From IMG/VR virus record IMGVR_UViG_3300047160_007109, positions 12,925 to 76,924 of that record: a stretch of DNA of 64,000 nucleotides, one strand, 5' to 3'. The stretch is from a virus. This document shows positions 1 through 64,000 of this stretch, one piece after another; the stretch's first letter is position 1, and each line of letters opens with the position of its first letter. The translations under genes were made by a program, and so were the position numbers. Under the pieces are notes generated by a model. It saw nothing but the letters and a program-made list of their open reading frames with translations, made no database searches and was not told the DNA's origin.

Positions 1-529
1 CCTGGCGGCGGGCGACCATGAGGTCGGCCTTGAGGTCGTCGATCGTGTGCGACGCCTGGCGCTTCGTCCAGGTCCCCGCCTTGCGGTAGGCGGCGATCTT
101 CTCGTCGGCGTCGATGCCGAGGTCGGCGAGGAGCGAGCGGATGAACCCCTCCTGCGCGTCGGTCGGCTCGGGCTCGGTCGTGCGGCCGGAGCCGGAACCC
201 TGGCGGCGGGACTCGAACCGGTTGAACTCGGCGGCGACGAGGTCGTCCCCGAACGCTGCGCCCGGCTCGCACCACTCGCACGGCAGACCGGCGATCTTGG
301 CGGTCATGGGGACGTTGCGGGCGACGATCGGCTGGTCGCCGATCTGCGGGCAGGTGGCCGAGTAGTGGCCGGTCGTGGAAGTGCAGGTCTCGAAAACCGG
401 CTCCGGGACGTTGGTCCGGCGGCCCCGGCGAGCCTGGCGGCTGGCGTTGGTCTCGATCTCGTTGGTCCGCTCGGTGACGACGGCGGCCATCGGGGTCTCG
501 GTCTGCTGCTGGCTCAGGGTCTCGATCAT
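1..529 (-). CDS. Hypothetical protein, 3' end runs off window (MIETLSQQQTET...)
   Basis: ATG at 529 behind GAGGAGGG RBS; open to position 1; H/C motif (GHYSATCP..CEWC) and PTDAQEGFIRSLL segment; absent from ORF track because no stop. Confidence 0.75.
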   Translation of the reverse strand, partial: MIETLSQQQTETPMAAVVTERTNEIETNASRQARRGRRTNVPEPVFETCTSTTGHYSATCPQIGDQPIVARNVPMTAKIAGLPCEWCEPGAAFGDDLVAAEFNRFESRRQGSGSGRTTEPEPTDAQEGFIRSLLADLGIDADEKIAAYRKAGTWTKRQASHTIDDLKADLMVARRQ

Positions 530-567
530 GGTCCCTCCTCGGGTCCTGTGGTTTGGCGACTAACCCC

Positions 568-597
568 AGAATAGACCCGGCGGAGCACAATGTCTAG
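568..597 (-). promoter_or_regulatory. Dyad promoter copy: TAGACA-N17-TATTCT
   Basis: Matches 8-copy motif; upstream of conserved leader and ATG 529. Confidence 0.8.
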
Positions 598-1050
598 TCA
601 TGCTCGGGGATTTTCTCCGGGTCCGATCAGCCATGCGCCGTACGCCGGACGGTGCGCCCTGCCCTTCCGTTCCAGGTATTGGAGGGCGGCGGAGACGTCG
701 AGCACGGAGTCGTCGCGGCCGTGACCGTCGAGGATGAGGACGATCTCGGAGGGGCGGACCGGGCCGCGGGCTTCGCGGAGGACCCGTTCGACGGCGAGTG
801 CCTTGGGCATCGTCGGCCATTCCCGGCGCGCGCGCTCGACCTGCGCGCGGGCGAGGGCGGCGTCGACGATCTTCTCGCCGAACGTCGCGTGGAGCCTGGC
901 GAGTGGGACGCCGTCAGCTTCGGCTTCGGCGAGCGCGACGCGGAACCGTGCCATCTCGACCTCGGCGGCCGTCGCTCGTTTCTCGGCGAGGTCGTGGAGG
1001 ACGCGGAGATGCTCGATGTGTTGTTCGGGGGACATCGTCGCGTTCGGCAT
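598..1050 (-). CDS. Coiled-coil plus C-terminal winged-HTH DNA-binding protein
   Basis: C-terminal ALAVERVLREARGPVRPSEIV...DVSAALQYLERKGRAHRPAYGAW fits wHTH pattern. Confidence 0.65.
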   Translation of the reverse strand: MPNATMSPEQHIEHLRVLHDLAEKRATAAEVEMARFRVALAEAEADGVPLARLHATFGEKIVDAALARAQVERARREWPTMPKALAVERVLREARGPVRPSEIVLILDGHGRDDSVLDVSAALQYLERKGRAHRPAYGAWLIGPGENPRA

Positions 1051-1059
1051 ACGGCCCGG

Positions 1060-1089
1060 AGACTAGACCAAACCGGGGAACCTGTCTAG
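1060..1089 (-). promoter_or_regulatory. Dyad promoter copy: TAGACA-N17-TAGTCT
   Basis: GACTAGAC/GTCTAGTC inverted arms; -10 ends 9 nt before ATG 1050. Confidence 0.8.
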
Positions 1090-1413
1090 TCAGAACCCGA
1101 ATCGGGGGAGGGCGTCGGGGTCGGGCGGCGGTTCCCACGGTTCGACGGGAGCCGGGACGTACTGGCTTACGAGGAGCCCGAGCCGGGTAGAGACGCCGTC
1201 GAGGTCGCGGTGGATCCAGCCGTGATGACCCTCGCTGCCGGTCGCCCCACCGCAGACGGCGATGAGGTTCTCGGCGGTATCGGGTCCACCGCGGCCTCTT
1301 GGTTGCCGGTGGTGGAGGCGGACCCGGCCGTCGCACGGTCCCGGGGCGAGCCCGGCGACGCGGCAGGTGTGACCGTCGCGGGCGAGGACGGAGCGCCGGA
1401 GTTCAGGGTTCAT
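1090..1413 (-). CDS. HNH endonuclease
   Basis: VLARDGHTC...LHHRQPRGRGGPDTAENLIAVC...HHGWIH; start taken at MNPELRR. Confidence 0.85.
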   Translation of the reverse strand: MNPELRRSVLARDGHTCRVAGLAPGPCDGRVRLHHRQPRGRGGPDTAENLIAVCGGATGSEGHHGWIHRDLDGVSTRLGLLVSQYVPAPVEPWEPPPDPDALPRFGF

Positions 1414-1654
1414 CGGCGACGTGGAACTCCCGGGCCGGTTCGACGCCGGTCGGGATGACCCGGACCCGGACGGCCCGAGCATGGTCGGAGCGGGCGAGTT
1501 CGTCGTCCATGTGCGGGTCCCAGATGACGACGTCGTACCGGTGGCAGGCCGGGCAGGTCCCATCCCAGCGGTACGGTGCCGCCCGGAACCGGAGCGTGGC
1601 CCCGCACGCCGAGCAGTGCTCGTGGTCGACGAGCGGGAGCGGCGTGTCGGTCAT
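1403..1654 (-). CDS. Small Cys-rich hypothetical protein
   Basis: CSAC and CPAC pairs; overlaps neighbours. Confidence 0.55.
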   Translation of the reverse strand: MTDTPLPLVDHEHCSACGATLRFRAAPYRWDGTCPACHRYDVVIWDPHMDDELARSDHARAVRVRVIPTGVEPAREFHVADEP

Positions 1655-1926
1655 CCGGTGAACGTCGGCGGAGCCGGGAACGGGACCGGGGCGGTACTGG
1701 TCGTAATCAGGGGCGGACTGGTAGTAACCGGCGGCGGACTGGTTGTAGTCGGCGTCGTCGTGGTCACGGTCTGCGGAGGGCGGGTCGTCGACGGCGGAGA
1801 CGTGGTCGTAGTCGTGGTCGTCGACGTTGTAACCGGCGGCCGGGTGGTCGTAGTCGGGTGCGGATGCGGCGGCCGAGCCCAGCCGAGCCCGAGCACGGCG
1901 AGCCCGGCCACCGCGAGGCGCATCAC
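1651..1926 (-). CDS. Exported/membrane Thr/Pro-rich (mucin-like) small protein
   Basis: Hydrophobic N-terminus followed by TTTT/PP low-complexity tract; 4-nt overlaps on both sides. Confidence 0.6.
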   Translation of the reverse strand: MMRLAVAGLAVLGLGWARPPHPHPTTTTRPPVTTSTTTTTTTSPPSTTRPPQTVTTTTPTTTSPPPVTTSPPLITTSTAPVPFPAPPTFTG

Positions 1927-2573
1927 TCCGCGGCTCGTTCCTCCCGCTTCTGGCGGGCGATCTCGACCTCGTTCTGGATCTCCGACGGTGCGGGCGGGAG
2001 CGCGGCGGCTTCGGACCGGGCCGACGCCTCCCAGGCTTCGTCGGTCATGCCTTCCGGCTTGGAGAGTTCACGCCCGGCGGCGTCGAGGCGCTCGAACGCT
2101 TCCTCGGTTTCGCAGGCGAGGCAGCCGACGACGCGCTCCAGGGCGTGGTCGCCGACCTTGTGCGCCTCTTGAAGCGCCCGGTCGAGGCGGTACTGGCCGG
2201 ACTGCTCCTCACGGAAGATCCGGACCCGCTCCGCCTGGTCGCGGACCTGCGAGCGGATCACGTCGGCGGCGTCGCCGAGGAGCAGGAGCGCCGTCCCTGC
2301 CTTGAGCTTCTGGATGAACGTCCACTCGCCGGTCCACTCGGCGTCTTTCCCCTTCCCGGCCATCACCTTCTTGAAGCCGTCGCCGTCGACGGCGACCTCG
2401 AACACGACGTAGCCGGTCTCGGCGGCGGGGATGATGACCGGGTTGACGCCGACCGCGTCGGCGAGTCCGTGTCCGGTGTTGCTCACGTCGATCGCCATGC
2501 CGACGACGTCGCCGCCACGGTGGAGGGCGAGGCCGTTGTCGGCGAGGACGTCTGCGATCTTCTCGTTGGGCAT
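1923..2573 (-). CDS. Hypothetical protein
   Basis: MPNEKIADVL start behind GAAGGA; globular composition. Confidence 0.7.
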   Translation of the reverse strand: MPNEKIADVLADNGLALHRGGDVVGMAIDVSNTGHGLADAVGVNPVIIPAAETGYVVFEVAVDGDGFKKVMAGKGKDAEWTGEWTFIQKLKAGTALLLLGDAADVIRSQVRDQAERVRIFREEQSGQYRLDRALQEAHKVGDHALERVVGCLACETEEAFERLDAAGRELSKPEGMTDEAWEASARSEAAALPPAPSEIQNEVEIARQKREERAAE

Positions 2574-2626
2574 GGGCTGGTCCTTCGGGTTGGGGGAGCC
2601 GAGGCGGCTCGTCAGACTCGCATGTC

Positions 2627-3946
2627 TCAGTGTTCGGCGCTTGCCATCGGGACGCCCCAGTCGCCGTCCTCGATCCACGGCCAGAGCGCGCCGCGCTTGA
2701 GGATCTTCGGCCAGGATCGCTCGTCGCGGCCGGGGCGTACCTCGTAGAAGTCGGAGTAGCCGGGCTGCCCTTGGATCGCCTGGATCGCCATGACGAACTC
2801 CGGGGCGCGGAGCCAGAGGCGAGGCCCGGCCGGGCGCAGCGCGCGCTCGCCTGCGCCCTTGGCGAATACTTCGTGCGGGGCGTGGGTCTCCATGACGACG
2901 GCGCAGTTGTGACGGACCCGGATCTGGTTGATCGCCTTGATGACGCGGCGAGCCCCGGCCTGCTTCTCCTCGGCTTCGGAGTCCATCTGGTACGTCGGGC
3001 CGATGCAGAGGACGTCGACGCGGCCGTCGGGGAGCGCCGCGGCGTTCTTGTCGATTCGATCGTGGAGCCATCGCTCGTCGGCGGCGGAGGCGAGGTCGAT
3101 CCCTTCGGGACGGCAGGTCGGGATGAGTCGGGCCGGGTCGTAGAACCGGCCCTGCATCGACATTTCGAGCGTCGTCACGTTGGCGACCATCCGCTCGACC
3201 TTCTTGCGGGAGATGGTCGTCGGGTTCTCGAAGTCGACGAGGAGCACGTTGAACGCCTCGGGGAGCACGGTGAACCGGAACGGGTGCAGTCCGGCGCTCA
3301 TGGCGATACCGATCTGGCGGAGGAGCGACGTCTTACCGCCGCCCTCGGTCGCCACGATGAGGAGCCGCTCTTGGCGGGCGAGGAGCCCGGGGATGAGCCA
3401 GTCGAAGTCCTCGGTCTGGCGGAGCCACTCCTCGACGTTCGGGTCGGGCAGCCCGGCGACCATCTGCGTGTCGATCGCCTCGATCCGCTTGAGGGCGAGT
3501 TCGATCGCCTCGACGGCGTCGACCGTCTCGTCGTAGGCCGTCTCCGAGATGGCCGCGGACGCCGTGAGGAGCCGCCGCCGGGTCGAGGCGTTCTTGACGA
3601 GGACGGCGTACCGGGTGGCGTGCGCCGAGGCCGGAACTGATGCCTGGATGCGGAGCAGCGCGTTCTTGCCGCCGACGAGATCCAGGTCGGCAGAGCCGAG
3701 CGCCGCGGTGACGAGCAGCGGGTCGACGGCTCCGCCCGTCTCGGAGAGCCGCTCGATCGCCTCGTAGATGCGGGCGTTGCCCGGCTTGTAGAAGTCCTCG
3801 GCGGTGACGCCGACGTCGAGCGCGTCGCGGATCGCCTGGCGGGACATCATCATCGCCCCGAGGAGCGCCGTCTCGGCGTCGAGGTCGTGCGGCGGGACCC
3901 GTCCCGAGCGGGACGGTTCGTTGGGGATCGGGGTCTCGTCAGGCAC
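2627..3946 (-). CDS. Replicative helicase: DnaB-like N-terminal domain plus RepA/AAA_25-type ATPase
   Basis: PPHDLDAETALLGAMM (DnaB-N), Walker A ATEGGGKTS, LLVDFEN. Confidence 0.85.
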   Translation of the reverse strand: MPDETPIPNEPSRSGRVPPHDLDAETALLGAMMMSRQAIRDALDVGVTAEDFYKPGNARIYEAIERLSETGGAVDPLLVTAALGSADLDLVGGKNALLRIQASVPASAHATRYAVLVKNASTRRRLLTASAAISETAYDETVDAVEAIELALKRIEAIDTQMVAGLPDPNVEEWLRQTEDFDWLIPGLLARQERLLIVATEGGGKTSLLRQIGIAMSAGLHPFRFTVLPEAFNVLLVDFENPTTISRKKVERMVANVTTLEMSMQGRFYDPARLIPTCRPEGIDLASAADERWLHDRIDKNAAALPDGRVDVLCIGPTYQMDSEAEEKQAGARRVIKAINQIRVRHNCAVVMETHAPHEVFAKGAGERALRPAGPRLWLRAPEFVMAIQAIQGQPGYSDFYEVRPGRDERSWPKILKRGALWPWIEDGDWGVPMASAEH

Positions 3947-4838
3947 GTCGGGCTCCCCTCCGGGCGATGTACTCCTGCGCTGCGGCGAGATGCTCGGCGC
4001 AGTAGCCGACGTTGCCACCAGCGCCGTGATCTCCGCAGACACGGCAGTCGATCCGGGTCCACGGCATGTTGACGATCCGGTTCCAGTCGTCGTCGGTGAG
4101 CTTCCCGCCGTCGACGACGACGAGCGGAGGCGCGTTGGGACGGTCTGGGTCTCCGCCGCGGTAGTCCTCCCAGGACCCGTTGAGAAACTTGACCGGGTTC
4201 ATCACGTAGCCGCGCGCGACCACGTCGGAGGCCGCGTAGATCCGCGTCGCGTTGAGGAGTTCCTCGACGGACGCGTGAGCACGGAGGAGCGCGACCCATT
4301 TGCGACGCGCGTCTGACTTCCCCCGTTTGCGTGGGTAGATCGCCCAGAACGAGTCAAACGCGTCTCCCTGGTCCTCAAACAGTGACGAGGACGGCGACGC
4401 GCCATTGGACGGTTCATGGACGTCTATGGACGTATCGCGGCTGGACGGGTAGCCGCCCCCCGGCTGGACGGGTAGCCGCCCCCCGGCCAGATCCTGGCCC
4501 CCTACCCGGCCAGATTTCAGCCGCCCCCCTGATTCGGACCCGGCCGGATTCCGGCCGCCCTCCTCCTCGGGTTCGTCGAGGCCCGGGAGGACGAGCCGGT
4601 AGACGTTGGTCGCGCCGTCTCGGCGTTCGACGATCAACTCGCCGAGTTCCTCGGCGGTCCGGATCGCGTCGGTCACGGTCGCCCGGCTCACGCGCGCCAT
4701 GCGGGCGAGGGACTCCTTGCCGCGCCAGCATCCGGTGCCGTCGGAGTGCGACCGGTCGGCGATGGCGAGGAGAACGAGCCGGGTCGAGCCCCGGGTCTCG
4801 GAGTGGTCAAATACGGCCGTCATGGCCTTGATGCTCAC
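3939..4838 (-). CDS. Phage replication initiator (N-terminal HTH, C-terminal FWAIYPRK domain)
   Basis: RLVLLAIAD...LARMARVSRATV HTH; FDSFWAIYPRKRGKSDARRKW; directly upstream of helicase; internal DNA repeats. Confidence 0.8.
   Translation of the reverse strand: MSIKAMTAVFDHSETRGSTRLVLLAIADRSHSDGTGCWRGKESLARMARVSRATVTDAIRTAEELGELIVERRDGATNVYRLVLPGLDEPEEEGGRNPAGSESGGRLKSGRVGGQDLAGGRLPVQPGGGYPSSRDTSIDVHEPSNGASPSSSLFEDQGDAFDSFWAIYPRKRGKSDARRKWVALLRAHASVEELLNATRIYAASDVVARGYVMNPVKFLNGSWEDYRGGDPDRPNAPPLVVVDGGKLTDDDWNRIVNMPWTRIDCRVCGDHGAGGNVGYCAEHLAAAQEYIARRGARRA
4441..4486. repeat. Perfect 23-bp tandem repeat inside initiator gene (iteron-like, probable origin)
   Basis: ctggacgggtagccgccccccgg at 4441-4463 and 4464-4486, with degenerate ggccagat units following. 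Confidence 0.75.
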
Positions 4839-5053
4839 GGCATCCCCCTCCTGCTGTTTCGCGGGGAGGGCGGAGCCGATAGAGTCGGCCTCGGCCTCTC
4901 CGTGAAGTGTTGGTTCACGGCGATAGCCACTGACCCGCCCCGGGTAACAGGTCCCAGGGCAGGGGATCTTGAGTTGGCCCCGGTGATCCGCCGGGGTCGA
5001 CTCGCGTCAGGGGCGAGAGCATCGCGCGCCCAGCCCGCGCGCGCCAGCCCCAC

Positions 5054-5401
5054 TCACTGGACCCGAGCAGCCTCCACGAACGGCAGGAGAGCCCGGTTCC
5101 CCGCAGCGCGATCGTCGCCGAGCCAGACCCGCATCCGGACCCTCGTCGGACCGTGATTGTCGAACCAATGCATCGCGCCGGAGGCGACGAGCGCGTCGAT
5201 CCAGCCGATCCACTCCGGCCGCCCGTACCAGCCCGGCGACTTCGGCGGGATCATCAGCGTCGCGTCAGGGAGCCGGTCGGGGAACCGGCGGATCGTGTAC
5301 CCGCGCTCGACGTACTCGGCGAGGAACGGATCGTCGGCGTCGCCGCCGGGCTCGACGGTGATGACGTACGGGCCGTCGCCGCGGAACCCGACCCGGTTCA
5401 T
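5054..5401 (-). CDS. Hypothetical protein
   Basis: MNRVGFRG start overlapping upstream stop. Confidence 0.6.
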   Translation of the reverse strand: MNRVGFRGDGPYVITVEPGGDADDPFLAEYVERGYTIRRFPDRLPDATLMIPPKSPGWYGRPEWIGWIDALVASGAMHWFDNHGPTRVRMRVWLGDDRAAGNRALLPFVEAARVQ

Positions 5402-5589
5402 TTGACGAGGAGCCGGACCCACAGGACGGCCCAGGCGAGGACGAGAACGCCTCCAGCGATCATCACGACGGCGCAGCCGAGGTCGCGCCACGCCTGCGCC
5501 TGCTCGGACCGTCGCTTCCGCCGCTGGCGGCGAGGGTCGGGGTCCTCCCCGAACGGGACGAGGTCCTGAGACGACGTGCGCGGGCTCAT
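5398..5589 (-). CDS. Small membrane protein
   Basis: C-terminal hydrophobic helix AVVMIAGGVLVLAWAVLWV. Confidence 0.6.
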   Translation of the reverse strand: MSPRTSSQDLVPFGEDPDPRRQRRKRRSEQAQAWRDLGCAVVMIAGGVLVLAWAVLWVRLLVK

Positions 5590-5750
5590 GGTGCAGCCTC
5601 GTCGCTCAAGCCGAGGATCGGCTCCGTCGGCGGATCCTGGATGACCATGTTGTGGCCGCAGGAACGGAACAGGCCGCGCCGAGACGCGGAGACCCACCGC
5701 GGCGACTTCCCACACACTGGGCAGGCCGGGAGGCCCGTCAGACCGCTCAC
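5586..5750 (-). CDS. Small zinc-ribbon protein
   Basis: CPVC...C-H; GTGA overlap with helicase stop. Confidence 0.5.
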   Translation of the reverse strand: MSGLTGLPACPVCGKSPRWVSASRRGLFRSCGHNMVIQDPPTEPILGLSDEAAP

Positions 5751-7261
5751 GATGCCGCCTCCTCCGCTTCGTCGTCTTCCCCGGCCGGTTCTGGCGGCTG
5801 GATGATGTGACGGACCCAGCGATCGTCGAGACCGTGCCGAGCCCGAGTCGACGCGACGTACAGGAGCCGCAACTCCTCCGGCGGAGGCTCCTCCTCGCGT
5901 GCCAGCCGGGCCTCGAAATCGTCGGAGAGGAGCACCGTCGGCCACTCCCTCCCCTTCGCCTTGTGCGCCGTCGAGACGATCACGTCAGCGTCGGGTTCCG
6001 GCATCGGATGGCCGAGCGCCGTGATGATCGTCGTCGTGCCGAACTCCTCGACGAGCCGGAAGTTGAGCGCGAGGTCGGAGCCGGACGGGTCGTTGGCGAC
6101 GTAGTCCTCGACCTCGGCCCACGACTTGAAACAGGCGAGGTCCGGGTGCGACGAGAAGCCTTCCTCGCGGAGTTGGCGAGCACCGCGGGCGAACGCGAGG
6201 ACTTCCTTGCCGCCGCCGACGAGATGCGGCGCTCCACCGTCCTGCTGATGGTCGAGGACGTGGCGGACAGCCCGAGCATTCGACCGGCAGAGGATCGCCG
6301 TGTGCGCCTCGTGCGCGCCGACGCGGGACTCGACGGCGTCGTGTCCACGGACTCGGAGCGTCTCGCCGAGGCGGGCGAGGATCAGGTTGGCGTGCTCGGC
6401 GATCGGGTGGCCGAACCGGAATGACTGCGTCAGGTGAGCCCGAGCCGACGCGTCGATCTTGGCGAGGGCGTCGACCGCGCCGCGCCACTGGTAGATCGCC
6501 TGGCGGGAGTCGCCGACCCAGACCCGCTGCGCGTGGTCTTGGCGTTCGACGATGTCGAGCAGGACCGGGTTGGCGTCTTGGGCCTCGTCGAACAAGATCA
6601 CGTCAGCGTCGATCTTCGGGGTCCCGAGTTGCCAGACCTTGAGGTAGACGTCGTGGGAGAAGCGGAGCGTCCCGCCAGGCGACGAGAGGTCAGCCCAGGC
6701 GGTGCGGAGCGCCGGGAGCATCTCCTCGGCGACCGCGTTGTTGTTGACGTACGTCCGCCGTCCGCCGGAGGCGAGCACGTCGATCCCTTCGACGTACGGG
6801 AAGTGCCGGGCCGTCGGCTCCGGGTCGGCCGTCTGGCAGAACGCCGTCGCGGCGCGCATGACGTGCGAGGCGAGCCAGCCGCGCGGGAGCGTCTTGGTCT
6901 GGCTGCCGTACGTGATGTCGAACCCGTAGGTGATGCCGAGCCGGTCGGCGATCTCGATGGAGCGGAGCCGCTTCGACTGGAGCCGATGGGCGTACTGGCG
7001 GCCGACGGCGGCGAACGCGAGCGAGTGCGCCGTCCGGGCCGAGACGTTGCCTGGCATCGAGTTCTCGGCGTCGGTGACGATCGCCTTGTTGAACGCGACG
7101 TACTGGAAGCGGAGCGCCGGGACCGTCGCGGCGATGAACCGCAGCGTCGACGTTTTGCCGGTCCCGGCGAGCGCCTCGATGGCGATGTTCTCCTCCTCGG
7201 AGACGAACAGGTCGCGTGCGGCTTGCTGCTCGTCGGTCGGCTCGAACCCGAGGGCGGTCAT
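5747..7261 (-). CDS. UvrD/Rep-like superfamily 1 helicase
   Basis: ALAGTGKT, FDEAQD, VGDSRQAIYQWRGA, LTQSFRFG, STAHKAKGREW, LYVASTRAR; start at ATGA overlap. Confidence 0.92.
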   Translation of the reverse strand: MTALGFEPTDEQQAARDLFVSEEENIAIEALAGTGKTSTLRFIAATVPALRFQYVAFNKAIVTDAENSMPGNVSARTAHSLAFAAVGRQYAHRLQSKRLRSIEIADRLGITYGFDITYGSQTKTLPRGWLASHVMRAATAFCQTADPEPTARHFPYVEGIDVLASGGRRTYVNNNAVAEEMLPALRTAWADLSSPGGTLRFSHDVYLKVWQLGTPKIDADVILFDEAQDANPVLLDIVERQDHAQRVWVGDSRQAIYQWRGAVDALAKIDASARAHLTQSFRFGHPIAEHANLILARLGETLRVRGHDAVESRVGAHEAHTAILCRSNARAVRHVLDHQQDGGAPHLVGGGKEVLAFARGARQLREEGFSSHPDLACFKSWAEVEDYVANDPSGSDLALNFRLVEEFGTTTIITALGHPMPEPDADVIVSTAHKAKGREWPTVLLSDDFEARLAREEEPPPEELRLLYVASTRARHGLDDRWVRHIIQPPEPAGEDDEAEEAAS

Positions 7262-7617
7262 TCCGGCCATCCGCCCGTCGGCGACGCCGACCATCCAGCC
7301 GCACGTTCTTCACCGATGAGGAGCACGTCGAGTTCGGCCCAGGCGTTGTTGAGGACGAGGGCGAACGCCTCGGACAGCGTGTACGCCTCGACCGGCTTGG
7401 AGGAGCCCGTCGTCTCCTCATCGACGCGCTGTGCGACGACGGCGAGCCGCCGGAGCGCGGCGCGGGGCACGTCCAAGATGGCGACGGTGACGGAGCCGTC
7501 GTCGACGAGACGAGGCCGGAGCCGTTCCACGTCGTAGCCGCGTTCGGCTTCGTCGGCGAGCGCCTGAATGTCGGCGTCGGTGAGGACCCGGCCGGTCCTC
7601 GTGCGGTACTCGGTCAT
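7258..7617 (-). CDS. Hypothetical protein, possible ribbon-helix-helix/CopG-like
   Basis: GRVLTDADIQALADEAERGYDV resembles the N-terminus of actinobacterial CopG-like proteins. Confidence 0.45.
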   Translation of the reverse strand: MTEYRTRTGRVLTDADIQALADEAERGYDVERLRPRLVDDGSVTVAILDVPRAALRRLAVVAQRVDEETTGSSKPVEAYTLSEAFALVLNNAWAELDVLLIGEERAAGWSASPTGGWPE

Positions 7618-7630
7618 GCGTCTCCTCCGC

Positions 7631-8983
7631 TCACATTGGGGCGTGTTCGGTGCAGTAGCCGTCCTCGACAGCCGGGTTCGGGCAGCCGCCCGGCTCCCGG
7701 CACGCCACGACCGCCACAGTGCCGTCTCCCGGCTCGACAGCCGGTTCGGCCGGAGTTGTAGCCGGTTCGGGTTCCGTGACCGTCAGCGAGCCCTCAGGGG
7801 CCGCAGCGGCGACGTTTGCGGCGGCGAGCGTCGCGGCACGGTCCATGCAGGCTTGCCGGTCGACGCAGCGGACGACATCGGAATCGCCGTCGGTCGATTC
7901 CTCGAACGGCCCGGCCTCAGAACGGCAGATGGCGCAGGCGAGCACGGCCGCCTCGTCATGTTCCTGCTCACGTTCGGCTTGCTTCGCTTCGGCGGCGGCG
8001 ATGATGCGGAGCGCCTGACCGGCAGCCGCGCCCTCGATCACGCGCATCGGCGGGAGGCGACGGTCGCGCCACGCGGCGCGTACCTCGTCGACGAGGTCCG
8101 GGTCGAGAGCAGCGACCCGAGACTCCATCTCCGCCCGGGTCTGCGCGGCGGTGAGCGGCTGGTCGACGTTGCGGTCCTCGGCCGGGGCCTCGGGGATCAC
8201 GTCGCCGATGTCGCCCAACTCGTCCGGCGTGTACGTCACTCCGGCGAGGCAGTCCGAGAACAGGTCGCGGCAGAGGATCGACGTAGCCCGGTTCTTCATC
8301 ATCGTGCGAGGGATCTTCTTCCACTGCTCCTTGCCCGAGGCGGCGACGACTTGGATGGCGTCGCCCTGGACGCGCCACGACGAGATGAGGCCCTGATCGA
8401 CGGCGTCGTCGAGGGTGAACTCCGCCTCGTCCTCGTCGCCGTTGTCGACCCGCTTGCCGTGGACGATCGCCCGGTACTGCGGGTCGTCGACGACGACCGG
8501 GTTGATGGAGTGACCGTCGCGCCGGACGAGCGCGCGCATGAGCTTCGCCTCCATCCCGACTTTGCCCTTGATGACGTACAACTGGTCGAGCCCAGCCGTC
8601 AGCGGGATTCCCAGGTCGTTCGCCCGGAGGAGCACGGCGGCGATGTCGTTCGGCTTCTTGCGGAGCGCCTCGGGGACGAGCGTCGATTCGCCGAGGACCT
8701 GCGCGATCCGCATGATCGTGTTGAACCGCGACTCGGACGGGATGACGGAGCCGGGACGTTCTTCGAGCGTCGGAAGCACGTCGGGTTCTCCGGCGGCCGG
8801 AGCCTCGATCGCGGCGAGCGGCGTGTGCGCCCGGATCGCGAGTTCGGCGACGGCCCGGAGGTCAGCGACCTTCGCCGACTTGCCGAGCGCCGGGGCGTGG
8901 TAGTGCTCGGCGACTTCGCGCGCTTGCTGGCCGGTCAGGGACGGGACCTGCTCGACGGTGATGGTGGCGGCGTCGAAACTCAC
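7631..8983 (-). CDS. RecT/Red-beta-like single-strand annealing protein with long N- and C-terminal extensions
   Basis: LRKKPNDIAAV..LGIP...LYVIKGKVGMEAKLMRALV, WKKIPRTMMKNRATSILCRDLFSDCLAGVTYTPDELGD. Confidence 0.85.
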   Translation of the reverse strand: MSFDAATITVEQVPSLTGQQAREVAEHYHAPALGKSAKVADLRAVAELAIRAHTPLAAIEAPAAGEPDVLPTLEERPGSVIPSESRFNTIMRIAQVLGESTLVPEALRKKPNDIAAVLLRANDLGIPLTAGLDQLYVIKGKVGMEAKLMRALVRRDGHSINPVVVDDPQYRAIVHGKRVDNGDEDEAEFTLDDAVDQGLISSWRVQGDAIQVVAASGKEQWKKIPRTMMKNRATSILCRDLFSDCLAGVTYTPDELGDIGDVIPEAPAEDRNVDQPLTAAQTRAEMESRVAALDPDLVDEVRAAWRDRRLPPMRVIEGAAAGQALRIIAAAEAKQAEREQEHDEAAVLACAICRSEAGPFEESTDGDSDVVRCVDRQACMDRAATLAAANVAAAAPEGSLTVTEPEPATTPAEPAVEPGDGTVAVVACREPGGCPNPAVEDGYCTEHAPM

Positions 8984-9258
8984 GGCTGCTCCTCGATGCG
9001 GGTGATGGTCTCGTAGCCCTCGAACGTCAGGTCGAGCCGGTCGAGGGCGACCTCGTCGGCGACGATGCGGGCGTACTGCTCGTTGACGGCTTCGACCTCG
9101 TACTCCCGCCGCCAGACTTCGACGACGCGCCAGCGCGGCAGCCGAGTAGCGGCTTGGACCGCGGCGTTGAGCCGCATCCGGGAGAGGACCTGATCCGGGC
9201 TCGGAACGGTGATCGACTCGGCGATCAGGTCGCCGACGGTCGGGATCTCGTCGCTCAT
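8980..9258 (-). CDS. Hypothetical protein
   Basis: MSDEIPT start behind GGAGGAGG, overlaps Gam-like stop. Confidence 0.65.
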   Translation of the reverse strand: MSDEIPTVGDLIAESITVPSPDQVLSRMRLNAAVQAATRLPRWRVVEVWRREYEVEAVNEQYARIVADEVALDRLDLTFEGYETITRIEEQP

Positions 9259-9890
9259 GCGTCCTCCTCCGGCTCGGCGCTGCCGATGGGGTCGAGCGGC
9301 GTCGGCGTGAACTTGCGGACCGGTTCCTCGACGACGAGGCCCGGCGGCCGCTCCCCGGTCTCCGGGTCGATCCCGTAGGCGAGGACCCGCTTGCCGGACT
9401 CGTCCCGGCGGACGAGGAGCTTCTTCATCTCGGCCCGATCCACGTCGGGCGGGACGACGATCGGCGGCCGACGCCGGACCGCGTCCGGGGCGTGCTTGGC
9501 GAGCCAGGAGATGAGCGCCGTCTCGTCCGTCACCGTCCACGTCGCCTGCCCCATCCGGGAGATGAGATCCCCCGTCGGCAGGTGCAGCGTCATCCGGGTC
9601 GGGTCGAGGCGGAGCACGGCTTCGTGATACCGGCGGAGCGACTCTTCGAGCCAGCCGGTCTCCCGGGCGATCCGGTTCCGCTGCGCGTCGACGTAGTCGT
9701 CGATCTGCGTTTTGCGGGTCTCCGCCGCCGCTTCGATCTCGACGAACTCGCGGCGGAGGCGGCCGAGCCGGGCGAGGCGAGCCGTCGCGATGTTCACGTC
9801 GGCTGGCGGCTCGACCGGCGCGTCGTAGTCCGGCGCGTCGATGGCGAGGAGAGCGTCGTCGAGGTCGTTGAGGGCGTCATCAATGCTCAT
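9255..9890 (-). CDS. Mu Gam-like host-nuclease inhibitor / DNA end-binding protein
   Basis: Coiled coil then LEESLRRYHE...TLHLPTGDLISR...WTVTDETALISW. Confidence 0.75.
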   Translation of the reverse strand: MSIDDALNDLDDALLAIDAPDYDAPVEPPADVNIATARLARLGRLRREFVEIEAAAETRKTQIDDYVDAQRNRIARETGWLEESLRRYHEAVLRLDPTRMTLHLPTGDLISRMGQATWTVTDETALISWLAKHAPDAVRRRPPIVVPPDVDRAEMKKLLVRRDESGKRVLAYGIDPETGERPPGLVVEEPVRKFTPTPLDPIGSAEPEEDA

Positions 9891-10138
9891 GGGGTCTCCT
9901 GGGAGAGTCGATGGAGGCGAGTCGGGCCGGAGATGCGGCAGGCGTCGCAGCACCATCGGCGCGCGTCCGGCTCGGACTGCTGGAAGATCCATTGGCACTC
10001 GACCGCCGGAGTCCCGCACGCGGAGCACGGCGTCCCCTCGTCGCAGCGGCAGGTTCCGTCGTCCCGGTAGTGGCGCGGGACGAGGACGTGCTGCGGGCAG
10101 CGGTCGATGTCGGACGAGCGGATCGTGAACGCCCTCAC
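9887..10138 (-). CDS. Cys-rich hypothetical protein
   Basis: CRC, CSAC, CCDAC; tight overlaps. Confidence 0.55.
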   Translation of the reverse strand: MRAFTIRSSDIDRCPQHVLVPRHYRDDGTCRCDEGTPCSACGTPAVECQWIFQQSEPDARRWCCDACRISGPTRLHRLSQETP

Positions 10139-10344
10139 GATTCGACGCCCGGGTCCGGCATCAGGCGAGGGACCTCGTAGGTGACGGAGTCGATCGCCCA
10201 CCAGGGGATCAGCGTCACCGTGTTCATCGGGCCGGGAGCCCGGGCGACGAGCCGGAGGCAGCCCGGCCCGGCGTCGACTTCGTCGACCTCGTACTCCTGG
10301 CGTTCGTCACGGTCCGACGGCCAGAGCGTCACGCGGATCTTCAC
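10135..10344 (-). CDS. Hypothetical protein
   Basis: GTG start overlapping upstream stop. Confidence 0.55.
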   Translation of the reverse strand: MKIRVTLWPSDRDERQEYEVDEVDAGPGCLRLVARAPGPMNTVTLIPWWAIDSVTYEVPRLMPDPGVES

Positions 10345-10670
10345 TTGGGCTCGACCCTCCCGACGATGGAGGCGATCTTCGCCTCGTCGACGGTGGCGTA
10401 CTCGCCGTCGATGTAGATGACGACGAGGGCGGCGAGGCAGTCGATCCGGGCCGCGTCCTCGTCGGCGTCGTCGGCGGCCATCAGCCGTTCCCACCGCGGC
10501 TCGACGAGGTCGAGATGCGAGTCGGAGTCCCAGAGGACTTCGAGCACGTCGGCGACCTGCGCGCCGCGCCAGTGCGGGTTGAGCGACGCCCACCGGTCGA
10601 GGAACGCCTTGGTCTCCTCGTCGGTGAGAGCCCGCTGGATCGCGAGCGACCAGTCCACGGTACGAGTCAT
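10341..10670 (-). CDS. Hypothetical protein
   Basis: Acidic helical protein, in operon. Confidence 0.65.
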   Translation of the reverse strand: MTRTVDWSLAIQRALTDEETKAFLDRWASLNPHWRGAQVADVLEVLWDSDSHLDLVEPRWERLMAADDADEDAARIDCLAALVVIYIDGEYATVDEAKIASIVGRVEPK

Positions 10671-10672
10671 GG

Positions 10673-11011
10673 CTAGAACGGCTCCTCAGGTAGCGGAGGG
10701 ACGCAGCGGAGCGCCGTCGTCCGGGGCGGGTCCGCTTCCAGGTCGAGCGCCCGGCGGACGAGGTTGGAGGCGGCTTCGAGCATGGCGATCCGCGAGCGGA
10801 CAGCCTCCGACTGGACCTGCTCCCCGGCGTGGATGATGAGCGACCGGATCAGCGGCCCGGCCATCCACTCCGCCGCTTCGGCGAGCGGGACGACGCCGAC
10901 GATCCCGTCGGGGCCGATGTTGAGGACGAGGTCGTCGCCGTCCTCGTCGCAGTCGAGTTCGTACAGGCGGCCGTCGGCGTCGTGCCAACTAGCGAGCGGT
11001 GCATCGGTCAT
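10673..11011 (-). CDS. Hypothetical protein
   Basis: ATG behind CCCGAGGAGGG leader. Confidence 0.7.
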   Translation of the reverse strand: MTDAPLASWHDADGRLYELDCDEDGDDLVLNIGPDGIVGVVPLAEAAEWMAGPLIRSLIIHAGEQVQSEAVRSRIAMLEAASNLVRRALDLEADPPRTTALRCVPPLPEEPF

Positions 11012-11053
11012 TGGATTCCCTCCTCGGGACGGTTCGGCGATCCAGACGCAGTT

Positions 11054-11076
11054 TCGCGCTGGGGTGAGACAGTTAC
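11054..11076 (-). promoter_or_regulatory. 23-bp motif GTAACTGTCTCACCCCAGCGCGA (copy 1 of 2)
   Basis: 22/23 identical to 15294-15316; both lie 43-48 nt upstream of a start codon. Confidence 0.6.
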
Positions 11077-11198
11077 CCGGATGGGCGAGGGGCGGCCGCC
11101 GGTCGTCCCGGTAATCGCCAAACCACCAGGGAGACGACCGGGGCCTGCGCCCTCGGATCCGGCACCGACGGCGGAGCCGAACGGCGGAATCGTAGCGT

Positions 11199-11303
11199 TC
11201 ATCGGAGTGCGCCTTCGAGGAAGCCGCACGTCAGGACGAGCGTCATCAGGAACAGGAACGGCCACCAGTTCCAGTACCAGTGGGCGATGCGTTGACGGTT
11301 CAT
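11199..11303 (-). CDS. 34-aa Trp-rich membrane peptide (MNRQRIAHWYWNWWPFLFLMTLVLTCGFLEGALR)
   Basis: First ORF after promoter 11343 with CCCGAGGAGGG RBS; below ORF-track cutoff. Confidence 0.65.
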   Translation of the reverse strand: MNRQRIAHWYWNWWPFLFLMTLVLTCGFLEGALR

Positions 11304-11342
11304 GGGAGCCCTCCTCGGGCGTGTTGGCGGTTGGCTACGAAC

Positions 11343-11372
11343 AGACTAGACGAACCGGGCGGCGAAGTCTAG
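11343..11372 (-). promoter_or_regulatory. Dyad promoter copy: TAGACT-N17-TAGTCT
   Basis: 8-copy motif followed by GTAGCCAACC leader. Confidence 0.8.
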
Positions 11373-11851
11373 GACCCGCGGCGAGCTTCCCGGTCGGCGG
11401 CGATGTGCGCGGCGATCGCGACGCCGCCGGGCGTGGCGGACTGGCCGACGATCGACTCGTTCCAGAGCCGGTCGCCGACCCGGCAGATGGCGAGGCCGAG
11501 GCCGAGATGGCGACGGTCGGGGCGGACGACGACGATCGCCCGGCCGGGTACCTCGACGAGCCGGGCGAGCCCGTCGTAGATCCGATCGTTGAACCGGACG
11601 AGGACCGCGTCGAGGCGGCAGTCGTCGTCGTAGTGGGCGAGCCGGTCGACGGTGAACGTCTTCGGTTCGATGCGGGGCGACAGGCCGTAGAGCATCTCGA
11701 CGAGGCGGTACGCCTGATACTCGCCTTGCGAGGAGACCGTCGTGTCGGGCGCGCCGATCTGCGGGAACGGGGCGGAGATTGCCGCCCAGCCGGACCGGGG
11801 ATCGTCGTCGGGGATCTCCGGCCCGGCGGGAGGCAGCGCGTCGCGGTTCAT
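11369..11851 (-). CDS. Putative GNAT-fold acetyltransferase
   Basis: IVVVRPDRRHLGLGLAI matches acetyl-CoA-binding VxPxxRxxGxG; later TPGG. Confidence 0.5.
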   Translation of the reverse strand: MNRDALPPAGPEIPDDDPRSGWAAISAPFPQIGAPDTTVSSQGEYQAYRLVEMLYGLSPRIEPKTFTVDRLAHYDDDCRLDAVLVRFNDRIYDGLARLVEVPGRAIVVVRPDRRHLGLGLAICRVGDRLWNESIVGQSATPGGVAIAAHIAADREARRGS

Positions 11852-12117
11852 GACAGGACCCGGCGAGGGTACGGGTCCGCCGTCCGGTAGAGCACGGTCA
11901 AGACGAGCGGCCGCTCCGCTCCCCGAGACGAGTCGAGGACGTACGCCACGGCGAGGTTCCCGCGTTGCGCGACCCGGCCGCCGTCCCGGTCGCCCTGCTC
12001 GTAGTCGACCTCCGGCGAGCGGAGGATCCGCTTGACCATCCGGCCGGAGACGCCCATCTCCGCCATGCGGAGCCGAGCGTGGGTCGTGAAGATCGGGTTC
12101 CGGAGCCGAGCGTCCAT
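11848..12117 (-). CDS. DUF4258-like (RelE/BrnT-related fold) protein
   Basis: FTTHARLRMAEMGVS...VKRILRSPEVDY...LAVAYV...VLTV. Confidence 0.7.
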   Translation of the reverse strand: MDARLRNPIFTTHARLRMAEMGVSGRMVKRILRSPEVDYEQGDRDGGRVAQRGNLAVAYVLDSSRGAERPLVLTVLYRTADPYPRRVLS

Positions 12118-12788
12118 CACTGGACCCGCGCGACGTGCCCGGAGAGGCGCTCCAGGTGCCCCAGGAGCGTCTCCACGTCCGAGAGCGACAGGACTGCCGT
12201 CTTCTCCTCCCGATCCCACAGAACGACGCTCAGGACGCCATGCAGGGCGACGTCGAGCCGCTCCTGTGCGGCAGCGACCCGAGCCGTGAGCGCGTCTTCG
12301 GCGTTCTGGCGTGCGACGTCGACCGCCGTCGCCCACTCCCCGGCGAGCGCCGCGGCTTCGGCCGTCGCCCAATGCGGAGCGTCCGGCGACCGCCAGCCGC
12401 CGACCGTCGGCATCCGGACGTCGTTCTGGCCCCACTTGACGAGGGTCCCCTTCTCGGCGAGCCAGTTGAGCGTCGTCCGGGTCCGGTCGTGGAACGGCGT
12501 CGAGTAGTCACCGTCGCCGACGAACCCGGCGTCTTCCTCGTCCGGGGCGAGAGGCGGCGACAGCCGGTCGGCGACCTGCCGGATCCAGATGTCCGCCACG
12601 GCGTCGGCCCGGATCGGGCCGCCCTCACGCTCGACGATCGACCGGATCTCGTCCCGGATCACGGTCCGTTCGGGGAGGTCCGTCTTCTCCAGGGTCCGCA
12701 TCCGGGAGTACCGGCCGGTCTCGACGCGCTCCCGGTCACCGTCCTCGGTCCGGCGGTACTCGATGCGCTCACGGCGCGTGATCTTCAC
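12117..12788 (-). CDS. Hypothetical protein
   Basis: GTG start behind GGAGGGAG. Confidence 0.65.
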   Translation of the reverse strand: MKITRRERIEYRRTEDGDRERVETGRYSRMRTLEKTDLPERTVIRDEIRSIVEREGGPIRADAVADIWIRQVADRLSPPLAPDEEDAGFVGDGDYSTPFHDRTRTTLNWLAEKGTLVKWGQNDVRMPTVGGWRSPDAPHWATAEAAALAGEWATAVDVARQNAEDALTARVAAAQERLDVALHGVLSVVLWDREEKTAVLSLSDVETLLGHLERLSGHVARVQ

Positions 12789-13015
12789 GATGACTCCCTC
12801 CACTCGGCCGCGAGTACCTCGCGGACGTCCCCGGCGAGGTCCGGCCGCTGATACAGCCGCATCGCCGCCTGGACGCTCTCGTCGGGACGGTGCTCCGCCC
12901 CGGCGCAGCCGCACGGTCCGCCGATCGACCCGCCGGAGCAGAGCCGATGATCGCCGTACGCACAGTGGCCGCAGTAACGAGCGTCGCCCGCGCGCGGCAT
13001 CCCGGCCGGGCTCAT
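12785..13015 (-). CDS. Cys/His-rich small protein
   Basis: CGHC..DH..C....CGC. Confidence 0.55.
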   Translation of the reverse strand: MSPAGMPRAGDARYCGHCAYGDHRLCSGGSIGGPCGCAGAEHRPDESVQAAMRLYQRPDLAGDVREVLAAEWRESS

Positions 13016-13335
13016 GCGAGCCCGACCAGGAACGAGACGACCTGACCGATCTTGTCGGACGCGTTGCCCGGTCCCTTGGCGTAGTCGACGTAGACCGCGC
13101 CACGGTCCGTGCGGGAGACGTCCTTGCCGCCGGTCGAGCGACGCTGGAACGTCGCCATCCCGTCGTTGAACTGGTAGCTCATGCGGTGCTGGGCGACCAG
13201 TTCGTCCGGACGGACGACGCCGAGGACGCCAGTGTTGGCGAGCGCCCGGTCGTTGATGACCGTCAAGGTCTCGTCGATCGCGGCGACGCGCCGCTCGATC
13301 TCGGCGAGGATCCGATCCTGCGTGTTCTTGTTCAT
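13012..13335 (-). CDS. Hypothetical protein
   Basis: ATG behind CCCGAGGAGGG. Confidence 0.75.
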   Translation of the reverse strand: MNKNTQDRILAEIERRVAAIDETLTVINDRALANTGVLGVVRPDELVAQHRMSYQFNDGMATFQRRSTGGKDVSRTDRGAVYVDYAKGPGNASDKIGQVVSFLVGLA

Positions 13336-13418
13336 GGCGGTGGCCCCTCCTCGGGACCTTGGAGCCGATTTGGCCCACTGCCCCGGGCTCGCCCCCTGCG
13401 AGCCCGAGACGCTGGGTC

Positions 13419-13901
13419 CTACCGGATGGGCGTGTACGAGAACCGCTCCCCTCCCCTCGGGCCGAACTCGACCGACCGGGCCGCGTAGCCCTTGCGGACG
13501 AGATGCGCCATCGCCGACGGCGAACCGATCTCGGCGAGCGGAACCGGAGCGCCGCGCTTGGCCTCGGACCGGCGGACGAGGTTGAGGAACATCGACCGCT
13601 GGTGAGACGTGAGCGCCGGGCGGCCCTTCCGCTCGACCTTGATGGCCGCCTCGAAGTCGTCCGCCTCCAGGAGTTCCCGGATGGAGAAGTCGGCGACCGT
13701 CTCGGGCGAGCCGTTGACCGGGTGACGAGGAGCCACGCCGACGTGCGTGTAGCCCACGCGGCGCAGGTTCTCCAGACCGGAACGGTCGGGACGGACCGGG
13801 ACCGGGAGCGTGACCCAGCCGCTTGGGCAGTGCGCCTCGACCACGACCGGCGAGAGGTTCTCGAACCGGCCCTCGAAGTGCTTGCGGATCTTGCTGTTCA
13901 T
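13419..13901 (-). CDS. Hypothetical protein, possible C-terminal winged helix
   Basis: First gene after promoter 13939; LTSHQRSMFLNLV...MAHLVRKGY. Confidence 0.7.
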   Translation of the reverse strand: MNSKIRKHFEGRFENLSPVVVEAHCPSGWVTLPVPVRPDRSGLENLRRVGYTHVGVAPRHPVNGSPETVADFSIRELLEADDFEAAIKVERKGRPALTSHQRSMFLNLVRRSEAKRGAPVPLAEIGSPSAMAHLVRKGYAARSVEFGPRGGERFSYTPIR

Positions 13902-13938
13902 GGTCCCTCCTCGGGGTCCAGGGTGGTTGGCTACGAAC

Positions 13939-13968
13939 AGACTAGACCAAACCGGAGCCGTTGTCTAG
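13939..13968 (-). promoter_or_regulatory. Dyad promoter copy: TAGACA-N17-TAGTCT
   Basis: GACTAGAC/GTCTAGTC arms; followed by GTAGCCAACC leader. Confidence 0.85.
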
Positions 13969-13983
13969 TCCCAATTCGCGGGA

Positions 13984-14007
13984 GAGCCCGGGGCTTCCCC
14001 CGGGCTC
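13984..14007 (-). terminator. Stem-loop, probable intrinsic terminator after DUF932 gene
   Basis: 10-bp stem GAGCCCGGGG/CCCCGGGCTC with 4-nt loop, no clear U-tract; just upstream of next promoter. Confidence 0.6.
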
Positions 14008-14043
14008 CCACGCTCCGCTGCTCGCAGACTGCGAGCCGGGACG

Positions 14044-15246
14044 TTAGACGGCTTCGAGGACGTCGAGAGCGAGGTCCTCGATCTCCGCCTGACGGTGCGG
14101 CGAGTCGACCATCTGCGCCGCCGCCGTCGCCGCGTTCATCACGCCTCCGGCCGTGAGGTCGCCGGAGGAGATGAAGCAGTCGAGGATCGCCTTCTGCTCC
14201 GACTCGGAGAACCCGACCTGACGACCGATCCGCTGGATGGTCGCCGGGGCGTCGGAGACCCGCTTGTCTGCCTTCTCGCTGATCTCGTCGACGATCCCCT
14301 GGAGGTAGTCCGCCGAGAGGAACTGCTGCACCGCGTCCCGGGTCTGGGCGACGATCAGGTCGAGGTTCTTCCGCTGCGTGTCGGCGGAGAACTCGACCCG
14401 GCCCGCGTCCATCTTCCCGCCCAGGTGGACCTGCGCGATGGCGTCGCGCTTGATGGTCAGCCCGTTCGAGCAGATTTCGATGACGGCCTGCGGCGAGAGC
14501 GAGTAGCGGCCGCCGCCGGTCTCGGAGTTCCGGATCAGGAGCCCGGCGAACACCGTGTGGGGCCGGTACTCGTGCCCGGCTGCGCCGAGCATGTTCCCGA
14601 TCGCCCCAGGGCGACGCCCGTCGGGGTCGAAGTCGCCGAACGGCGACCGGTAGTTGGCGAGCAGAGCGTCGGCGACGACGTTGACCTCCGGGGCCGTCAC
14701 TCGGATCGACATACCGTTCTCGGAGACGTTCCCGTCGTAGACCTTGGCGTCGGCGATCCCCGCCTCGCGGATCCCGCCGAGCACGGCCATGAGGACGTCG
14801 AGGTTGTCGATCGTCCGGTACGAGTCCGAGAGGAACGCCCGGGCGACGCCGACCTCGTCGACGTCGTCGGTGCGGAACCCGCGGACGAGGAACTTCCGCT
14901 CCGGGGCGTCGGCCAGCCAGTCGTTGACGTTGTGGTCGAGGAGCCCGAGCTTCTCGGCTTCGCGCATCCGGCGCAGGTAGACGACCGGGATGCCGAGCTT
15001 CTCGGCGACGCCGCCCTCGAAGATCGACGTGGGACGCAGGTCGACCGGGACTTCCGTCGCGCCGTCCTCGTCCCAGCGGACGCCGCCGCCGTCGACGCGG
15101 AGGAGCCCGTCGCGGTAGGCGAGCCGTTCGGCTTCGACGACGATGTCGTACTTCACGTCCTGTTGGAGCCGGAGCATCTCGACGACCTCGTTCAACGTCG
15201 CGTGACGGGCGGAGGTCGGGACTTGCAGGGTCGGTGAGTCGTTCAT
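14044..15246 (-). CDS. DUF932-family protein
   Basis: RAFLSDSYRTIDNLDVL, LLIRNSETGGG, CSNGL, HLGG motifs. Confidence 0.8.
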   Translation of the reverse strand: MNDSPTLQVPTSARHATLNEVVEMLRLQQDVKYDIVVEAERLAYRDGLLRVDGGGVRWDEDGATEVPVDLRPTSIFEGGVAEKLGIPVVYLRRMREAEKLGLLDHNVNDWLADAPERKFLVRGFRTDDVDEVGVARAFLSDSYRTIDNLDVLMAVLGGIREAGIADAKVYDGNVSENGMSIRVTAPEVNVVADALLANYRSPFGDFDPDGRRPGAIGNMLGAAGHEYRPHTVFAGLLIRNSETGGGRYSLSPQAVIEICSNGLTIKRDAIAQVHLGGKMDAGRVEFSADTQRKNLDLIVAQTRDAVQQFLSADYLQGIVDEISEKADKRVSDAPATIQRIGRQVGFSESEQKAILDCFISSGDLTAGGVMNAATAAAQMVDSPHRQAEIEDLALDVLEAV

Positions 15247-15293
15247 GGTTGAGCCCTCCTCGGGGTCTCGGTGATTGGCGACGAGGCCGATCC

Positions 15294-15316
15294 TCGCGCC
15301 GGGGTGAGACAGTTAC
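15294..15316 (-). promoter_or_regulatory. 23-bp motif GTAACTGTCTCACCCCGGCGCGA (copy 2 of 2)
   Basis: Near-identical to 11054-11076; upstream of DUF932 leader. Confidence 0.6.
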
Positions 15317-15387
15317 GTCCCGGTGGCGTGCGAGCACACCCGCCGCCCGCTCCGGCCAGGGGAAGCCGGAGCGGAGTCGGCTGTGCT

Positions 15388-15624
15388 CTACGCAGGCGTT
15401 CCTCCTTCCAGTCGGACCGTCGCCCGGTGCCGGGCGACCCACTTGGCGACCGCCTCCTCCGGCGTCGAGACGCCGATGGCTGACGGGGTGATGGACGTCC
15501 TCCAGTCGTCCGTTTGCCACCACTCGGAATCGAGGTACGCAACGTGCGTCTCGACGCTCCAGTCCGGGTGGCAGAGGTAGGACTGGAGCACGGTCTGGTA
15601 GACGGAGAGCCGGTCGCTGGTCAT
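15388..15624 (-). CDS. Hypothetical protein
   Basis: ORF in operon. Confidence 0.6.
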   Translation of the reverse strand: MTSDRLSVYQTVLQSYLCHPDWSVETHVAYLDSEWWQTDDWRTSITPSAIGVSTPEEAVAKWVARHRATVRLEGGTPA

Positions 15625-15788
15625 CCGAAGATGACCAGCGGGACGGCCGGGACCGGCTTGTGGACCCGGACGAACGGCACGAACACCGTCTCGCCCTCGG
15701 GCGTCTCGACCTCGTAGGCCGTGAGCGTCATGCCGACGATCACGCCCTCGGGAAGCCGGGAGCCGGTCGGGAGCGGAAAACTGTTCAT
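15621..15788 (-). CDS. Small hypothetical protein (MNSFPLPTG...)
   Basis: ATG behind CCCGAGGAGGG, first gene after promoter 15842. Confidence 0.65.
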   Translation of the reverse strand: MNSFPLPTGSRLPEGVIVGMTLTAYEVETPEGETVFVPFVRVHKPVPAVPLVIFG

Positions 15789-15841
15789 AGGTCCCTCCTC
15801 GGGATCGGGGTGCCGGGATGGCACTGGTTTGGCTACGGAGG

Positions 15842-15871
15842 AGACTAGACCATACGGGGCACGTTGTCTAG
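15842..15871 (-). promoter_or_regulatory. Dyad promoter copy: TAGACA-N17-TAGTCT at late/early boundary
   Basis: 8-copy motif immediately after lysis cassette. Confidence 0.85.
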
Positions 15872-15873
15872 TC

Positions 15874-15987
15874 CTAGTCGCCGATTTTCCGTTCGATCCA
15901 GATCGCGACGGCGATCACGACGCACCAAACGACGAACGCGCCGACGACGACGACCGGCGCGACCCACTCCGCATCAGCGACGACCAC
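15874..15987 (-). CDS. Possible 37-aa single-pass membrane peptide at end of lysis cassette
   Basis: GTG...VAPVVVVGAFVVWCVVIAVAIWIERKIGD; weak RBS. Confidence 0.4.
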   Translation of the reverse strand: MVVADAEWVAPVVVVGAFVVWCVVIAVAIWIERKIGD

Positions 15988-16002
15988 GGCGACGAGCCCG
16001 GG

Positions 16003-16248
16003 CTAACAGACGTCAGAGTGGATGCGGACGAACGCCGCGTGGAAGGGCTGCTCCGTGTGGAGCGGGAGAAGCGCCGTCACGATCCGGCAAGCGTCCTCGT
16101 TGCGTTGCGTCCGTTCCCGGGTGAGGCCCCAGGCGAACCCGACCGTGAGGAGCACGATGACGAGCGACAACGTCCACCGTCGAACCGGCGTCCGCCAGTA
16201 GGCGAGCCAGCGTCGCTCCTCGCCCGGGTCCGGGTCCTCCGCCTTCAT
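16003..16248 (-). CDS. Membrane protein (lysis cassette)
   Basis: One hydrophobic helix WTLSLVIVLLTVGFAWGL. Confidence 0.6.
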   Translation of the reverse strand: MKAEDPDPGEERRWLAYWRTPVRRWTLSLVIVLLTVGFAWGLTRERTQRNEDACRIVTALLPLHTEQPFHAAFVRIHSDVC

Positions 16249-16439
16249 CGCCGTCTCCGCTCGACTCGCATCGTCACCCAGAGGCCGAGGATCCCGAGCG
16301 CGACCGTCACGTCGGACGGGTTCGCCCCATGCCGGTTCCCGACGACGAGGAGCAGGATCGCGATGCCGATGAGAATGTCCGGGGCCGACGGCCGCCACCA
16401 CCGTCGACGGCGAGACGACCGATCCGTGTCGTAGCTCAC
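16245..16439 (-). CDS. Two-TM membrane protein (lysis cassette)
   Basis: Two hydrophobic helices, basic C-terminus. Confidence 0.65.
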   Translation of the reverse strand: MSYDTDRSSRRRRWWRPSAPDILIGIAILLLVVGNRHGANPSDVTVALGILGLWVTMRVERRRR

Positions 16440-16484
16440 TGGGCTGCCCTGAGAACCTCCTGACCGGGGCGGACGAGGGCGGAT

Positions 16485-17324
16485 TTAGCCGAGCGCCGCG
16501 ACGGCGTCGGCGAGAGCTTTCGTCGCCGCCGCGGCGGCCTCGGCGGCCTGATGGACAGCGGCGATCTTCGTCTGGTCGACCGGCGGGACCGGAGCGCCGG
16601 TCTTGAGCGTCGCCCGGGCGAGCGCGTCCGCCGTCTCCTGCCGGGAGAACTGGCGGAGGAGCAGCGCGCCGCCGGAGAAGTCGATCGCGTCGGACGGGAT
16701 CCCGTACGGCGGTTGCGGAGCCCCGGTGAACTGGCGGATCGCCGAGTCTCCGACCCACAGGTGGAAATCGTGGGAGCCGTCGAGGTTCGCTTCGGCGGTG
16801 CGTCCGATGTGCATGTCGAAGTCCTCCGCTTGGGTCGTGGGCGGCGGGACGGAGCCGCCGCCCGCGCCGTCGACGCCCGGCCAGTAGTCGAGCGCGACGC
16901 TCAGGTCAATGTTCTCACCGTGCGGCCCGGAGTCGGCGTATTGATGCGCCGTCGAGCCGTCGTAGACGATCGGGCCGCCGCCCGGGTATGCCGCGACCCA
17001 GTACGGCGGCGGTGGCATCCCGGCGAACAGGTTGCGGACCTCGCCCCAGATGGAGAGCGAGCAGTAGACCGACGGCCAGCCGCCGAGGCCGCGCATCTTC
17101 TGGACCCACGTCGGGCCGTCCTCCGGTCGGGCGTCGCCAGTCTCGATGTCGAGGCAGTTGCCTCGGAGCGTCGACGGGTGGACGGCGATCATCACGTGCG
17201 CCGCGTTCGGGAAACGAGCCCAGTCGGCCGCCGTCCAGGCGTAGCGGCCGTCGACGTAGCCGCCGACGATGGAGTAGCCCGGCGGGATCGCCGAGGCCGT
17301 GACGGAGTCCGCCATCGACCTCAC
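16485..17324 (-). CDS. Endolysin, GH25-like muramidase
   Basis: GGYVDGRYAW, CLDIETGDA, PSVYCSLS, YWVAAY, AHQYAD, DLSV. Confidence 0.8.
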   Translation of the reverse strand: MRSMADSVTASAIPPGYSIVGGYVDGRYAWTAADWARFPNAAHVMIAVHPSTLRGNCLDIETGDARPEDGPTWVQKMRGLGGWPSVYCSLSIWGEVRNLFAGMPPPPYWVAAYPGGGPIVYDGSTAHQYADSGPHGENIDLSVALDYWPGVDGAGGGSVPPPTTQAEDFDMHIGRTAEANLDGSHDFHLWVGDSAIRQFTGAPQPPYGIPSDAIDFSGGALLLRQFSRQETADALARATLKTGAPVPPVDQTKIAAVHQAAEAAAAATKALADAVAALG

Positions 17325-17328
17325 GGCG

Positions 17329-17829
17329 TCAGGCCCGGTCGGGTAGCGGCGGCTCGCCGTTCGTCGGTGCCGGAGCGGGAGCCGCGTCGCCCGTCGGGCT
17401 CGTCACGGTCGCCGAGCCGCCAGTCGTCCCGGTCTCCGTCGTCGTCGAGACCGGAGCCGGGGCCGGGGCCGGGGCCGGGATCGAGACCGTGTGGCCGCCG
17501 ATCCCTCCCGGGACCTTCGAGGCGACGAACGAGGTCGCCTGCGACGTCCAGGAGCGGAGCGACCCTCCAGCGGCGGCGAGAGCGCCGAGCGCGACGACGA
17601 TCAACTGTTTCACCGTGACCGGGCCGATCACCGACGTCGCCCACGTCGCGACCGTCCCGAGCGCCGCGAGGAGCACGGCGACGCCGCTCTTGACCCACGC
17701 CGAGGCGTTGATGTGGGAGATGAGCGCATTGAGGAACGGGATGACGACGCCGACGACCGCGGCGACGAGCGCCACGTCGATCGTCTTGCTGACGAACGGA
17801 GACGACTGGACTGCGGCCGCGAGGATCAC
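17329..17829 (-). CDS. Holin-like membrane protein
   Basis: Several TM helices plus Pro/Thr-rich tail; adjacent to endolysin. Confidence 0.7.
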   Translation of the reverse strand: MILAAAVQSSPFVSKTIDVALVAAVVGVVIPFLNALISHINASAWVKSGVAVLLAALGTVATWATSVIGPVTVKQLIVVALGALAAAGGSLRSWTSQATSFVASKVPGGIGGHTVSIPAPAPAPAPVSTTTETGTTGGSATVTSPTGDAAPAPAPTNGEPPLPDRA

Positions 17830-18080
17830 GGCGCGGATGGTACGTCAGGAGCCGCCGGAGCGGGCGGACTCCCCGACTCGGCTGGAGCGGCCGCCTGGTT
17901 CATCTGGACGTGCGCCGTCGAGAGCGCGTTCTGGAGGCGGACGATCTCCTGCTCCCGGGCGTGGAGCGTCATCTGGAGCGCGACGATCTCGTCCTCCTTC
18001 TCGACGAGCCGCCGCCGGTAGACCTCCAGCGCGACGTCGACGCCGACTTCCGTCGGGCTCGGGACGGACGGCTGGCTCAC
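17826..18080 (-). CDS. Coiled-coil protein, possible tail fibre assembly factor
   Basis: Heptad pattern; follows tail spike gene. Confidence 0.55.
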   Translation of the reverse strand: MSQPSVPSPTEVGVDVALEVYRRRLVEKEDEIVALQMTLHAREQEIVRLQNALSTAHVQMNQAAAPAESGSPPAPAAPDVPSAP

Positions 18081-20149
18081 GAGAACACTCCGATGATCCG
18101 CATGGCAATCTCCCCGTTGTCTGGGCCGGAGTAGGCCGAGAGGTTCTGCGTAGCGCCCTGGCACCACCACGTCATTTTCCAGGTGTAGCTCGTCCCGCCC
18201 GTCAGGCCGGAGACCCGGACCCGCCCGTAGACCGGCACGAACGAGGTCGCCCAGTTCGTCCCGAAGTCGGGACCGGCGAAGTGGGAGTTGGTGACGTCGA
18301 CGTTGCTGTTGTCGCGGCAGCCGAGGAAGATGTTGCCGCCTGCCGACGCGTTCAGCCGGACCATGTACTCGATGAGGACGATCCCCGAGAGCGGAGCCGT
18401 GAACGTGACGATCAGGTTGGTGGCGTCCATGTCGGCGACCGCCGTCGCGTTCGCCGCCCGCGTGTACGTCGCGATGTTCGTGCCGGAGCGGACGCGCGCC
18501 TCGGCGATCTGGGCGTAGATCGGCTTGTTGTCGACGAGGACGGAGACCGCGCCGTACGAGCCGTTGTAGACCGTGACTGGCGACCCGCCGATGTGCGCGC
18601 CGAGCGCGCCGGAGAGGTTCACGGCCCCGGCCGTGTTGAGCGAGATCAGGCCCTTGTCGCTCGTCGTCGTCGCGTTCCCGATCACGGAGATGTACGACGT
18701 CGCCGACGGAGGAGTCGTCGGGCTCATGTTGTCGGCGAGGAGCATCACCCGCGGCATATCCGTGTTGTTCGACGGACTCTGCGTCAGGTCCGCGTACAGG
18801 CCGCCCGCGTCGTAGTCGTTCTGCTCCATGAGCACGATCGGCTGCCCGGCAGGAGCGCCGATTTGGACCCGACTCCCGAAGCTGGCCGTCTGCATCGAGC
18901 CGATCAGGCGCGACGCCGGGACGAACTCGACGTGGTCGATGTTGTGCGTCTCGGAAACGGCTCCGACGTCGAGCCACGAAAGTTGGACCTGAGCGAACGC
19001 CGCCGTCGCCGGAGCGACGATCGTCGAGCCGCCGACCGCGACCCACTGGCCCTGGATCTCGTAGACATTGATCGACAGGCCCCCGGCGAGCGACGCCATC
19101 GACGCGTCGAACCACGTGATCGTGAACAGGAGCCGCCGCTGGAGGCCGGTCCCGGCGTTGCTGCGGACGTAGACGACCGTGTTGTACGCCTGGTTCGGCT
19201 GGACCGGGAACGCGTCGGACGTGACGATCGGGACGGGAGACCCGACGGTGAACGTGACCTTCATCGAGGCCGTCCCGAACGGCGTGAACGTCGACGTGTC
19301 CCGGGCGATCGTCCCGTTCGCGTTGACGGTCCAGTTGAGGACGTTCGTCTCGAACTCGCCGTTCGGGACGATGTTCGCGCCCTCGACCGTCGTCACCTGC
19401 GAGGCGCGTAGCTGCCCGCGGACGACGACGTTGTTGAACTCGGCGGAGCCGTCCGCGTTGATCGCCCAGCCAGCCGAGCCGGGCACGTACGACGTCGACT
19501 GGATGAAGCGGCCGACGGCGAGGTTGAGCGCCGTCAGTTCGTTGCCGGTGATCGCCGCGATGACCGTCACGGCGACCGTCGGCGACCAGGCTCCTTCCTG
19601 CCCGGTGTACGTGACGCCCTGGACCCGGACGTAATAGACGGTCCCAGACGGCCCAGTCGTGAGCCCGGTGAACACGACTTGCGTCGTCGCCGTGTCGTGC
19701 TCGTTGAAGTTCAGGGTGACGAACGCCGGGTCCGTGTCGATCTGGACCCGGTAGTAGCCCTTGTTGTCCCGGACGGCGGAGACGTCCAGCGGGTCCCAGG
19801 AGACCGTCACCGACCCGATCCCCGGATCAGCGGTCAGGTTCGTGACGACGGGAGGAGCCGCGTTCGTGACCTGCCCGGCGGCCGGGAGCGCGACCGGAGT
19901 GATCCCGCCGATGAGGAGCATGTTCTGGCCGACCTCAGGCGCAGAGTGCGCCGTCCCCCCGACGATCGGGACGCCCGAGACGATCGTCTGCTTGTCGGTC
20001 TGGGAGAGGGCGACGTCGACCGTCCCGGCGTACTCCGAGACGTTGACGACCTTCGCGACGAGCGGGACGGACCCGAGCGTGATCCGCTGATCCTGCGCGT
20101 CGAGACGACGGTGGAGCGTGTCGAGGAGCGTCTGGAGCGCCGTACTCAC
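18077..20149 (-). CDS. Minor tail/receptor-binding protein (OB-like N-terminus, FN3, CBM4/9-like)
   Basis: FN3 VTVSWD...YYVRVQG...GAWS; GWAINADGSAEFNNVVVRG; NIVPNGEFE. Confidence 0.75.
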   Translation of the reverse strand: MSTALQTLLDTLHRRLDAQDQRITLGSVPLVAKVVNVSEYAGTVDVALSQTDKQTIVSGVPIVGGTAHSAPEVGQNMLLIGGITPVALPAAGQVTNAAPPVVTNLTADPGIGSVTVSWDPLDVSAVRDNKGYYRVQIDTDPAFVTLNFNEHDTATTQVVFTGLTTGPSGTVYYVRVQGVTYTGQEGAWSPTVAVTVIAAITGNELTALNLAVGRFIQSTSYVPGSAGWAINADGSAEFNNVVVRGQLRASQVTTVEGANIVPNGEFETNVLNWTVNANGTIARDTSTFTPFGTASMKVTFTVGSPVPIVTSDAFPVQPNQAYNTVVYVRSNAGTGLQRRLLFTITWFDASMASLAGGLSINVYEIQGQWVAVGGSTIVAPATAAFAQVQLSWLDVGAVSETHNIDHVEFVPASRLIGSMQTASFGSRVQIGAPAGQPIVLMEQNDYDAGGLYADLTQSPSNNTDMPRVMLLADNMSPTTPPSATSYISVIGNATTTSDKGLISLNTAGAVNLSGALGAHIGGSPVTVYNGSYGAVSVLVDNKPIYAQIAEARVRSGTNIATYTRAANATAVADMDATNLIVTFTAPLSGIVLIEYMVRLNASAGGNIFLGCRDNSNVDVTNSHFAGPDFGTNWATSFVPVYGRVRVSGLTGGTSYTWKMTWWCQGATQNLSAYSGPDNGEIAMRIIGVFS

Positions 20150-20913
20150 GGCAGATGGACAGCCGCCCGGCCCGTCGCCGCGTCGACCGGGAACCGTTTG
20201 ACTGGCTGCCCGGCCTCGACCGCTTGGACCTCGACGACGCCGCCGGACGTCGCGACGACCATGTCGACCGTCGCGTCCGGGTTGACGGTCTGCGACTGGA
20301 GCGAGACGACGGGGCCGCCCGTCGGAGGCGGAGCCGCGCCGACCGTGACGGTCGGGACCGCGACGAACCCGGTGTTGCCCGGGTTCGGGACGTTCCCAGG
20401 GTTCCCGGCCGGGACGTTCCAACCGCGGAGCCAGAGGCCGAGATGCGTGTCGCCCGTCGGGTACGTCGTCGACGCCTTCAAGTGGACCTGGATGATGACG
20501 TGGCCCGAGACCGGGTCGGGCGCGGCCTCGCCGATCTTCGTGCCTTGGGGCGTGTCGAGCGTGACCGTCTTGACGTCGAGCGTCGCGTCGGCCGTGATCG
20601 TGAACAGGTCGTAGACGCCGAGGCTGGGTGCGACCTGCACACTCGTCAGCTTGAGCGTCGCCGGAGCCGACGTGAACAGCGCGCCGAACTTCGGGAGGGC
20701 GTCGGGCACGGCGGCGATCGTCCCGGTCTGCGTCGGTGCGGGGAACGAGACCGTGAACTTGCCGGTCGCGTCGGCCGTGTAGGCGGCGAGCTTCGTGACG
20801 CCGTCAGGTGCCGTCAGAGCCCCGGTTTCGCCCGGGAGGCAACCTTGTCCCGCCGCGCTCACAGAACTCCCAGGAGAGGCCGTCGCGGGGCTCAGAACGA
20901 GTGTTCGCGCCAT
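20146..20913 (-). CDS. Ig-like virion protein sharing modules with giant tail protein
   Basis: LRGWNVP and SLQSQTV..SGGVVEV motifs also in 22304-29023. Confidence 0.65.
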   Translation of the reverse strand: MARTLVLSPATASPGSSVSAAGQGCLPGETGALTAPDGVTKLAAYTADATGKFTVSFPAPTQTGTIAAVPDALPKFGALFTSAPATLKLTSVQVAPSLGVYDLFTITADATLDVKTVTLDTPQGTKIGEAAPDPVSGHVIIQVHLKASTTYPTGDTHLGLWLRGWNVPAGNPGNVPNPGNTGFVAVPTVTVGAAPPPTGGPVVSLQSQTVNPDATVDMVVATSGGVVEVQAVEAGQPVKRFPVDAATGRAAVHLP

Positions 20914-21092
20914 CAGCCGTCCTCCACCTCAGGATCCGGCCCGGCAGGACCGTCGGGGACGACGTCGACGGCTTCGGCGGCCGCTTTGTCGCGCCAGGCG
21001 ACGAGCGCCTCCCGCTCACGGTCGCGTTCCTCCTCGGTCCACTCCTCGACCGGGAGTTCGGCGATCTCCTCGATGGGCCTCAGGTCAGCCAT
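20913..21092 (-). CDS. Small acidic hypothetical protein
   Basis: MADLRPIEE, 59 aa. Confidence 0.55.
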   Translation of the reverse strand: MADLRPIEEIAELPVEEWTEEERDREREALVAWRDKAAAEAVDVVPDGPAGPDPEVEDG

Positions 21093-21538
21093 TGAGCAAT
21101 TCCTGTTCCCGGCCACACGACTGTGTAGGTGCCTGATGCCACTCCCGTCGTGCCGCCGAAGTAGTTGAAGCAAATCCCCTTCGAGGAGCGGGTCGTGTCG
21201 TAGACGAGGCAGCCGTAGACGTTGGCGAGCGTCGCCGCGCCGCCCGACGCAGTGTTCGCCGCGTTCCACTGGACGGTCCCCGACGACGGCGTCGTGACGG
21301 AGAGCGAGGCGAGAGCGACGCCGCCCTGCGCCCATTGACCCGCCTGGAACACTTCGTTCGCCGTGACCCACTGGTCGACGTTGTAGACCGTGTTCGCCGC
21401 CGTCACGTCCTTCGACGGAGTCGGCGTGTTGTTGTAGAGCGCCGCTTTGTAGGCGTCGGTGTCGAGGTCGTAGACCTGCGCCGCCGTGAGGATATCCGCC
21501 ATCATCTGGCGGAACACGTTGCTCGCCGTCCAGGCCAT
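21080..21538 (-). CDS. Virion structural protein (beta-rich)
   Basis: YKAALY, GGVAL, YGCLVYD pattern typical of actinophage tail-region proteins. Confidence 0.7.
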   Translation of the reverse strand: MAWTASNVFRQMMADILTAAQVYDLDTDAYKAALYNNTPTPSKDVTAANTVYNVDQWVTANEVFQAGQWAQGGVALASLSVTTPSSGTVQWNAANTASGGAATLANVYGCLVYDTTRSSKGICFNYFGGTTGVASGTYTVVWPGTGIAQWLT

Positions 21539-21981
21539 CAGCCGCTCCCCTCGATGTCGGCGAGGCGAGCCCGCGCCTGCTCAAGCTGCTCGTCGAGCCC
21601 GTCGAGTTCGGCCTCGTGGGCGGCGACGGCAGCGGCGAGTTCATCGGCCTGCGCCCGAGCCCGAGCGACTTTCTCCTCCGCGGCGTCGACCGTCGCGGCG
21701 AGCGCGTCCCGTTCCCGCTCCAGGTACAGGACCTCCTGAGCGGCCTGGTAGCGCGGCCAGTCGGGATCGTCAGCGGAGACCGGAGCCGGAACGGCGACCG
21801 CCGTCGGCGACGCCACGTCAGCGTTCGGGTAGACGTGCGCCTCCCCAGCGGCTTGCGCCGCTTCGGCCGCGCGTTGGCGTTCCTCGTCGACGGCGAGGGC
21901 GATCTTCTCGTCGATGATCGCCTGGAGTTGCTCCTCGGAGAGCGTGACCTGCCCCCGGGCTCGCTGCGGTTCGTCGCTCAC
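21538..21981 (-). CDS. Coiled-coil hypothetical protein
   Basis: Heptad-rich C-terminus. Confidence 0.7.
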   Translation of the reverse strand: MSDEPQRARGQVTLSEEQLQAIIDEKIALAVDEERQRAAEAAQAAGEAHVYPNADVASPTAVAVPAPVSADDPDWPRYQAAQEVLYLERERDALAATVDAAEEKVARARAQADELAAAVAAHEAELDGLDEQLEQARARLADIEGSG

Positions 21982-22307
21982 AGGACCATGACCTCCGGCT
22001 CCGCACGGTATCGGGCCGTCGGGGCGAACACGGCCATGTCCGTCCCGGCGTCGCGCGTGACCCGCACGGCGAACAGCGGCCGCCCGTCGGGGCCGCGCTG
22101 GACGAGGTCGCCGCCGACGTAGTCCTCACGGTCGAGCCGCTCGATCTTGGCTCGGACGCCGTCCTCGACCATCGGGGCCTCAATGCCGCCGAGGCCCGGA
22201 CAGCGGTGGAACTGCGTGTGGGCGTCGGCGCGCAGCGTCAGGTCCGTCGCCGAGCACGCCGGGCAGACCCAATGCCGCTCGACCCGGAGCAGAGGCACGT
22301 CGGTCAC
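21978..22307 (-). CDS. Conserved actinophage hypothetical protein with Zn-binding motif
   Basis: WVCPAC...HRCPGLGG..APMV...REDYVG. Confidence 0.7.
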   Translation of the reverse strand: MTDVPLLRVERHWVCPACSATDLTLRADAHTQFHRCPGLGGIEAPMVEDGVRAKIERLDREDYVGGDLVQRGPDGRPLFAVRVTRDAGTDMAVFAPTARYRAEPEVMVL

Positions 22308-25300
22308 GAGGCGGAGATCCAGCCAGCGGAGCGGGCGTTGGCGATCGCCGTCTGGAGCGCGTTGTAGCCGTAGACCGGGTTGCACGCGCCGTCGCAGATT
22401 GCCCAGTCGCCGTCGTACGAGCCGGTTCCGTTGTCGCGCATCGTGTAGACGAGGACGCCGCCGATGTACTTCGGGCCGGTCGCCGTGTTCCCGTCCCGGT
22501 AGTAGTACGTGTTGTTGTCGAGGCCGACGAACGACTGCCCGGCGTGGCGGGAAACGAGCCCGGCCATCCCGTTCGCCTGCGCGTTGTTGGCGGCCGTGTG
22601 CCGAGCCGAGTTCGTCTCCGTGCACCACAGTTGGAGCGAGTTGTCGCCGTGCGCGGTCATCAGCGCCCGGATCGCGATCAGGTCGCCCGGGTCCTGATGG
22701 TTGTACGTCGAGGCGTACTCGTACGGGTGGTAGCTGATCGCCGAGATGCCGTGCGCCTTGAGCGAGCCGGTGACGTTGTACATCTGCCCGTACCAGGCCT
22801 GCGGAGTCGGCGCGGAGGACGACATCACGTCGCTCTTGGCTCCGACGACGACGTACATCTTCGGGTCGGCCTGGAGGATCGCGGCGGCGATCGGGAGCAT
22901 CACGTTCGCGTAGAGGTCCCCGGTGACGAACTGCGTCCCCCGGGCCGAGTTCGGCAGGTCGGGCTCGTTGATGATCTCGATCGCGTGGAGACCGCCGCCG
23001 TGGGAAGGGCCGTACTTCGCGGCGAACGACGAGGCGACGGACGGCGACGACGACTGGACCTGCGCCATCAGGAGCATCCCCGGGTACTTCTTGACCTCGG
23101 CGACGATCTGGTCGAGGCGGCTCATCACCCAGATGTCGTCGCGCCACCAGCCGTTCTTGCCCGCGCCGACGAGTTGCGCGGTCCGCTGGATCTCCAGTTG
23201 GTAGTTCGAGTCGAACGGCCGAGCGCCGCCCGAGATACCGAACGCCGGGAACGAGTACGCCGCCGCTCCGCCGCCGCCGGACGGAGGCGTGACCGGGTTG
23301 GCGACGAGGTTCTTCATGTCGGTCGCGACCTGCCGGGCAGCCCCGGTGTTGTCCCACCACGTGAAGTTGTTCGAGCCGGTCCCGAAGTACGTCCCGCCGG
23401 GCGTGTGGAAGATCATCTGCTGGACGAGCGGCCGGGTCCCGCCGATGATCAGATTGGCGAGCGCCTGCATCGCGGTCGACTGGCCGGGAGCGCCGTTGTC
23501 GACCGTGTAGCCGACTTCGGTGCAGAGGATCGGGAGCGTCGCGTACTTGCCGCCGAGCGCGGCGAGGGCGGAGACCGAATTGTCGATGCAGGCCTGGGAG
23601 CCGGGGATCGTCCCGGTGGAGGCGTACGCCGTCGGGTACGGGTGGATCGAGATGGCGTCGCACTGCGGGTTCGCGCCCCACGCGGCCGCCCAGCCGTTGA
23701 TGTACGTCTGCGGAGGGGCGAACGTGGTGACGGACCCGGAGGCGACGACCCACGTGACGCCGTGCGCCTTGACCGTCGTGTAGAAGGTCGTCATGAACGC
23801 CGCCGACGCGGCCGGAGTGTTCAGCGTCCCGCCGGAGAACGACGAGACGTCGAACTCGTTGAACATCTCGACCATCGGCTGCTGATTCGCCGGGAGCGGA
23901 TGCGTCCCGCCGACCTTGTACCGGTCGAACAGCGCGTTGCAGACCGCCGCCTGACTCGCGGCGGTCGCTCCGGCGGCGACTCCGGTGAACACGAACAGCG
24001 GCCGGAGCCCGTCGGAGACGACCCGGTCGAGCGTCGCGTCGAGGTCGACCCAGTTCGCCGAGCCGTCGTACGGGACTGGGATGAACGGCGTCGCCGGAGT
24101 CGAGTGGATATCCATCCGGCACCAGCCGAACCCTTCGGCCTTCGCCTGGTCGGCGCAGTACCGGGCGTAGACCCCGCCGGGGAACCCGGTGCCGGAGTAG
24201 CCGACGCCCGACGACGAGAACCCGAACGGTGCGCCCTTCGTCGTGGCGGACGGTCCGCCGCCGGTCCCGCCGGACGGAGGCGGCTGCGGCGGTGCGATCC
24301 CGGGAGGAGTGAACGAGGTCCCGCCGGTCACGGCTGGCGACCGGATGATGAACACCCAGTCGTCCTTGCCGTCGGTGTGGGTCCCGGTCGGAGCGCCGAG
24401 GCTCACGATCCCGCTGTTCGCGATCGGCGAGCGGGAGTCGATGTACGTCGTGTTCGAGACCGGATCCCAGACCTGGATCGACGAGGTCCCCGCGCCTCCG
24501 CCCATCTTCGCCATGTTCACGCCGATGAGGCGACCGTTCTGGCCGCCGGTCGGCATGTAGAGGACGGCCGCGTCGCCGGTCGGTGTGATCGACGCCGTGA
24601 TCCAGTCGTTCCCGGTCGGGTCGCCGGTCGAGAGGTACGTCCCCCGGGACGCGTTGACGCCGGTCCCCTTGAGCGTGACGACGTTACAGACCCAGTTTCC
24701 CGAGGTCGTCTGCGTCGAGGTAGAGGCGACCGCCGTCCCCGAGTTCGGGACCGGCTGGTCGGACAGCGTGTCGCCCTGCGCGCCGACGCCTCCGGCCGTG
24801 AGGATCCGGATGGTCTGCCCAGCCCCAGCGGACGTGACGCCCGTCGACGTGATGACGCCGCCGACGGCGATCTCGTTCGCGGCGGTCGTCGTGACGGTCC
24901 CGGAGGAGACCGCCGTCCCCGTACCGGCCGCTCCGGCGGTCTGGTCGATCGCGCCGGAGAGTTGGACGCCGGTGTAGACGGCGACCCGCAGGTCCGGATA
25001 GACGGCGGCGACGTTGAACGTCGCCGTCACTGTGTTCGCCCCGGCGGCGGACGCCTTCGCGTTGAGCGCGACGTAGATCCGCTGCGAGACGCCGGTCCCG
25101 CGCGTGATTCCCGCGCCGACCGCCGTGTACGTGTTGCCTGCCGAGTCGACGACGGACGTGATCGTCGACGTCGCGTCATTCCAGCCGACGAGAGCGACGA
25201 TGCAGTCGCCGCTCTGGATCGCGGCCGGGATCGCGCACGCCGCCGTCGCGCTCGGGCTCGCCGGAGTCCCCGCGACCGCCTGGTCGTACGTCGGCGGACC

Positions 25301-28300
25301 CATCGGGATGAACGATGCGCCAGCCCCAGCGACGCCGCCGTCCGGGACGAGGTTCTGCCAGGCGATCGTTTGCAGGATCTTCCAGAAGTTCCCGATCTGC
25401 GCCGCCGACGCGCCGTTCGCCGAGCCGAGGTTCCCGCTCGTCCCGTTCGCCTCGCCGTAGCCGGTCTGGGCGAGCCCTCCGGAGGTCACGTTCCAGAACG
25501 CCGCGCGCCGCGAATCGAACGCCGCACCGACCCGATGCGGGGTGACGTTGTAGTCGTAGCCGTTCGTCTGCGTGTCGTACGCCGCCTCCGTCATCCCCGT
25601 CGGTTTCGTCGGCGAAATCGCGTAGCTCCGGAGGACCCGGTCATAGGTCCCGGTGTACGTGTAGTCGCCGCCGAACGCGGAGACGGCGTCGAGCGCGGCG
25701 ACGTCTCGGAGGTTCGACGAGACGAAATTGATCGGCGGCGACCCGGCGAACGGCATGACGCCGCCCGGCTCATAGGAGGTTTCGCCCGTCACGAGATGCT
25801 GGGAGTCGACGCTCTTGATCCCGTTGACGATGTTGAGGACGAGCGCCTGGTCGGTCGCGTTGTTGGGGCTCTCCCAGTCGTTGCCGAAGTACCAGACGAG
25901 GCCGGGGACCGGGTGCGCGCCGCCGGGAGCGTAGTGAGCGCCGAGCGCCGCGCCGTAGGCGTTCATCGCCGCGTTCCCGAGGCGACGCATCCACGGTACG
26001 AGCCAGCCGCCCGTCTCCGCCGGGTTGAGGACGACGAGGAGACCCGCGGCGACGACGATGTCGATGTACGAGTCGACGACCGTGAAATGCGTCGGGTTGA
26101 TCGTCGAGTTGTAGGAGCCGGGAGCCGTCCCCGACGTGAACGGGAGGGTCCCGTCATAGTCGTTGCCGTTCGTCGTCCCGAAGTACGGCGAGGCGAGGAA
26201 CCCCATGTAGATCGCGGTGAATCCCTTGCCCGCCGCGTCCGTGACGAACGCCTGGAACGTCGACGTCGGGGACAGCCCGACGACGCCCTGCGCCGACCGG
26301 TGGAGAATGTGGAATGGCTTCCCCTGGGCGTCGATCAGGTAACGGCCGGACGAGTGGACCGCGAGCGGGAACGGCCCGGCGGGAGGAGGCGTCCCGGCGA
26401 TCGTCACCTGCGTCGTGACGGGCGGCGAAACGGAGCCCGAGCCCGACGCGCCGGTCGTGCCGGTGAGCGTGAACGTGTGCGTACCCGGGGTGAGTCCATT
26501 GACCACGATCGTCGCCGTTCCGTTCGGGGATGGGACAGGAGTCGTGTCGATGTGGATCGCGTCAGCCGCATCGTCGAGGACGACATCGACGACGCCCCCG
26601 GACGAGGTCACGACGAATGTAACGGACGTACCCGAAACGGTCGTGGACTGGAGCGTGATCCGCGGCGTTGCGCCCGACGTGACCGCCGGGTTCTGGACGA
26701 GCGCCTGGACGCGCGCCGTCGTCGCGAGCCCGAGGCCCGACGCGGGCGTCGTCGTCGCGTTGTGAGCGACGGCCTGGCAGACCGCCGTCGTCGGTTTCGC
26801 CTGCCCGGGCACGACCGTTTTGATTGCTGGGCGAGCAGCGGTCGCGGAGACCAGAGCCGTCGCCGGGATCGGCGACTCCGGCTGGGAGGCGACGAAATAC
26901 GGGATGGCGAGCCACGCGGAGGCGACGCCGCCAGTCGAGCCCGACGGGACGTTCCAGCCGCGAATCCACGCCGTGTGCTGCCCGACGCCGACGCCGGTCC
27001 GCGTCAGCGTCACGTTCCCGTTGACGTCCGGCGCGCCCTCGGCGACCTTGTTGCCCTGCGGCTCGTCCCAGGTGACGTCTTTGACGCCGTTCGTCGTCGA
27101 GAGCATCAGGGCGACCGTCGTGCCCGTCACGGAGTACCCGGACAGGCTCACGGACGGAGCCGTCGCGACCGGGAACGGCTGCGTCGGAGTTCCGGTGCCG
27201 AGGTTCGTGACCGTGATCTGCCCGAACGAGACGGACTGCGAGTTGCCGGTCGTGGGCGTCACCGTCACGCGGAGCACGCCGGACGACGGCGTATCGGCTT
27301 GCATCGACGTTCCCCACGTCGTCGGTTCCCCGCCGGACGAGTCCCAGACCCGCGCTTGGAGGTTCACGCCGACGAGTTGGAAGTGGTAGTCGTACGTGTG
27401 GCCCGGCTGGAACGTCAGGCCGACCGGGACGGAGAATGACGTGAACCCGGCGGTCCGGTGGTAGACGACGATTGACCACTGGTTGGCGACCGTGTCGAAG
27501 TTGATTCCGACTGCGTTGTTCGCCGCGGCAGTCGCGGAGGCGTCGTCTCGGGCGAGGACCTCCGCCTGGAACGCGCCGATCGTCCCGGCCGGGAACACGA
27601 TGGAGCCGACGACGTCGACGTCTTGCCAGTTCTGGATCTTGGCGACGCCGCCGAACGAGGACGGCGTCGTCTTCGGCGAGAGCGTGACGCGGCCGAGGCC
27701 GCCGTAGATGTCGGCGATGCCTCCGGTGAACGCGACCGCGCCGAGTTGCGACCAGTACGTCGACCACGGCGGGTTCGGCCAGGGCGTCAGGTCCGCCGTG
27801 CCGAACGCGAGGATCTGCGGCTGATTGACCGGGACTGGCGGAGGAGCGCCGGTTCCGACCGGGACGGGATGGACCGCCGTCGGTTGCTGCGTCTGGTTGA
27901 GGACGGAGCCGACCGCCGTGACGTGCATCAGGTCGCCGTGGGCGAGGGGAAGTTCGATCTTCTGGACGAGCAGGTAATCGTCGAGGCCGATCGGCGTGCG
28001 GATCGCGGCGATCGTGTCGTAGACGTCGAGCGCCGGGTTCGGGGGAGCGTCGAACTCGACCTTGACCGCGTTGCCGAGAATCTTGGCGAGTTGCGCCGCC
28101 GCCATCGCGTCGGCTTGGCCCTGCGTCGCGATGCGCGGCTCGCTGATCGACTTCGCCTTCTCCCCGTACGGGCCGTTGATGTACGTCTCGGACGTCGGGT
28201 CGTTGTCCCAGGCGTACCCGGTGATCCCCTGCGCCGCTGGGTTCGTGCCGACGACGACGACCATGTTCGGGACGGCGTCGGCAGTCAGCGTCCGCTTCGG

Positions 28301-29023
28301 CGCGGCGAAGTCGGGGAGGTTCGCCTCGTCGAACGTCCAGACCGGGAGACCGGTCGCGGCCTGGAGCGTGACCGGAGCCATCGTGACGACGCCTTTGCGG
28401 TCGACGTACAAGTCGCATCCGGCGGACTGGGCGATCGCCCACGCCTCGTTCCAGGCGTCGTAGCCGGTGGAGAGGACGAGCGAGTAGAGCGGCACGCCCG
28501 TCGAGAACAGGTTCGGCGTCGGGAACTGCTGGTAGCGCGTCGCGAGGATCTGCTGGATGGCGTTCTCGGCGAGCGTCCCGTTCGGGACCGTGTACGGGCG
28601 AGGGACCGGACCCTGCGCGGCGAACGCCCGGTCGAGGAGCGAGCACGTCATCAGGACGCCGCCGTCGGACTCGGCGGTCTCGACGGCGGAGGGGCGCAGG
28701 ATCCCCAGGTTGAGCATCTCCCGCGTCCCGTCCGGGTAGACGATCCCACGCTGGATGAGGAGTTCCGCCGTGAACGGCGAGAGCAGGTCGAGGAGTCCCT
28801 TCGGCGTCAGCGCGCCAGTCGGGTCGGAGGCGGTGATCTGCCCCGACGTGCGTGTCTTCGCCGTCGAGTCGAACGTGATGGAGCCGGACTCGATGAGGAG
28901 CGTCGCCGTCGTTTTCCCGTCGGCGAGGACCGTCGGCGTCCCGTTGCGGAGAATCGTCGCCGTCGACAGGAACGTGTGCGACTGCTTGAGCGCCGCCTTG
29001 AACCGGTCGGTGACGGTCTGCAT
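22304..29023 (-). CDS. Giant tail-tip protein: baseplate hub (DUF5047-like), lectin/Ig modules, DUF4038/GH140-like domain and two GH5/GH39-like domains
   Basis: SGSITFDSTAKTR..SPF...QRGIVYPDG; SSGRYLIDAQGKPF...VWYFGND; MFNEFD/LCTEVGY; IINEPD/LWCTETN. Confidence 0.85.
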   Translation of the reverse strand: MQTVTDRFKAALKQSHTFLSTATILRNGTPTVLADGKTTATLLIESGSITFDSTAKTRTSGQITASDPTGALTPKGLLDLLSPFTAELLIQRGIVYPDGTREMLNLGILRPSAVETAESDGGVLMTCSLLDRAFAAQGPVPRPYTVPNGTLAENAIQQILATRYQQFPTPNLFSTGVPLYSLVLSTGYDAWNEAWAIAQSAGCDLYVDRKGVVTMAPVTLQAATGLPVWTFDEANLPDFAAPKRTLTADAVPNMVVVVGTNPAAQGITGYAWDNDPTSETYINGPYGEKAKSISEPRIATQGQADAMAAAQLAKILGNAVKVEFDAPPNPALDVYDTIAAIRTPIGLDDYLLVQKIELPLAHGDLMHVTAVGSVLNQTQQPTAVHPVPVGTGAPPPVPVNQPQILAFGTADLTPWPNPPWSTYWSQLGAVAFTGGIADIYGGLGRVTLSPKTTPSSFGGVAKIQNWQDVDVVGSIVFPAGTIGAFQAEVLARDDASATAAANNAVGINFDTVANQWSIVVYHRTAGFTSFSVPVGLTFQPGHTYDYHFQLVGVNLQARVWDSSGGEPTTWGTSMQADTPSSGVLRVTVTPTTGNSQSVSFGQITVTNLGTGTPTQPFPVATAPSVSLSGYSVTGTTVALMLSTTNGVKDVTWDEPQGNKVAEGAPDVNGNVTLTRTGVGVGQHTAWIRGWNVPSGSTGGVASAWLAIPYFVASQPESPIPATALVSATAARPAIKTVVPGQAKPTTAVCQAVAHNATTTPASGLGLATTARVQALVQNPAVTSGATPRITLQSTTVSGTSVTFVVTSSGGVVDVVLDDAADAIHIDTTPVPSPNGTATIVVNGLTPGTHTFTLTGTTGASGSGSVSPPVTTQVTIAGTPPPAGPFPLAVHSSGRYLIDAQGKPFHILHRSAQGVVGLSPTSTFQAFVTDAAGKGFTAIYMGFLASPYFGTTNGNDYDGTLPFTSGTAPGSYNSTINPTHFTVVDSYIDIVVAAGLLVVLNPAETGGWLVPWMRRLGNAAMNAYGAALGAHYAPGGAHPVPGLVWYFGNDWESPNNATDQALVLNIVNGIKSVDSQHLVTGETSYEPGGVMPFAGSPPINFVSSNLRDVAALDAVSAFGGDYTYTGTYDRVLRSYAISPTKPTGMTEAAYDTQTNGYDYNVTPHRVGAAFDSRRAAFWNVTSGGLAQTGYGEANGTSGNLGSANGASAAQIGNFWKILQTIAWQNLVPDGGVAGAGASFIPMGPPTYDQAVAGTPASPSATAACAIPAAIQSGDCIVALVGWNDATSTITSVVDSAGNTYTAVGAGITRGTGVSQRIYVALNAKASAAGANTVTATFNVAAVYPDLRVAVYTGVQLSGAIDQTAGAAGTGTAVSSGTVTTTAANEIAVGGVITSTGVTSAGAGQTIRILTAGGVGAQGDTLSDQPVPNSGTAVASTSTQTTSGNWVCNVVTLKGTGVNASRGTYLSTGDPTGNDWITASITPTGDAAVLYMPTGGQNGRLIGVNMAKMGGGAGTSSIQVWDPVSNTTYIDSRSPIANSGIVSLGAPTGTHTDGKDDWVFIIRSPAVTGGTSFTPPGIAPPQPPPSGGTGGGPSATTKGAPFGFSSSGVGYSGTGFPGGVYARYCADQAKAEGFGWCRMDIHSTPATPFIPVPYDGSANWVDLDATLDRVVSDGLRPLFVFTGVAAGATAASQAAVCNALFDRYKVGGTHPLPANQQPMVEMFNEFDVSSFSGGTLNTPAASAAFMTTFYTTVKAHGVTWVVASGSVTTFAPPQTYINGWAAAWGANPQCDAISIHPYPTAYASTGTIPGSQACIDNSVSALAALGGKYATLPILCTEVGYTVDNGAPGQSTAMQALANLIIGGTRPLVQQMIFHTPGGTYFGTGSNNFTWWDNTGAARQVATDMKNLVANPVTPPSGGGGAAAYSFPAFGISGGARPFDSNYQLEIQRTAQLVGAGKNGWWRDDIWVMSRLDQIVAEVKKYPGMLLMAQVQSSSPSVASSFAAKYGPSHGGGLHAIEIINEPDLPNSARGTQFVTGDLYANVMLPIAAAILQADPKMYVVVGAKSDVMSSSAPTPQAWYGQMYNVTGSLKAHGISAISYHPYEYASTYNHQDPGDLIAIRALMTAHGDNSLQLWCTETNSARHTAANNAQANGMAGLVSRHAGQSFVGLDNNTYYYRDGNTATGPKYIGGVLVYTMRDNGTGSYDGDWAICDGACNPVYGYNALQTAIANARSAGWISAS

Positions 29024-29026
29024 CGC

Positions 29027-31042
29027 CTAGACGTAGATCGCCATCGGACCGGACGACGGCCCGGCGAGGGGCCGGTCAACCTCGATGACCGGCATCGTGA
29101 CGTGGTTGAGGAACCCGGCGAGCGGAGGAGCCGTCTCCCCGCAGTCAGCCGGGACCGTCGCGAGTGACGACTGGAGCGCGGCGATCCCGCCGATCGCGCC
29201 GCGCAGGTGCCCGCCGGAGTCGTAGGCGAGCGAGATGTACCACTTCCGGCCGTACGGATCCCGGAGGAGAGCGACTGGCAGCGGTGCCATCAGCGCCTCG
29301 ATCATGTCCCACTGCGCCCGGTTCTGAGCGGTGAGTTCGAGACGGCCGACGTTGCCCCGCATGACGCCGTCGGTCATGACGATCGGGTTCTTCCGGGAGA
29401 CCGGCTGGAACGCCGTCGCGACCGTCGGTTGGGCTAGCTCGAACGAGTCGGACTGGAGATGGACGATCCCGCCCGCAGTCGGGCGGAGCGGGTCCGTGAG
29501 GAGCCACTCGCCGTTCGTCGAGCCCGTCAGCGTCGCATTGACCGCGCCAGACGCCGCCCCGGAAATGACGACGTTCCCCTGGAATAGCTGGTAGACGAAC
29601 GCCTGATACGAGCGCGTCACGCCGATCGGCGCTTCGAGGTCGATGATCGTCGCGTTGCCGGAGCCGTCAGGGACGAGCGCCGATCCGTCTCCGGCGAGGC
29701 CGCCGACCGTGCCGCGGACCCATCGCCAGTTGTCGGTGACGGAGTCGCGGTACTGGATGCCGTAGACGTCGCCTGCGACGAGGGACGCCGGGTTGGCGTG
29801 GATGAGGAGCGAGATACCGCCGAGCGGGACGCCGGGTGAGACGACCGTCGCCGTGACGGACGGCGTCGGCGGGGTCGGAATGTTCATCGTGAACGTGTTC
29901 CAGTCCCACGCCGAGACGACGCCCGCGGTCGACGTCGCCCGGACGTACCAGCGCCAGTTGCCGACGACGCCGAGGCCGATGTCGATGGGGAGCGAGACGG
30001 CCGTTGCCGTCCCGGTCCCGGAGAGCGGAGCGGAGCCTCCCGGGTACGTGTTGGGCGACGTCGCCGGGTCGAACCCGCCGATCCCGTACTGCGCGGCGGA
30101 GAACAGGGCGACTTGCCACGACGCCTGGAAGTCTCCGAGCGTGTTCTGGTACTGCCAGGTGACGCCGGGCCGGGAGTTCGTCGTGATCGTCGAACCCTCG
30201 GTCGGCGTGACGACGACGACCGTCGGCGTACCCGCCTGGATCCACGGTTGCCACGACCCGTTCCCGAAAAACGACGTGAGCGTGATCGGGTTCGCTCCGA
30301 GCCCAGCGTCGTCGATGACGAGGTCGCGGGCGATGTCCCAGTTCGGGTAGTAGTTGTACCCGGCCGGGACGACCCAGCCAGCGGGCTGATTCAGGACGTA
30401 GATGCCGTTCGAGTAGTCCTGGCACCAGCCGTATCCGTGGACGTAGTCGTAGATGTCGAACGAGCGCATCCCGTCGAAGGTGCCGAAGTACGGGGCGTAC
30501 CCGGCGACGGAGGTCGTGTTGACCCAGTTCATCGCCGCCGCGGAGCCGAACGGGACGAACCGGCCCCAGTTGGTCATCAGGTATCCGGCCCCGGTCGAGT
30601 AGTCGAACCGCATCCGGAGGTAGTGCTCCCCGGTGTTGATGTTGAGCGACAGCGTCGGGCCGATCACGCCCTGCCCGGAGACGCCGTAGTAGGTCCCGCC
30701 CTCGTCGACGATGAACCCCTGCCCGTTCGCCGCCGGGTTCATCGCGAGGTCGATCATGATCGGGTAGAAAAACGGGACGCCGGGAGCCTGCCCGGCCGGT
30801 TGGCGAGCCGTCCCGACCGCCGTCACCCAGCCGTTCGCCTCCAGGACGTAGCCGCCGGGACCGGACCAGTCGGTGATCTGGAACGAGCGGACGTTGCCGT
30901 ACGGGACGTTCGCTCCTCCCGGCCGGATGATCGGCGAGGGGAACGCCGGAGCGCCGCCGAACGCGGCGAACGTGCCGTCGTCCGCCATGCCGTAGCCCAT
31001 CGCCCGGTTCTGCGGGTTCGTGGCGGCTCGGATCCACGTCAT
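29027..31042 (-). CDS. Minor tail protein (Dit-like) with N-terminal beta-propeller-like repeats
   Basis: Immediately after tape measure; GY(V/L)xxxG repeats; C-terminal LLRDPYGRKWY. Confidence 0.75.
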   Translation of the reverse strand: MTWIRAATNPQNRAMGYGMADDGTFAAFGGAPAFPSPIIRPGGANVPYGNVRSFQITDWSGPGGYVLEANGWVTAVGTARQPAGQAPGVPFFYPIMIDLAMNPAANGQGFIVDEGGTYYGVSGQGVIGPTLSLNINTGEHYLRMRFDYSTGAGYLMTNWGRFVPFGSAAAMNWVNTTSVAGYAPYFGTFDGMRSFDIYDYVHGYGWCQDYSNGIYVLNQPAGWVVPAGYNYYPNWDIARDLVIDDAGLGANPITLTSFFGNGSWQPWIQAGTPTVVVVTPTEGSTITTNSRPGVTWQYQNTLGDFQASWQVALFSAAQYGIGGFDPATSPNTYPGGSAPLSGTGTATAVSLPIDIGLGVVGNWRWYVRATSTAGVVSAWDWNTFTMNIPTPPTPSVTATVVSPGVPLGGISLLIHANPASLVAGDVYGIQYRDSVTDNWRWVRGTVGGLAGDGSALVPDGSGNATIIDLEAPIGVTRSYQAFVYQLFQGNVVISGAASGAVNATLTGSTNGEWLLTDPLRPTAGGIVHLQSDSFELAQPTVATAFQPVSRKNPIVMTDGVMRGNVGRLELTAQNRAQWDMIEALMAPLPVALLRDPYGRKWYISLAYDSGGHLRGAIGGIAALQSSLATVPADCGETAPPLAGFLNHVTMPVIEVDRPLAGPSSGPMAIYV

Positions 31043-31061
31043 CGGCGGTCAGTCTCCTCGC

Positions 31062-33941
31062 TCAGACGTTGACGCGCAGGGACCGGGCGAGTTCCGTCGA
31101 TTGGGCGTCGAGCGCCTGAGACACGATCTCGTTCAGGTGCGAGTCGCCGTAGATGTGGCCCTGGACGATGAACGTCATCGCCAGTGAGACCGCAGCGGAG
31201 GAGCCCGGCGTGCCGCCGGGCATATCGCCTCGGCCGAACGTCGGCTGGATCGTCCCGGCCACGTCGGGCTTGAAGATTTCGGGTCGGCCACGCTCGCCGA
31301 CGAGGTACGCCGTCCCGGGGTAGACACGGCCGCCCTCCGCCTTGTGCGGAGCGTTCGCTGCCGCCTGCTGCTGCTGCTGCGCCGAGTTGAGGAACTGCCC
31401 GGCGGCGACCTGCCCGGTGTAGATCGACCCGTAGTTCAGCGACGCTCGGGTCCGGGCCGAGAGCGACAGGAGATTCTCCAGGTTCGCCTCGGCCTGGCCG
31501 ACGTCGACGATGATCTTCGTGTAGACCGACGTTGGCAGCGACCCGAGCCGCAGAATGTAACCCTCCAGCGCCTGGGCGACGGGGCCGCCGACCTCGTCGG
31601 CGACTTGCTGCAACTGCGAGACGTACGCAGCGTTCGCGGCGGCCGCTCCTTGCGTCGTCTGGATCCCGCCGTTCTCCGCCGCCGCTTTCGTCGCCGCGGC
31701 CGAGGCCGCCTGGAGCGCCGACTCGGTCAGTTTCCGTTGCGCGTCGGTCGCCTGCGTCGACGCCGCACCGTACTGGGCGACCGTCTTTTTGTAGCTGTCC
31801 ATGTCGGTGTTGACGGTCGACATCGCGTCTTCGAGGGCGAGTTCGGAGTTGATCTGGGCGACGATCGCGTCGTGGACGTCGGTGATCGCCTTGGCCTGGT
31901 CCTGCTCCGCTTTCGCCTGGTCCGCCGCCGATTGCGTGAACTGCTGGTTGTACGTGGTGGCCTGCTGCGTCGCCGCCGCCTCCTCGCGGAGCTTCGATTC
32001 CGTTTGGGAGAGCGCCGACTGGAGTTCCTTCTGGTTCTTGGCGTCGAAGATCGGTTTGCCGCCCGCGCCGCGCATCGCGTCGAGGGCGGCGACGACCTTC
32101 TCCGCCGCGGCGGGAGACGCCTGGCCGAGCGCCTTGATCTCGTCGGTGACGCCCCGGGCCTGCCCGGCGAACAGTTGGAGCTTGTCGGACTCGCCGAGCT
32201 TGTCCATGAACGCTTTGAGGGCGTCGGACCGGTTCATGGCGTCGAGGGCGGAGCCGAGGTCGGAGAACTGCTTCCGGTAGTCCTGGAGCGACTGGCCGCC
32301 GCCGAGGAGTGCCTTGCCGAGCCCGATGACGCCTCCGGCGAGCGCGCCGAGGCCGGTGCCGACGCCGGGGATGACGGAGCCGAGCGCCGCGCCTGCCGCG
32401 GTCATGCCGACGATGCCGGTGATCGTCCCGGTGGTGGACTTGCCGATCTGCTGGAACGAGACCGCGCCGATCGCTGCCCCGGCAGCGGCCATGCCGAGCC
32501 CTCCGGCGAGACCCGATGCTGCGCCGCCCGCTTCCTCCATCGCCGCGCCGCCCGCGGCCGCTCCTTCGCCCAGCGCGGCCTGCTCGGTCCCGGCCGCAGT
32601 GGCAGACGCGCCGTAGACGTCGATCATGGAGGCGGTCCGCTCGGCGGCGGCTCCTTCCTCGGTGATCGCGACGGTCGCGCCCTCCGCCGAGGCTGCCGCT
32701 TCTTCCTCGGCCGGGGCAGTCCCGGCGAGGGAGACCTTGAGCCGGTCGAGGGAGGAGCCGAGGAACTGGACGCCCGGGGCGATGAGCTTCGTGACGGCGT
32801 AGTACGCCATGAGGCCCGTCGTGAGCGGCCCGATGAGCGGCCCGAACACGCGGAAGATCGCGGCGAGGCCCGACAGGATCGGTGTGACGATCTGGACGGC
32901 GGACGTGATCGCCGGGAGTGCGCCCTTGGCGAGTTCGCCGAGGGCGGAGCCGAGCGCCGTGACGGCCGGGAGCGACGCCTGGAGCAGAGCGAAGAATGGC
33001 GAGACGAGCGGAGCGCCGATCTTCTCCAGGACCGTGTCGATCGTGGCGGAGAACCGCCGTTGCGCGATCTCGGCGTTGTTGGAGCCCTTGGCGATGTCTT
33101 GCGAGAGCGAGTTGCCGTACTTCTCGACGGCGACTTGCGCCGCGGCGTAGGACTTCTCCCCCGCGTTGAGCGCCGCGGCGTTGGAGCCGAACCCGAGTTC
33201 GGCTGCCTTGGAGGCGATCTCCGTCGCGGAGAGCGAGACGCCGAGCCGGGCGGCGAACACGCCGCCTCGGGCGAGCCGGGTGCCCATCTGCTCGGCGACG
33301 GAGCCGACATCGCCGAGGGACGGTTTGAGGGCGACGGACCGGGCGGCGAGAGCGACGATCTGGTCGGAGAACTGGGCGGACTGCTTCTCCGACAGGCCCG
33401 AGTTCTTGCCCAACTCGAAGATCGACGCCGCCGCCTGCTCCGTCTTCGATGGGACGGTACCCATCGTGATCGAGAGCTTGTCCATCGACGTGTTGAGGTC
33501 GCCGACCCGGACCTGACGGACCGTGTCCGCCATCTTGCCGAGGATCGCGTCGAACCGTTGCGTCGCCGCCTGCCCCTCGATCCCCTTCTGGACGAGTTCG
33601 CCCATCCCGGAGGCGAGAGCCAGCGACCCGGCGACGGCGGGGATCGCCGCTGCGCCGAACCCTTGGACGACGGTCCGCATCCCGCCGACGTGCCCAGTGG
33701 CGAGGAGCGCCGCGCCCTCGACGCCTTTGAGCGACGAGCCGAGGTTGGACGAGGACTCCGACGCCGACTTGGCGGACTCGGAGACCTGATCCATCGAGTT
33801 CGCCGTCTGGTCGAGCGCCGCGCCTCCAGCGTCGGACCCGGCCTGGTTGAGCGCGTCGGACAGCGACGAGCCGAGTTCGTCGATCTGCGCCATCGCGCTC
33901 GACGTGTCGAGAACGAGTTCAGCCTCTAGCGGATCAGGCAT
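31062..33941 (-). CDS. Tape measure protein
   Basis: 959 aa, Ala/Gly-rich helical, follows tail assembly chaperone. Confidence 0.9.
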   Translation of the reverse strand: MPDPLEAELVLDTSSAMAQIDELGSSLSDALNQAGSDAGGAALDQTANSMDQVSESAKSASESSSNLGSSLKGVEGAALLATGHVGGMRTVVQGFGAAAIPAVAGSLALASGMGELVQKGIEGQAATQRFDAILGKMADTVRQVRVGDLNTSMDKLSITMGTVPSKTEQAAASIFELGKNSGLSEKQSAQFSDQIVALAARSVALKPSLGDVGSVAEQMGTRLARGGVFAARLGVSLSATEIASKAAELGFGSNAAALNAGEKSYAAAQVAVEKYGNSLSQDIAKGSNNAEIAQRRFSATIDTVLEKIGAPLVSPFFALLQASLPAVTALGSALGELAKGALPAITSAVQIVTPILSGLAAIFRVFGPLIGPLTTGLMAYYAVTKLIAPGVQFLGSSLDRLKVSLAGTAPAEEEAAASAEGATVAITEEGAAAERTASMIDVYGASATAAGTEQAALGEGAAAGGAAMEEAGGAASGLAGGLGMAAAGAAIGAVSFQQIGKSTTGTITGIVGMTAAGAALGSVIPGVGTGLGALAGGVIGLGKALLGGGQSLQDYRKQFSDLGSALDAMNRSDALKAFMDKLGESDKLQLFAGQARGVTDEIKALGQASPAAAEKVVAALDAMRGAGGKPIFDAKNQKELQSALSQTESKLREEAAATQQATTYNQQFTQSAADQAKAEQDQAKAITDVHDAIVAQINSELALEDAMSTVNTDMDSYKKTVAQYGAASTQATDAQRKLTESALQAASAAATKAAAENGGIQTTQGAAAANAAYVSQLQQVADEVGGPVAQALEGYILRLGSLPTSVYTKIIVDVGQAEANLENLLSLSARTRASLNYGSIYTGQVAAGQFLNSAQQQQQAAANAPHKAEGGRVYPGTAYLVGERGRPEIFKPDVAGTIQPTFGRGDMPGGTPGSSAAVSLAMTFIVQGHIYGDSHLNEIVSQALDAQSTELARSLRVNV

Positions 33942-34397
33942 TCACTCCCTCTCGATCAGGTCGGGGACCAGACGGCGGACCCCAATGATGGTCGTCGGCG
34001 AGTCCACCGTCGCGGAACCCGACTCCGCCGTCAGGCCGACCCCGGCCTGAATCGGCATGACCTCACGCGGCATCCGGATCCCGTCGGGTCCGGCCGGGCC
34101 GAGGTCGACGTCTTCGACGAGGTCGAGGCCGAGCGCGACGGCGACTTGCCGCGCCGTGTGTTCCATCGTGACGGTGTGCGGCCAGCCGAGCGCGCGTTGA
34201 ACCGTCCGGCAGATTCCGGCGAAGTAGGCGTCGTTGCCGGTCAGGCGGGAGACGGCAGGGATGGGCTCGGGTCTGCGCCGTTGCTGCTGTTCGAGTCCGA
34301 CTGGGAGCCGGGAGCCGTCAGGCCCGTAGAGGAACCGATCAGGTTGATCAGGTTCGCCAGCATCCTCAGGTTGTCGGACTCCTGGCCAGCTAAAGGG
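33942..34397 (-). CDS. Tail assembly chaperone frameshift extension (gpGT-like, -1 frame)
   Basis: Open -1 frame from CCC TTT at 34397 to stop at 33942; no convincing independent start. Confidence 0.65.
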   Translation of the reverse strand, partial: PFSWPGVRQPEDAGEPDQPDRFLYGPDGSRLPVGLEQQQRRRPEPIPAVSRLTGNDAYFAGICRTVQRALGWPHTVTMEHTARQVAVALGLDLVEDVDLGPAGPDGIRMPREVMPIQAGVGLTAESGSATVDSPTTIIGVRRLVPDLIERE

Positions 34398-34729
34398 ACC
34401 TGTCCGTTGTTGAAGATTTTGGCGAGCGTCGACGGAGACCCGGCCCACTGGTACAGGTCGTTCGGGTCGAGGCGAGTACCGGAGAGCATCTCGACGACTT
34501 CGATGAACGCCTGGGCGTGGGGCGACTCGTCCGGGTCGGACATCACCGCCATCCGTTCGCCGGTTTCGGTGCCCGCCTTCTGGTCGAGTGCAGCGTCGGC
34601 CGCTTTGAGGAGTTCGAGGATCCGCTTCGCTTCGACGAGCCGAGGTTCGCGCAGGACGAGCGGAGACGGCCGCCCGGGAACCGGGACCCAGACGGTCCCG
34701 TCCTCGTTGATCTGGAGTTTCTCGCTCAT
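34241..34729 (-). CDS. Tail assembly chaperone (gpG-like)
   Basis: Position before tape measure; contains slippery site. Confidence 0.75.
   Translation of the reverse strand: MSEKLQINEDGTVWVPVPGRPSPLVLREPRLVEAKRILELLKAADAALDQKAGTETGERMAVMSDPDESPHAQAFIEVVEMLSGTRLDPNDLYQWAGSPSTLAKIFNNGQVPLAGQESDNLRMLANLINLIGSSTGLTAPGSQSDSNSSNGADPSPSLPSPA
34391..34397 (-). other. Programmed -1 frameshift heptamer C CCT TTA
   Basis: X XXY YYZ in correct phase; TTA is rare in this genome; -1 frame is open. Confidence 0.7.
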
Positions 34730-34756
34730 CGGGTTCCTCGCGTTCCGGGGCGGTCG

Positions 34757-35347
34757 TCACGACGGCGGCCCGCTCGACGAGCGGACGAGGACGTGGCTGC
34801 GCCACAGTACGCCCGCGCGCTCTCCGCGCGGATTGATCGGCAGGACGTCGGAGAGCGAGAAGCCGCCGCAGGAGACGTCGGCGAGGAACGTGAGCACGTC
34901 CGGGTCGGAGACCGGCTGGCCGGGCGCGCATTCCAGACGAACGAGCGCCCGGGAGACGACGTCCATGATCTCGGTGAGGACGGCCGTGTCGCGGTCCCAC
35001 GCCGCCTGATTCGGCGAGATGGTCCCGGCGGCGACCACGGCAGGCTGCCAGCACTTGAAGTAGCGGACGACGATCGGCGTGACGAGATACCCGGTGCCGG
35101 GCGTCGGGCCGCCCCGGCCGATGCGAGCCCGAGCCGCGTTGGGGAACTGCGTCGAGACGAACTCCTCCTCGACGTTGCCGACGACGATCCCGCCTTCGGT
35201 TCGTTCCCACTGCGGCCTTCCGGCGTCGCCCCAATACCGGTAGACGGCGTCGGGCGGAGGCCGGTCGGTGCCGTCGGGGTACTTGACCGCGCCGATGGAG
35301 TCAGCGACGTACTCGGTGAGGACTGTGAGGAGCCCGGAGAGGCTCAT
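34757..35347 (-). CDS. Tail terminator-like protein
   Basis: Position; IVVRYFKCW, GERAGVLW pattern. Confidence 0.6.
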   Translation of the reverse strand: MSLSGLLTVLTEYVADSIGAVKYPDGTDRPPPDAVYRYWGDAGRPQWERTEGGIVVGNVEEEFVSTQFPNAARARIGRGGPTPGTGYLVTPIVVRYFKCWQPAVVAAGTISPNQAAWDRDTAVLTEIMDVVSRALVRLECAPGQPVSDPDVLTFLADVSCGGFSLSDVLPINPRGERAGVLWRSHVLVRSSSGPPS

Positions 35348-35769
35348 CCGGCGCTCGACACGATGTTCGACCAGTCGTCGACCGTGTCGCTCCAGAAGTG
35401 CGTGCCGGGAGCCCCAGCGACGCTCTTGGCGAACACGACGCCGCCCGCGGCAGGCCAGTCGAACCGGAGTGCCTTCGCCGAGACCGGGTAGATGCGGCCG
35501 CCCTCGGGGCCGTACTCGCCGGTCCCCTCGTCCTGGTACTGGGCGTAGTCGACCTCGTCGTTCCCGGCGGAGGCGACGCAGGAGACCCGGTCGCCCTCGT
35601 TGGACGGGTCGTCGTGCTTGATCGAGTCGGCGAGCGCGCCCGAGCGGCGGGAGCACCGTCCCTGCGCCGCTTCGACGAACGCGTCGGCGATCGCCGTCAG
35701 CCGCTCGACGGCGTACTGCTGGAGCCCTTCTTTGAGGGCGTCGGTGTTGACCGTCGATTCCCCGGCCAT
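35344..35769 (-). CDS. HK97 gp10-like neck/tail-completion protein
   Basis: RSGALADSI, YAQYQDEGTG, KALRF, PGTHF. Confidence 0.75.
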   Translation of the reverse strand: MAGESTVNTDALKEGLQQYAVERLTAIADAFVEAAQGRCSRRSGALADSIKHDDPSNEGDRVSCVASAGNDEVDYAQYQDEGTGEYGPEGGRIYPVSAKALRFDWPAAGGVVFAKSVAGAPGTHFWSDTVDDWSNIVSSAG

Positions 35770-36830
35770 CAGGGCGTTTGCTCCATCTGATGGGCGATGG
35801 TGCCGACGTGGCCCGGGTCGAACATGCCTGGCGGGGTCGGGACGCCTTTGTCGATCGAGTCGAGCCACTGGTCGGCCGGTTGGAAGCCGGTCCGGTCCGC
35901 GCCCTGGTCCTGGCGGGTATCGACGATCGTGTACGAGACGCCTTCCGCCTGGACTTGGCGGACCCGGTACTGCGGGAGGAGACACGGCTGCATGAGCGCG
36001 GCGAGCGCCGCCTCCGCCGCCATCATCGTCGCCGCGCGTCGCCCAGCCGCCGGGATCGGGACGCCCATGACCCACGTCGCTTGGAACGCGGACGGGTCGG
36101 TCAGGTCGTGGCCGACCGGCCAGACGCCACCGTCGATACGGACGAGGTCCGCCTGGTCTTCGAGCCGGTAGGCGGACGGCGACAGCGCGACGCCGTCGAT
36201 GATGACGGACCGGATGCCGAGGATCGGGTAGCGGCCGCGGAGCCCGATGCGGGCGTTGGGCGAACAGGTCGTGCAGACCCCGGCCATTCCGATCCCGTAG
36301 TCGCCCCACCACCAGAACGAGCCGCAGCCGGAGCAGCGGACGCAGAGCGACCGGGTCGTGCGGGTGATACCGGGGAACTCCATGTCGGAGAACGAGAACA
36401 GGAGTTCGGAGACGGAGTCGATGATGAGGTCCTGCTGGCGGGGCGTGATCGACGCGACGTCCGCGCCGGACAGGGCGAGCGCCGGTTCGGCGGTGACGAG
36501 GTCCCACGTCGTCCACGGTTCCCACGGTGTCGTGATGCCGACGTCGACGCCGACGAGGAACACGCCCGTCTGCTCGGAGAGCATCCCTTCGACGACGCCG
36601 GAGAACGTGTAGTCGAACACGCCGGGCAGGTCCGTGACGTAGACGTACCGGTACGTCCCGACCGATTCGTGCGTGAGGCCGGTCAGGTCGATCGTGATCT
36701 GCGCGCCGGACGGTTTCGTGACGACGAGCGACCCAGCCGACGGGTCCGTCAACTGGTTCATGTCGTTGAACCATTGGGCGCGGAGCGTGATCGGTTCGCC
36801 TACGTCGAGCGACTCGGTGATCCCCGACAT
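35769..36830 (-). CDS. Head-to-tail adaptor with N-terminal Ig-like domain
   Basis: VIIDGVAL..SAYRLED..LVRIDGGVWP, CLLP..VRQVQAEGVSY, TGFQPADQWL. Confidence 0.8.
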   Translation of the reverse strand: MSGITESLDVGEPITLRAQWFNDMNQLTDPSAGSLVVTKPSGAQITIDLTGLTHESVGTYRYVYVTDLPGVFDYTFSGVVEGMLSEQTGVFLVGVDVGITTPWEPWTTWDLVTAEPALALSGADVASITPRQQDLIIDSVSELLFSFSDMEFPGITRTTRSLCVRCSGCGSFWWWGDYGIGMAGVCTTCSPNARIGLRGRYPILGIRSVIIDGVALSPSAYRLEDQADLVRIDGGVWPVGHDLTDPSAFQATWVMGVPIPAAGRRAATMMAAEAALAALMQPCLLPQYRVRQVQAEGVSYTIVDTRQDQGADRTGFQPADQWLDSIDKGVPTPPGMFDPGHVGTIAHQMEQTP

Positions 36831-38858
36831 CTACCCCTCCGGGCTCGACGAGATCCGGATGCGCGGCGGTCCGGGCTCCGCCTGGGTCTCGATGCTGCCA
36901 GTATCCCCCACGGACGCGCCGACGAGGATGGACCGTGCGGGAGTTGCTTCGATCTGGACGGCGAGCGTCGGCGTCGCCCGGATCGCGATCGCGAGCGTCG
37001 GGAACGCCTCGATGTGGATGCTGCCGCCGGGCGAGACCGGGACGACGGCGAGGACGTTGTCGGTGATGCCGACGAGGTCGACGAGGATGACCTCAGGAGT
37101 GATCGGGCCGCTCGCCGCGTCGGTGATGCCGACGTTGTCGCCGACGGACCGGACGTAGATCCCGGCTTGGGCGAGCACGTCGAGGAGCCCGACGGCGTCG
37201 GCGAGCGTCTGCGCGTAGACGGCGGCGACGACGGTCACGTCGGTGAGGCCGAGCGTTTCGACGAGGACGCGCGCAGCGGCCGACGCCTCGACGATGTTGT
37301 CGGTGATGCCGACAGCGTCGGCGAACGAGTCGACGAACGCCGCCGCTTGCGAGATGGCGTCGGTGAGGCCCACGTTGTCGGACAGTGCCCGAACCTCGAC
37401 GGAGGCCTGCGCCGTCGAGTCCGTGATGCCGAGCGCCTCGTCGGAGGGTTGCCGGACGTACGCCGACGCCTGCGTCGTCGAATCTGTGATGCCGACGTTG
37501 TCGGCGGGAGCCTGGGAGTCCACAGATGCCTGCGAGAGCCCTTCAGTGATCCCCTCCGCCTCCGCGACGGTCCGGACGAACACAGACGCCTGCGACGCCG
37601 CGTCGGTGATCCCGACGGCCTCAGAGGCCGTCTGGGAGTAGATCGCGATTTGGGTGAGCGAGTCGGTGATCCCGACCGGGTCGGCGAACGATTGGAACCC
37701 CGACTGGTTCGAGACGTCGGTGATCCCCTCCGAGTCGCCGACCGTCTGCGCGTAGACCGCAGCCTGAGCGAGCGTGTCGGTGATCCCGATGTTGTCGGAC
37801 AGCGTCGGGCCGAACACGGCCGCTTGGCTCATCGCGTCGGTGATGCCGAGCGCCTCGTTGCCGAGCGTCCGGACGACGTCGCGGGCGAGCCCAGCGTCGG
37901 TGATGCCGACGTTGTCCGTGATCGACTGCGCGTAGACAGCCGCTTGCACCAGGGCGTCGGTGATCCCCTCCGCTTCGGAGAGCGTCTGGGCGAACACGGC
38001 CGCTTGGGAGAGCGAGTCGGTCAGGCCGACGTTGTCGGAGAGCGCCGGGCCGTACGCCGCCGCTTGCGTGATCGCGTCGGTGATGCCGACGTTGTCGGAG
38101 AACGATTGCCCGTAGATGAACACCTGCGTGATCGCGTCGGTGATCCCGACGTTGTCGGAAGCGAGCGTCTGCGCGAACACGGCCGCCTGAGCGAGCGAGT
38201 CCGTGATCCCCTCCGCCTCGTTCGGGAGGACCCGGACATACGCCGCCGCCTGGACGAGCGCGTCGGTGATGCCGACGGACTCCGGGAGCGTCTGGGCGAA
38301 CACGGCCGCTTGCGTCGTCGCGTCGGTGATCCCCTCGGACTCGTTGGGGAGGACCCGGGACAGGTCGCGGGCGAACCCGGACGCGTCGGTGATCCCGATG
38401 TTCTCCGAGGCGAGCGTCTGGACGTAGATGGCGGCCTGGACGAGCGGCGAGTCGGTGATGCCGACGTTGTCGGAGAGGGACTGGGCGTAGACGGCGGCTT
38501 GGGTGATCGAGTCGGTGATGCCGAGCGCCTCGTTCGGGAGGACCCGCACGTACGCCGACGCCTCGACGATGTTGTCCGTGATGCCGAGCGCCTCGGAGGC
38601 GAGCGTCTGCGCGTAGACCGCCGCCTGGACGATCGAGTCCGTCAGGCCGAGCGCCTCGTTGGGCAGGACCCGGACGTAGACGGCCGCTTGGACGATGTTG
38701 TCGGTGATGCCAAGCGCCTCGTTCGCCAGCGTTTGGGCGTAGGCGGCGACCTGGACGATGTTGTCGGTGATGCCGACGTTGTCGTTGATCGTCTGCGTGT
38801 AGGCGGTACCGCCGCTCGGGAGGAGCGGCTCGATGTGTCGAGTCGACGGCCCAGCCAC
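36831..38858 (-). CDS. Repeat-rich fibre protein, ~29 x 19-21 aa units with G(I/L)TD core
   Basis: e.g. AQTLASEALGITDNIVEASAY repeated along nearly the whole 675 aa. Confidence 0.8.
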   Translation of the reverse strand: MAGPSTRHIEPLLPSGGTAYTQTINDNVGITDNIVQVAAYAQTLANEALGITDNIVQAAVYVRVLPNEALGLTDSIVQAAVYAQTLASEALGITDNIVEASAYVRVLPNEALGITDSITQAAVYAQSLSDNVGITDSPLVQAAIYVQTLASENIGITDASGFARDLSRVLPNESEGITDATTQAAVFAQTLPESVGITDALVQAAAYVRVLPNEAEGITDSLAQAAVFAQTLASDNVGITDAITQVFIYGQSFSDNVGITDAITQAAAYGPALSDNVGLTDSLSQAAVFAQTLSEAEGITDALVQAAVYAQSITDNVGITDAGLARDVVRTLGNEALGITDAMSQAAVFGPTLSDNIGITDTLAQAAVYAQTVGDSEGITDVSNQSGFQSFADPVGITDSLTQIAIYSQTASEAVGITDAASQASVFVRTVAEAEGITEGLSQASVDSQAPADNVGITDSTTQASAYVRQPSDEALGITDSTAQASVEVRALSDNVGLTDAISQAAAFVDSFADAVGITDNIVEASAAARVLVETLGLTDVTVVAAVYAQTLADAVGLLDVLAQAGIYVRSVGDNVGITDAASGPITPEVILVDLVGITDNVLAVVPVSPGGSIHIEAFPTLAIAIRATPTLAVQIEATPARSILVGASVGDTGSIETQAEPGPPRIRISSSPEG

Positions 38859-38869
38859 GGAGGGCTACC

Positions 38870-39202
38870 TCAGTGAGCCGTCATCCGGTGCGTGTCGCCG
38901 GACTCGGTCGGGATCTCGATGACGTCGCCGGAGGCGACCGGCTCCGATTCGGGATGATGCGCCGCCGTCACCGTGATCGTGATCGACTCCGGCTGGTCGC
39001 CGTCGCCGTGGTCCGGGTTGGCGTGGCCGGAGAGCGAGATGTGGACCGGATCGTTGGGGCGGCCGACGGCGAGCGCGACCGACCGGAGGAACGATCGGGC
39101 CGCGTCCCACTGGTCGGCTTCCGCCGGGCTCGACGGCTCCAGGTCCGGGACGTTGACGTGCGTCTTGAGGACCGGTTCGGTGGTTTCGACCTTCCACGGC
39201 AT
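38870..39202 (-). CDS. Hypothetical protein
   Basis: MPWKVETT start behind GAGGAGG. Confidence 0.65.
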   Translation of the reverse strand: MPWKVETTEPVLKTHVNVPDLEPSSPAEADQWDAARSFLRSVALAVGRPNDPVHISLSGHANPDHGDGDQPESITITVTAAHHPESEPVASGDVIEIPTESGDTHRMTAH

Positions 39203-39216
39203 CGAGAGCCTCCTCG

Positions 39217-39561
39217 TCAGGCGTACTTGAGGATCTTGTACGGAACGGACCGGGACGTCCCGAACGTCTGCTTCATCGACGCCCGGATCGACCCGGTGTC
39301 CGTCAGTTCGTTCGAGATCGGGACGCTGATCTTGATGAGATCGTCGGTCGGCTGCGCGCCGGAGAACCGGGCGACGTAGGCGACGCGGCGCGTCCCGCCA
39401 GTGAGGATGATCTGGTAGAGCCGCAACTCGAACACGTCGCCCGCGGCCGCGTTGACGAGGTCGACGTGGAACGTGAACGTCCCGGCGACGGAGACGTCGT
39501 AGGTGTGCTCGGTGCCGACCGTCGTCGTCTGCGTCCCCGAGGTTTGCGCCGTGACGGCCAT
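39217..39561 (-). CDS. Small beta-rich virion protein
   Basis: Thr/Val-rich, structural region. Confidence 0.7.
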   Translation of the reverse strand: MAVTAQTSGTQTTTVGTEHTYDVSVAGTFTFHVDLVNAAAGDVFELRLYQIILTGGTRRVAYVARFSGAQPTDDLIKISVPISNELTDTGSIRASMKQTFGTSRSVPYKILKYA

Positions 39562-39576
39562 CGCCCCATCCTCTCG

Positions 39577-40131
39577 TCAAACGGTGGTTTTCGCGGTGAC
39601 CCCCGCGGCGGGGATCAGCACGGTCGTCGTCGTGATCGTCGCCGGAGTCCACGTCGCCGGGAGCGGGAGCGCGCCGAGCGCCTGCTGACAGATGCCGCAA
39701 TGCTGGTACAGGTCGTTCGACGAGGTCGGCGTCCCCTGCATCGTCGCCGTCGCCGAGGAGCAGGCCACGGCGAAGTAGTAGTAGTCGGGGAGGAGCATGT
39801 ACGGCGCGGCCGACGGCGTCGCCGACTGGATCGCGCCGATCGTCGCCTGCGCCGTCGAGCCCGAGTTGAACAGGAGCACGCCGTCCCGGTTGTAGACCCC
39901 GACGTCGACGTTGCCGCTCACCGTCGCCCCGTTCGCCCAGAACACTTTCTGGACGAGGAACGGCATGAAAACCTGGAACGGGAAGTAGACGGCGAGGTTC
40001 GCCGTCGTCCACGCGTTCGAGCCGAGCCCAGCCTGGTTGAGCGGGTCGCCGACCGTGTAGCCGACCGACTCGTCGCCGAACGTCTGGATCGTGAGGAGAT
40101 TCGTCCCGGCGTCGTTGATCCAGTCGCCCAT
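39577..40131 (-). CDS. Tandem paralog 4 (beta-sandwich virion protein)
   Basis: ANLA.FPF, SGNVDVGVY, GSTAQ, LLPDYYY, LPLPAT. Confidence 0.75.
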   Translation of the reverse strand: MGDWINDAGTNLLTIQTFGDESVGYTVGDPLNQAGLGSNAWTTANLAVYFPFQVFMPFLVQKVFWANGATVSGNVDVGVYNRDGVLLFNSGSTAQATIGAIQSATPSAAPYMLLPDYYYFAVACSSATATMQGTPTSSNDLYQHCGICQQALGALPLPATWTPATITTTTVLIPAAGVTAKTTV

Positions 40132-40697
40132 CAGACCGTCGCCCGTTCGGAGAACCCGAAGTTCGGGATCCACGTCGAGTCGTTCGCCGACGTGATGAGC
40201 GTCAGCGTCGCCGGGCACGGAGGACCGGCCGACGCGGTCTGCTTCGCGATTCCCATCTTCGACAGCGACGCCGATCCGGAGGAGCCGCACTCAAACGTCG
40301 CCGTCGCCGACGAGACGCTGATCGCCAGGTAGTACGAGTCGGGGAGGAGTAGATAGTCGGACCCGAGCGTGACCGACTGGATCGCCGTCGTGCCCGACTG
40401 GGCGGTCGACCCGCCGTTGAACAGGAGCGTCGGCGTCCCGTCCGGATCGGCGTACACACCGACGTCGACGTTGCCCGAGGCGGTCGCGCCGTTTGACCAC
40501 CAGACTTTGTGGGCGAGGATCGGCGACCAGAGCGTGAACGGGATCGCGAGGAGCATCCCCGCGACCGCGAGGCTCGTCTGGGAGGACGGAGCGCCTCCCG
40601 ACAGCGAGAAGCAGCACGACTCGCCGCCGAGCGCGCCCGGCGAGTACGACCCGTAGTTCGTGGACTGCCTGCGGTGCGCGTCGGTCCAGCCGCTCAT
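40131..40697 (-). CDS. Tandem paralog 3
   Basis: SGNVDVGVY, GSTAQ, LLPDSYYLA. Confidence 0.75.
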   Translation of the reverse strand: MSGWTDAHRRQSTNYGSYSPGALGGESCCFSLSGGAPSSQTSLAVAGMLLAIPFTLWSPILAHKVWWSNGATASGNVDVGVYADPDGTPTLLFNGGSTAQSGTTAIQSVTLGSDYLLLPDSYYLAISVSSATATFECGSSGSASLSKMGIAKQTASAGPPCPATLTLITSANDSTWIPNFGFSERATV

Positions 40698-41236
40698 ACC
40701 AGCACCCTCGACGTCATGCCGATGAACGGGACGAACAGGCCGGTCGCCGAGACGAACGTCGCCGGGTTCGGGAGCGGGAGCGCCGTCGCGGCGATCTCGA
40801 ACACGCCCCACGCCGCGGCGAGCCCGGCACCGTTGGTGCCCATCGTCCATCCGTCCTGGACGTTCGACGCCGACGCGCAGACGAGCGCCGCGTAGTAGGT
40901 GCCCGGGAGGAGCGTCGTGTCTGCGATGTCGAAAGACTGGATCGAGTTGACCGACCCGGCCGCCGTCGACCCCATGTTGACGAGCAGGTTCCCTTGGTCG
41001 TCGTAGATCCCGATATCTCGGTTGCCGGTCGACGTCGCGACGTTCCGCATCATCATCTTCACGGCCGTGTACGGGTAGAACACGCGGAACGGGACGCAGA
41101 TAGCCCGGTTCGCGACCGGCCACGTCGCCGTCGTGCTCATGTTCCCGTAGGAGGCGAGACCGCCGCCGATCGAGGCCTGGGAGTTCGTCGAGATGATGAT
41201 GTCGTTGACGTTCCCGGGGATCTCCCAGTCGGCCAT
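40694..41236 (-). CDS. Tandem paralog 2
   Basis: WPVANRA..PF, GNRDIGIYDDQG, LLPGTYYAA, LPLPNP. Confidence 0.75.
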   Translation of the reverse strand: MADWEIPGNVNDIIISTNSQASIGGGLASYGNMSTTATWPVANRAICVPFRVFYPYTAVKMMMRNVATSTGNRDIGIYDDQGNLLVNMGSTAAGSVNSIQSFDIADTTLLPGTYYAALVCASASNVQDGWTMGTNGAGLAAAWGVFEIAATALPLPNPATFVSATGLFVPFIGMTSRVLV

Positions 41237-41769
41237 CAGATCGTTGTCCTCTGCGACGCCGCGATGAACGGCATGAACGTCCGAGTCGTTGACGCGAACG
41301 TCGCCGTCGCCGGGAGCGGGAGCGCCGTCGCCATCTCGTACTGGCCGCGCGCGGCGGTGTTCGACCCGGCTCCCTGCCAGACCCACGCCCGGAACGTCGC
41401 CGTCACGTTCGTCGAGCAGGCCATCGCTAGGTAGTACGAGCCGGGGAGGAGTGTCGTGTCCGTGATGTCGAGGATCTGCGTGAGGTTCGTGAGCGCCATC
41501 GCCGTCGAGCCCATCGAGACGAGCCGGTTGCCCTGATCGTCGTAGATCCCCATATCGACGTTCCCGGACGACGCGGTCGCCGAGTAGAACAGCTTCACGA
41601 ACGTGGTGATGACACCGATCGTGAACGGCAGGAAGATCGCCAGATTCGCGGCAGGCCAGACGACCGTCGTCGCCGACCCGTACCCGGTGTGGAATTCGGC
41701 GAGCATCGACTGCGAGCCGGGACAGATGATCGGCGGAGTCGGGTCCGCTTGTTGCGGCCAGTCGCCCAT
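41236..41769 (-). CDS. Tandem paralog 1
   Basis: WPAANLA..PF, SGNVDMGIYDDQG, LLPGSYYLA, LPLPAT. Confidence 0.75.
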   Translation of the reverse strand: MGDWPQQADPTPPIICPGSQSMLAEFHTGYGSATTVVWPAANLAIFLPFTIGVITTFVKLFYSATASSGNVDMGIYDDQGNRLVSMGSTAMALTNLTQILDITDTTLLPGSYYLAMACSTNVTATFRAWVWQGAGSNTAARGQYEMATALPLPATATFASTTRTFMPFIAASQRTTI

Positions 41770-41784
41770 GAGCGACCGCCGCGC

Positions 41785-42264
41785 TCAGGCCGACGTGTCG
41801 GCGACCTGCTGGCCGGAGACGAGGGTCGCCGTGAACGTCGGATCGTCGACGACTTCGGTCTGGCGGGCGTCCTCGACGGCCTGCGCGTAGATCGGCGCGG
41901 CGGCTCGGACTTCGGCGAACGTCCCGGCGACGTCGCCGAGCGCCGCGTTGACTTTCGCCTTCGCCTGGTCGTCGCCCTCGACCGCGCCGACCGGGTCTTC
42001 GGCCGGGGACGGGAAGATGACGACGGACCCGAGCGTCGACCACTGGTCGATGTGCTCCGTCAGGTCCGACTCGGTGCCGTCCTCCCACTTGACGTGGACG
42101 GTCTGGACGTCGAGCGGCGGCTGCGGCTCCCGAGACAGTTCCTCGCCGGTCGCCGAGTCGTGCGTGACCTTGTCCGGCTGGGTGACTTGGGCGGAGCCGA
42201 CGGAGGCGACGATCCCGCCCTTCTCGCCGTCCTGGGTGACGAGCGACCCGACTGTCTGTGCCAT
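41785..42264 (-). CDS. Acidic hypothetical protein
   Basis: MAQTVGS start behind CGGAGGA. Confidence 0.65.
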   Translation of the reverse strand: MAQTVGSLVTQDGEKGGIVASVGSAQVTQPDKVTHDSATGEELSREPQPPLDVQTVHVKWEDGTESDLTEHIDQWSTLGSVVIFPSPAEDPVGAVEGDDQAKAKVNAALGDVAGTFAEVRAAAPIYAQAVEDARQTEVVDDPTFTATLVSGQQVADTSA

Positions 42265-42275
42265 CGGTCCTCCGA

Positions 42276-43124
42276 TCAGGCTCCGAGGAGCAGATGGTTC
42301 CACGTCACGGCGAGCGAGTCGCCGGAGCCCTTGTTGACGACCGGCGAGAGGAGCGCCCGGCTGATCGTGTTCCCGGCGACTCCGGCGACGTCCGTGATCG
42401 GCGACTCCTCGGTGAGCACGACCTCGTTGAGCCCGTTCTGCGTCACCGTCCCGGCAGGCCACGTCGTCTTGTACTGCTCCTGGCGGGACGCACCGTTGAG
42501 CGACGACTGCGGGTACGTCGCGTCGAGCGCCTTGAACGAACCCGTCGTGTACGTCACCATCGCCGCGCCCGCGCCGGTCTTCGCCGGAGCCGTCGATCCG
42601 GTCCCGAGCCGCATCCCCGAGACGAACGCCATCGCCGGGGCGATCACGTCGCCGCCGGACGACCAGACGCCCGGAGCCGCGCCGACCGGGACCGTGAACG
42701 TGTTCGCGGCGATCGCCGAGATGACCCAGGAGCCGTTGAGGCCGGTCGCGCCGACGACGGGAGTGACGGAGCCGATCTTGACTGGGTCGCCGACCGACAT
42801 CTGATGGCCGTTGAGCGTCACGACGGACGACGTCGCGTTCGTCGCCGCCGTCATCGTCCCGACCGACCGGTTGACCGTCGGCCACGACGCACGGTCGCCG
42901 TAGTACTGGTCGCCGGTCTGAGTGACGAGGTTGACGAACTCGGTCCGGGAGCGGAGCCGTCCCGTCCACTCGTCGATCAGGTCGGCCCAGCCCCAGCCGA
43001 CAACGTCCGCGACGTACAGGCCCGATTCGGCCCGGCGCGCGTTGCAGAGGAACGCCTGGACGAGCGCCTCGGGCGAGACGTCGCCGAACTCGATCGGAGC
43101 GACGTTGTCGATGAGGTCGAGCAT
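42276..43124 (-). CDS. Virion protein with inserted small beta-barrel
   Basis: NLVTQTG...MRLGTGSTA; GHQMSVGDPVKI...LNGSWVISAIAANTFT. Confidence 0.7.
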   Translation of the reverse strand: MLDLIDNVAPIEFGDVSPEALVQAFLCNARRAESGLYVADVVGWGWADLIDEWTGRLRSRTEFVNLVTQTGDQYYGDRASWPTVNRSVGTMTAATNATSSVVTLNGHQMSVGDPVKIGSVTPVVGATGLNGSWVISAIAANTFTVPVGAAPGVWSSGGDVIAPAMAFVSGMRLGTGSTAPAKTGAGAAMVTYTTGSFKALDATYPQSSLNGASRQEQYKTTWPAGTVTQNGLNEVVLTEESPITDVAGVAGNTISRALLSPVVNKGSGDSLAVTWNHLLLGA

Positions 43125-43140
43125 GTGCCCCTCCGGACGG

Positions 43141-43812
43141 TCAGGAAATGTCTGCGTTGACGCGCTGGTAGTCGTTCGGCGTCGGAATGTTCGGGAGAGC
43201 CGTGTCGTCGAGGTCGGCCCACGGCCAGTTCGTCACACCGACCAGGGACGTCACGTCGTCGAGTGGCCCGGCGTGGTACTTGTTGTTGACGACCCCGAAG
43301 AAGTCGTAGACCGGCAGCGCGACGCCGTTCTGGCGGTCGTGGCCGTTCGGAGCGAAATACGCCCGGGGCGAGATGGACCGCATGTACGGGGCGGTCGCCG
43401 CCGCGGCGCACTGCCACTGCTCCGACCACATTTCGAGCGAGACGCCGTTCTTCGTCTGCGTCCCGGTACAGCCCTGCCCGGCTTGGATCGCCCGGCCCGT
43501 CACGGTCGCGACCGTCAGGAGGTTCACCGACAGTTCGGTGATCTCGTCGAACCGGTAGTCCTGGTTGGCGAGGGTGAGGGAACCGGTGACGCGCTTGACG
43601 ATGTCGGGCCGCTTGCGGATCACGACCGGGAGCCCGCACGCGTCGAACTCGAAGATGTCTGCGCCCTTCTCGATCTCGAACGAGTACGAGAGCTTGCTCA
43701 TCCCGCCGAGGAGCGTGAAATTGCCCTTCGGGTTGTTGTACGAGATGGAGCCGTCCGACAGGAGTCGGCAGACCCGCACGGCGCAGAGGCCCATGATCGA
43801 CGTCGTCGCCAT
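43141..43812 (-). CDS. Major tail (tube) protein
   Basis: VRVCRLLSDG, EIEKGADI...DACG, SLTL pattern of actinophage tail tube proteins. Confidence 0.75.
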   Translation of the reverse strand: MATTSIMGLCAVRVCRLLSDGSISYNNPKGNFTLLGGMSKLSYSFEIEKGADIFEFDACGLPVVIRKRPDIVKRVTGSLTLANQDYRFDEITELSVNLLTVATVTGRAIQAGQGCTGTQTKNGVSLEMWSEQWQCAAAATAPYMRSISPRAYFAPNGHDRQNGVALPVYDFFGVVNNKYHAGPLDDVTSLVGVTNWPWADLDDTALPNIPTPNDYQRVNADIS

Positions 43813-43815
43813 CGG

Positions 43816-43989
43816 TTACTCCTTGAGGTCGGGGCGGATCCCGCCGAGCAGTTCCTCATCGGACTGCGGGCGGAGAACGAGGCGTTCGGCCTGCGGGAGA
43901 GGCGCGCGCGCCGGGATCGAGGCGGCAGGCATCATCGTGCGGACTTCGGGGACGCCGTTCCCGCTGGAGTTACCACAGCCGCATCCCAT
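43816..43989 (-). CDS. 57-aa MGCGCG-type small protein
   Basis: ATGA overlap; MGCGCG N-terminus; below ORF-track cutoff. Confidence 0.6.
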   Translation of the reverse strand: MGCGCGNSSGNGVPEVRTMMPAASIPARAPLPQAERLVLRPQSDEELLGGIRPDLKE

Positions 43990-45212
43990 CAGCTAACGCT
44001 CCCGGCGTAGTTCTGGACCTTGACGCCGAAGATGGCGCAGGGGTCGTAACGGACAATTGCCATGCGTTGCGCCCAGACCTCGTACTGGTTCGTGCGGCCG
44101 CCGGAACCGGCCGGGCCGTACCGCCGCTGGTAGTCCTCGGTCGGGAGGACGACCGTCGGGCCGAGCGCGTATTCGACCGGGCCGGACACGAACATCCACG
44201 CCTCGTTGAGCCCGTTCCCGGCGTAGACCTCCGTGTTGGTGCCCTGCCCGGCGTCGGCGGTACCGGAGATGAGCGGCCCGTTGCCGTTCGCTCCCTGCGT
44301 CGACGCGCCGTGCGGGTAGCCGGGACCCGGCGAGACGACGGAGCCGAGCGGCCCCCGGTAGAAGTCGCCCTGGCGGGTCGCGATCCGGCCGCCGCCCGGG
44401 ATGCCGCCCTCCGCGCCGACCATCAGCACGGACGGGACGTGGAGGACGGCTCCGCCCGACCCGAACGTCGCCTGCTCGTACTGCGACAGGAGAATCGCTG
44501 CGCCGACATCGACCGTGACCGCCGCGCCGCCCGTCACGTCGACCGCGTTCCGGCGGAGCGTCGTCACCGACGAGTCGGCGATCATGCCGACGCCGAGCCA
44601 GAGTGCTTGGCCCATCGCGTACGCCGTATGGACGTTCGTGAGCGCCGTGGCGTCGTCGGCGAGGCGAGTCCCTTGGTGCGCCCAATCGCAAGCGAGGGGC
44701 GTGTAGAGCAGGAACGGGTCCGTGTGGACCGCCGTGCCTTCCTCGGACGGGTCGACGCGCTTCGTCGAGACGCCGTCGTACGTGGCGCAGCGAACCTCGG
44801 GATACGTCTTCTGGCAGGCGAGGGTGTTCCAGGTGATACCGGTCCGCCACGACGCGTCGGCGAGGCCGAACAGAGCCTCCCCGGACAGCGCCGCGTCCGC
44901 GACCGCTCCCGCCTGCCGTGACTCCGGCTCCGACAGGGCGAGACGGATCGCGTCTCGGGCTTCCACCGCGGCGAGCCGCAGTTGGCCGGTCCCTGTGTGG
45001 TTGTCGTCGTCGCCGAGGCGGGCGAGGCCCTCCTCCATTGAGGCGAGATGCGGCCGTGGATCGCTGCCGTCTTTGAGGGCGGCGACAGCCGCGGCGTATG
45101 CCGTGGCGACCTGAGCGGCCGGGAGAGGACGCGCCGTCGTGAGGATCGACGGGACCGGGGCGACAGGGTCGACCCGTCCGAGGGGCTGCCAGAACCCCGT
45201 CTGTTCCGCCAT
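43989..45212 (-). CDS. Second capsid-associated protein (minor capsid/decoration-like)
   Basis: Directly after MCP; WRTGITW...C, PFLLYTPLAC, ALWLG, YEVWAQR. Confidence 0.6.
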   Translation of the reverse strand: MAEQTGFWQPLGRVDPVAPVPSILTTARPLPAAQVATAYAAAVAALKDGSDPRPHLASMEEGLARLGDDDNHTGTGQLRLAAVEARDAIRLALSEPESRQAGAVADAALSGEALFGLADASWRTGITWNTLACQKTYPEVRCATYDGVSTKRVDPSEEGTAVHTDPFLLYTPLACDWAHQGTRLADDATALTNVHTAYAMGQALWLGVGMIADSSVTTLRRNAVDVTGGAAVTVDVGAAILLSQYEQATFGSGGAVLHVPSVLMVGAEGGIPGGGRIATRQGDFYRGPLGSVVSPGPGYPHGASTQGANGNGPLISGTADAGQGTNTEVYAGNGLNEAWMFVSGPVEYALGPTVVLPTEDYQRRYGPAGSGGRTNQYEVWAQRMAIVRYDPCAIFGVKVQNYAGSVS

Positions 45213-45259
45213 ATCCGTCTCCTCGACGCGTCCTCGTTACCGGCCTCTGACCGCCCCGG

Positions 45260-47104
45260 TCAGGATGCGGTCGAGCAGGTGTACGGGGTGACCGTTCCGC
45301 CCCGGCTGCCGTTGTCGCAGAACTGGACGTCGATGTAGGCCCAGTGCTGAGGCCCGGTCTTGGCGGTGAGGAACCCCTCTTCTGCGAAGAGTTGCGCCTT
45401 GTTCATCCGCATCAGGTCCGGCGACCGCTGGACTCCGGTGTTGGTCTCCCCGGTCTCCCCGAACAGAGCCCCGGACGTGTCGATGATCCGGACCCGCCAC
45501 TCGCCGTTGAGGTCGGGGACGCCGATCTCGGGATCGCCCGGCTCCTGGAGGCGGAACAGCGGGTAGCCCGGTTCCGTCGATGGAGCGTCGATCGTCTCGA
45601 TCACTTCGGCGACACCGTCGAGCGTCGCGGCGAGTTCGCTGACGACGTCGACCGGCTGGAGGTCCTGACCGAACGCCTTCGACACACGGTCGACGCCGAG
45701 GAGCGTCGAGACGGTCCGCGGAATGTAGACCGTGTACCGGGGCTCGGCGATGCGGTCGGCGTACGCCATCTGGGCGATCAGGGCGTTGACCGCCTTGGCG
45801 AACGTCGGCATCGCGCCGTACGAGCCGGTGAACGTGTACGCCCCGGAGAGGGCGTCGAGGTCGGCGAGGATCTGCGCCTCCTTGTTGCGTGCCTTCGCCG
45901 CCATCAGCGCGTTGAGGAAGTTCTGGACGACCTCGGGGTTGCTCATCTCCGTCGTGTTGTCGAACCGGAGCGCCGCCGTCGCCCACTTGATCCGCACGTT
46001 CGAGACCGTCTGGCACGTCACGTCGACGATCGGCTTCCACGTCGCCGAGCTACCGACGTTGACGTTGCCCTGCGACGTCTCCGTCCAGATCGTCGACCCG
46101 GACGAAACCGCCGAGAGCTTGATCGACGGGATGAACTGGAACCCGCCCCGGCCGACCGGTCGGCCCGGCAGCGACGGTGCGACGACCGCCGTCGTGGAGA
46201 ACGCATCCGGAATGTCGCGGATCGGCTCCAGCGGATCACAGATCGCGGCCGTGTGGGCGGGACGCTCCGCCTGGTCGAAGCCGCGCCATCCCCTGACGTA
46301 CGGGTGCTCGGCCTGCGCCTGGCGGATGATCTCGTGGTTCCGCTCGACGTTCGAGCCCGACAGCATGTCGCCGGTGAACGGCTGGTCGCCCATCTGGTCG
46401 AACGCGGCGACGGAGGCGAGATACGTCGAGCCCTCCCCGCCTTCCTTGACGCGGTCGATCATGTGGCCGAGCGTCCCGAAATCGAGGTCGGAGCCCTGCT
46501 GCGCGAGGCCGGACCCGGCGGCTGCTTGCATCGCGACCCGGGGACGGGTCGACACGGCGGCGGTGCGGGTCGGTTCCTCGGTGATGGCCGACGGTTCCGT
46601 CACCGTCACGACCGGCGTGCCTTCGCCCGGAGCGATGTCCGCCGCGGAGGCGGAAGCGAACGCCGGGTTCGGGTCGGGCAGCGTCGGGAGCGGGTTGGCG
46701 TCGAGGTCGGCGAGCGGAGCGTCGACAGCGGTCTGCTGCCGGGCCTGGCGGCCGTCCCACGCGGCGGAGAGCCGCAGCGCGTCGCGGTGAATCGCCTGGA
46801 GGATCCGGACGTCTTCCTCGGTGCGGGCGAGCGGCCGACGAGCGTCGTAGGCGTCGCGCGCCTGGCGGGACGCCTCCTGGACCTGCGCGTCGGTCAGGCC
46901 ATCGAGGACGTCGGGGATCTGCGGAATCGCCGGGAGCGCCGGAGGAGCCTCCGCGGCCGGAGCCGCATCGGTTTCGGCGGCCGGGTTCTCCGTGACTTCG
47001 CCGGTCGGGGCGGACTCACTCGTCTCGGAGGTCGTGGGCTCCGGCGGAACGGCCTCGGCCGTCGGCTCGGACGGAGCAGGGGACTCGGGCGTCTCGTCGG
47101 GCAT
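45260..47104 (-). CDS. Major capsid protein with N-terminal scaffold-like domain
   Basis: Acidic Pro/Glu N-terminus; ICDPLEP...GRGGFQFIP; DLMRMNKAQLFAEE. Confidence 0.85.
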   Translation of the reverse strand: MPDETPESPAPSEPTAEAVPPEPTTSETSESAPTGEVTENPAAETDAAPAAEAPPALPAIPQIPDVLDGLTDAQVQEASRQARDAYDARRPLARTEEDVRILQAIHRDALRLSAAWDGRQARQQTAVDAPLADLDANPLPTLPDPNPAFASASAADIAPGEGTPVVTVTEPSAITEEPTRTAAVSTRPRVAMQAAAGSGLAQQGSDLDFGTLGHMIDRVKEGGEGSTYLASVAAFDQMGDQPFTGDMLSGSNVERNHEIIRQAQAEHPYVRGWRGFDQAERPAHTAAICDPLEPIRDIPDAFSTTAVVAPSLPGRPVGRGGFQFIPSIKLSAVSSGSTIWTETSQGNVNVGSSATWKPIVDVTCQTVSNVRIKWATAALRFDNTTEMSNPEVVQNFLNALMAAKARNKEAQILADLDALSGAYTFTGSYGAMPTFAKAVNALIAQMAYADRIAEPRYTVYIPRTVSTLLGVDRVSKAFGQDLQPVDVVSELAATLDGVAEVIETIDAPSTEPGYPLFRLQEPGDPEIGVPDLNGEWRVRIIDTSGALFGETGETNTGVQRSPDLMRMNKAQLFAEEGFLTAKTGPQHWAYIDVQFCDNGSRGGTVTPYTCSTAS

Positions 47105-47184
47105 CTGAGCGAACTCCTCGGTCTGCGCGGCCCCGGAATCGGGCGCGCGTGCGATCGGTGGGTCCGTCCGCTCAGGGCGTGGCG

Positions 47185-47223
47185 GCTGCGACTTGCTGCG
47201 CTCGCTTGCTGCGACTTGCTGCG
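47185..47223 (-). repeat. Short direct repeats (CGCAGCAAG x3) in 250-bp MCP leader
   Basis: cttgctgcg at 47192, 47205 and 47215; 16-mer gctgcgacttgctgcg twice. Confidence 0.7.
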
Positions 47224-47354
47224 TCTGCTCTTGGCGGGAGAGTCAAGCACGTCCGCGACGGCGAGTCGAGGATGCTCGGGAATCGTCCCTCAGACCCGGC
47301 TCAGATTGCCTCTCCTGCCGATCGGAGCCGGGATGGGCCGAGAGTGCCGGACCG

Positions 47355-48137
47355 TCACGCGGCCGCCTTCTCGGAGAACGTCACGCCGAACTTCTTTCCG
47401 GCCCGTTGGATCGCCGCCTTCACCTTGGCGAGATTCTCGGCGGAGTAGAGCGCCGCGTTGTCGCCCTGGTTGATGTACGACCAGGCCGCCCGGACGTGCG
47501 CCCGAGTGTCGATCGGGTACCGCTTCTGGCCGTCCTTCTGGTAGCCGGGGTCGGCGTACTCGACGTCGCCGTACGGCTTCTTCGCCGACGTGGCGGCGAG
47601 CCGGGCACACGTCGAGCAGTTCCCGTCGATGAACACGTGCAACTCGGCGTCGGCGTCGTCGAGCGTCGCGAGGGCGGCGGCGAGATGCGATTCGACCTCG
47701 TCGTCGAGCGCCGCCAGAGCCGAAGCCACGTTGCCCTGCGTGACCGCCTGGATGAACTGGAGGACGCCCTGCATCTGGGCTTGGAGGTCCTGCACCGCGC
47801 CCTCGCAGGCTTCCATCCGGGCGTTCATGTCGCCGCCCTCGTCGCCTTCGGGTTCCCCGGCCATCTGCATCGCACCGTCGGGCGGGAGCGGCTGCGTGAA
47901 CGCCGCAGCCGGAGGCCCCGCCGTGCGAGGACCGTGGATCTCGATGCCGCCATCGACCGGGACGAGCGTCGCTGCCCCGGCGACCCGGAGTACCTGACCG
48001 TCGGGGAGCGTGATGACCGTCTCCGCTTCGCCGTCGTCGACGGGACGGCCGAGGTCTTCGGCGTCGACGATCCCCTCGATCGCGGCGCGGACGGTTTCCT
48101 CGTCGTAGGCGTGGCCGCCGATCGTCACGTTCGGCAT
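47355..48137 (-). CDS. Scaffold-like protein with C-terminal DUF6582 domain
   Basis: YGDVEYADPG...RYPIDT..HVRAAWSYINQ..NAALYS..L.KVKAAI..AGKKFGV. Confidence 0.8.
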   Translation of the reverse strand: MPNVTIGGHAYDEETVRAAIEGIVDAEDLGRPVDDGEAETVITLPDGQVLRVAGAATLVPVDGGIEIHGPRTAGPPAAAFTQPLPPDGAMQMAGEPEGDEGGDMNARMEACEGAVQDLQAQMQGVLQFIQAVTQGNVASALAALDDEVESHLAAALATLDDADAELHVFIDGNCSTCARLAATSAKKPYGDVEYADPGYQKDGQKRYPIDTRAHVRAAWSYINQGDNAALYSAENLAKVKAAIQRAGKKFGVTFSEKAAA

Positions 48138-48177
48138 CGGGACCTCCTGGGATCGAACTGCGGTGAGGGTAGCGGGA

Positions 48178-50400
48178 TCAGGCCCGCTTGAGCGCGTATA
48201 CGTCGGACAGGAGCGACGACGCCATGGCGTACGCCCCGGAGAATTGCGGCTCCCGTTGGGAGAGCGCCTCCAGGCCGCCCTTGACTTGGTTGAGCCGGTC
48301 GATCGCCACTTGGAGGCCGCCGGACCGGAGCGACCCGGCAGCGTTCTTCGTGGTCCCGGCGTAGTGCCGCTGGTCCTGCTTGAGATTTTCGCCGTGCTGG
48401 CCGCCTGCCTTGACGGATTCCTTCATGATCGCTGCGTGGAGCTTGTCGGCCCGGTCGGCGAGTTTCCCTGCCGCCTTGCTCTTGTCGGCCTCTTTCGAGC
48501 CTCCCGAGCCCTCGCCGAACCTGCCGTGATCGTCCCTGGCCTGATCGGGCGAGTAGCCGAGCCGGGCCGCGACTACGGCGCGGATCGCCGCGATGTCGGA
48601 AGCGGACGCCGCCTGCGGAGCGCCGCCGCCCGAGACGACGTGACCGTCGGGGCCGACGAGACGGCCGAACACGTACTGATAGCCCTTCGGGAGCGTCGGC
48701 GTCTTCGTCGGCCCGGCGTGGCCCTTCAACGCCGGAGGCTTCTTGCCGCCGCCCTTGCCTTTGCCGCCGCCCTTCTTGCCGCCGCCCTTCCCGGCCGCTT
48801 TCGCTGCGCCCTTCGCTGCGCCCTTCGCAGCCGACTTGACGGCCTGGGCGTACTGCTTCAAGTGCTGCGCGATCTGGGCCTGCTGCTGCTTGGCGGCCGT
48901 CGCCGCGGCTTTCTGCAACGCGGCAGTCGCCCGAGCGGCCTGCGACTGAGCGGCAGACGAGTTCCCCGCCGCGTTGTGGTACGCAGCCGACAGGAGCGAC
49001 GCCGCCGCCGAGTTCAGCGGGAGCGACAGCGCCGGATTCGACGAGCCGTACGCCGGGAGCGCCTGCGAAATCGACGTGAACGGGTCCACGGCGGGAGTCA
49101 CCTGAGCGAGCCGGGCGAAGATCGCCTCATCATCAGGTCGCCAGTCGGGATGCTCGACCGACGCGGCACGTTGCGGACGGACGAGCGCGAGGCCCGGCCG
49201 GGTGACGAGCGTCGGGCCGAGCGAGTCGTACCCTCCAGCCGGGTTCAGCCGGTCCGGCTGATACCAGCGCCAGTCGCCCGACAGGGCGCAGCGGCGGAGG
49301 AGCGCGACGTCGCCCCACGTCGAGCCGGGAACGAGAGCCCCGGCGAGCCAGCCGCCGTGTTCGTCGTCGCCGACGCGGACGAGCATCATCTGCGCGTTCG
49401 GGTCGGCATAGTGCCGGGCAGCGACCGACGGTGCCGCCGTTTCGGAGGCGTGGCCGCCCGAGTTGCCGACGACGCCGACGAGGAGCAGCCGTCCACCGTC
49501 GGCGGAGGCGACTTGGGAGTCGTCGAGGACGACGGCGTCTTGCTGGTGGAAGCGGGCGTAGCCGGTCGGTGACGGCTCCGGATACCAGCACTGATGCTGG
49601 CCGGGGCGCAGCGTCGCGGTGCGGTCCACGATGCAGACTCCGGTGTGGTACCAGTAGCCGCCGACCCGGCCGTCGTCGGTGACCGTCAGGCGCAGGATCT
49701 CGTGGCCGTCGTCGCCGACTTCCGACGATGCGCCGAAGCCATGTTCGGCCCGGTAGCCCTCGACCCAGTCGGGACGGCCGAACCATGACAGCGGCGGGTA
49801 CTCGGGGACCGGGACCCGGTCGGCGAACGGGAGCGTCGCGAGTGACGCGACCCGGGCAGCGCCGACGACGCCTTGGCCCATCGACGTCGCCATCGGGCCG
49901 ACGTCTTGGTCGGTGTCGAGCGAGCCGGGCACGTCGACGTCGCCGTCACGGTCCGGGTCGAGTTCCGGGGCGAGCGGGACGCCGAGGCCGAGGATCCCCG
50001 CGGCGTGGAGATGCCGTCCGGCTTGGGCGAGATGCCGGTGACGGCGCATCGCTGCCGTCTCGACCATCGGCGGATCCCCGACCGCGCCGCCGTGGGCGTG
50101 CGGCCCGGCCGGTTCCCCGGTGGCGTCGATGTGGCGCTCCTGGCAGAACCCTTCGGGGTCGTCGATGTGCTGCCCGGCGATCGCGACGCAGGCCTCGAAG
50201 TCGCCGGGCGAACCCCAATTGATCTGGCCGTCGGCTCCGGCGTTGTACCAGTCGATGAGCGCCTGCGGATTCCCAGCGTTTCCGGCGGCGGAGCGCGCAT
50301 CGGCGCTCCCCGAGCACGACGCGCACGTCCCGCCGCAGGAGCATCCCGGAGCCGCCGACGGTGGGTCGTAGACGATCGCCGCGAGACGCACGGAGGTCAT
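48178..50400 (-). CDS. Capsid maturation protease polyprotein
   Basis: WGSPGDFEACV..DPEGFC module; GNSGGHA..ARHYAD, VRVGDDEHGGWLAGAL, LSGDWR protease-type motifs; Lys-rich tract; YSPDQARDDHGRF tag. Confidence 0.75.
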   Translation of the reverse strand: MTSVRLAAIVYDPPSAAPGCSCGGTCASCSGSADARSAAGNAGNPQALIDWYNAGADGQINWGSPGDFEACVAIAGQHIDDPEGFCQERHIDATGEPAGPHAHGGAVGDPPMVETAAMRRHRHLAQAGRHLHAAGILGLGVPLAPELDPDRDGDVDVPGSLDTDQDVGPMATSMGQGVVGAARVASLATLPFADRVPVPEYPPLSWFGRPDWVEGYRAEHGFGASSEVGDDGHEILRLTVTDDGRVGGYWYHTGVCIVDRTATLRPGQHQCWYPEPSPTGYARFHQQDAVVLDDSQVASADGGRLLLVGVVGNSGGHASETAAPSVAARHYADPNAQMMLVRVGDDEHGGWLAGALVPGSTWGDVALLRRCALSGDWRWYQPDRLNPAGGYDSLGPTLVTRPGLALVRPQRAASVEHPDWRPDDEAIFARLAQVTPAVDPFTSISQALPAYGSSNPALSLPLNSAAASLLSAAYHNAAGNSSAAQSQAARATAALQKAAATAAKQQQAQIAQHLKQYAQAVKSAAKGAAKGAAKAAGKGGGKKGGGKGKGGGKKPPALKGHAGPTKTPTLPKGYQYVFGRLVGPDGHVVSGGGAPQAASASDIAAIRAVVAARLGYSPDQARDDHGRFGEGSGGSKEADKSKAAGKLADRADKLHAAIMKESVKAGGQHGENLKQDQRHYAGTTKNAAGSLRSGGLQVAIDRLNQVKGGLEALSQREPQFSGAYAMASSLLSDVYALKRA
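48508..48570 (-). repeat. Tag copy A: AARLGYSPDQARDDHGRFGEG
   Basis: 63-nt coding repeat. Confidence 0.9.
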
Positions 50401-51401
50401 TGTGCCGGACGCGGCGACGACTTGTCGCGATAGTCGACCTTGGCGAGCGGGCGTGGACGAGGCAGGTACTTGGCGACGACCTCGGGCGGGATATAGCCGA
50501 CGCAGGAGTCCTCGCCGTGATCGTGGGCGGCCGCCACGGCGGCGAGTTTATGGCCGACGAGCGGCTCCCGGGAGTTGACGTCCTGGAGGACGCCAGTCAG
50601 GACGCCCATCGTCGACGGGTTGACGCCCTCGACGCCCATCTGGCGGGCGGCGAACGCCTCGGCGAAGTTCTCGTACTTGTTCGTCGTGCCGTACCCGGAG
50701 ACCGCGTTGACGGGACGGCCGAAAAACGTGCCGACGTTCCCCTCGGTGACGCCATAGACCTTGTCGAGCACGTGACCCAACTCGTGAGCGACGACCGACT
50801 CGGTTTTGCCAGAGGGATGGAAAGCCATCTCCGTTCCGCTTTTGAGTTCGGCGGAGGCGCGCACGGCTGGCCCCATCGCGCCCATGTCTGTGTACCAGCG
50901 TTCGTTGAACAGGATCCCGGGCTGATTCGTGCCGTCCTGATTGGCGTCGTGGAGAGCGACGGCGAACGCGGAGTCGTTTTGGTACTGGCCCATCTCGACG
51001 GATTGCATCATCCCGGCCGCCGTCGGGAACTCCTCGGCGAACTTCTCCGACTGGTTCGCGACGCCTTCGGCGAGCTTGCTGTTCATCGCGCCGAGGTCGA
51101 CCCGAGCATTCGGGAACGCGGCCTGGACGCGGGCCTCGGACTGCTTGAGCGACTCGACCCGGCGGTCCGCTTCCTTGCGGGAGAACCCCTGCCGCATGAC
51201 TTCCTGGGTGAGCGCGCTCGGTGGCGTGTAACCCGATTCCTCCGCTCGGCCGCCCGATCCTTCCCCGAACCTGCCGTGGTCGTCCCTGGGTTGGTCCGGC
51301 GAGTACGCCAGCCGGGCGAGAGCGACGGAGCCGCGCCGGGCGGCGAGCACGCGCGCCCGGTTCGGCGCGGCGTCCGGGTCGGGTGCCGTATGCGTCTTCA
51401 C
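50397..51401 (-). CDS. Tagged zincin metallopeptidase (MuF-toxin-like)
   Basis: VAHELGHVLD...VSGYGTTNKYENFAEAF. Confidence 0.8.
   Translation of the reverse strand: MKTHTAPDPDAAPNRARVLAARRGSVALARLAYSPDQPRDDHGRFGEGSGGRAEESGYTPPSALTQEVMRQGFSRKEADRRVESLKQSEARVQAAFPNARVDLGAMNSKLAEGVANQSEKFAEEFPTAAGMMQSVEMGQYQNDSAFAVALHDANQDGTNQPGILFNERWYTDMGAMGPAVRASAELKSGTEMAFHPSGKTESVVAHELGHVLDKVYGVTEGNVGTFFGRPVNAVSGYGTTNKYENFAEAFAARQMGVEGVNPSTMGVLTGVLQDVNSREPLVGHKLAAVAAAHDHGEDSCVGYIPPEVVAKYLPRPRPLAKVDYRDKSSPRPAQ
51258..51320 (-). repeat. Tag copy B: LARLAYSPDQPRDDHGRFGEG
   Basis: 63-nt coding repeat. Confidence 0.9.
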
Positions 51402-52135
51402 GCTGCCGCCGCCTTGGTCTCCTCGGCCGTCCAGCCCCAGTAGTCGGAGCCGACGCCGAGCGGGTCCTGAGTCCAGCCGACCGACTGCCAGAACGGCAGA
51501 GCGTCCGGCGTGGGTGATCCCATCAGCGGCAGCCCTTTCGCTGCGGCTTCCCCAGCGGCCGCTTTGACGAGCGCCGAGCCTGCGCCGGGTACGACGCCGG
51601 TCGAGCCGAGATAGTCGACGTAGGCGTACGCCGGGACGGTACCGTCCTCAGTCGTTTCCTCGGGACGGTCGATGACGGAGATGGCCCCGGCCATGCCGAC
51701 GCCTTCGCCTTGGGCGACGATCGTTGACGTGTTGTCCTCGACGGCCCCGCGGATGGCGTACTCGGTGAACAGGAATCCCACCTTGGAGCGGTCGCTCAGG
51801 TCCTCGCCGACGAGTTCGTGTACGTCGTCGAGTTGGGCGACGACATCCTCGATGTCGATCTCGTCCTTGTTCTCGCCGAGGTCGAGCGGCTCCGTCGAGC
51901 CGCCGTTCTCGTCGAACTTGGCGGCCGACGTGTTGAGGGCGTCGAGCCCGGCGGAGCCCGCAGGCGAGGAGCCGGATTCGCCCTCGCCGAACCGGCCGTG
52001 GTCGTCCCTGGGCTGATCCGGCGAGTACGCCAGGCGCGCGAGGACAGCCACGGCCGGATTGTCGCAGACGTCAGGCCGACGAGCCCGGACTCCTGCCGCG
52101 CCGCCACTCGGACCGACGCCCAGCGGGAGTCCCAC
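51398..52135 (-). CDS. Tagged GNAT-fold acetyltransferase (start uncertain: 52135 or 52051)
   Basis: YVDYLGS..VPGAGSALVKAA...GLPL...PDALPFWQSVGW matches GNAT motifs A and B. Confidence 0.7.
   Translation of the reverse strand: MGLPLGVGPSGGAAGVRARRPDVCDNPAVAVLARLAYSPDQPRDDHGRFGEGESGSSPAGSAGLDALNTSAAKFDENGGSTEPLDLGENKDEIDIEDVVAQLDDVHELVGEDLSDRSKVGFLFTEYAIRGAVEDNTSTIVAQGEGVGMAGAISVIDRPEETTEDGTVPAYAYVDYLGSTGVVPGAGSALVKAAAGEAAAKGLPLMGSPTPDALPFWQSVGWTQDPLGVGSDYWGWTAEETKAAAA
51980..52042 (-). repeat. Tag copy C: LARLAYSPDQPRDDHGRFGEG
   Basis: 63-nt coding repeat, protein-identical to copy B. Confidence 0.9.
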
Positions 52136-52370
52136 GTGCCGTGTCGTCGATCGCCGCGGCGCGCGCCGCCGCTTCCCGTTCCCGGCGGCGACGCCGGTCG
52201 CGTTCGGCGAGTCCCTTCGCCTTCCCGGCGGCCCGGATCCTCGCTTGGCGCTCAGAGCGGCTCTCTGCCGGTCTCTCCGTCCTCAGGAGATTCCCCTCAC
52301 GGTCGTACACTCGGACGTCGGAGAAGCGAGGACGGTCTTCGGGAGGCCCGGCCGGGCTGGGGCTACTCAC
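52071..52370 (-). CDS. Basic Arg-rich hypothetical protein
   Basis: Helical RSERQARIRAAGKAKG; overlaps the longer GNAT start. Confidence 0.45.
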   Translation of the reverse strand: MSSPSPAGPPEDRPRFSDVRVYDREGNLLRTERPAESRSERQARIRAAGKAKGLAERDRRRRREREAAARAAAIDDTARGTPAGRRSEWRRGRSPGSSA

Positions 52371-52466
52371 CGTTGGCTAGCTCGATTTCGCGCCATCCGC
52401 CTTCGTCGTGTCCGCTGTGCACGCGCCGACTCTGCTGCGGGCTCGGACCGGGCCTCCCGGGCGAGA

Positions 52467-53354
52467 CTAGACCCGCTCCACCGTTCCGGCCATCCGGTCG
52501 AGGACCTCGACCACGTCCGGGTCGTCGACCTCGGCGATGCCACGCTCGAAGTAGACGTTGTGCCGGGCAGCGCGCACGACCCGAGACGGCGACCGGAACC
52601 GGACCGGCCGGTCGAGCGGCTTCGCTTCCTCCGGCATCTGCCCGGCGAGGAGAGCGCGCATCAGCCGTGGGACCTCATCGGCGGACTGGTACGCGCGGAG
52701 GAGCGTGATCGAGCCGGGGTACAGCGGCGACCGTGCGCCGGGCGTCTGATGCGGGTGCCACAGATGCCAGACGTGCCCGTCGAGGAACCATCCGGGGCCG
52801 AGGAGCGTCGACAGTGCCCGGCCCCACGCCTCGTCTTCGCCGCCCCAGCCGCGGAACCGTGGGTCGAGCGGGCAGGCATCCCAGCCCGACGCGGGCAGGA
52901 CGACGATGCCGCCGCCGCGGACGCCGACGTACTCCCGCCGGTCGAGCGTCCCCGGAGCCAGGATCGGTGACTGCCCGGCGGCCGTCGCCTCGTACAGCGC
53001 CCTCGTCGTTTCCGGACGGAGGCGGCGGACGGTCTCGTACGGCATCGCCCACGGCGCGGCCCGGTCGACGATCTTGCGGACGCAGCGGGCGAGCGCCGAG
53101 CGGGTGACGAACACGTCGGCGTCGGCGACGACGAGGACCGTCGCTTCCGTCTCGGAGCGTGCTCGGGCGAGCGCCTCGCCTTTGCTCCACCACGGATCGC
53201 CGGGGCCGCGCTCGTCCGGTGTCCGGTCGGGCTTGCCGACGACGATGTCCCAGTCGGGGAAGTCCCGCCGGTACCGGTCGCGGACGTAGCCGAACGCGGC
53301 GTCGCGCCACTCGTCGAGGCCTGAGACGTACGGGATGAGGACGGCGACGCTCAC
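52467..53354 (-). CDS. Glycosyltransferase (GT-A fold, galactosyltransferase-like C-terminal motif)
   Basis: VAVLIP, VVADADV, DPRFRGWGGEDEAW, HLWHP. Confidence 0.85.
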   Translation of the reverse strand: MSVAVLIPYVSGLDEWRDAAFGYVRDRYRRDFPDWDIVVGKPDRTPDERGPGDPWWSKGEALARARSETEATVLVVADADVFVTRSALARCVRKIVDRAAPWAMPYETVRRLRPETTRALYEATAAGQSPILAPGTLDRREYVGVRGGGIVVLPASGWDACPLDPRFRGWGGEDEAWGRALSTLLGPGWFLDGHVWHLWHPHQTPGARSPLYPGSITLLRAYQSADEVPRLMRALLAGQMPEEAKPLDRPVRFRSPSRVVRAARHNVYFERGIAEVDDPDVVEVLDRMAGTVERV

Positions 53355-53369
53355 CGTCCGATCATGGCG

Positions 53370-53582
53370 TCAGCCGTCGCGTTGCTCGCGGACCCGGGCG
53401 TCTTCGATCTCGACCATCGGGATCATCCACCAGTGCAGGATCGCGGCGAGCCCGGCCATGAACATCGCCGTGTGGACGAGCCAGCCGACGCCGCCGCCTG
53501 CCATCGCCTCGGTGCGGTCGAGGAGCATCCCCCACCATGCGCCGACCGTGACCGGCAGGAGAATCCCGCCTCTCGGCCTCAG
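53370..53582 (-). CDS. Possible two-TM membrane protein (CTG start inferred)
   Basis: ILLPVTVGAWWGML...WLVHTAMFMAGLAAILHWW; overlaps upstream stop. Confidence 0.45.
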   Translation of the reverse strand: MRPRGGILLPVTVGAWWGMLLDRTEAMAGGGVGWLVHTAMFMAGLAAILHWWMIPMVEIEDARVREQRDG

Positions 53583-53824
53583 CGTCCCTCTCCTGCCGTT
53601 CGGCTTCCGGGAGGGGCGAACGTGGCCCGAGCCCGAGCGAGACGCTCCTCCGCCGTTTCAGCGGCCGTGATCGCCCGGTCGATTCCGGTCACGTCGGCAG
53701 TGTCGCCGAACTTGCGGATCCGCGCCCGGCGAGCGCCGCGCTTGTACGAGACGTACCGGTGGAGGGCGGCCGTAACGTGGCCGCCCTCCTCCTCGGTGAA
53801 CTCGATGACGAGCCTGCGGCCCAT
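53579..53824 (-). CDS. Hypothetical protein
   Basis: ATGA overlap. Confidence 0.6.
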   Translation of the reverse strand: MGRRLVIEFTEEEGGHVTAALHRYVSYKRGARRARIRKFGDTADVTGIDRAITAAETAEERLARARATFAPPGSRTAGEGR

Positions 53825-54705
53825 CAGTCGCCGTCCTCGATCCGGTTCAGCCGGTCGTCGGGGATGGCGTCCCAGTACCGGCCCGACGGGACGTCGACCC
53901 AGAGGACCCGCCCAGCGACGCGCCGCCCCCGGTTGTACCGGTCCCAGACGATGCGAGCGACGGCCGTGCCGACGTCGCCCTCGACCCGAACCTCGATCCG
54001 GAGGGTGCGTGCCGCGGCGAGGAGCCGCCGGGACGGGTTCGCCTCCAGGATCTTGTAGAGGCGCTTCTCGTCGATGACGTGGGCGTAGCGGGACAGGACG
54101 ACGGCCGTGCCGAGGATGACCTCCCCGGCGAGCGGCTCCTCATCGGCGTGACCTGCCTTGACGAGCAAGTCGAGCGTCCGGTCGAGGATCTCCGGCCCGG
54201 CTCCCTTGAAGATGCGGCGCAGCGTCTCCGGCGAGCGGATCGCCCCAGCCCGGCGCAGGTTCCGGTTCACGGCGAGGCCGTTCTTGCGGATGATCCGGTC
54301 GATGGCGACCGTCTCCGGGTCCTTGGCGGCGAGGAGCGCGATGTAGACGTCGACCGTGTGCGGGCGGACCCGCTTCACGTTCATGTCGGCGAACAGCTTC
54401 GCTTCCCGCTCCCGGCTCAGACCGTGGAACACCTGACACGGAACACGTTCGTGTTCGCCCCACAGGTCCAGGATCGCGGCCTGCCGGTGCTGGCCGTCGA
54501 GGATGACTTCCTCGCCGGAGTCGCGGCGGCTGATCGTGAACACGCCGACGAGGTCCGGGTCGAACTCCCGGGCGATCTTGTCGACGCGGCGACGATCGAG
54601 GCACCGCTGATACTTCGGGTCGACGGCGAGGTCTCCGACCGGGAGCCACTCGAACGTCTGCTTGGTACCGCCTCCTGCGAGAGACTTCTCACGCGGAGCC
54701 ATCAT
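53824..54705 (-). CDS. ParB/DGQHR-like (DUF6551-type) protein
   Basis: LAVDPKYQR...VILDGQHRQAA...EAKLF..MN. Confidence 0.8.
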   Translation of the reverse strand: MMAPREKSLAGGGTKQTFEWLPVGDLAVDPKYQRCLDRRRVDKIAREFDPDLVGVFTISRRDSGEEVILDGQHRQAAILDLWGEHERVPCQVFHGLSREREAKLFADMNVKRVRPHTVDVYIALLAAKDPETVAIDRIIRKNGLAVNRNLRRAGAIRSPETLRRIFKGAGPEILDRTLDLLVKAGHADEEPLAGEVILGTAVVLSRYAHVIDEKRLYKILEANPSRRLLAAARTLRIEVRVEGDVGTAVARIVWDRYNRGRRVAGRVLWVDVPSGRYWDAIPDDRLNRIEDGD

Positions 54706-55258
54706 TGGGTTCCCCTTCCGGGTCGTGGCCGTCTCCCAGGCGGCCGAGGTTTGACGGGAGACCTGAGTCGAGGCCGTCGTTGAGGACCTCGATGAGCGGA
54801 CGGGGCGCAGGCTGTTTCCAGTAGCCGTAGACGCAGCGCGTCCCACCGCGGGAGCAGTCGTACGTGTCGTGGAGGACGCCGTCGATGACGGCGGCGATGT
54901 GGCGGGAGAGGCGGACGACGAGCCGTCCCATCGGGAGTTCGATCTCGCGCAGGTGGATCCGGCAGCCGGAGCCGATGCTCATGGTCGGGTGCCACTCCCA
55001 GCCGAGCGTCTCCTCCAGGTACGGCCGGTAGACCGACTTGTGGACGCCCTCCCGGGCGGAGCGCGACTTGCCGCGGCGTGCCATGCCGAACGCCATGTCG
55101 GCATAGACCGTCCGGTACGAGATGCCGGAGGCGATCGCGATGGCCCGGGTGACGCAGTCCCCGGCGGAGCCCTTGAACCCGGCTTCGGCGCGGCCGCCGT
55201 CGTCCTTGACGAACGTGATGGCGTACCGGCCGTCGTCGCCCATGATGATCTGAGTCAC
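54689..55258 (-). CDS. Conserved phage protein, putative papain-like Cys-His-Asp fold
   Basis: GDCVTRAIAIA...SRHIAAVIDG..HDTYD...CVYGYW. Confidence 0.65.
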   Translation of the reverse strand: MTQIIMGDDGRYAITFVKDDGGRAEAGFKGSAGDCVTRAIAIASGISYRTVYADMAFGMARRGKSRSAREGVHKSVYRPYLEETLGWEWHPTMSIGSGCRIHLREIELPMGRLVVRLSRHIAAVIDGVLHDTYDCSRGGTRCVYGYWKQPAPRPLIEVLNDGLDSGLPSNLGRLGDGHDPEGEPNDGSA

Positions 55259-55566
55259 GATGCCTCCGGGGCGGGAGCGCCCGGGTAGTCGGCGTCCCAG
55301 TCGGGATCGTCGGCGGGTTCGGAGCCGTTGCAGACGCCGCACCATCCCTGCGGGTCGGAGGCGTGCGAGCGGGCGAGTTCGAGCGTCGGGTGGCCGACGA
55401 GGCGGTTGTGGTCCTCGCAGACGGTGAACCACTTCACGTTCGGGTCTCCGGTGTCGTCGAGCCCGGCCTGAGCGCCGTGGTAGACGCCGACGATGGTGCC
55501 GGACTGCCGGGTCCGGGACCGCTGGACGCAGCCCTCGAACCCGGCGTGGCAGTAGTGGCGGCTCAT
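55255..55566 (-). CDS. Cys/His-containing hypothetical protein
   Basis: CEDH...WCGVC. Confidence 0.6.
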   Translation of the reverse strand: MSRHYCHAGFEGCVQRSRTRQSGTIVGVYHGAQAGLDDTGDPNVKWFTVCEDHNRLVGHPTLELARSHASDPQGWCGVCNGSEPADDPDWDADYPGAPAPEAS

Positions 55567-55925
55567 GCGAGGGCCTCCTCGGCGTCGAGGGTGCGCTCCC
55601 ACTGCGCCGCCTCGTAGTCGTCCTGCGAACGCCACGCTGCGATCTGCTCGGCGTGACCGGGGCAGGCGCAAGCGTCGTGGAGAACCGGGAGGCCGCAGCG
55701 ACCCGACGTCGGACCGTCTTCGGTCCAGACCTGGATGATCTCGCCGCAGACGACCGGGACGGCCGTACCGCCCGAGGCGGGAGCGACGTACGTGCGACCC
55801 GACGCCGCGACCCGGACGACGTAACCGGCGTCGAGAGCGAGACGAACGTGATCGGTAGCGACGCCCGGGCGATCGAAGTCCGGGCCGTAGGTGCCTTCTA
55901 CGAGTCCTGAGATGAAGCGGCGCAT
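55563..55925 (-). CDS. Hypothetical protein
   Basis: First gene after promoter 55963, CCCGAGGAGGG RBS. Confidence 0.7.
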   Translation of the reverse strand: MRRFISGLVEGTYGPDFDRPGVATDHVRLALDAGYVVRVAASGRTYVAPASGGTAVPVVCGEIIQVWTEDGPTSGRCGLPVLHDACACPGHAEQIAAWRSQDDYEAAQWERTLDAEEALA

Positions 55926-55962
55926 GGTCCCTCCTCGGGGTCCGGTGGTTGGCGACAAGGGC

Positions 55963-55992
55963 AGTCTAGACGATGCGGGAGCGAAAGTCTAG
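55963..55992 (-). promoter_or_regulatory. Dyad promoter copy: TAGACT-N17-TAGACT
   Basis: 8-copy motif plus GTCGCCAACC leader. Confidence 0.8.
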
Positions 55993-56543
55993 CCCCCAAT
56001 TTCTGCGGGCTCAGGGGCGAGCCCGAAATCCTCCTCGGAGAGCAAATCCACGACGATCGAGCGGACGTAGTCCCGGTCGGGGAACGGGTCGACCCCGGCG
56101 AGCCAGGCGCAGCGCGTCACGATCGGACGGCCGTACGCATCGGTGCCGTCGAGCAACTCGACGCCGATCTGGTTGAACCCGAACTCGAACAGGTCGTAGA
56201 CCTGCTGGCGGTACTCGGCGAACGCCGGAGTACCACGCCGGACGTCGCCGTCCTCGACGTACGGCTGCCACCACAGAGCGGCCCGAGCGTGGCGCATCAG
56301 GATCTCGGCGTTGCCGTCGAACCCGTCGGGGCGTGGGAACTTCCAGCGTGACGCCTCGGGGCCGTCAGCGTACGTCTCTTGCCGTTCGACCCACTGGGCT
56401 CGACCGTAGACCCAGCCCTCCCCGAACGAGTGGATCGGGTCCTGCTCATCCGGCTCGATGCGGAGCCGGAGGATGCGGCCGTCGGGCAGCGTGTAGCTGG
56501 CGTCGTCGGCGAGGGCGTCGGCGATCTCGGACGTGGTGGTCAT
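55989..56543 (-). CDS. Hypothetical protein
   Basis: 184 aa globular ORF. Confidence 0.7.
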   Translation of the reverse strand: MTTTSEIADALADDASYTLPDGRILRLRIEPDEQDPIHSFGEGWVYGRAQWVERQETYADGPEASRWKFPRPDGFDGNAEILMRHARAALWWQPYVEDGDVRRGTPAFAEYRQQVYDLFEFGFNQIGVELLDGTDAYGRPIVTRCAWLAGVDPFPDRDYVRSIVVDLLSEEDFGLAPEPAEIGG

Positions 56544-56794
56544 AACGCCTCCTTGAGCGCGGCTCGGACGTGACGTTCGGCGGAGGCGAACGCCTCCATC
56601 TCGCCGTAGTGCCAGCCGGACGATTCCCAGCCGCAGGTGCAGTACGCCTTGTAGTCGGCCGAGCCCGGCCGGGAGCGGAACGCCTTACCCCAATCCATGC
56701 CGGTCGTGATCGTGTGGCCGGGCACGTCGGCGTTGCGGACGAACAGAGCCGCCGCGCGCCGCCGCTTCATGTACCGGTCGACGGAGTCGGTCAC
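56540..56794 (-). CDS. Hypothetical protein
   Basis: CTCGW..H motif. Confidence 0.6.
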   Translation of the reverse strand: MTDSVDRYMKRRRAAALFVRNADVPGHTITTGMDWGKAFRSRPGSADYKAYCTCGWESSGWHYGEMEAFASAERHVRAALKEAL

Positions 56795-56919
56795 GGCCGA
56801 GCCTCCCGCTCGACGATGTCGAGTCCCTTCGCCCGGAGAGCGGCGAGGAAGTCCGGCGACTTCGCCATGACGGACAGCGGGATCGTGTCGAGGACGTCGA
56901 GGATCTGCTCGTCGGTCAC
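56791..56919 (-). CDS. Small hypothetical protein (42 aa)
   Basis: GTGA overlaps on both sides. Confidence 0.55.
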   Translation of the reverse strand: MTDEQILDVLDTIPLSVMAKSPDFLAALRAKGLDIVEREARP

Positions 56920-57077
56920 GGCTGGACGACCTTGATGATGCCGTCGCGGGCGAGCGCCCGGACGAGCCGATCGGCCTCGACCTTGGCCGGGTCCGGCGAC
57001 CACGGCCCGGTCGGGTTCGGCCAGGGCGTACCGGGCTCCGGCAGCGCCGGAACGTCGAACAGGGTGAGAGCGGTCAT
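56916..57077 (-). CDS. Small hypothetical protein (53 aa)
   Basis: ATG behind CCCGAGGAGGG. Confidence 0.6.
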   Translation of the reverse strand: MTALTLFDVPALPEPGTPWPNPTGPWSPDPAKVEADRLVRALARDGIIKVVQP

Positions 57078-57118
57078 GGCGGTTCCCTCCTCGGGAGACA
57101 GTGTGCGGGTCGGGTGTG

Positions 57119-57325
57119 TCACCGGAGCTTCGCTCCGGCCTCGCGGTCGGCCTCGGCCTGGAGGCCGAGTTGGGCGATGCGGAACGTGAGCGCCGTCACG
57201 TCCCATCCCGCCTCGTCGTACGCCTCGGCGTGCCGGGCGCAGACTTGCGACACGTGGTCCCCGCTCCGGGCCGTGTGCGTGTACGGCGAGGAGCAGCGGC
57301 GGCAGCGGTCGCGTGCGACGGTCAT
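57119..57325 (-). CDS. Small Cys-containing protein
   Basis: CRRC...C..H. Confidence 0.5.
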   Translation of the reverse strand: MTVARDRCRRCSSPYTHTARSGDHVSQVCARHAEAYDEAGWDVTALTFRIAQLGLQAEADREAGAKLR

Positions 57326-57606
57326 CGCAGCACCAACCATGCTGCTTCGCACGCCCCGGCGATGGCCGAGTTGAGAGCGACGAGAGCGGCGGCTGCCTTG
57401 GCGGCGGACTCCTCGTCCGAGCCGAACAGGTCCTCCTCCGAGCGGAACTCGTCGACGTCCTGCATGGCGTCTTCGAGAGCGCCGGTCTCGGCCATCTCGT
57501 CGGCGTCGATGACGGCCCGGAACAGGTCCGAGTGGAGCGCGAGCCCGACGTTGTAGCGGGCGTCGAGTTCCGGGAACTGCATGCGGGTGGCGGGGTTCTT
57601 GCTCAT
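57322..57606 (-). CDS. Acidic hypothetical protein
   Basis: First gene after promoter 57644. Confidence 0.7.
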   Translation of the reverse strand: MSKNPATRMQFPELDARYNVGLALHSDLFRAVIDADEMAETGALEDAMQDVDEFRSEEDLFGSDEESAAKAAAALVALNSAIAGACEAAWLVLR

Positions 57607-57643
57607 GGTCCCTCCTCGGGGTCCGGTGGTTGGCGACAGGTCA

Positions 57644-57673
57644 AGAATAGACCCGGCGGGAGCCGTTGTCTAG
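57644..57673 (-). promoter_or_regulatory. Dyad promoter copy: TAGACA-N17-TATTCT
   Basis: 8-copy motif plus GTCGCCAACC leader. Confidence 0.85.
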
Positions 57674-57676
57674 TCC

Positions 57677-57877
57677 CTAGCGGGGCCGGATGATGAAAAG
57701 TTCGGTGAAGGTCATCCCGTTCCCCTTCGCGTGGGGGATCAGGTCGAACTCCACGTCGACGAGCCCGGCGGCCTGGAGCACCTCGACCGTGCGGCGAGCC
57801 CGGCCGTTGCGGCGAACCTCGCCACGCTCGCGGACGAGGGCGAGGAGCGCCTCCTGCGGGGCGGTGAGCTTGGTCAT
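57677..57877 (-). CDS. Small protein, possible winged helix
   Basis: KLTAPQEALL...TVEVLQAAGLV. Confidence 0.6.
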   Translation of the reverse strand: MTKLTAPQEALLALVRERGEVRRNGRARRTVEVLQAAGLVDVEFDLIPHAKGNGMTFTELFIIRPR

Positions 57878-58002
57878 CGGACGAACTCCTTCTTGAGTGA
57901 CGAGCGGACAGCGCCGCGCTTGCCGATCTTCCGATCGCGCTGCTCGGCGAGGTAGAGCTTGTGGCCCTGGTAGCGGGACGGGTAGTGGACTGAGCGGCTC
58001 AC
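57874..58002 (-). CDS. 42-aa basic peptide
   Basis: GTGA/ATGA overlaps; below ORF-track cutoff. Confidence 0.5.
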   Translation of the reverse strand: MSRSVHYPSRYQGHKLYLAEQRDRKIGKRGAVRSSLKKEFVR

Positions 58003-58112
58003 CGGGCGACCTCCTGCGTGGTGGCGTCGAGGACCTCGTCGCACAGGGCGAGGAAGTCGTCGATCCGGCGGTTGATCCGCTCCCGGATCTTGGTGGTGGG
58101 GTTCTGCTCCAT
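57999..58112 (-). CDS. 37-aa peptide (MEQNPTTKIRER...)
   Basis: ATG behind CCCGAGGAGGG, first gene after promoter 58151. Confidence 0.6.
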   Translation of the reverse strand: MEQNPTTKIRERINRRIDDFLALCDEVLDATTQEVAR

Positions 58113-58150
58113 CGGGACCCTCCTCGGGCTCGTTCCTGCTGGCACCCCCG

Positions 58151-58180
58151 ACACTAGACCAAACCGGAGCCGATGTCTAG
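58151..58180 (-). promoter_or_regulatory. Dyad promoter copy: TAGACA-N17-TAGTGT
   Basis: 8-copy motif in divergent intergenic gap. Confidence 0.8.
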
Positions 58181-58207
58181 ACCTTTCGTCCGGGTATACA
58201 GGTCCGC

Positions 58208-58552
58208 GTGGTCGACTGGTGGCGGCGGGTCCGCGCTTGGTTCGAGCGGCTCGCCGACGAGACGAACCGGCCGGTCGCCATCCGGCGCATGAACGGCTGG
58301 GCGGCGATCGTTTCGCTGATCCTCATCGCTCCGACCGTGTTTTGGCTCCAGGACTCGATCCTGTGGGTGGCGTTCCTTTCGATCTGGGCGTTGTTCGCGA
58401 CGCACTACGGGACGTGGTTGACAGCCCGAGTCGAAGTCCGCCAGGAGCAGGTGCAGGCGACGCTCCACGTCGAGCCCGGCGACGAGCCCGGCGACATCGA
58501 CGTGTCCGGAACGATGGAGACGAGCCCCGTCGACGAGGACGAACCCAGCTAG
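58208..58552 (+). CDS. Membrane protein, the only credible plus-strand gene
   Basis: Two hydrophobic helices (WAAIVSLILIAPTVFWL, ILWVAFLSIWALFATH); fills a gap with no good minus-strand ORF. Confidence 0.7.
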   Translation: MVDWWRRVRAWFERLADETNRPVAIRRMNGWAAIVSLILIAPTVFWLQDSILWVAFLSIWALFATHYGTWLTARVEVRQEQVQATLHVEPGDEPGDIDVSGTMETSPVDEDEPS

Positions 58553-58743
58553 ATCGCCATGTCCGGGTACTCCGGGCCGTCGATGCCGAGGGCGCGTTCG
58601 CGCTTCTCGATCCAGGCGATCGCGGCGGCGAACACGTCCTCGGAGATCCGGCCGCGTTCCCGCCACCAGTAGACCTCGGCCCGAGCGGTCCGGGCGGTGA
58701 TCGCGTCGATGACGACGATCGGGTTCGGGAGGTTCAGACCCAC
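58549..58743 (-). CDS. Small hypothetical protein
   Basis: GTG start; convergent 4-nt overlap with plus-strand gene. Confidence 0.55.
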   Translation of the reverse strand: MGLNLPNPIVVIDAITARTARAEVYWWRERGRISEDVFAAAIAWIEKRERALGIDGPEYPDMAI

Positions 58744-59003
58744 GGCATCGGGGCGAGCGGGAGCGTGATCGAGCCGACTGGCGGGAGGAGCGCCGGGACG
58801 TGCGTCTTGGTGACGTTGACGCCGTGCGGGGCGGATTGGGAGCCGTACTGGAAGCGTGCGCCGTCGGGGAGGACCCAGGCGAACAGGATCGTGACCGGGC
58901 CGGGGATCGGGTCGAACTCGACCGTCTGCGGGACGGTCAGGTCGAGGTCGCCGTGCCAGACCCGAGCCCGAGTGTCCATCCGGTAGACGGCGCACTCCGT
59001 CAC
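58734..59003 (-). CDS. Small hypothetical protein
   Basis: GTGA overlap start (VTECAVYR). Confidence 0.55.
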   Translation of the reverse strand: MTECAVYRMDTRARVWHGDLDLTVPQTVEFDPIPGPVTILFAWVLPDGARFQYGSQSAPHGVNVTKTHVPALLPPVGSITLPLAPMPWV

Positions 59004-59176
59004 GATGCGGCCAGGGCGTTCCAGGCGTAGACGAACGCGACGAACGCGAGCCCGGCGGCGACGAGGTTGAACCGCTCCGGGACCCGGGCGAGCGCCGCGA
59101 CAGCGAACAGGACGAGAGCGATCAGGAAAAAGATCGCCTGCGCCGTCTGGCTCATGGTCGAGAGGGCGAGCACCAT
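59000..59176 (-). CDS. 58-aa two-TM membrane protein
   Basis: QAIFFLIALVLFAVAAL...FNLVAAGLAFVAFVYAW; GAGGAGG RBS; below ORF-track cutoff. Confidence 0.65.
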   Translation of the reverse strand: MVLALSTMSQTAQAIFFLIALVLFAVAALARVPERFNLVAAGLAFVAFVYAWNALAAS

Positions 59177-59185
59177 CGGTCCTCC

Positions 59186-60025
59186 TCAGAGCGGCCGACC
59201 GTCGATGACGACCGGGTCGTGTACGAGCGCCGGGACGACCTCCTCGTCGATCGACTCGGGATGGGTCGGCCGAGAGCGCCAGTACCACTTACGGTAGATC
59301 CCGGCGATCTCCTCGTCGGTGAACTTGTCGTACCCGCGCCAGTGCGCTCCGAACTCCTCGCCGAGCGTCGTCGCCCGGTACGCCGCCGCACCGTTGCGGA
59401 CCTTGCGGATCATCTGCGCCTCGGAGCGGTACGGGAAGTGGCGGACCTTGAGGACCGGCGTCGGCGTCGTCAGCCCGTAGTTCGCGCCGTGGTTCCCCAT
59501 CTCGATCGTGACCGGCATGACCGGCCGGACGGCGACCTTGGGGAGCGTGATCGGGACCGGGACGCGGTACTGGATGCGGCGGACCGGGTTCGCGTCGCCG
59601 TTGTCGAGGGCGGTCGCCCGGTAGTCGTAGACCCATGCCTTGGCGATCGACTCCGAGCCCGGGAGCGAGGCGAGGACCTGCGCGACCGTGCCCCACTCCG
59701 GCTCGCGGGAGTACCAGAGTTCGTCGGCGTCGAACGGGACGACCCAGTCGGCGTCCCAGACCATCCGGACTTCGTGGGCGAGCGCCGTCATCTGCGCCGA
59801 CTGGTAGTAGCCGACCTCGTCGTCTTCGGTGACGATCAGCCGGGAGCCGACAGCGGGACCGCCGCGGTACTCGTCGGCGAGCCGCCGGAGGATCGCGAGC
59901 GTCCCGTCGGTTGAGCCGTTGTCGGCGATGAGGACCCGGTCCATCTGGGCGAGGGCGTGGCGGACCGTCGTCTCGATGATGTCGGCCTCGTCCTTGACGC
60001 GGCAGATTCCGGCGACGAGGACCAT
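59186..60025 (-). CDS. Glycosyltransferase family 2
   Basis: CRVKDEADII, IADNGSTDGT, PFDADELW, VRHFPYRS. Confidence 0.9.
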   Translation of the reverse strand: MVLVAGICRVKDEADIIETTVRHALAQMDRVLIADNGSTDGTLAILRRLADEYRGGPAVGSRLIVTEDDEVGYYQSAQMTALAHEVRMVWDADWVVPFDADELWYSREPEWGTVAQVLASLPGSESIAKAWVYDYRATALDNGDANPVRRIQYRVPVPITLPKVAVRPVMPVTIEMGNHGANYGLTTPTPVLKVRHFPYRSEAQMIRKVRNGAAAYRATTLGEEFGAHWRGYDKFTDEEIAGIYRKWYWRSRPTHPESIDEEVVPALVHDPVVIDGRPL

Positions 60026-60708
60026 CAGACCGCTTCGCAGACGGCGACTTGCGTTGCCATGCAGGACCACGACTGGTCGTGGCCGCGGGTGAGGCCGAGG
60101 AACCGGATCCGGAACCCGGCGTCGTCGAGGAGCGCGTGGAACTCCGCCGCGTTCCACTCACGGACGTGGCAGATGTTCGGCGACGGTCCCCGATGCTCAT
60201 AGCCGTGCTGCAAGTCCCGTTCCGGCGTCGAGAACACGTAGACCGACCGGTCGAGCTTCCGGAGAGACTCCAGGAGCGGCCGCGGGTCCATCAGGTGCTC
60301 GACGACGTCGGAGACGACGACGACCGCCTGATACCCGACGACCATGTCGAGCCGGTCGAGGCAGCCGGACGTTTCGAGGTTCGCTTCGATCCAGCGGCCC
60401 CACGGATACGTCGTGCGGCAGCGGGCGAGGTTGGTGCCGTAGTCGACGCCGACGAACGTCCAGCCCGGGTGCCGTCCGTGGATGGCGGCGAGCTTCTCGG
60501 CCCAGCCGCAGCCGACGTCGAGGATCGCCGGAGTCTCGGCTTCGAGGATCGTCGCCGAGGCGATCCACTCGGCGAGCCGGTAGACGTCCGGCTGGAACGT
60601 GACCGTGATGGCATCGTCCCAGTCGGCCGAGCGGGGCGAGTCCTCGAAGTAGATCGGGACAGGCCGCTCCACGTAGTCGGGCGGCAGATGCAGGCCGGGA
60701 TCAGGCAT
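60025..60708 (-). CDS. Class I SAM-dependent methyltransferase
   Basis: ILDVGCG, VGVDY, SDVVEHLMDP, STPERD, HVREW. Confidence 0.88.
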   Translation of the reverse strand: MPDPGLHLPPDYVERPVPIYFEDSPRSADWDDAITVTFQPDVYRLAEWIASATILEAETPAILDVGCGWAEKLAAIHGRHPGWTFVGVDYGTNLARCRTTYPWGRWIEANLETSGCLDRLDMVVGYQAVVVVSDVVEHLMDPRPLLESLRKLDRSVYVFSTPERDLQHGYEHRGPSPNICHVREWNAAEFHALLDDAGFRIRFLGLTRGHDQSWSCMATQVAVCEAV

Positions 60709-61358
60709 CAGGGTCTCCGTTGGGCGATGGTGAGGCCGCGCGGCGTCGGCAGGTCGAGCATGAGAAGCCGGTCGCCGAGGCACCGGTCGAGTTCGTCGCG
60801 CAGCGATAGGCCCGAGGCGATCCGATGGCCGCCACGGCCGGGAGCCGTGTCGTGGAAACAGACGACCGCTCCCGGCGCGAGGAACCGCTCGAACCGCTCG
60901 AACTCGGGGACGCGTAGCTCGTAGAGCGAGTCGAGCCAGACGAGCCCGAACCGGACGTCGTGGGGCGGCGTCCAGTCGAGCGACGAGGAAGCGATCCCGT
61001 ACGTGTGCCCGATCCGAGCGAGTCGCCGCTGCGCGTAGGCGAGGCGCTCACCGTCCGGGTCGAGCGTCCAGAGGACGCCGCGCCCGTTCTCCCGGAGGCC
61101 GAGCGCGATCTGCTCGGCGGTCTGGCCGAACGCGGTGCCGGTTTCGAGGACGTCGTCGGGTTGAAGCGCGCGGACGAGCCCGTAGGCGACGTCGGAGACC
61201 TCGATCTCCGTCGAGTCGCCGTCGGTGGAATGCCACCGTCCAGGATGCGGGCAGCGGGCGTCCGGGGCGATGAACCGCGACTCGGGGAGCGGGTCGTCGC
61301 CGGGGACGTCACGGCCTGGTTCGCCTGCCATGCCAGTCGGGACGAACGGCTCCGCCAT
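60708..61358 (-). CDS. Class I SAM-dependent methyltransferase (Methyltransf_24-like)
   Basis: VLETGTAFG, WTLDPD, LVWLDS, VVCFHDT. Confidence 0.85.
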   Translation of the reverse strand: MAEPFVPTGMAGEPGRDVPGDDPLPESRFIAPDARCPHPGRWHSTDGDSTEIEVSDVAYGLVRALQPDDVLETGTAFGQTAEQIALGLRENGRGVLWTLDPDGERLAYAQRRLARIGHTYGIASSSLDWTPPHDVRFGLVWLDSLYELRVPEFERFERFLAPGAVVCFHDTAPGRGGHRIASGLSLRDELDRCLGDRLLMLDLPTPRGLTIAQRRP

Positions 61359-61723
61359 CAGTCGACCTTCCGCGTGTATCGGCCGAGAGCGTCCCGGCCT
61401 CGATGCTGGCGTCCCTTCCGGACCTTGTCGGCGTTGTTCTCGGCCGCCGTCCCCGCGAACAGGTGCGCCGGATTGCAGCACGACGGGTTGTCGCATGAGT
61501 GGCAGACCTGGATGCGCGAGGGGAGCCGGACGCCGTTTACGAACTCGTAGACGAGGCGGTGCGCTGACGTGTGTCCGCCGTCGCGTCCGGTGCGCCGAAC
61601 GATCCCGTACTGGCGCGACTTCCCGCCGCCGACCCGGCCGAGCCACGGCCAGCACTCGTCCGGGCCGCGCCGATCAACCATCGCCCAGAGGCGCTCGCCG
61701 AGCGGGATCCGTGGCGGAGCCAT
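61358..61723 (-). CDS. HNH homing endonuclease
   Basis: [33 protein letters not shown]. Confidence 0.9.
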
Positions 61724-62452
61724 CTAGTAGCCCGTTCCCACGCGGTGCTGTCCCAGATGCGTTACCCAGGGCGTCCCGTCGCCCCAGTAGCCCGAGACGA
61801 CGTCTGGGTGCGTCTCCCGGTAGCGGTGCCAGAACAGGCCCTCCGAGTTCGGCTCGGTCGGCCAGCCCGACGCGCAGAGCCGCCGCCGGTAGATCGACGG
61901 GTTCGTCGTGAAAAACAGGCGGTGCTCCAGCCAGGAGACCTCACGCGAGCGGCCCTCGGCCTCGGTCGGGATCAGGTTGATCGTCCGCCGGACGTACTCG
62001 TCGGGATGCCGCTGGACGACGCCTCCAGCCGCCTGCTCCTCCGGCGACCATGCCTGGCGGACGAGCGCCATCTGGACGAGGTTCGGCCGGTACTCCATGA
62101 CCGCTTGCAACTCGACGACGTCGACCGGCCGGTCGAACCCGAAGTCGTCCTCCAGGTGGAACACGTAGCGAGGCGGGGCGTCAGGAGCCCAGATGTTCGC
62201 GAGGTAGTCCCAGGCGCGGCGGATCGTGCCGCCGAACCCGAGCCTGCGCGCGTTGGGGAGAACCGTCCACCGTTCGCCGTACTCGACGTTGAGGAACTCC
62301 CGGTAGAGCGGATCGGCGGAGTCGTCGAAGATGAGCCGCCAGTGGCGGCCCGGGCCGAGGTCGACGAACTGCTCGAACGAGTCGAGCGTCTCGGCGATGC
62401 ACTCGTAGCGGCCGTCGGTGAAACAGACCACCGCGACGCCCGGGGCGGTCAT
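61724..62452 (-). CDS. Glycosyltransferase (GT-A fold)
   Basis: LIFDDS, LGFGG, YVFHLEDDF, FTTNPSIYR, VTHLG. Confidence 0.8.
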   Translation of the reverse strand: MTAPGVAVVCFTDGRYECIAETLDSFEQFVDLGPGRHWRLIFDDSADPLYREFLNVEYGERWTVLPNARRLGFGGTIRRAWDYLANIWAPDAPPRYVFHLEDDFGFDRPVDVVELQAVMEYRPNLVQMALVRQAWSPEEQAAGGVVQRHPDEYVRRTINLIPTEAEGRSREVSWLEHRLFFTTNPSIYRRRLCASGWPTEPNSEGLFWHRYRETHPDVVSGYWGDGTPWVTHLGQHRVGTGY

Positions 62453-62751
62453 GAGACGACGATTTCGGCGTGGCGGCGACCCGGGAGCGGGACGACGCCT
62501 CCGGGTGTTTGGACTTCGACGAGGGCGGCGAGGTCAGCGACCGCGTAGGAGACCGTCTCGCCGTCCCAGGGTGCCGCCTCCGGCTGCGAACGGATCGTGA
62601 GGCCGTTCGTGTCCCAATGGATGCCGACGCAGCGTCTCCAGCCGCTCAGGCTGCCGGAGGGCGGGTCCTCGAATCGGAACACGTCGGACGGGACGAGGTC
62701 AGCGACGCGGATCCAGGCGAGGCGTACCTCGCGGCGGAGATGCTCGGTCAT
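62449..62751 (-). CDS. Hypothetical protein
   Basis: ATG behind CCCGAGGAGG. Confidence 0.65.
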   Translation of the reverse strand: MTEHLRREVRLAWIRVADLVPSDVFRFEDPPSGSLSGWRRCVGIHWDTNGLTIRSQPEAAPWDGETVSYAVADLAALVEVQTPGGVVPLPGRRHAEIVVS

Positions 62752-63110
62752 GAGTTCCTCCTCGGGCGGATGAGCGCCGTTCCGGCGACGATCTCAGGCG
62801 GGAGGAGATGCGCGTCGACCTCGACCCGTTCCGACGCCGGGAGCGGCTCGCCGGTCTCGTCGACGTAGACGATCTCGACCGGGCCGAGGATCTCCAGCGT
62901 CAGCTTCGGCGACGTGATCGGCATCGGGACCGGTTCGCCGTCGGGTCCTTCGCCGAGCTTCACGGCTTCGACCGTGGCGCGCAGAATCGACCGGACCCGG
63001 ACGCCGTCGATCTCGACCCACCAGAGGCCGAACCCGGCGTTGACCTCATCGACGGACCGGGCTGGACGGTCGAACGCCCATCCGGTCTGCGCGATGCGGA
63101 TGCGGCTCAC
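62748..63110 (-). CDS. Hypothetical protein
   Basis: GTGA overlap start (VSRIRIAQ). Confidence 0.6.
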   Translation of the reverse strand: MSRIRIAQTGWAFDRPARSVDEVNAGFGLWWVEIDGVRVRSILRATVEAVKLGEGPDGEPVPMPITSPKLTLEILGPVEIVYVDETGEPLPASERVEVDAHLLPPEIVAGTALIRPRRNS

Positions 63111-63844
63111 CGTTCGAGCCCGGCGTAGTCGGTGTGGTCGTACGCCGTCAGGTACGGCGAGACGCCACGTTCGCGGGCGGCGACTTCGCCACGGCGAATC
63201 ACTTGGTACCAATGGTTCGACAGGCCGGGCGACTGGCGGTTGCGGGAATGGGCGGTGACCGTCGCGTCGTACTCCGCGCCGGGCGCGTGGACGAACTCGA
63301 TCCCGGCGCGTTCCAGACGGAGGAACACGTCCCAGTCCTCGTAGATGGGGAGTTCGGGGCGGAAACCGCCGATGCGGAGGAACGGGCCGATCGGCGTCGC
63401 GGAACCGACGACGAAACAGTTGATGTCGAGGAGCGGGCGGCCGTCGCACAGGTCGCGAGGCGGCCCGACGATGCCGTCCTCGACGTACCGGACCTTCGGG
63501 TAGAACACACGGTCGGGTTGCGGCGCGTCCGGGTGCGGAGCCGACGCGATGAACATCAGGTCGGCGTCGCGGTAGGCGTCTTCCATCGCCCGGACGTAGC
63601 CCGGGGCGAGCAGGTCGTCGCCGTCGCAGTAGACGAGATGCGTCGTGTCGGGGTAGTGCTCGGAGACGTGGACCGCCGCGCCATTCCGGGCTCCGGCGAG
63701 CGTCCCCTCCGAATGCCAGCGGACGTAGTGCGCGGCGGAGCCCTGCTCGCGCATCAGGCGTTCCATGACCTTGTTGCCACGGTCGAGCCAGTCCTGGCCG
63801 ACCTGTTCGATCCCGTACGTGCAGACGCAGACGGCGACCTTCAT
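63107..63844 (-). CDS. Glycosyltransferase family 2
   Basis: VAVCVCTYG, LAGARN, VYCDGDDLL, IGGFRPELPIYEDWDVFLR; start MKVAV behind GGAGG. Confidence 0.88.
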   Translation of the reverse strand: MKVAVCVCTYGIEQVGQDWLDRGNKVMERLMREQGSAAHYVRWHSEGTLAGARNGAAVHVSEHYPDTTHLVYCDGDDLLAPGYVRAMEDAYRDADLMFIASAPHPDAPQPDRVFYPKVRYVEDGIVGPPRDLCDGRPLLDINCFVVGSATPIGPFLRIGGFRPELPIYEDWDVFLRLERAGIEFVHAPGAEYDATVTAHSRNRQSPGLSNHWYQVIRRGEVAARERGVSPYLTAYDHTDYAGLER

Positions 63845-64000
63845 CGTTTCCTCCATCGACGGGGCGGTCGAGACTTGCGGGGAGGCGGACACGGAATCCG
63901 GTTCCCGGCCGCATCCTCGCACCATGTCTCCGCCGGAGCCCGGGTGACGACCTCGTCGGCGGGAAGGTTCGTGCGTTGCGTCGGGTCGGTGAGCGCGGCT

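Follow-up and report, generated by a model that had tools for sequence, protein, structure and literature searches.

The closest described counterpart of the element reported here belongs to Bacillus phage phi29, in which a dimer of protein p4 binds AACTTTTT and AAAATGTT separated by 15 bp. [quoted passage not shown] Cluster O mycobacteriophages have eight to nine strongly predicted SigA-like promoters, some of them leaderless, together with a 17-bp dyad, TGTTCGG-N3-CCGAACA, which occurs more than 30 times, separate from the promoters and in no fixed relation to them (PMC4351075). Operators of the Cro/CI, TetR and Fur kinds are palindromes inside a promoter, by which one small dimer could switch many; they are compact (13–21 bp), the centres of their half-sites being separated by about one helical turn, and occupy the spacer or one hexamer. 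Finally, many dispersed and highly conserved sites served by one phage repressor are found over the non-structural genes of the temperate actinophages L5 and phiC31. The L5 gp71 stoperators are reportedly asymmetric 13–14-bp sites, oriented with transcription and for the most part inside transcribed regions at a distance from promoters, that stop elongation. The conserved inverted repeats of phiC31 are said to be compact palindromes of 17 bp that do not coincide with the unusual early promoters of that phage.

Herein we analysed a 64,000-nucleotide window (positions 12925–76924 of an 84,747-bp contig) from a lineage of high-GC soil phages that is uncultured and almost wholly unannotated. The preliminary description of this DNA had listed eight copies of TAGAC(A/T)-N17-TA(G/T)(T/A)(C/G)T with an exact 17-bp spacer, and all eight were recovered with that spacer (Table 1) as the only matches in the window, all on the minus strand, against 0.00 expected from 100 shuffles. 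The looser pattern TAGAC-N18-TAnnnT returned the identical eight sites (0.07 expected). Six copies hold a perfect CTAGAC-N15-GTCTAG dyad (0 expected), whose arm centres are 21 bp apart, and three of these (dyads at 1063, 13942 and 15845) extend to GACTAGAC/GTCTAGTC, while the dyads at 571 and 57647 have one mismatch each and read ATAGAC on the plus strand. When all 6-mer dyads with gaps of 0–25 were scanned without bias, CTAGAC with a gap of 15 ranked first in the genome (nine copies vs six for the runner-up). The 6-bp arm described earlier holds for the six window copies, whereas only 5 bp of the dyad (CTAGA/TCTAG) are strictly conserved when related phages are included. The word CTAG is strongly avoided (37 found vs ~236 expected), and 22 of the 37 occurrences lie inside motif copies. 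The whole viral contig carries 12 copies, four of them outside the window, and the ~40-kb structural module (window 15871 to 55966) was confirmed to contain no full copy.

Table 1 Copies of the element in the window, with associated genes and an example of the leader.
Feature	Position	Strand	Description
Motif copy	568..597	-	Variant right arm GTCTAT; -35 TAGACA, 17-bp spacer, -10 TATTCT; heads g25 (359 aa; DUF6011-like in relative), ATG 41 nt past the dyad
g26	598..1050	-	150 aa; candidate regulator
Motif copy	1060..1089	-	Perfect dyad, 8-bp arms; heads g26
Motif copy	11343..11372	-	Perfect dyad; heads a 34-aa membrane-like ORF (11199-11303) and a block reaching the Gam, RecT and helicase genes
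Leader example	13902..13938	-	Box (T/A)CTG-N5-7-GCCA(A/G)A(C/T)CAC, then CCGAGGAGGG (RBS), then ATG
Motif copy	13939..13968	-	Perfect dyad, 8-bp arms; heads g49 (13419-13901)
Motif copy	15842..15871	-	Perfect dyad, 8-bp arms; first copy after the structural module; g52 (15621-15788) ATG 56 nt downstream
Motif copy	55963..55992	-	Perfect dyad; -10 TAGACT; last copy before the head genes; heads g95-g89, ParB-like protein included
Motif copy	57644..57673	-	Variant right arm GTCTAT; -10 TATTCT; heads g101 (57322-57606)
Motif copy	58151..58180	-	Perfect dyad; -10 TAGTGT; heads g104, g103 and g102

Together the 12 copies serve nearly all non-structural gene blocks of the phage, including the farthest upstream blocks covered, which are headed by copies at contig positions 81264 and 71078. 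Two of the 12 copies precede stretches without ORFs. In the proposed label of an early regulon, "early" is too narrow, since the blocks served include those for replication, recombination, DNA modification and glycosyltransferases. The 30-bp element marks 12 transcription units and offers a map of the non-late regulon.

Several features indicate that each copy is very probably a promoter of the host housekeeping type (actinobacterial SigA/HrdB). The motif is oriented with the gene strand in all 12 contig copies, and in most of them an ATG follows 36–42 nt downstream (once 56 nt) behind a GAGGAGGG ribosome-binding site (RBS), with a conserved box between element and RBS and a predicted 5'UTR of ~30 nt. 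Two copies abut the start codon and look leaderless; at one of them, in a layout also kept in the related phage C, the g26 ATG lies 12 nt past the dyad, so that its transcript would be leaderless or nearly so. We compared 28 oriented sites from four contigs, related soil-phage contigs included, and found CTAGA(C), TCTA and the last T of TAGnnT to be invariant or nearly so. T25, A26 and T30 are each present in 28/28 sites, as in the -10 hexamer TANNNT. Being outside the dyad, T30 lacks a symmetric partner (its mirror position is G in 20/28 sites and A in only 2/28), and for this reason the element reads as a TAGACA-17-TAGnnT promoter. The spacer is 17 bp in all copies with a 23-nt offset and 18 bp in three variants. 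The -35 sequence TAGACA matches five of the six bases of TTGACA, the T of the TG step being replaced by A in every site, and its last base, A7, is present in 20/28. A neutral sigma-70 scan of 29 kb found only two promoter-like sites, both of them motif copies, and runs of at least four A/T occur upstream of 7/28 copies (0.8 expected). The promoter half of the preliminary description is thus well supported by gene orientation, by the fixed RBS/ATG distance and by TAnnnT in all 28 sites. In S. coelicolor, promoters have a -10 of TANNNT and a -35 of NTGACC, the commonest 5'UTR is 30–39 nt and 21% of transcripts are leaderless (PMC4895711). The predicted leader of ~30 nt, or its absence, fits the 5'UTR distances usual in the presumed host group. 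The host may be actinobacterial, to judge from the 70% GC content, the RBS, a remote capsid similarity to Gordonia phages and Pfam families of the kind common in actinophages. Terminators upstream of the copies are not systematic, and the only strong upstream hairpin precedes the copy at 13939..13968.

The symmetry of the element is conserved beyond what a promoter needs. Three bases on which the SigA promoter model makes no demand, C1, T23 and C24, are the same in 28/28 sites and mirror G27, A5 and G4, and G-1 and C29 are kept symmetrically. In a more distant relative (G001), five of six sites read CTAGC...GCTAG, whereas CTAGA...TCTAG stands at each of the 28 sites from the other lineages, which means that both arms changed together at the fifth base pair. 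With only three lineages represented, this co-variation amounts to one evolutionary event. In G001, moreover, an extended -10 (TGn) arises from the G at position 23, an alternative reason for the change, and copies with a common leader could be partly recent duplicates that inflate the apparent conservation. On balance, we favour, by a modest degree of belief, a promoter on which an operator for a dimeric factor is superimposed. The palindromic operator proposed earlier gains indirect support from both the symmetry and the co-variation, with regulator binding as its putative part. A bidirectional promoter was considered as a separate explanation and rejected: with G at position -2 in 20/28 sites, a -10 on the opposite strand would have C as its last base, and in G001, where copies track gene direction on both strands as they do in phage C, a divergent gene pair is served by two separate copies.

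In the promoter-operator model, the two-fold symmetric sequence (G)nCTAGA(C)-N15-(G)TCTAGn(C) is overlaid on the promoter, one arm coinciding with the -35 hexamer and the other with the -10 hexamer plus three bases upstream; the distance between the arm centres, two helical turns, places both arms on the same face of the DNA. Transcription would start ~7 nt past TAGnnT and yield the ~30-nt leader with its strong RBS, except at two copies, whose mRNA would be leaderless. An elongated dimeric DNA-binding protein seated on both arms could then compete with or trap RNA polymerase at all copies simultaneously, which would make the element a genome-wide off switch for non-late genes; an on switch seems less likely. 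A repeated host-type promoter with a built-in dyad probably lets one dimeric regulator switch gene blocks together, as a variant of a familiar phage circuit.

Set beside the known systems, the element shares with the phi29 p4 sites its inverted arms of 6–8 bp, the 15-bp separation, which one elongated dimer spans in phi29, and the overlap with a host-type early promoter. In contrast, p4 sites are rich in A-tracts, which lie in the arms and centre and are read indirectly, and depend on bending, whereas the spacer and arms here are GC-rich and lack A-tracts; phi29 has four clustered sites, whereas the 12 copies here are dispersed, one per transcription unit; and the second arm of a copy falls on the -10 of the promoter whose -35 is covered by the first. 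No p4-family (N-hook) match was found among the roughly 70 proteins (a subset of the ORFs) scanned against Pfam, and the element appears to resemble a p4 site in geometry only. With L5 and phiC31 it has in common many dispersed, highly conserved sites over non-structural genes, but here site and promoter are the identical 30 bp. It does not have the character of a Cluster A stoperator, being symmetric, ~30 bp long and coincident with the promoter, and the contig, which is 81% complete, showed neither an integrase nor an immunity gene. Unlike the operators of Cro/CI, TetR and Fur, the half-sites are 21 bp apart and each falls on one promoter element. Such a split dyad, with one arm per hexamer, would be an unusual way to build a promoter as its own operator, and the compact, strong and probably switchable promoter-leader cassette could be of use in GC-rich actinobacteria.

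The main competitor, to which we give a minority share of belief, is that the copies are promoters only, a promoter-leader cassette copied around the genome whose symmetry is an inherited accident of the founder. The copies have the leader box and RBS in common besides the hexamers, spread by duplication or recombination would suit mosaic genomes, and the TAG of the -10 alone satisfies the TANNNT consensus. However, 28 sites without exception keep C1, A3 of the -35, T23 and C24, while the information content of spacer and flanks has fallen close to background; the 5-mer beside the -10 would be the reverse complement of the -35 5-mer by chance about once in 1000; and the exchanged base pair of G001 is a concerted change that descent alone does not explain.

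Alternatively, a dimeric activator or sigma appropriator, and not a repressor, might use the dyad, although we consider this improbable: these would be middle-class promoters, purposely off-consensus at the -35 and silent until a phage protein on the arms recruits RNA polymerase. It would account for the second position of TAGACA, which is off-consensus in 28/28 sites, and for targets that include replication and DNA-modification genes, typical middle functions; moreover, phi29 p4 activates the late promoter A3, with its poor -35, from a site of like geometry (PMC3100819). An activator over the -10 region would nevertheless clash with sigma region 2, and the farthest upstream blocks, which something must transcribe first, carry copies of their own. 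Furthermore, two copies gain a -10 of TATTCT while breaking the dyad, which suggests independent recognition by the polymerase.

It is very unlikely that the arms are bound by a host regulator, for example a GntR/HutC-type protein such as DasR, which would couple phage expression to host physiology. The DasR dre box, TGGTCTAGACCA, contains both arm sequences fused, in several copies the right arm contains TGGTCTAG and the left arm, read on its other strand, CTAGACCA, and the rare CTAG words could be reserved for regulators. Against this, each arm fits only half a dre box, the other half being unrelated, the arms are 21 bp apart and not fused, and the arm sequence varies between related phages of the same soils, which a phage-encoded partner explains more easily. 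Least credible, by a small margin below a host regulator, is selection for nucleic-acid structure, in which arms paired in read-through transcripts or in single-stranded or supercoiled DNA would act as an attenuator, a site of processing or an N4-like hairpin promoter: the arms are complementary, the G001 change is compensatory and the few terminators between units mean that read-through RNA would include the element, but the stem is only 5–8 bp with a 15-nt loop (arms alone ~-4.8 kcal/mol), the folding energy is -9.3 kcal/mol vs -8.5 ± 3.1 for random genomic 31-mers, none of nine arm mismatches is compensated, positions 7 and 21 pair in only 2/28 sites, no variable position co-varies within sites, flanks and spacer included, a U-tract is lacking, and the arm sequence itself is invariant, unlike stems selected for structure, so that the tests for a selected RNA stem or intrinsic terminator (energy, compensation, U-tract) were negative, as was an Rfam search of the contig ends.

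If the promoter-operator reading is correct, its regulator may be phage-encoded, and the product of g26 is a tentative candidate, though probably not the right one. Its predicted structure (pLDDT 91) has two long N-terminal helices and a canonical C-terminal winged helix, and the fold matches DNA-binding domains of the MarR, Fur/Zur and IclR types. A coiled-coil/winged-helix homodimer is predicted with a score of 0.59 (best control 0.11), a mark reached by 20/30 proteins whose solved structure is a pair of one chain and by 1/23 with single-chain structures; these counts apply only approximately here, as our own alignment was used. The winged helix is ~85% identical, as estimated from the alignment, between the two lineages with CTAGA arms. 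No g26 homolog was found in 36 kb of G001, where an apparent match proved spurious, being a zinc-ribbon ORF. Remote relatives sit in bacterial defence and mobile islands, and the winged helix resembles the HARE-HTH and Mrr_N types, modules linked to the recognition of modified DNA. On both counts g26 may have another function, for example in reading modified DNA, and the relatives cannot test a link to the dyads. The Pfam scan of the same roughly 70 proteins gave no classical repressor. Other candidates were set aside: g105 (58208-58552), the only plus-strand gene, which diverges from the copy at 58151..58180, is a two-TM membrane protein, and g102 has only a weak HTH_20 match and is not conserved in the sister phage. 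The C-terminus of g49 is winged-helix-like. ParB/KorB-type proteins bind compact palindromes with adjacent half-sites, and the ParB-like g92, which co-occurs with the motif, is accordingly unfit for arms 21 bp apart.

A bolder and rather doubtful form of the model has a single elongated phage dimer, possibly g26, clamping the -35 and -10 of every non-late promoter, the arms perhaps being sensed for hypermodified thymines. A single 30-bp sequence would in that case be both promoter and operator, and the copies would co-evolve in concert with their regulator, as the A:T to C:G change on both arms in the sister lineage might reflect. We propose this sensing because the phage encodes a Tet/JBP, kinase and amino-acid:DNA-transferase cassette and because of the resemblance of the g26 winged helix to HARE-HTH and Mrr_N. 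If true, such a switch could tell injected from replicated phage DNA. Three natural allele sets are available for comparison: CTAGA/TCTAG, CTAGC/GCTAG and the TATTCT escapes.

The element was found in related soil-phage contigs, and a nucleotide search of cultured phages gave no relative. An exact-motif scan of IMG/VR returned single chance matches only, in low-GC contigs, apart from one high-GC contig (L014) whose clustered, short-spaced CTAGAC palindromes are a different arrangement. The motif is absent from eighty helicase-based relatives (at most 55% identity); CGTACG-N15 repeats in three of these are tandem iterons at one place and not dispersed promoters, and CTAGG-N17-CCTAG, seen in three contigs of 62% GC, occurs only once in each of the two complete records that were scanned and was set aside. 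The sequencing runs that contain the phage were soil DNA runs only, and no RNA run matched; four soil runs yielded only fragmentary strain variation. A tRNA search over the whole contig was negative. The nearest cultured (Gordonia) phages share only 24% identity with this phage in the capsid. The upstream gene g96 takes as its stop codon the TAG in the left arm of the copy at 55963..55992.

The preliminary description had read a motif in this DNA as an eight-copy promoter that is also a palindromic operator, and its counts stand: the window contains all eight sites of the form TAGAC(A/T)-N17-TA(G/T)(T/A)(C/G)T, each on the minus strand, and six perfect copies of CTAGAC-N15-GTCTAG, three with 8-bp arms, with an expectation of 0 in both cases, that for the sites coming from dinucleotide-preserving shuffles. 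The copies at 571 and 57647 are one base off the perfect dyad. When 6-mer dyads at every gap from 0 to 25 bp were tallied without bias across the genome, CTAGAC-N15-GTCTAG ranked first, and the whole 84,747-bp IMG/VR viral contig to which the window belongs (81% completeness by CheckV) carries 12 copies. CTAG itself is strongly avoided in this genome (37 found vs. ~236 expected, a roughly six-fold deficit), with 22 of the 37 occurrences inside motif copies; those outside apparently lie mostly at stop codons, some of them having been checked. As also claimed previously, the structural module is free of copies, all of which lie outside it. At most copies an ATG, preceded by GAGGAGGG, follows 36–42 nt (once 56 nt) past the dyad, but two copies, those of window 1063 and contig 5105, have it 12 and 10 nt past the dyad, respectively, as in leaderless mRNAs. 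Downstream of the contig 5612 and 81264 copies are ORF-less stretches. Since upstream genes often run right up to the element, or take the TAG in the left arm as their stop codon, and a strong hairpin lies upstream of one copy only, the copies are best described as internal promoters in a co-directional array and not as heads of terminator-bounded units.

The closest cultured capsid matches were only 114–123-kb Gordonia siphophages at 24% identity, with no near cultured phage, and we infer an actinobacterial host. Across 18 studies, 24 soil DNA runs contained the phage, and no RNA run did. Relatives were reached with the DUF932 gene between two motif copies as query, which retrieved the 36-kb IMG/VR contig G001 (77% identity) and a soil phage on many contigs (84% identity), and by scanning JGI metagenomes for the architecture CTAG-N19-CTAG-nnT, leader, then CCGAGGAGGG, which returned contigs C and D, each with multiple copies and both from the same soil series. 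Judged by gene content, the two belong to a single phage type, of which each is a part, and their proteins are mostly 40–90% identical to those of our phage. Oriented copies number 11 in C, six in D (two of them common to C) and one in a further contig, E. In an inverted module of phage C the orientation of the copies tracks gene direction on either strand, and the copy abutting the ATG of the g26 homologue is retained.

Base conservation was assessed over 28 oriented sites of our phage and the relatives with CTAGA arms, G001 being kept separate. Counting from the first base of the left arm to position 27 at the end of the right arm, CTAGA (1–5), TCTA (23–26) and T30 are invariant (28/28), followed by C6 (27/28), G27 (26/28), G-1 (23/28), C29 (22/28), G22 (21/28) and A7 (20/28), with the remaining spacer and flank positions mostly near background. 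T30 is invariant, yet the position facing it across the dyad, -2, is G in 20/28 sites and A in only 2/28; with A7, this unpartnered T gives the reading -35 TAGACA, a 17-bp spacer and -10 TAGnnT. Mapped Streptomyces coelicolor promoters have -10 TANNNT, -35 NTGACC and 30–39-nt UTRs, with 21% of transcripts leaderless, and the -10 and predicted UTR length of our element agree with them, as does the -35 apart from its second base (PMC4895711). The two dyad-breaking copies (GTCTAT) have a -10 improved to TATTCT and were the sole promoter-like sites in a neutral scan of 29 kb with an E. coli-type model. Upstream A/T runs accompany 7 of the 28 sites vs. 0.8 expected.

A second signature overlies that of the promoter. 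The invariant C1, T23 and C24 are mirror partners of G27, A5 and G4, a symmetry that polymerase would not need, G-1 and C29 are retained symmetrically, and every -35 replaces the consensus T by an A, which creates the arm. In G001 the geometry and leader are the same (CTAG-to-CTAG spacing 23 nt, 24 nt at two sites), the -10 is still TAGnnT, and the arms read CTAGC...GCTAG at 5/6 sites vs. 0/28 sites in the other lineages, which means that both arms changed jointly at several sites. This co-variation is a single evolutionary event, and the new G would also make an extended -10 (TGn). The symmetry might alternatively serve transcription in both directions; however, a -10 on the opposite strand would be missing its last T, and the G001 divergent pair is served by two separate copies, so that it is not for bidirectional transcription. 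An RNA stem is dismissed on the folding of the 31-mers (-9.3 vs. -8.5 ± 3.1 kcal/mol for random genomic 31-mers; arms alone -4.8), on nine arm mismatches (seven at position 22, two at position 27) that are never compensated, and on variable positions that pair no oftener than shuffles (7 with 21 in 2/28); there is no U-tract at the element, and an Rfam search covering the contig ends matched no family.

With rather more confidence than doubt, we read the element as a housekeeping-sigma promoter that doubles as a predicted two-arm operator. One arm would cover each promoter hexamer, the promoter itself being the operator site, and with arm centres 21 bp apart both arms would lie on one DNA face. 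Phage promoters that recur with an operator built in are a familiar kind; uncommon here are the one arm per promoter hexamer and the lineage-specific alleles, which offer a cleanly testable variant. A documented precedent for this geometry is p4 of phi29, whose elongated dimer recognizes AACTTTTT-15 bp-AAAATGTT at sites overlapping the -35 of early promoters and acts in the early-to-late switch (PMC1904284, PMC3100819). The resemblance is one of working and not of family membership: unlike p4 sites, our element has a spacer without A-tracts, and Pfam found no p4-like protein among ~70 proteins. Cluster O mycobacteriophages, unlike our phage, carry SigA-like promoters and a repeated dyad as separate elements (PMC4351075).

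Pfam likewise identified no classical repressor among the ~70 proteins. The best candidate regulator, itself a doubtful one, is g26, a gene of leaderless layout downstream of the 1063 copy. Its predicted structure (pLDDT 91, from an alignment of remote relatives) has two long helices and a canonical winged helix, whose recognition helix spans residues 116–128, with fold matches to the DNA-binding domains of MarR, Fur/Zur and IclR, and family members match HARE-HTH, Mrr_N and HTH_12. Modelling supports a homodimer via the N-terminal helices (score 0.59 vs. 0.11 for the best control), a mark reached in calibration by 20/30 proteins solved as one-chain pairs and 1/23 solved as single chains, counts that hold only roughly for g26 because a custom alignment was used. 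The winged helix is ~85% identical, as estimated from the alignment, between the two CTAGA-arm lineages. On the other side, the 36-kb G001 contig, 58% of that genome, yielded no g26 ortholog, and remote relatives of g26 occur in bacterial defence or mobile-element islands. At such loci (L184–L187) relatives with a coiled coil and a HARE-HTH/Mrr_N-like winged helix sit beside OLD-type nucleases, large helicase-containing proteins and transposases. A weaker candidate is g49, with a winged-helix-like C-terminus. The product of g105 was rejected as regulator, being a membrane protein; the gene diverges from the 58154 copy, with a TATACA hexamer 7 nt before its GTG in a leaderless layout, and in phage C its homologue heads a co-directional DUF932 operon.

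Coordinates of the repeated element, gene modules and other features (L005, our contig; L122, phage C)
Feature	Location	Strand	Remarks
Predicted promoter sites	window 568, 1060, 11343, 13939, 15842, 55963, 57644, 58151	minus	
All 12 copies	contig 106, 5105, 5612, 13495, 13987, 24270, 26866, 28769, 68890, 70571, 71078, 81264		5105 degenerate
Putative DNA-modification operon	L005:129-5094, outside window	minus	headed by copy at contig 5105
g26	window 598-1050		candidate regulator
Replication/recombination module	window 2.6-9.9 kb		DnaB, replication initiator, helicase, RecT, Gam
Helicase	window 5747-7294		515 aa
Phage C helicase	L122:17941-20265		774 aa, intein PF14890
Structural module	window ~17-53 kb		tape measure, adaptor, major head protein, head protein with portal/protease-like matches
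Other genes	window 53-64 kb and upper end of contig		small orphans, glycosyl- and methyltransferases, cold-shock protein
g105	window 58208-58552	plus	only sizeable plus-strand gene; 114 aa, two predicted transmembrane helices, acidic tail
Second upstream element	window 15301-15316, 11061-11076	minus	in phage C, L122 near 9934, 14797
ORF-less stretch, ~480 nt	L005:5131-5611, outside window	minus	also L110:16330-16400, L178
Leader box	window 13902-13938		equivalent stretch after most copies
Short repeats	window 47105-47354; contig ~81220-81250		
Palindrome cluster	L014:2235-2420		IMGVR_UViG_3300031825_000019

In the codon-usage gene map, the minus strand carries 126 of the 129 genes. The operon at the lower contig end encodes a P-loop nucleotide kinase (PF18751), a PLP-dependent enzyme, an amino-acid:DNA transferase (PF18724), a Tet/JBP dioxygenase (PF12851) and two ParB_N proteins, and resembles a cassette for DNA base hypermodification. 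Taken with the glycosyl- and methyltransferases of window 59–64 kb, it suggests modified DNA instead of, or besides, virion glycosylation. The intein of the phage C helicase is absent from our ortholog.

Other conserved elements were also observed. GTAACTGTCTCACCCC(A/G)GCGCGA recurs ~60 nt ahead of two ribosome-binding sites, those of g42 and of g51, the gene before the DUF932 gene g50, with more conserved sequence farther upstream and both copies kept in phage C; another class of promoter, or an RNA element, may be represented here. The ORF-less stretch downstream of the contig 5612 copy holds blocks kept in all three lineages, among them GGAGCCCGAACGGTAAGG...GGAGAACGG...ACCCGAGA, with longer conservation between our phage and phage C, and had no Rfam match; the 5612 promoter may drive a non-coding RNA or a long leader here. 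The lineages also share a leader box, (T/A)CTG-N5-7-GCCA(A/G)A(C/T)CAC, that lies past the predicted start site but ahead of the RBS and may act in translation or RNA stability. GCAGCAAG-type short repeats occur at two places, the 250-bp gap that precedes the major head gene and a stretch directly after the contig 81264 copy. Finally, a divergent intergenic region of an unrelated 71%-GC viral contig (L014) is dense with short-spaced CTAGAC/GTCTAG palindromes (e.g., CTAGACG-GTG-CGTCTAG), which may be operators for a different regulator reading the same word.

Follow-up and report, generated by a model that had tools for sequence, protein, structure and literature searches.

Encapsulin cargo-loading peptides are short and flexible, and direct unrelated enzymes into a shell of the HK97 fold. 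Polymorphic toxins have junction motifs, VENN in CdiA and PxxxxDPxGL in Rhs proteins, and the effector arrays of MARTX toxins are CPD-processed into single domains.

In phage T4, the internal proteins and Alt carry a short N-terminal leader, ending in Leu/Ile-x-Glu, which is removed by the prohead protease (PMC9026906, PMC5694885). MuF polymorphic toxins (Jamet et al. 2017, PMC5576092; Bxa, PMC11699363) combine a conserved N-terminus with swappable C-terminal toxin domains, including ADP-ribosyltransferase, deamidase and alarmone synthetase; no junction motif is described for them in these two papers. Iyer, Burroughs, Anand, de Souza and Aravind (2017, PMC5512222) described polyvalent proteins encoded among virion late genes and proposed to be packaged and injected, whose effector domains (ADP-ribosyltransferase, GNAT, phosphoesterase/Acb1-like, ParB-like and zincin) are often fused to MuF or portal. 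The same work predicted processing of these proteins by a metallopeptidase and unified this MPTase with anthrax lethal factor (PDB 4dv8); its text is silent on the motif described here, on any linker and on a defined site of cleavage.

The window analysed here, a stretch of 64,000 nucleotides, comes from a high-GC phage in which one ~20-residue peptide, the tag, precedes unrelated domains in three neighbouring head genes. Like genes for polyvalent proteins, these lie among head genes, in an order retained in a sister phage; whereas polyvalent proteins contain 2-15 domains, the GNAT and zincin genes of the window are separate, with one cargo each. With the T4 capsid-targeting sequence the tag shares the N-terminal position, on the GNAT and zincin proteins, and the interchangeable cargo, its third copy being internal. 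The two have no sequence similarity, and the T4 leader is neither reiterated in polyproteins nor found across phyla. Targeting and cleavage, demonstrated for the T4 leader, are what we infer for the tag. In other loci, MuF often stands directly before the first tag, but none is detected in the window genome (no match to PF04233 at E <= 1 in 84.7 kb, estimated to be 81% complete). Unlike the tag, encapsulin peptides are usually C-terminal and of a hydrophobic Gly/Ser/Leu type, remain uncut and are not reiterated between domains. The likeness to polymorphic-toxin junctions is that of a short motif between constant and variable parts, the mechanism being comparable by analogy only; those junctions and the MARTX arrays have other sequences and other delivery machines, and no autoproteolytic domain lies beside the tag.

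The tag in three head genes

When the window and the complete 84,747-bp genome were scanned in all six frames, the motif (L/A)ARL(A/G)YSPDQ(P/A)RDDHGRFGEG turned up three times, on the minus strand only, at the three places named in the original prediction (Table 1). The domains behind the copies are indeed unrelated: a GNAT-like fold, a HELGH zincin and a basic four-helix bundle. The three copies form one 69-nt repeat family with nucleotide identities of 78-83%, and in copy-to-copy comparison 17-19 of the 19 residues of the core RL(A/G)YSPDQ(P/A)RDDHGRFGEG are identical. At the DNA level, pS is 0.51-0.62 and pN 0.09-0.14, and the longest exact nucleotide run between copies is 14-18 nt. Since about half of the synonymous sites differ while the protein is near-identical, the peptide is under selection and not the product of recent copying. 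The tag is accordingly regarded as a short linear motif under strong selection.

The tag is also likely to be flexible, because AlphaFold2 confidence is low in the protease protein (pLDDT <50 at residues 605-635) and middling in the zincin (61-64), where the model contains isolated beta-bridges at tag residues 39 and 45. Literature and database searches returned no publication on the tag, no Pfam model and no solved structure of it, nor any literature source for the earlier view that PRDxxG(R/K)F-like motifs are an established recurrent feature of head-module proteins.

Table 1. Tagged genes, tag copies and neighbouring features of the window
Feature	Position	Strand	Extent or detail	Evidence
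Gene, tag-GNAT cargo protein	51398..52051	-	217 aa from GTG 52051; 245 aa from upstream GTG 52135	ORF
Tag copy 1 (LARLAYSPDQPRDDHGRFGEG)	51980..52042	-	residues 4-24 of the 217-aa GNAT-like protein	motif scan, repeat search
Gene, tag-zincin protein	50397..51401	-	334 aa; GTG start overlaps GNAT stop (GTGA)	ORF
Tag copy 2 (LARLAYSPDQPRDDHGRFGEG)	51258..51320	-	residues 28-48 of the zincin protein	motif scan, repeat search
HELGH zinc-binding motif	50772..50786	-	H206, E207, H210	invariant columns, 34-sequence alignment
Possible decayed second tag (AKYLPRPRP...RDKSS)	50400..50474	-	zincin C-terminus	weak: alignment only
Gene, protease polyprotein (protein 3)	48178..50400	-	740 aa	PHROG matches, AF2 domain map, 31 homologues
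Small helical module, N-terminal, mobile	50101..50268	-	residues ~45-100	phrog_6439; pLDDT 64-84
Prohead protease domain	49201..49833	-	residues ~190-400	pLDDT about 90; PHROG protease families
Tag copy 3 (AARLGYSPDQARDDHGRFGEG)	48508..48570	-	residues 611-631 of the protease polyprotein, disordered stretch	motif scan, repeat search
Four-helix bundle, accessory cargo	48184..48495	-	behind tag 3; helices 636-739	pLDDT about 90, pI 9.7
DUF6582 protein, coiled coil, scaffold position	47355..48137	-		Pfam PF20223, E = 1.7e-20
Major capsid protein	45260..47104	-		phrog_777 major head protein, E = 9e-15

The tagged proteins and their neighbours

For the GNAT-like protein, the most likely start is the GTG at 52051 rather than that at 52135, and the tag is consequently located at the extreme N-terminus. 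GC3 is 0.86 downstream of 52051 vs 0.68 in 52052-52135, and the public gene call P0006 begins at the same codon; the Ala/Arg-rich stretch formerly placed before this tag is thus probably untranslated. The cargo resembles GNAT clusters in Atlas structure comparisons (TM 0.52-0.59 over residues 44-217; feature score 0.87), which amounts to lead-level support, and has no Pfam match at E <= 10 and no PHROG match.

For the second protein, GC3 is 0.92 over the first 36 codons, and the AlphaFold2 model (pTM 0.72) has a core, residues 60-270, with pLDDT >90. The HExxH motif and a downstream Glu are invariant among 34 zincin homologues, the candidate third ligand being E244 within an ExFAExF motif. VIA-align superposes the model on the catalytic domain of anthrax lethal factor with Z 11.4-12.0 (175-190 residues aligned, rmsd about 4 Å; Z 11.7 for PDB 4dv8) and on the Pro-Pro endopeptidases PPEP-1/2/3 with Z 8.3-8.8; the Foldseek E-value, 0.02, is weak, and Pfam matches stay under the cut-off. 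The predicted fold is that of family M34. The modelled domain is related, at fold level, to anthrax lethal factor and corresponds to the zincin-like MPTase hub domain. A jackhmmer search connects it with about 70 domain copies in proteins punctuated by tags, and its family, in front of which the tag is found above all, builds repeated tag-zincin-tag units. The possible remnant at the zincin C-terminus aligns under the downstream tag of such homologous units. For HExxH in 148 tag-rich proteins, 109 were observed against 8 expected from composition.

The protease polyprotein comprises at least four structured parts in the AlphaFold2 model. Along the chain, a small helical module is followed by the prohead protease, a coiled coil, a Gly/Lys linker, the tag and the four-helix bundle. 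The small helical module resembles a segment that follows the tag in another locus (L021, E = 4e-27). PHROG matches to head maturation proteases and virion proteins cover residues 238-379 (phrog_18402, head maturation protease, E = 4e-13, plus related PHROGs), and H317 and S374 are invariant in its 31 homologues and across 32 sequences in all. Homology and the conserved His and Ser thus point to a prohead maturation protease, although no Pfam match was obtained and the whole model has no significant PDB fold match. The terminal bundle matches nothing beyond generic helical-bundle structures. It is absent from 30 of the 31 homologues and from the sister phage; tag and tail occur together in only one homologue, and on their own chains just one homologue has the tag in full and another a shortened vestige of it. 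The tail, originally assigned to the protease polyprotein, does not belong to the protease itself.

The three tagged genes sit directly upstream of those for the DUF6582 protein and the major capsid protein. The DUF6582 protein is 63% identical to its sister-phage counterpart and is fused with the protease in homologue P0160.

Comparison with a sister phage

The sister phage has the same gene order and retains the flanking genes (about 77% identity), with flanking proteins 42-77% identical to those of the window phage, and five of its six tag copies keep RLAYSPDQPRDDHGRFGEG. Behind the tag, the cargo is the GNAT-like domain in the window and an ADP-ribosyltransferase in the sister phage, and protein homology between the two is confined to 29 residues around the tag. 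The sister phage also carries extra modules, three of its tagged modules are fused as one 751-aa protein, and its protease ends within a truncated tag, the helical tail being absent. Across the cargo region, DNA homology is limited to islands of 62-72 nt at the tags, with 80-89% identity. Comparative evidence supports a portable module before unrelated cargo, and an exchange of cargo with breakpoints at the tag. As the sole conserved element between cargo genes, the tag is also the boundary for cargo exchange among related phages.

These islands, together with the RecT-like annealing protein that the window phage genome encodes, are what would be expected if the repeats acted at the DNA level only, as recombination anchors or products of recent duplication or gene conversion, with a functionless peptide. 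Such a reading is very improbable: the amino acids are kept in spite of the synonymous divergence and the short exact runs, and it is the peptide rather than the DNA that is conserved over loci ranging from 41% to 75% GC. The original idea that the 63-nt repeats serve as recombination anchors fits exchange between phages better than recombination among the copies within one genome, against which the exact runs argue.

Occurrence in phages and on chromosomes

A profile search with the tag retrieved 1,813 protein clusters; a single giant "polyvalent" protein contains as many as nine copies. The cross-phage consensus is h-h-K-[YF]-[SND]-[PED]-D-Q-[PAE]-R-D-[DE]-[HR]-G-R-[FW]-[GTA]-S-G-G, after which a Gly/Ser-rich linker and then a domain invariably follow. 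A segment of domain size stands behind the tag in 68 viral loci and 144 tag-rich proteins; the median spacing is 246 aa, and the smallest downstream segment in viral loci measures 53 aa. The tag lies within the first 40 residues in 60 of the 144 proteins, some of which begin with it. Tags at a C-terminus without cargo are decayed or truncated; selection therefore acts on the tag and its downstream cargo as one unit.

As anticipated, the tag is enriched in head modules (portal, MuF, protease, capsid) and diverse domains follow it. Ahead of the first tag (n = 63 segments) stand portal in 13 cases and MuF in 11; behind tags are found ADP-ribosyltransferases (about 15), zeta toxin (7), MuF (5), prohead proteases and others, and the top tag proteins include Acb1, GNAT and histidine phosphatase. 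By clustering, about 29 loci contain portal, 21 MuF and 17 an XkdF-like protease. With 2-9 tags, lengths of up to 3,849 aa and the same kinds of effector, the tag-rich proteins fit the polyvalent description. The tag marks cargo modules belonging to the polyvalent, or head-packaged effector, system of phages, and is a widespread, apparently undescribed marker preceding head-carried enzyme modules.

Within a locus, tags agree more at variable positions than between loci (0.52 vs 0.35; 0 of 1,000 permutations), and 78% of within-locus pairs agree in the choice of F or W vs 52% expected, although only about half of identical residues have identical codons. This co-variation is suggestive of a partner, carried by each phage, that would recognise its own tags. 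Such a partner could be a pocket in the capsid interior, scaffold or portal to which the tag docks, in the manner of encapsulin cargo-loading peptides, without ever being cut. The uniformity of all tags of one phage by lineage would follow naturally from docking, as would the solo proteins with the tag at their very start and the tag on a protease that must enter the prohead. Tags behind portal or MuF and between all domains of a polyprotein would, however, be redundant addresses, the tag is conserved across phyla though capsid, portal and scaffold families differ, and some chromosomal cassettes contain it although they lack head genes. Pure docking is accordingly considered unlikely.

In some alphaproteobacterial chromosomes, tag proteins adjoin rpoD, uvrD and polysaccharide genes, and several of these loci have no head genes within 6 kb; the motif may thus be able to act without a capsid. 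These orphan cassettes (Hyphomicrobiales, Caulobacterales, Azospirillaceae) consist of a conserved N-terminal helical part, the tag and variable C-termini. Tandem paralogues (loci L076, L087 and L073) are 87-94% identical upstream of the tag and unrelated beyond it. In sequence comparisons of relatives as of paralogues, homology stops at the tag, with unrelated domains behind, the property by which polymorphic-toxin junctions are recognised. The original prediction had counted tags spread at random over non-head genes against itself; the tags of these chromosomes touch that condition in part.

The cassettes, with their non-head neighbours and the paralogue homology ending at the tag, invite a reading in which the tag is a capsid-independent junction, like pre-toxin motifs, set between a delivery part and a variable effector for self-acting or target-cell-triggered release or translocation, head proteins being one carrier among others; the core kept across phyla and head-protein families agrees with this. 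The majority of tags, however, belong to head modules, where they follow portal or MuF, their co-variation within a phage suggests a phage-encoded partner, and a flexible 17-residue motif has no obvious catalytic apparatus. Furthermore, a prophage or gene transfer agent elsewhere in those genomes could make use of the orphan cassettes. We regard this junction reading, too, as improbable.

Proposed function

The reading we prefer, at a probability of roughly 0.5, is that the tag is an address-and-release leader, which machinery residing in the head recognises and probably cuts. It would act as the capsid-targeting leader does on T4 internal proteins, with address and release site combined, and would be recognised in trans by phage-encoded machinery within the prohead. 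This machinery may be the prohead protease and/or the co-travelling zincin, with a cut at or beside the tag. On solo tagged proteins the cut would trim off a short leader; in fusions it would separate the modules from portal, MuF, protease or one another prior to ejection with the DNA. The flexible tag, with its low-to-middling pLDDT, is counted as accessibility for such a leader.

The tag alignment contains no conserved Leu/Ile-x-Glu site behind the tag. It is difficult to name a single conserved receptor, because the tag accompanies several unrelated portal and protease families. Likewise, the zincin is not a universal processing enzyme, since an HExxH domain occurs in tag proteins of only 12 of 60 viral loci. 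In the window phage itself, the portal lies 17 kb from the tagged genes and no MuF domain is seen, which speaks against the leader reading there. Collectively, the portable tag, its enrichment in head modules and cargo exchange stand from the original interpretation, and recombination within the genome is weakened.

A broader claim, that the tag is a universal portable load-and-release signal of tailed phages, by which any domain behind it would enter the prohead and then be freed by a dedicated lethal-factor-like zincin or the prohead protease, is tentative and rather doubtful. If it were true, a scan for the tag would reveal a large and hitherto hidden repertoire of injected phage effectors across bacterial phyla, comprising anti-CBASS Acb1, ADP-ribosyltransferases, acetyltransferases, kinases and many unknown domains, and the chromosomal toxin-like cassettes of Alphaproteobacteria would use the same signal.

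Tag copies and head module of the window phage

The window is part (bases 12925-76924) of one viral contig of 84,747 bp (70% GC, estimated completeness 81%), nearly all genes of which lie on the minus strand. The tag is found there in exactly three copies by a six-frame scan of the entire genome, at the positions where the original prediction had placed it. At the DNA level, identity among the copies is 76-83% across 69-75 nt and varies with the stretch chosen. Codon-wise comparison gives pS values of 0.51-0.62 and pN values of 0.09-0.14, and exact runs extend over no more than 14-18 nt. The low pN, the high pS and the short exact runs therefore indicate that the copies are old and that selection has kept the peptide; the same values exclude chance, recent duplication and gene conversion as its origin. 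Strong protein-level selection thus acts on the tag, and a role of the repeats in DNA only is highly improbable.

The tag cores contain six Arg codons, five of which are AGG: that for the R of P-R-D in every copy and that for the R of G-R-F in two of three. In twelve genes of this phage, by comparison, AGG accounts for only 2.3% of the 348 Arg codons. The excess may reflect a translational pause or a nucleotide-level constraint. As a general trait of the tag, a rare-Arg-codon bias was rejected, since it was not found in other tag-bearing loci.

Features of the window phage, its sister phage and related tag-bearing loci
Feature	Position	Strand	Description
Glycosyltransferase gene	52467-53354		first in the head-module order
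Arg-rich ORF	52071-52370		99 aa
Protein 1 gene	51398-52051/52135	minus	217/245 aa, GNAT-like
Tag; tag core	51980-52042; 51989-52012	minus	in protein 1
Protein 2 gene	50397-51401	minus	334 aa, zincin
Tag; tag core	51258-51320; 51267-51290	minus	in protein 2
Protein 3 gene	48178-50400	minus	740 aa, with head maturation protease
Small helical module	50101-50268; residues ~45-100		AF2; followed by a disordered stretch
Protease domain	residues 190-400		AF2, pLDDT ~90
Long coiled coil	residues 440-537		AF2
Gly/Lys linker	residues 605-635		AF2, includes the tag; disordered, pLDDT <50
Four-helix bundle	residues 636-739		AF2, confident
Tag; tag core	48508-48570; 48517-48540	minus	in protein 3
DUF6582 protein gene	47355-48137	minus
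Major capsid protein gene	45260-47104	minus
Portal gene	L070:4961-7654 = genome 81885-84578		897 aa, phrog_776; at contig end, 17 kb upstream
Sister-phage 751-aa protein	L094:1595-3850		tag-X-tag-zincin-degenerate tag-second ADP-ribosyltransferase-like domain
DUF6582-containing protein	L034:11207-13180		other tag-bearing locus
Chromosomal cassettes	L072:5611-6621; L085:5629-6576; L073:5740-6624 + 7461-8375
Chromosomal cassettes	L076:4761-5231 + 5881-6543; L087:1745-5292; L089:5881-6978

The 17 kb between the portal gene and the remaining head module contain glycosyltransferase, methyltransferase and ParB-like genes. Only residues 96-479 of the portal protein form the portal domain; its C-terminal part, approximately 400 residues, matches no family. 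The Arg-rich ORF sits between the glycosyltransferase and GNAT genes, terminating 20 nt ahead of GTG 52051, and a GC3 of 0.76 leaves it doubtful whether it is coding. No MuF domain was detected anywhere in the 84,747-bp contig, so MuF was rejected as the tag receptor in this phage. Against 50,697 deposited phage genomes, the DNA of the 6-kb region gave a sole match, a 64-nt stretch of glycosyltransferase sequence matching a Streptomyces phage.

Cargo domains

The cargos behind the three tags are mutually unrelated, as had been proposed: a GNAT-like domain, a gluzincin and a four-helix bundle. For the first two proteins, no matches were obtained in Pfam and PHROGs at standard thresholds. The GNAT-like assignment of protein 1 is at lead level only, given by an Atlas structure with TM 0.52-0.59 over residues 44-217. 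Its gene probably starts at GTG 52051, which would put the tag at the extreme N-terminus. Protein 2 is a gluzincin in which HELGH and a downstream Glu are invariant across 34 homologous domains. Its AF2 model (pTM 0.72, core pLDDT >90) matches the catalytic domain of anthrax lethal factor (Z 11.4-12.0) and Pro-Pro endopeptidases (Z 8.3-8.8), structural matches that lead to peptidase family M34; Foldseek alone gave E = 0.02 only.

In protein 3 the invariant protease residues are Ser374 and His317. A Foldseek search with the full 740-aa model returned generic helical bundles only and did not identify the protease fold. The small N-terminal helical module corresponds to phrog_6439 and is also present behind a tag of the unrelated viral locus L021 (E = 4e-27), which indicates that this module is itself mobile. 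The DUF6582 domain is a separate gene in the window but is fused to the protease in the homologue P0160, and it also lies within 640-680-aa proteins of other tag-bearing loci. These arrangements suggest that the DUF6582 protein could be a scaffold-like partner of the protease family. The tag was rejected as a constant partner of this family. An XkdF-like protease followed by the tag, as in the window, occurs in 3 of 17 loci with such a protease.

Cargo exchange in a sister phage

A sister phage, represented by two contigs, carries the same flanking genes with other cargo. Its glycosyltransferase (76% protein identity to that of the window) is followed by a 191-aa tag-ADP-ribosyltransferase, the 751-aa protein, a protease (77% identity) that ends inside a truncated tag and has no tail, and the DUF6582 protein (63%). 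By eye, the C-terminal domain of the 751-aa protein shows the Arg / Ser-Thr-Ser-like / Glu-x-Glu pattern typical of ADP-ribosyltransferases, so that this phage would have two of them.

Homology between the GNAT protein of the window and the sister transferase is confined to 29 residues around the tag. The DNA of the two phages aligns over the flanking genes and over tag islands of 62-72 nt (80-89%), with no alignment over the cargo, and homology of the protease genes stops about 30 nt before tag 3. The same 19 residues are kept in five of the six tags that the two phages have between them. From these limits of protein and DNA homology it follows that cargo was replaced, gained and lost, the breakpoints lying at the tags. 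The tag is thus the boundary of cargo exchange.

Distribution and grammar of the tag

A profile of 33 columns built from ten tag copies, run against 1.84 billion representatives, recovered 1,813 protein clusters at E <= 0.001, 363 of them at E <= 1e-10. Tag-bearing proteins typically carry three copies and up to nine, and reach 3,849 aa. Back-translated patterns led to 68 loci on viral contigs (41-75% GC) and 22 in bacterial genomes of several phyla, and the analysis covered loci of 16 kb. The consensus reads h-h-K-[YF]-[SND]-[PED]-D-Q-[PAE]-R-D-[DE]-[HR]-G-R-[FW]-[GTA]-S-G-G-G, where Q, R, D, G, R and F/W were preset by the search pattern and their invariance is partly by construction. AlphaFold2 confidence for the tag is low to middling.

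A domain-sized segment always lies behind the tag. The median tag-to-tag spacing is 246 aa, and no downstream segment of the viral loci is shorter than 53 aa. In 60 of 144 proteins a tag falls within the first 40 residues, and several proteins start with it. Tags with no cargo, at the C-terminal end of the window zincin and at the end of the sister-phage protease, have decayed. Together with the constant presence of a downstream domain, this decay indicates that the selected unit is the tag plus the domain behind it.

No Pfam model covers the tag (DUF7461 matched residues behind one tag only), and the profile found nothing among PDB sequences at E <= 10. A tblastn search of 50,697 deposited phage genomes with tags of 22-25 residues gave no match at E = 10, the queries being too short for a database of this size to be informative on cultured phages. 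Literature searches with several spellings of the motif found nothing relevant, and it is not mentioned in the polyvalent-protein paper (Iyer et al. 2017, PMC5512222) or the MuF-toxin papers (PMC5576092, PMC11699363). The classes of head-packaged polyvalent effectors, MuF toxins and T4 leaders are known; the tag motif appears to be new, as these searches found it in no paper, Pfam model or solved structure.

Association with head genes and effectors

The tag-bearing loci and proteins bear out the expected association with head genes and varied downstream domains. In Pfam searches, the 63 segments before a first tag include portal (13) and MuF (11) domains as well as Acb1, pyrophosphatase and zeta toxin. 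The 128 segments behind a tag contain about 15 ADP-ribosyltransferases, seven zeta toxins and five MuF domains, together with topoisomerase IB, kinase, deamidase, PBECR3, Ntox37, ferritin and two prohead proteases. The top multi-tag proteins carry Acb1, GNAT, ADP-ribosyltransferase, histidine phosphatase, ParB-like nuclease and MuF domains. When the locus ORFs are clustered, about 29 loci have a portal protein, 21 a MuF protein, 20 an ADP-ribosyltransferase and 17 an XkdF-like protease. The tag always stands N-terminal to a module and is enriched within head modules and after head-resident anchors. By their size, their domains and their head-gene context, the tag proteins resemble the polyvalent proteins of Iyer et al. 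2017 (PMC5512222).

The 148 tag-rich proteins contain 109 HExxH motifs, where their composition would lead one to expect 8, and 68 of the proteins have at least one. The motif typically lies 100-175 residues after one tag and 75-150 before the next. A jackhmmer search from the window zincin collected about 70 such domains, aligned as a repeated tag, zincin, tag unit. The window zincin is therefore a member of the most frequent domain family in tag-punctuated proteins, one that matches the metallopeptidase proposed as processing enzyme by Iyer et al. (PMC5512222). A zincin as universal processing enzyme was rejected, as HExxH is present in tag proteins of only 12 of 60 viral loci; it is frequent, not obligatory, among them.

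At variable positions, tags of the same locus are more alike than tags of different loci (0.52 vs 0.35), a value reached in none of 1,000 label permutations. Same-locus pairs agree in the F/W choice in 78% of cases (52% expected), and they share the codon at only about half of their identical residues. This likeness is suggestive of a phage-encoded partner, and shared descent can contribute to it.

A refuting condition of the original prediction, tag copies scattered among non-head genes, is touched in part. Most copies lie in head modules; some of the bacterial loci are prophages, L075 being identical to viral contig L020 and L077, L079, L081, L084 and L091 containing portal, protease or capsid genes. 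Some alphaproteobacterial copies adjoin rpoD, uvrD, oxidoreductase or polysaccharide genes. In these alphaproteobacterial chromosomal cassettes a helical N-terminal part is conserved and is followed by the tag and a variable C-terminus, in one case a HELGH zincin; tandem paralogues share 87-94% identity as far as the tag. The non-head cassettes look like polymorphic-toxin cassettes. They argue against a role of the tag in capsids only. The cassettes may depend on a phage-like particle encoded elsewhere, or the tag may act there alone as a junction motif; as a general account, a capsid-independent junction seems unlikely.

Proposed function and implications

In the manner of the T4 capsid-targeting sequence, the tag could be an address-and-release leader, a reading to which we assign a probability of about 0.5. 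The prohead protease and/or the M34-like zincin would recognise the tag and probably cut. Modules fused to portal, MuF or protease would need a cut to leave with the DNA, and solo proteins starting with the tag would need an address; a combined signal would therefore explain both. Enzymes of family M34 tend to cut at prolyl bonds, and two prolines are conserved in the tag. Immediately after the tag, the residues [GTA]-S resemble the Ala-Ser sites of assemblin-type proteases. A docking peptide that is recognised with no cleavage is an improbable alternative. A complex prediction that paired the tag (alignment of 10 rows) with the protease domain (residues 190-400, alignment of 32 rows) reached a score of 0.02, the mark being 0.32, and counts neither way.

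Head-borne phage proteins that enter with the DNA are active before any phage gene is expressed, and they are prime candidates for counter-defence. A rule for recognising them by sequence has so far been absent outside T4-like and giant phages, and a tag of 17-20 residues in at least 1,813 protein clusters would supply one. It would also show where one domain of a giant polyvalent protein ends and the next begins, lead to hundreds of cargo domains that are still uncharacterised and serve as a simple handle to load foreign proteins into capsids. The window and the sister phage amount to a natural experiment in compact form: they share chassis and tag and differ in cargo, so that the function of the tag is directly testable.

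Follow-up and report, generated by a model that had tools for sequence, protein, structure and literature searches.

Virion glycosylation has been shown for a few mycobacteriophages only, where it is reported to shield the particles from antibodies. In phage Corndog, an O-methyltransferase and three glycosyltransferases (gp35-38) are encoded between the portal and the protease (PMC4351075), and passages in two further papers (PMC11600133 and PMC12363180, citing Freeman 2023) state that gp35-38 modify the capsid and the tail tube. According to one of these (PMC12363180), Che8 gp110 and Corndog gp38 are indispensable for glycosylation of the capsid. The gene cassette that we describe here would be an addition to these already known systems of the Che8/Corndog type. 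Judging from its gene content and from its relatives, we consider virion O-glycosylation with methylated glycans to be its probable function.

The window, by which we mean the whole 64,000-nucleotide stretch of DNA that was analysed, comes from an uncultured, high-GC, apparently lytic soil phage known only from a metagenome. All genes between 52 and 64 kb lie on the minus strand, as indicated by GC3 periodicity, which also supported the reading frames named in a first-pass annotation of this DNA. The cassette contains five soluble GT-A glycosyltransferases (GT0-GT4) and two class I SAM methyltransferases (MT1 and MT2). Four of the GT-A enzymes and both methyltransferases are in the window; GT0, a fifth GT-A enzyme of 288 aa, is encoded just past its end (genome 77324-78190, minus strand). 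None of the seven enzymes has a transmembrane segment. The portal gene is at genome positions 81885-84578, and the cassette lies between it and the head genes, with MuF and the capsid genes following GT4. This last cassette enzyme ahead of the head genes is found about 6 kb beyond the GT1-GT3 block, with small genes and a ParB-like gene between. Pfam, PHROG, motif alignment and AF2 modelling bore out the families given in the first-pass annotation for the GT-A enzymes at 63107, 61724, 59186 and 52467 and the methyltransferases at 60025 and 60708; the enzymes it had named do belong to the cassette, to which GT0 is added here, but it had overlooked an HNH endonuclease.

A link to the mycobacteriophage systems is provided by GT4 (52467..53354, minus strand), a beta4GalT/GT7-like GT-A enzyme with DAD and WGGEDE motifs (phrog_1721, E 1.9e-16) that matched Corndog gp37 at 2e-10 and Che8 gp109 at 6e-8 in BLASTP. 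Its AF2 model (pLDDT 83.7) has a GT-A fold and matches phage galactosyltransferases, beta4GalT and ppGalNAc-T2; Che8 gp108 also resembles the model at the fold level. Similarly, GT2 (61724..62452, minus strand), of the 'galactosyl transferase' type with an EDD motif (phrog_3047, E 1.7e-11), matched around 200 mycobacteriophage glycosyltransferases in tblastn, with 27-28% identity to those of cluster C1 (about 5e-8) and 41% to a galactosyltransferase of GX15bay. GT4 and GT2 are hence soluble phage enzymes homologous to those of the proven Che8, Corndog and Myrna systems. GT3 (59186..60025 in an ORF reaching 60070, minus strand) is a GT2-family GT-A enzyme with Pfam scores above the cut-offs for both Glyco_tranf_2_4 (E 1.9e-14) and Glycos_transf_2 (E 3.4e-7); its probable start codon, Met16, shares one base with the stop codon of MT2. 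Homologues of GT3 with 33-74% identity occur in GX15bay, L002-L005, L010 and L021, and in L002 and L004 GT4 adjoins GT3. GT1 (63107..63844, minus strand), a GT2-like GT-A enzyme of about 245 aa from Met28 of its ORF, was recognized by GC3 frame, motifs and profile. Taken alone it gave only sub-threshold Pfam and NCBIfam matches; an alignment of five sequences (A4) displays the GT-A motifs V.V.TYG, TLA.ARN, LDADD and YEDW, and the GT1 profile searched against the PDB matched GT-A/GT2 enzymes only, PglI, TarS, GmaR and GalT1 among them. GT1 homologues are present in L004, L005, L010, L021 and GX15bay. Thus, the Rossmann-like GT-A fold with a DxD metal/nucleotide-sugar motif, as expected of GT2/GT7-like inverting transferases, is found here, the motif being DGDD/DADD in GT1, EDD in GT2 and DAD in both GT3 and GT4.

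The two methyltransferase genes are placed between GT2 and GT3, with the portal side upstream and the head genes downstream. MT1 (60708..61358, minus strand) is a COMT-like (family 3, Methyltransf_24) SAM O-methyltransferase with a Pfam match above the cut-off (E 1.5e-8), and a profile built from 46 homologues matched YrrM/COMT-type O-methyltransferases at about 2e-6. The 315-aa ORF originally assigned to it proved too long, the upstream third belonging to a separate gene in a different frame. In each of four contexts inspected, all on likely phage contigs, the MT1 homologue is beside, or at most two genes from, a GT2-type glycosyltransferase. MT2 (60025..60708, minus strand) is a class I SAM methyltransferase (Methyltransf_23, Pfam E 2.3e-7, above the cut-off) that forms a pair with MT1 in L010, the sister phage, and in compact relatives. 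A role in glycan building is also favored by a bacterial MT2 homologue in a polysaccharide locus (see below). Both contain neither [DNS]PP[YFW] nor PCQ, in agreement with the earlier statement that a DNA-methyltransferase motif is absent. MT1 and MT2 occur in some relatives only and the GT0-GT4 core is conserved; therefore, on comparative grounds, the methyltransferases appear to be tailoring enzymes of the same pathway and optional add-ons to the glycosyltransferase core.

The position of the cassette between portal and head genes is retained in diverged uncultured relatives. A compact relative has the order TerL, DUF1360, portal, AAA, CSD, GT, GT, GT, MT24, MT23, GT, followed by genes for 287, 372 and 575 aa; L021, L025 and L027 show the same portal-cassette-head arrangement, and L028 has two GT4-like genes between its two capsid genes. 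The likeness to Corndog (cluster O) extends from the methyltransferase and several soluble GT-A enzymes between portal and head to the homology of GT4 with gp37 and to capsid and tail proteins that end in Ser in both phages. An O-methyltransferase beside glycosyltransferases inside the head gene block, the hallmark of the Corndog arrangement, is represented by MT1, together with MT2. In contrast to the three glycosyltransferases and one methyltransferase of Corndog, there are five and two here, the methyltransferases come from other subfamilies (MT1 is not of the gp35 subfamily, and neither MT1 nor MT2 is a gp35 orthologue), some 6 kb of small genes plus a ParB-like gene divide the cassette, an HNH gene interrupts it as well, and the phage has two capsid proteins. 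With Che8 (cluster F1) the cassette shares the homology of GT4 with gp109 and the fold-level match to gp108, and Che8 gp6 and gp11 end in GS, as do many members of the long capsid family described below; however, gp108-110 map to the right end of the genome, at a distance from the head genes and without a methyltransferase. Neither Che8 gp110 nor Corndog gp38 had a BLASTP match with E below 0.1 among the 39 proteins of the region. This comparison was by pairwise BLAST only, so a remote homologue of either could have been missed.

Some of the same similarities invite another interpretation, in which the enzymes would act on lipid-linked or cell-wall glycans to remodel the host envelope, for example by altering the receptor against adsorption of progeny or rival phages. 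The glycosyltransferase profiles resemble PglI, TarS/TarP, ArnC and SpsA, enzymes of undecaprenyl-linked or teichoic-acid glycans. Furthermore, a bacterial MT2 homologue (P0196, 44% identity) resides in a Wzy/GT2/GT4/epimerase polysaccharide locus, and GT3 is directly followed by a gene for a hydrophobic 58-aa protein (59000..59176, minus strand; 72% identical in sister phage L010) with a maximum Kyte-Doolittle 19-residue mean of 2.71. No other protein of the unit with GT0-GT3 is membrane-like; of the small membrane proteins first noted downstream it alone stood up, the others not being clearly membrane-like. Gtr seroconversion systems consist of a GtrA flippase, GtrB and GtrC, a membrane GT-C enzyme. 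The cassette resembles them in having phage-encoded GT2-family enzymes, but it differs in its soluble enzymes, its head-module location, its apparently lytic phage and its lack of a flippase or GT-C membrane protein. Searches found no Pfam families of GtrA, GtrC or Wzx/Wzy type and no multi-pass membrane protein, and the cassette encodes no flippase, GtrA/B/C, Wzx/Wzy, acyltransferase or priming transferase. Envelope remodelling, which would also leave unexplained both the head-module placement (in L028, between capsid genes) and the co-variation of terminal Ser set out below, is in our estimation unlikely.

If virion subunits are the acceptors, candidates are readily found. In mycobacteriophages, glycans are reportedly placed on the C terminus of virion subunits, and Che8 gp6 and gp11 and Corndog gp41 and gp49 have C-terminal GS or DS. 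Downstream of the cassette on the minus strand are genes for a long capsid protein of 614 aa with a disordered N-terminal region and an HK97-type body, ending ...PYTCSTAS (45260..47104; phrog_777); a second HK97-fold capsid protein of 407 aa ending ...AGSVS (43989..45212; Atlas feature and structure matches to major capsid protein clusters); and a tail-tube-like protein of 223 aa ending ...NADIS (43141..43812; Atlas features against the Phage_TTP_1 and YomU_Tube clusters, 0.93-0.95). We infer that all three are glycan acceptors, with a C-terminal Ser on capsid and tube subunits alike (AS, VS and IS). A terminal Ser is seen in 65 of 128 full-length representatives of the long capsid family (51%; GS in 27, AS in 19), in homologues of the 407-aa capsid protein from L025, L027, L028 and G001, and in the tube-like protein homologues (6/6 in the database, plus L025 and L027). 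Among relatives, terminal Ser tracks the GT0-GT4-type enzymes, on the basis of fewer than ten related contigs, two of which (L029 and L030) are mixed: the capsid, capsid and tube endings are S, S, S in L025 and L027, the two GT0/GT4-type relatives in which the triad is fully readable, V, I, V in L026, which has another set of sugar enzymes, and P, M, A in L031. In GX15bay, which possesses GT1-GT3 homologues, the head and tail proteins nevertheless lack a terminal Ser. Of course, C-terminal Ser is common in this genome (16/113 proteins) and the tag alone is therefore weak evidence.

Other targets for the enzymes can also be envisaged, namely non-virion phage or host proteins, cargo proteins packaged in the head, or a small molecule. 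GT4 is directly ahead of tagged head-cargo genes. The cassette promoter is a copy of a repeated dyad promoter that heads non-structural gene blocks, and the cassette is not obviously transcribed with a late operon. Such targets would nevertheless fail to account for the Ser endings of capsid and tube proteins, and we regard them as quite improbable.

A further possibility is that the glycosyltransferases and methyltransferases decorate 5-hydroxymethyluracil made by the phage TET/JBP enzyme, giving a base-J-like glycosylated thymine that would protect the DNA against host nucleases. Encoded in the genome are Tet_JBP, a ParB_N-like protein, AADT, a PLP enzyme and P-loop nucleotide kinase 3, and another ParB-like gene is found immediately upstream of GT4. 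Phage GT-A enzymes encoded near 5mYOX genes glycosylate 5hmC (bioRxiv 10.1101/2023.12.21.572611), YrrM/TrmR, an O-methyltransferase of a hydroxylated uridine, is among the closest relatives of MT1 with a solved structure, and one relative (G004) carries cassette and Tet_JBP together. Conversely, the TET module is at the other contig end and is complete without glycosyltransferases; genes for DNA hypermodification are usually grouped. T-dioxygenases that depend on ParB occur together with kinases and AADTs, and those linked to glycosyltransferases form a ParB-independent clade (PMC13229309). The described clusters of phage DNA glycosyltransferases, associated with C5-MT/5mYOX or with ThyS (Pyle et al. 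2023 preprint; Burke et al. 2021, PMC8256090), are similar in that multiple phage GT-A enzymes have been repurposed from cell-envelope enzymes and a 5mYOX is in the genome; here, however, the glycosyltransferases are not beside the 5mYOX, which is of the ParB/kinase/AADT type, and relatives retain them without any 5mYOX or ThyS. Neither a C5-MTase nor ThyA was found in the phage genome, and the glycosyltransferases neither cluster nor are inherited together with an enzyme of the 5mYOX or ThyA type. A Tet_JBP or ThyA homologue is missing beside the cassette in GX15bay (complete), G003 (93% complete) and G001 (84% complete), and the nearest named glycosyltransferase homologues are of the virion-glycosylation type. 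As near-complete relatives keep the cassette without TET or ThyA, DNA glycosylation is the less likely reading, and we hold it to be improbable. Every comparative test run (glycosyltransferase homology, position, optional methyltransferases, terminal Ser) favors the original proposal of a glycan on virion proteins and not on DNA, a proposal that had also allowed for the host surface. It underrated the DNA alternative, given that a TET/JBP thymine-hypermodification module is encoded. The TET/JBP gene, the non-structural type of promoter, the lack of a gp110 or gp38 homologue by BLASTP, the difference in subfamily between MT1 and gp35 and the endings of the GX15bay head and tail proteins all count against virion O-glycosylation.

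It is tempting to speculate that cassette and thymine module cooperate, with the ParB-dependent T-dioxygenase making 5hmU on which the glycosyltransferases and methyltransferases would build a methylated oligosaccharide, the terminal Ser of the virion proteins being unrelated. We consider this very unlikely; if true, it would give bacterial viruses a counterpart of base J with a tailored glycan. A glycosyltransferase cluster in a TET-bearing genome does not automatically signify DNA glycosylation.

Under virion O-glycosylation, the enzymes would work in the infected cell's cytoplasm, drawing on host nucleotide sugars and on SAM to produce a short, partly O-methylated oligosaccharide. Either before assembly or in the course of it, this would be attached to the C-terminal Ser of the tail-tube protein and of each capsid protein, and would result in a sugar-coated particle surface such as that reported for mycobacteriophages Che8, Corndog and Myrna. 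The acceptor, the O-methylation of sugars and the order of steps are deduced here from the genes and their relatives. The cassette suggests that the trait reaches a broad lineage of soil phages that are uncultured, high in GC and equipped with two capsid proteins. It may be richer there: as many as five sugars could be added, and methylation would be optional, its two enzymes being present in some members and absent from others. A GT4-type enzyme in combination with capsid and tube proteins that end in Ser may serve as a sequence-level predictor. For soil phages antibody evasion is impossible as a role, which indicates an ecological function of the glycan coat; candidates are stability, adhesion and the evasion of glycan-binding or glycan-hydrolysing proteins, whether the phage's own or the host's.

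The remaining genes of the cassette are also on the minus strand. Two small ones between GT1 and GT2 are orf120 (62748..63110), without a Pfam, PHROG, NCBIfam or Atlas match but conserved (80% identical in sister phage L010), and orf100 (62449..62751), without a Pfam, PHROG or NCBIfam match and 44% identical in L010. Between GT2 and MT1, a free-standing HNH homing endonuclease (61358..61723; phrog_1872, E 2e-30) is an insertion outside the glycan pathway; it is missing at the corresponding junction of L010, where GT2 directly abuts MT1.

[quoted passage not shown] The first-pass annotation had proposed a methylated glycan on virion proteins or the host surface rather than on DNA, and its virion reading is supported along four lines: homology, gene position, enzyme solubility and candidate acceptors. 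The contribution of the case is one of breadth, not of a new principle.

The window covers genome positions 12925-76924 of its source contig. This contig (84.7 kb, GC 69.6%, CheckV completeness 81%) is not closed, as it has neither terminal repeats nor a terminase gene. Third-position GC periodicity and gene calls place essentially all genes on the minus strand. In transcription order the first is the portal gene (897 aa, phrog_776; genome 81885-84578), followed by an 81-aa gene, a copy of a repeated dyad promoter (genome 81264-81290) and seven small genes, one with a cold-shock domain, which lead to GT0 (288 aa), just past the end of the window. Two small genes separate GT0 from GT1 (63107-63844); there follow the small genes orf120 and orf100, GT2 (61724-62452), an HNH endonuclease gene (61358-61723), the SAM methyltransferase genes MT1 (60708-61358) and MT2 (60025-60708), GT3 (59186-60025), and then a gene for a 58-aa hydrophobic protein and two small genes, all on the minus strand. 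The small membrane proteins that had been described downstream reduce to one that is membrane-like. The transcription unit carrying GT0-GT3 stops at about 58549, convergent with the sole convincing plus-strand gene (58208-58552, 114 aa, GC3 0.91), which adjoins a dyad promoter copy (58154-58180) and may encode a regulator. Three further promoter copies (at 58154, 57647 and 55966) lie between the GT3 unit and GT4, and are separated from the latter by a block of small genes that includes one for a ParB-like/DUF6551 protein. GT4 (52467-53354, minus) runs directly into tagged head-cargo genes, the gene for a MuF-like protein and the capsid genes. The ParB-like/DUF6551 gene of this block (phrog_1033; 53824-54705, minus), the second ParB-like gene of the contig, lies two genes upstream of GT4; it is kept in the sister phage, L010, which occurs in the soil samples 3300031747 and ERZ27255086, and is missing from the cassette of a compact relative. 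The first head-cargo gene of L010 encodes an ADP-ribosyltransferase toxin-like domain, as against GNAT in the present phage. Searched by megablast, the region matched no phage record.

All four glycosyltransferases originally counted hold up in Pfam, PHROG, AF2 and profile searches; the fifth, GT0, had been missed. GT3 clears Pfam's own cut-offs, and both GT2 (1.7e-11) and GT4 (1.9e-16) fall to PHROG 'galactosyl transferase' families. The AF2 model of GT4 (pLDDT 83.7) has a GT-A fold and matches phage galactosyltransferases, chondroitin synthases, beta4GalT1/7 and ppGalNAc-T2, with beta4GalT7 also matched by the GT4 profile at 2.4e-6. GT1 is weak as a single sequence and its single-sequence AF2 model was unusable (pLDDT 36), so a profile search was used; with four homologues added, GT-A motifs emerge and the profile matches GT2-type enzymes only. 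GT0 was likewise resolved by profile, its best matches being SpsA, ArnC and TarP; in L010 the corresponding gene call is 481 aa long. No Atlas match was obtained for orf120.

Both MT1 and MT2 exceed Pfam's own cut-offs. The reported lack of a DNA-methyltransferase catalytic motif agrees with our motif search (no DPPY, NPPY or PCQ in either), and a role as DNA methyltransferases was rejected on this basis and from profiles that point to O-methyltransferase and small-molecule methyltransferase types; that of MT1 matches O-methyltransferases of the cation-dependent COMT/YrrM type. Metagenomic homologues of MT1 number over 200, and in all four contexts read, on phage-like contigs, the homologue lies beside, or at most two genes from, a GT2-type GT. 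Neither a tblastn of MT1 against phage records nor a single-sequence scan of IMG/VR gave a match, and an MT1-family HMM showed no specific relation to Corndog gp35 or to the methyltransferase of the mangrove-soil phage GX15bay. A bacterial homologue of MT2 (44% identity) sits amid Wzy, GT2, GT4-family and epimerase genes. Across the MT1 family, strong conservation near the N-terminus (residues ~26-54 of MT1, ~61197-61283) takes the form of the motif ESRF..P...CPHPERWHSTDGDSTE.EV, which precedes the SAM-binding fold and in which we recognised no match to any described element. The 315-aa methyltransferase reading frame first annotated was too long because the HNH gene had been overlooked. This gene is a mobile insert, since it is missing at the matching GT2-MT1 junction of the sister phage (69-76% identical). 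Between MT2 and GT3, L010 carries a Prok-JAB (JAMM metalloprotease) gene (11388-11837) that is not found there in the present phage.

The core order GT0, GT1, GT2, GT3, GT4, in which the last two genes are adjacent, recurs in four contigs from IMG/VR and in several from Logan, JGI and ENA. MT1 and MT2 are both present in the sister phage and the compact relative; one metagenomic relative (L021) has MT2 only and three (L002, L004, L005) have neither. Judged by this patchy presence among core-carrying relatives, the tailoring that the two enzymes carry out behaves as an optional part of a single pathway. The compact relative reads TerL, DUF1360, portal, AAA, CSD, three GTs, MT24, MT23, GT and then proteins of 287, 372 and 575 aa, the last being capsid-sized, and cassette placement in L021 and two further contigs (L025, L027) resembles this arrangement. 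The closest public record is GX15bay, in which consecutive homologues of GT1, GT2 and GT3 come after four more GTs and a methyltransferase, a few genes upstream of terminase. Of the five GT3-related records, just one yielded a homologue to the capsid query.

That the GTs might instead act on phage DNA merited more weight than it had been given, for the genome contains a TET/JBP dioxygenase module. To the left of the window (genome 129-4348, minus) lie genes for a ParB_N-like protein, a Tet_JBP dioxygenase, an amino-acid:DNA transferase, a PLP-dependent enzyme and P-loop nucleotide kinase 3, a set that fits a complete thymidine hypermodification module of the ParB-dependent T-dioxygenase class (PMC13229309). 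PHROGs wrongly labels the dioxygenase 'queuine tRNA-ribosyltransferase'. ParB-dependent thymine dioxygenases are tied to hypermodification by kinase and amino-acid:DNA transferase, the GT-linked dioxygenases forming the ParB-independent clade (PMC13229309); the gene set here is of the former type, complete without GTs and at the opposite end of the contig from the GT cassette. According to Pyle et al., genes for DNA hypermodification are normally clustered, and DNA is a less likely substrate for GTs that have neither a 5mYOX nor a ThyS beside them. The genome holds no C5-MTase or ThyA homologue. Moreover, the cassette is retained without a Tet_JBP or ThyA homologue in GX15bay (complete) and in two metagenomic genomes, G003 (93% complete) and G001 (84% complete). 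We therefore consider DNA glycosylation by these GTs improbable.

Virion proteins as the predicted target are favoured by the homology of GT4 to Corndog gp37 and Che8 gp109, and of GT2 to GTs of cluster C mycobacteriophages. In Corndog the interval from portal to protease holds three GTs and an O-methyltransferase (PMC4351075); two papers (PMC11600133, PMC12363180) state, with reference to Freeman et al. [quoted passage not shown] All seven enzymes of the present cassette are soluble, and it includes no flippase, polymerase or GT-C. Against virion glycosylation count the failure to find a homologue of Che8 gp110/Corndog gp38 by BLASTP, a cassette promoter of the type that heads non-structural gene blocks, and the head and tail proteins of GX15bay, which lack a terminal serine despite its GT1-3 homologues.

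The predicted acceptors are the products of two successive HK97-type capsid genes (43989-47104, minus), of 614 and 407 aa, and a tube-like protein of 223 aa. The long capsid protein has a disordered, Pro/Glu/Thr-rich N-terminus of ~200 residues, and Atlas features and structure mark the second as an HK97-fold capsid protein; the pair is reminiscent of the hexon and penton capsid proteins of phage Jabs (10.64898/2026.07.24.740622). The three predicted acceptors end ...CSTAS, ...AGSVS and ...NADIS, respectively, in a genome where 16 of 113 proteins have a terminal serine. In Che8 and Corndog, GS or DS closes each of the four capsid and tail proteins. A search for the capsid family gave 607 hits. 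Its members share a tail conserved at the C-terminus, G-L-x-x-P-x-x-C-x-x-[AG]-S, and 65 of its 128 full-length 50%-identity representatives end in serine (GS 27, AS 19).

Last residues were compared contig by contig for the long capsid, second capsid and tube-like proteins, in that order. They are S, S, S in the present phage (GT0-GT4), L025 (GT0 and two GT4-like genes) and L027 (GT0 and GT4); S, S in L028 (two GT4-like genes; tube not found) and in the two capsid proteins read in G001 (GT0, GT2, GT3, GT4). Two contigs end just upstream of the capsid gene, leaving the GT region outside, and give P, M, A (L031) and A, S, S (L030); L029, with five GT2-type genes ~90 kb away, gives S, I (tube not found). 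L026, which has none of the GT0-GT4 type, gives V, I, V; chosen as a GT-free control, it proved to carry GT-B-like, GT2-like and epimerase genes. For the locus scan, an alignment of 60 capsid sequences proved too diverse and one of 15 yielded only five loci, hence a small sample; with contigs that are also related, the apparent tracking of GT genes by terminal serine is a lead, not proof. The head modules of L026 and L028, of the same capsid family, also hold sugar enzymes: L028 (11312-14589) has its two capsid genes separated by a pair of GT4-like genes, and in L026 (2983-7840) the GT-B-like gene, the GT2-like gene and a strong NAD-dependent epimerase gene stand directly before the capsid gene.
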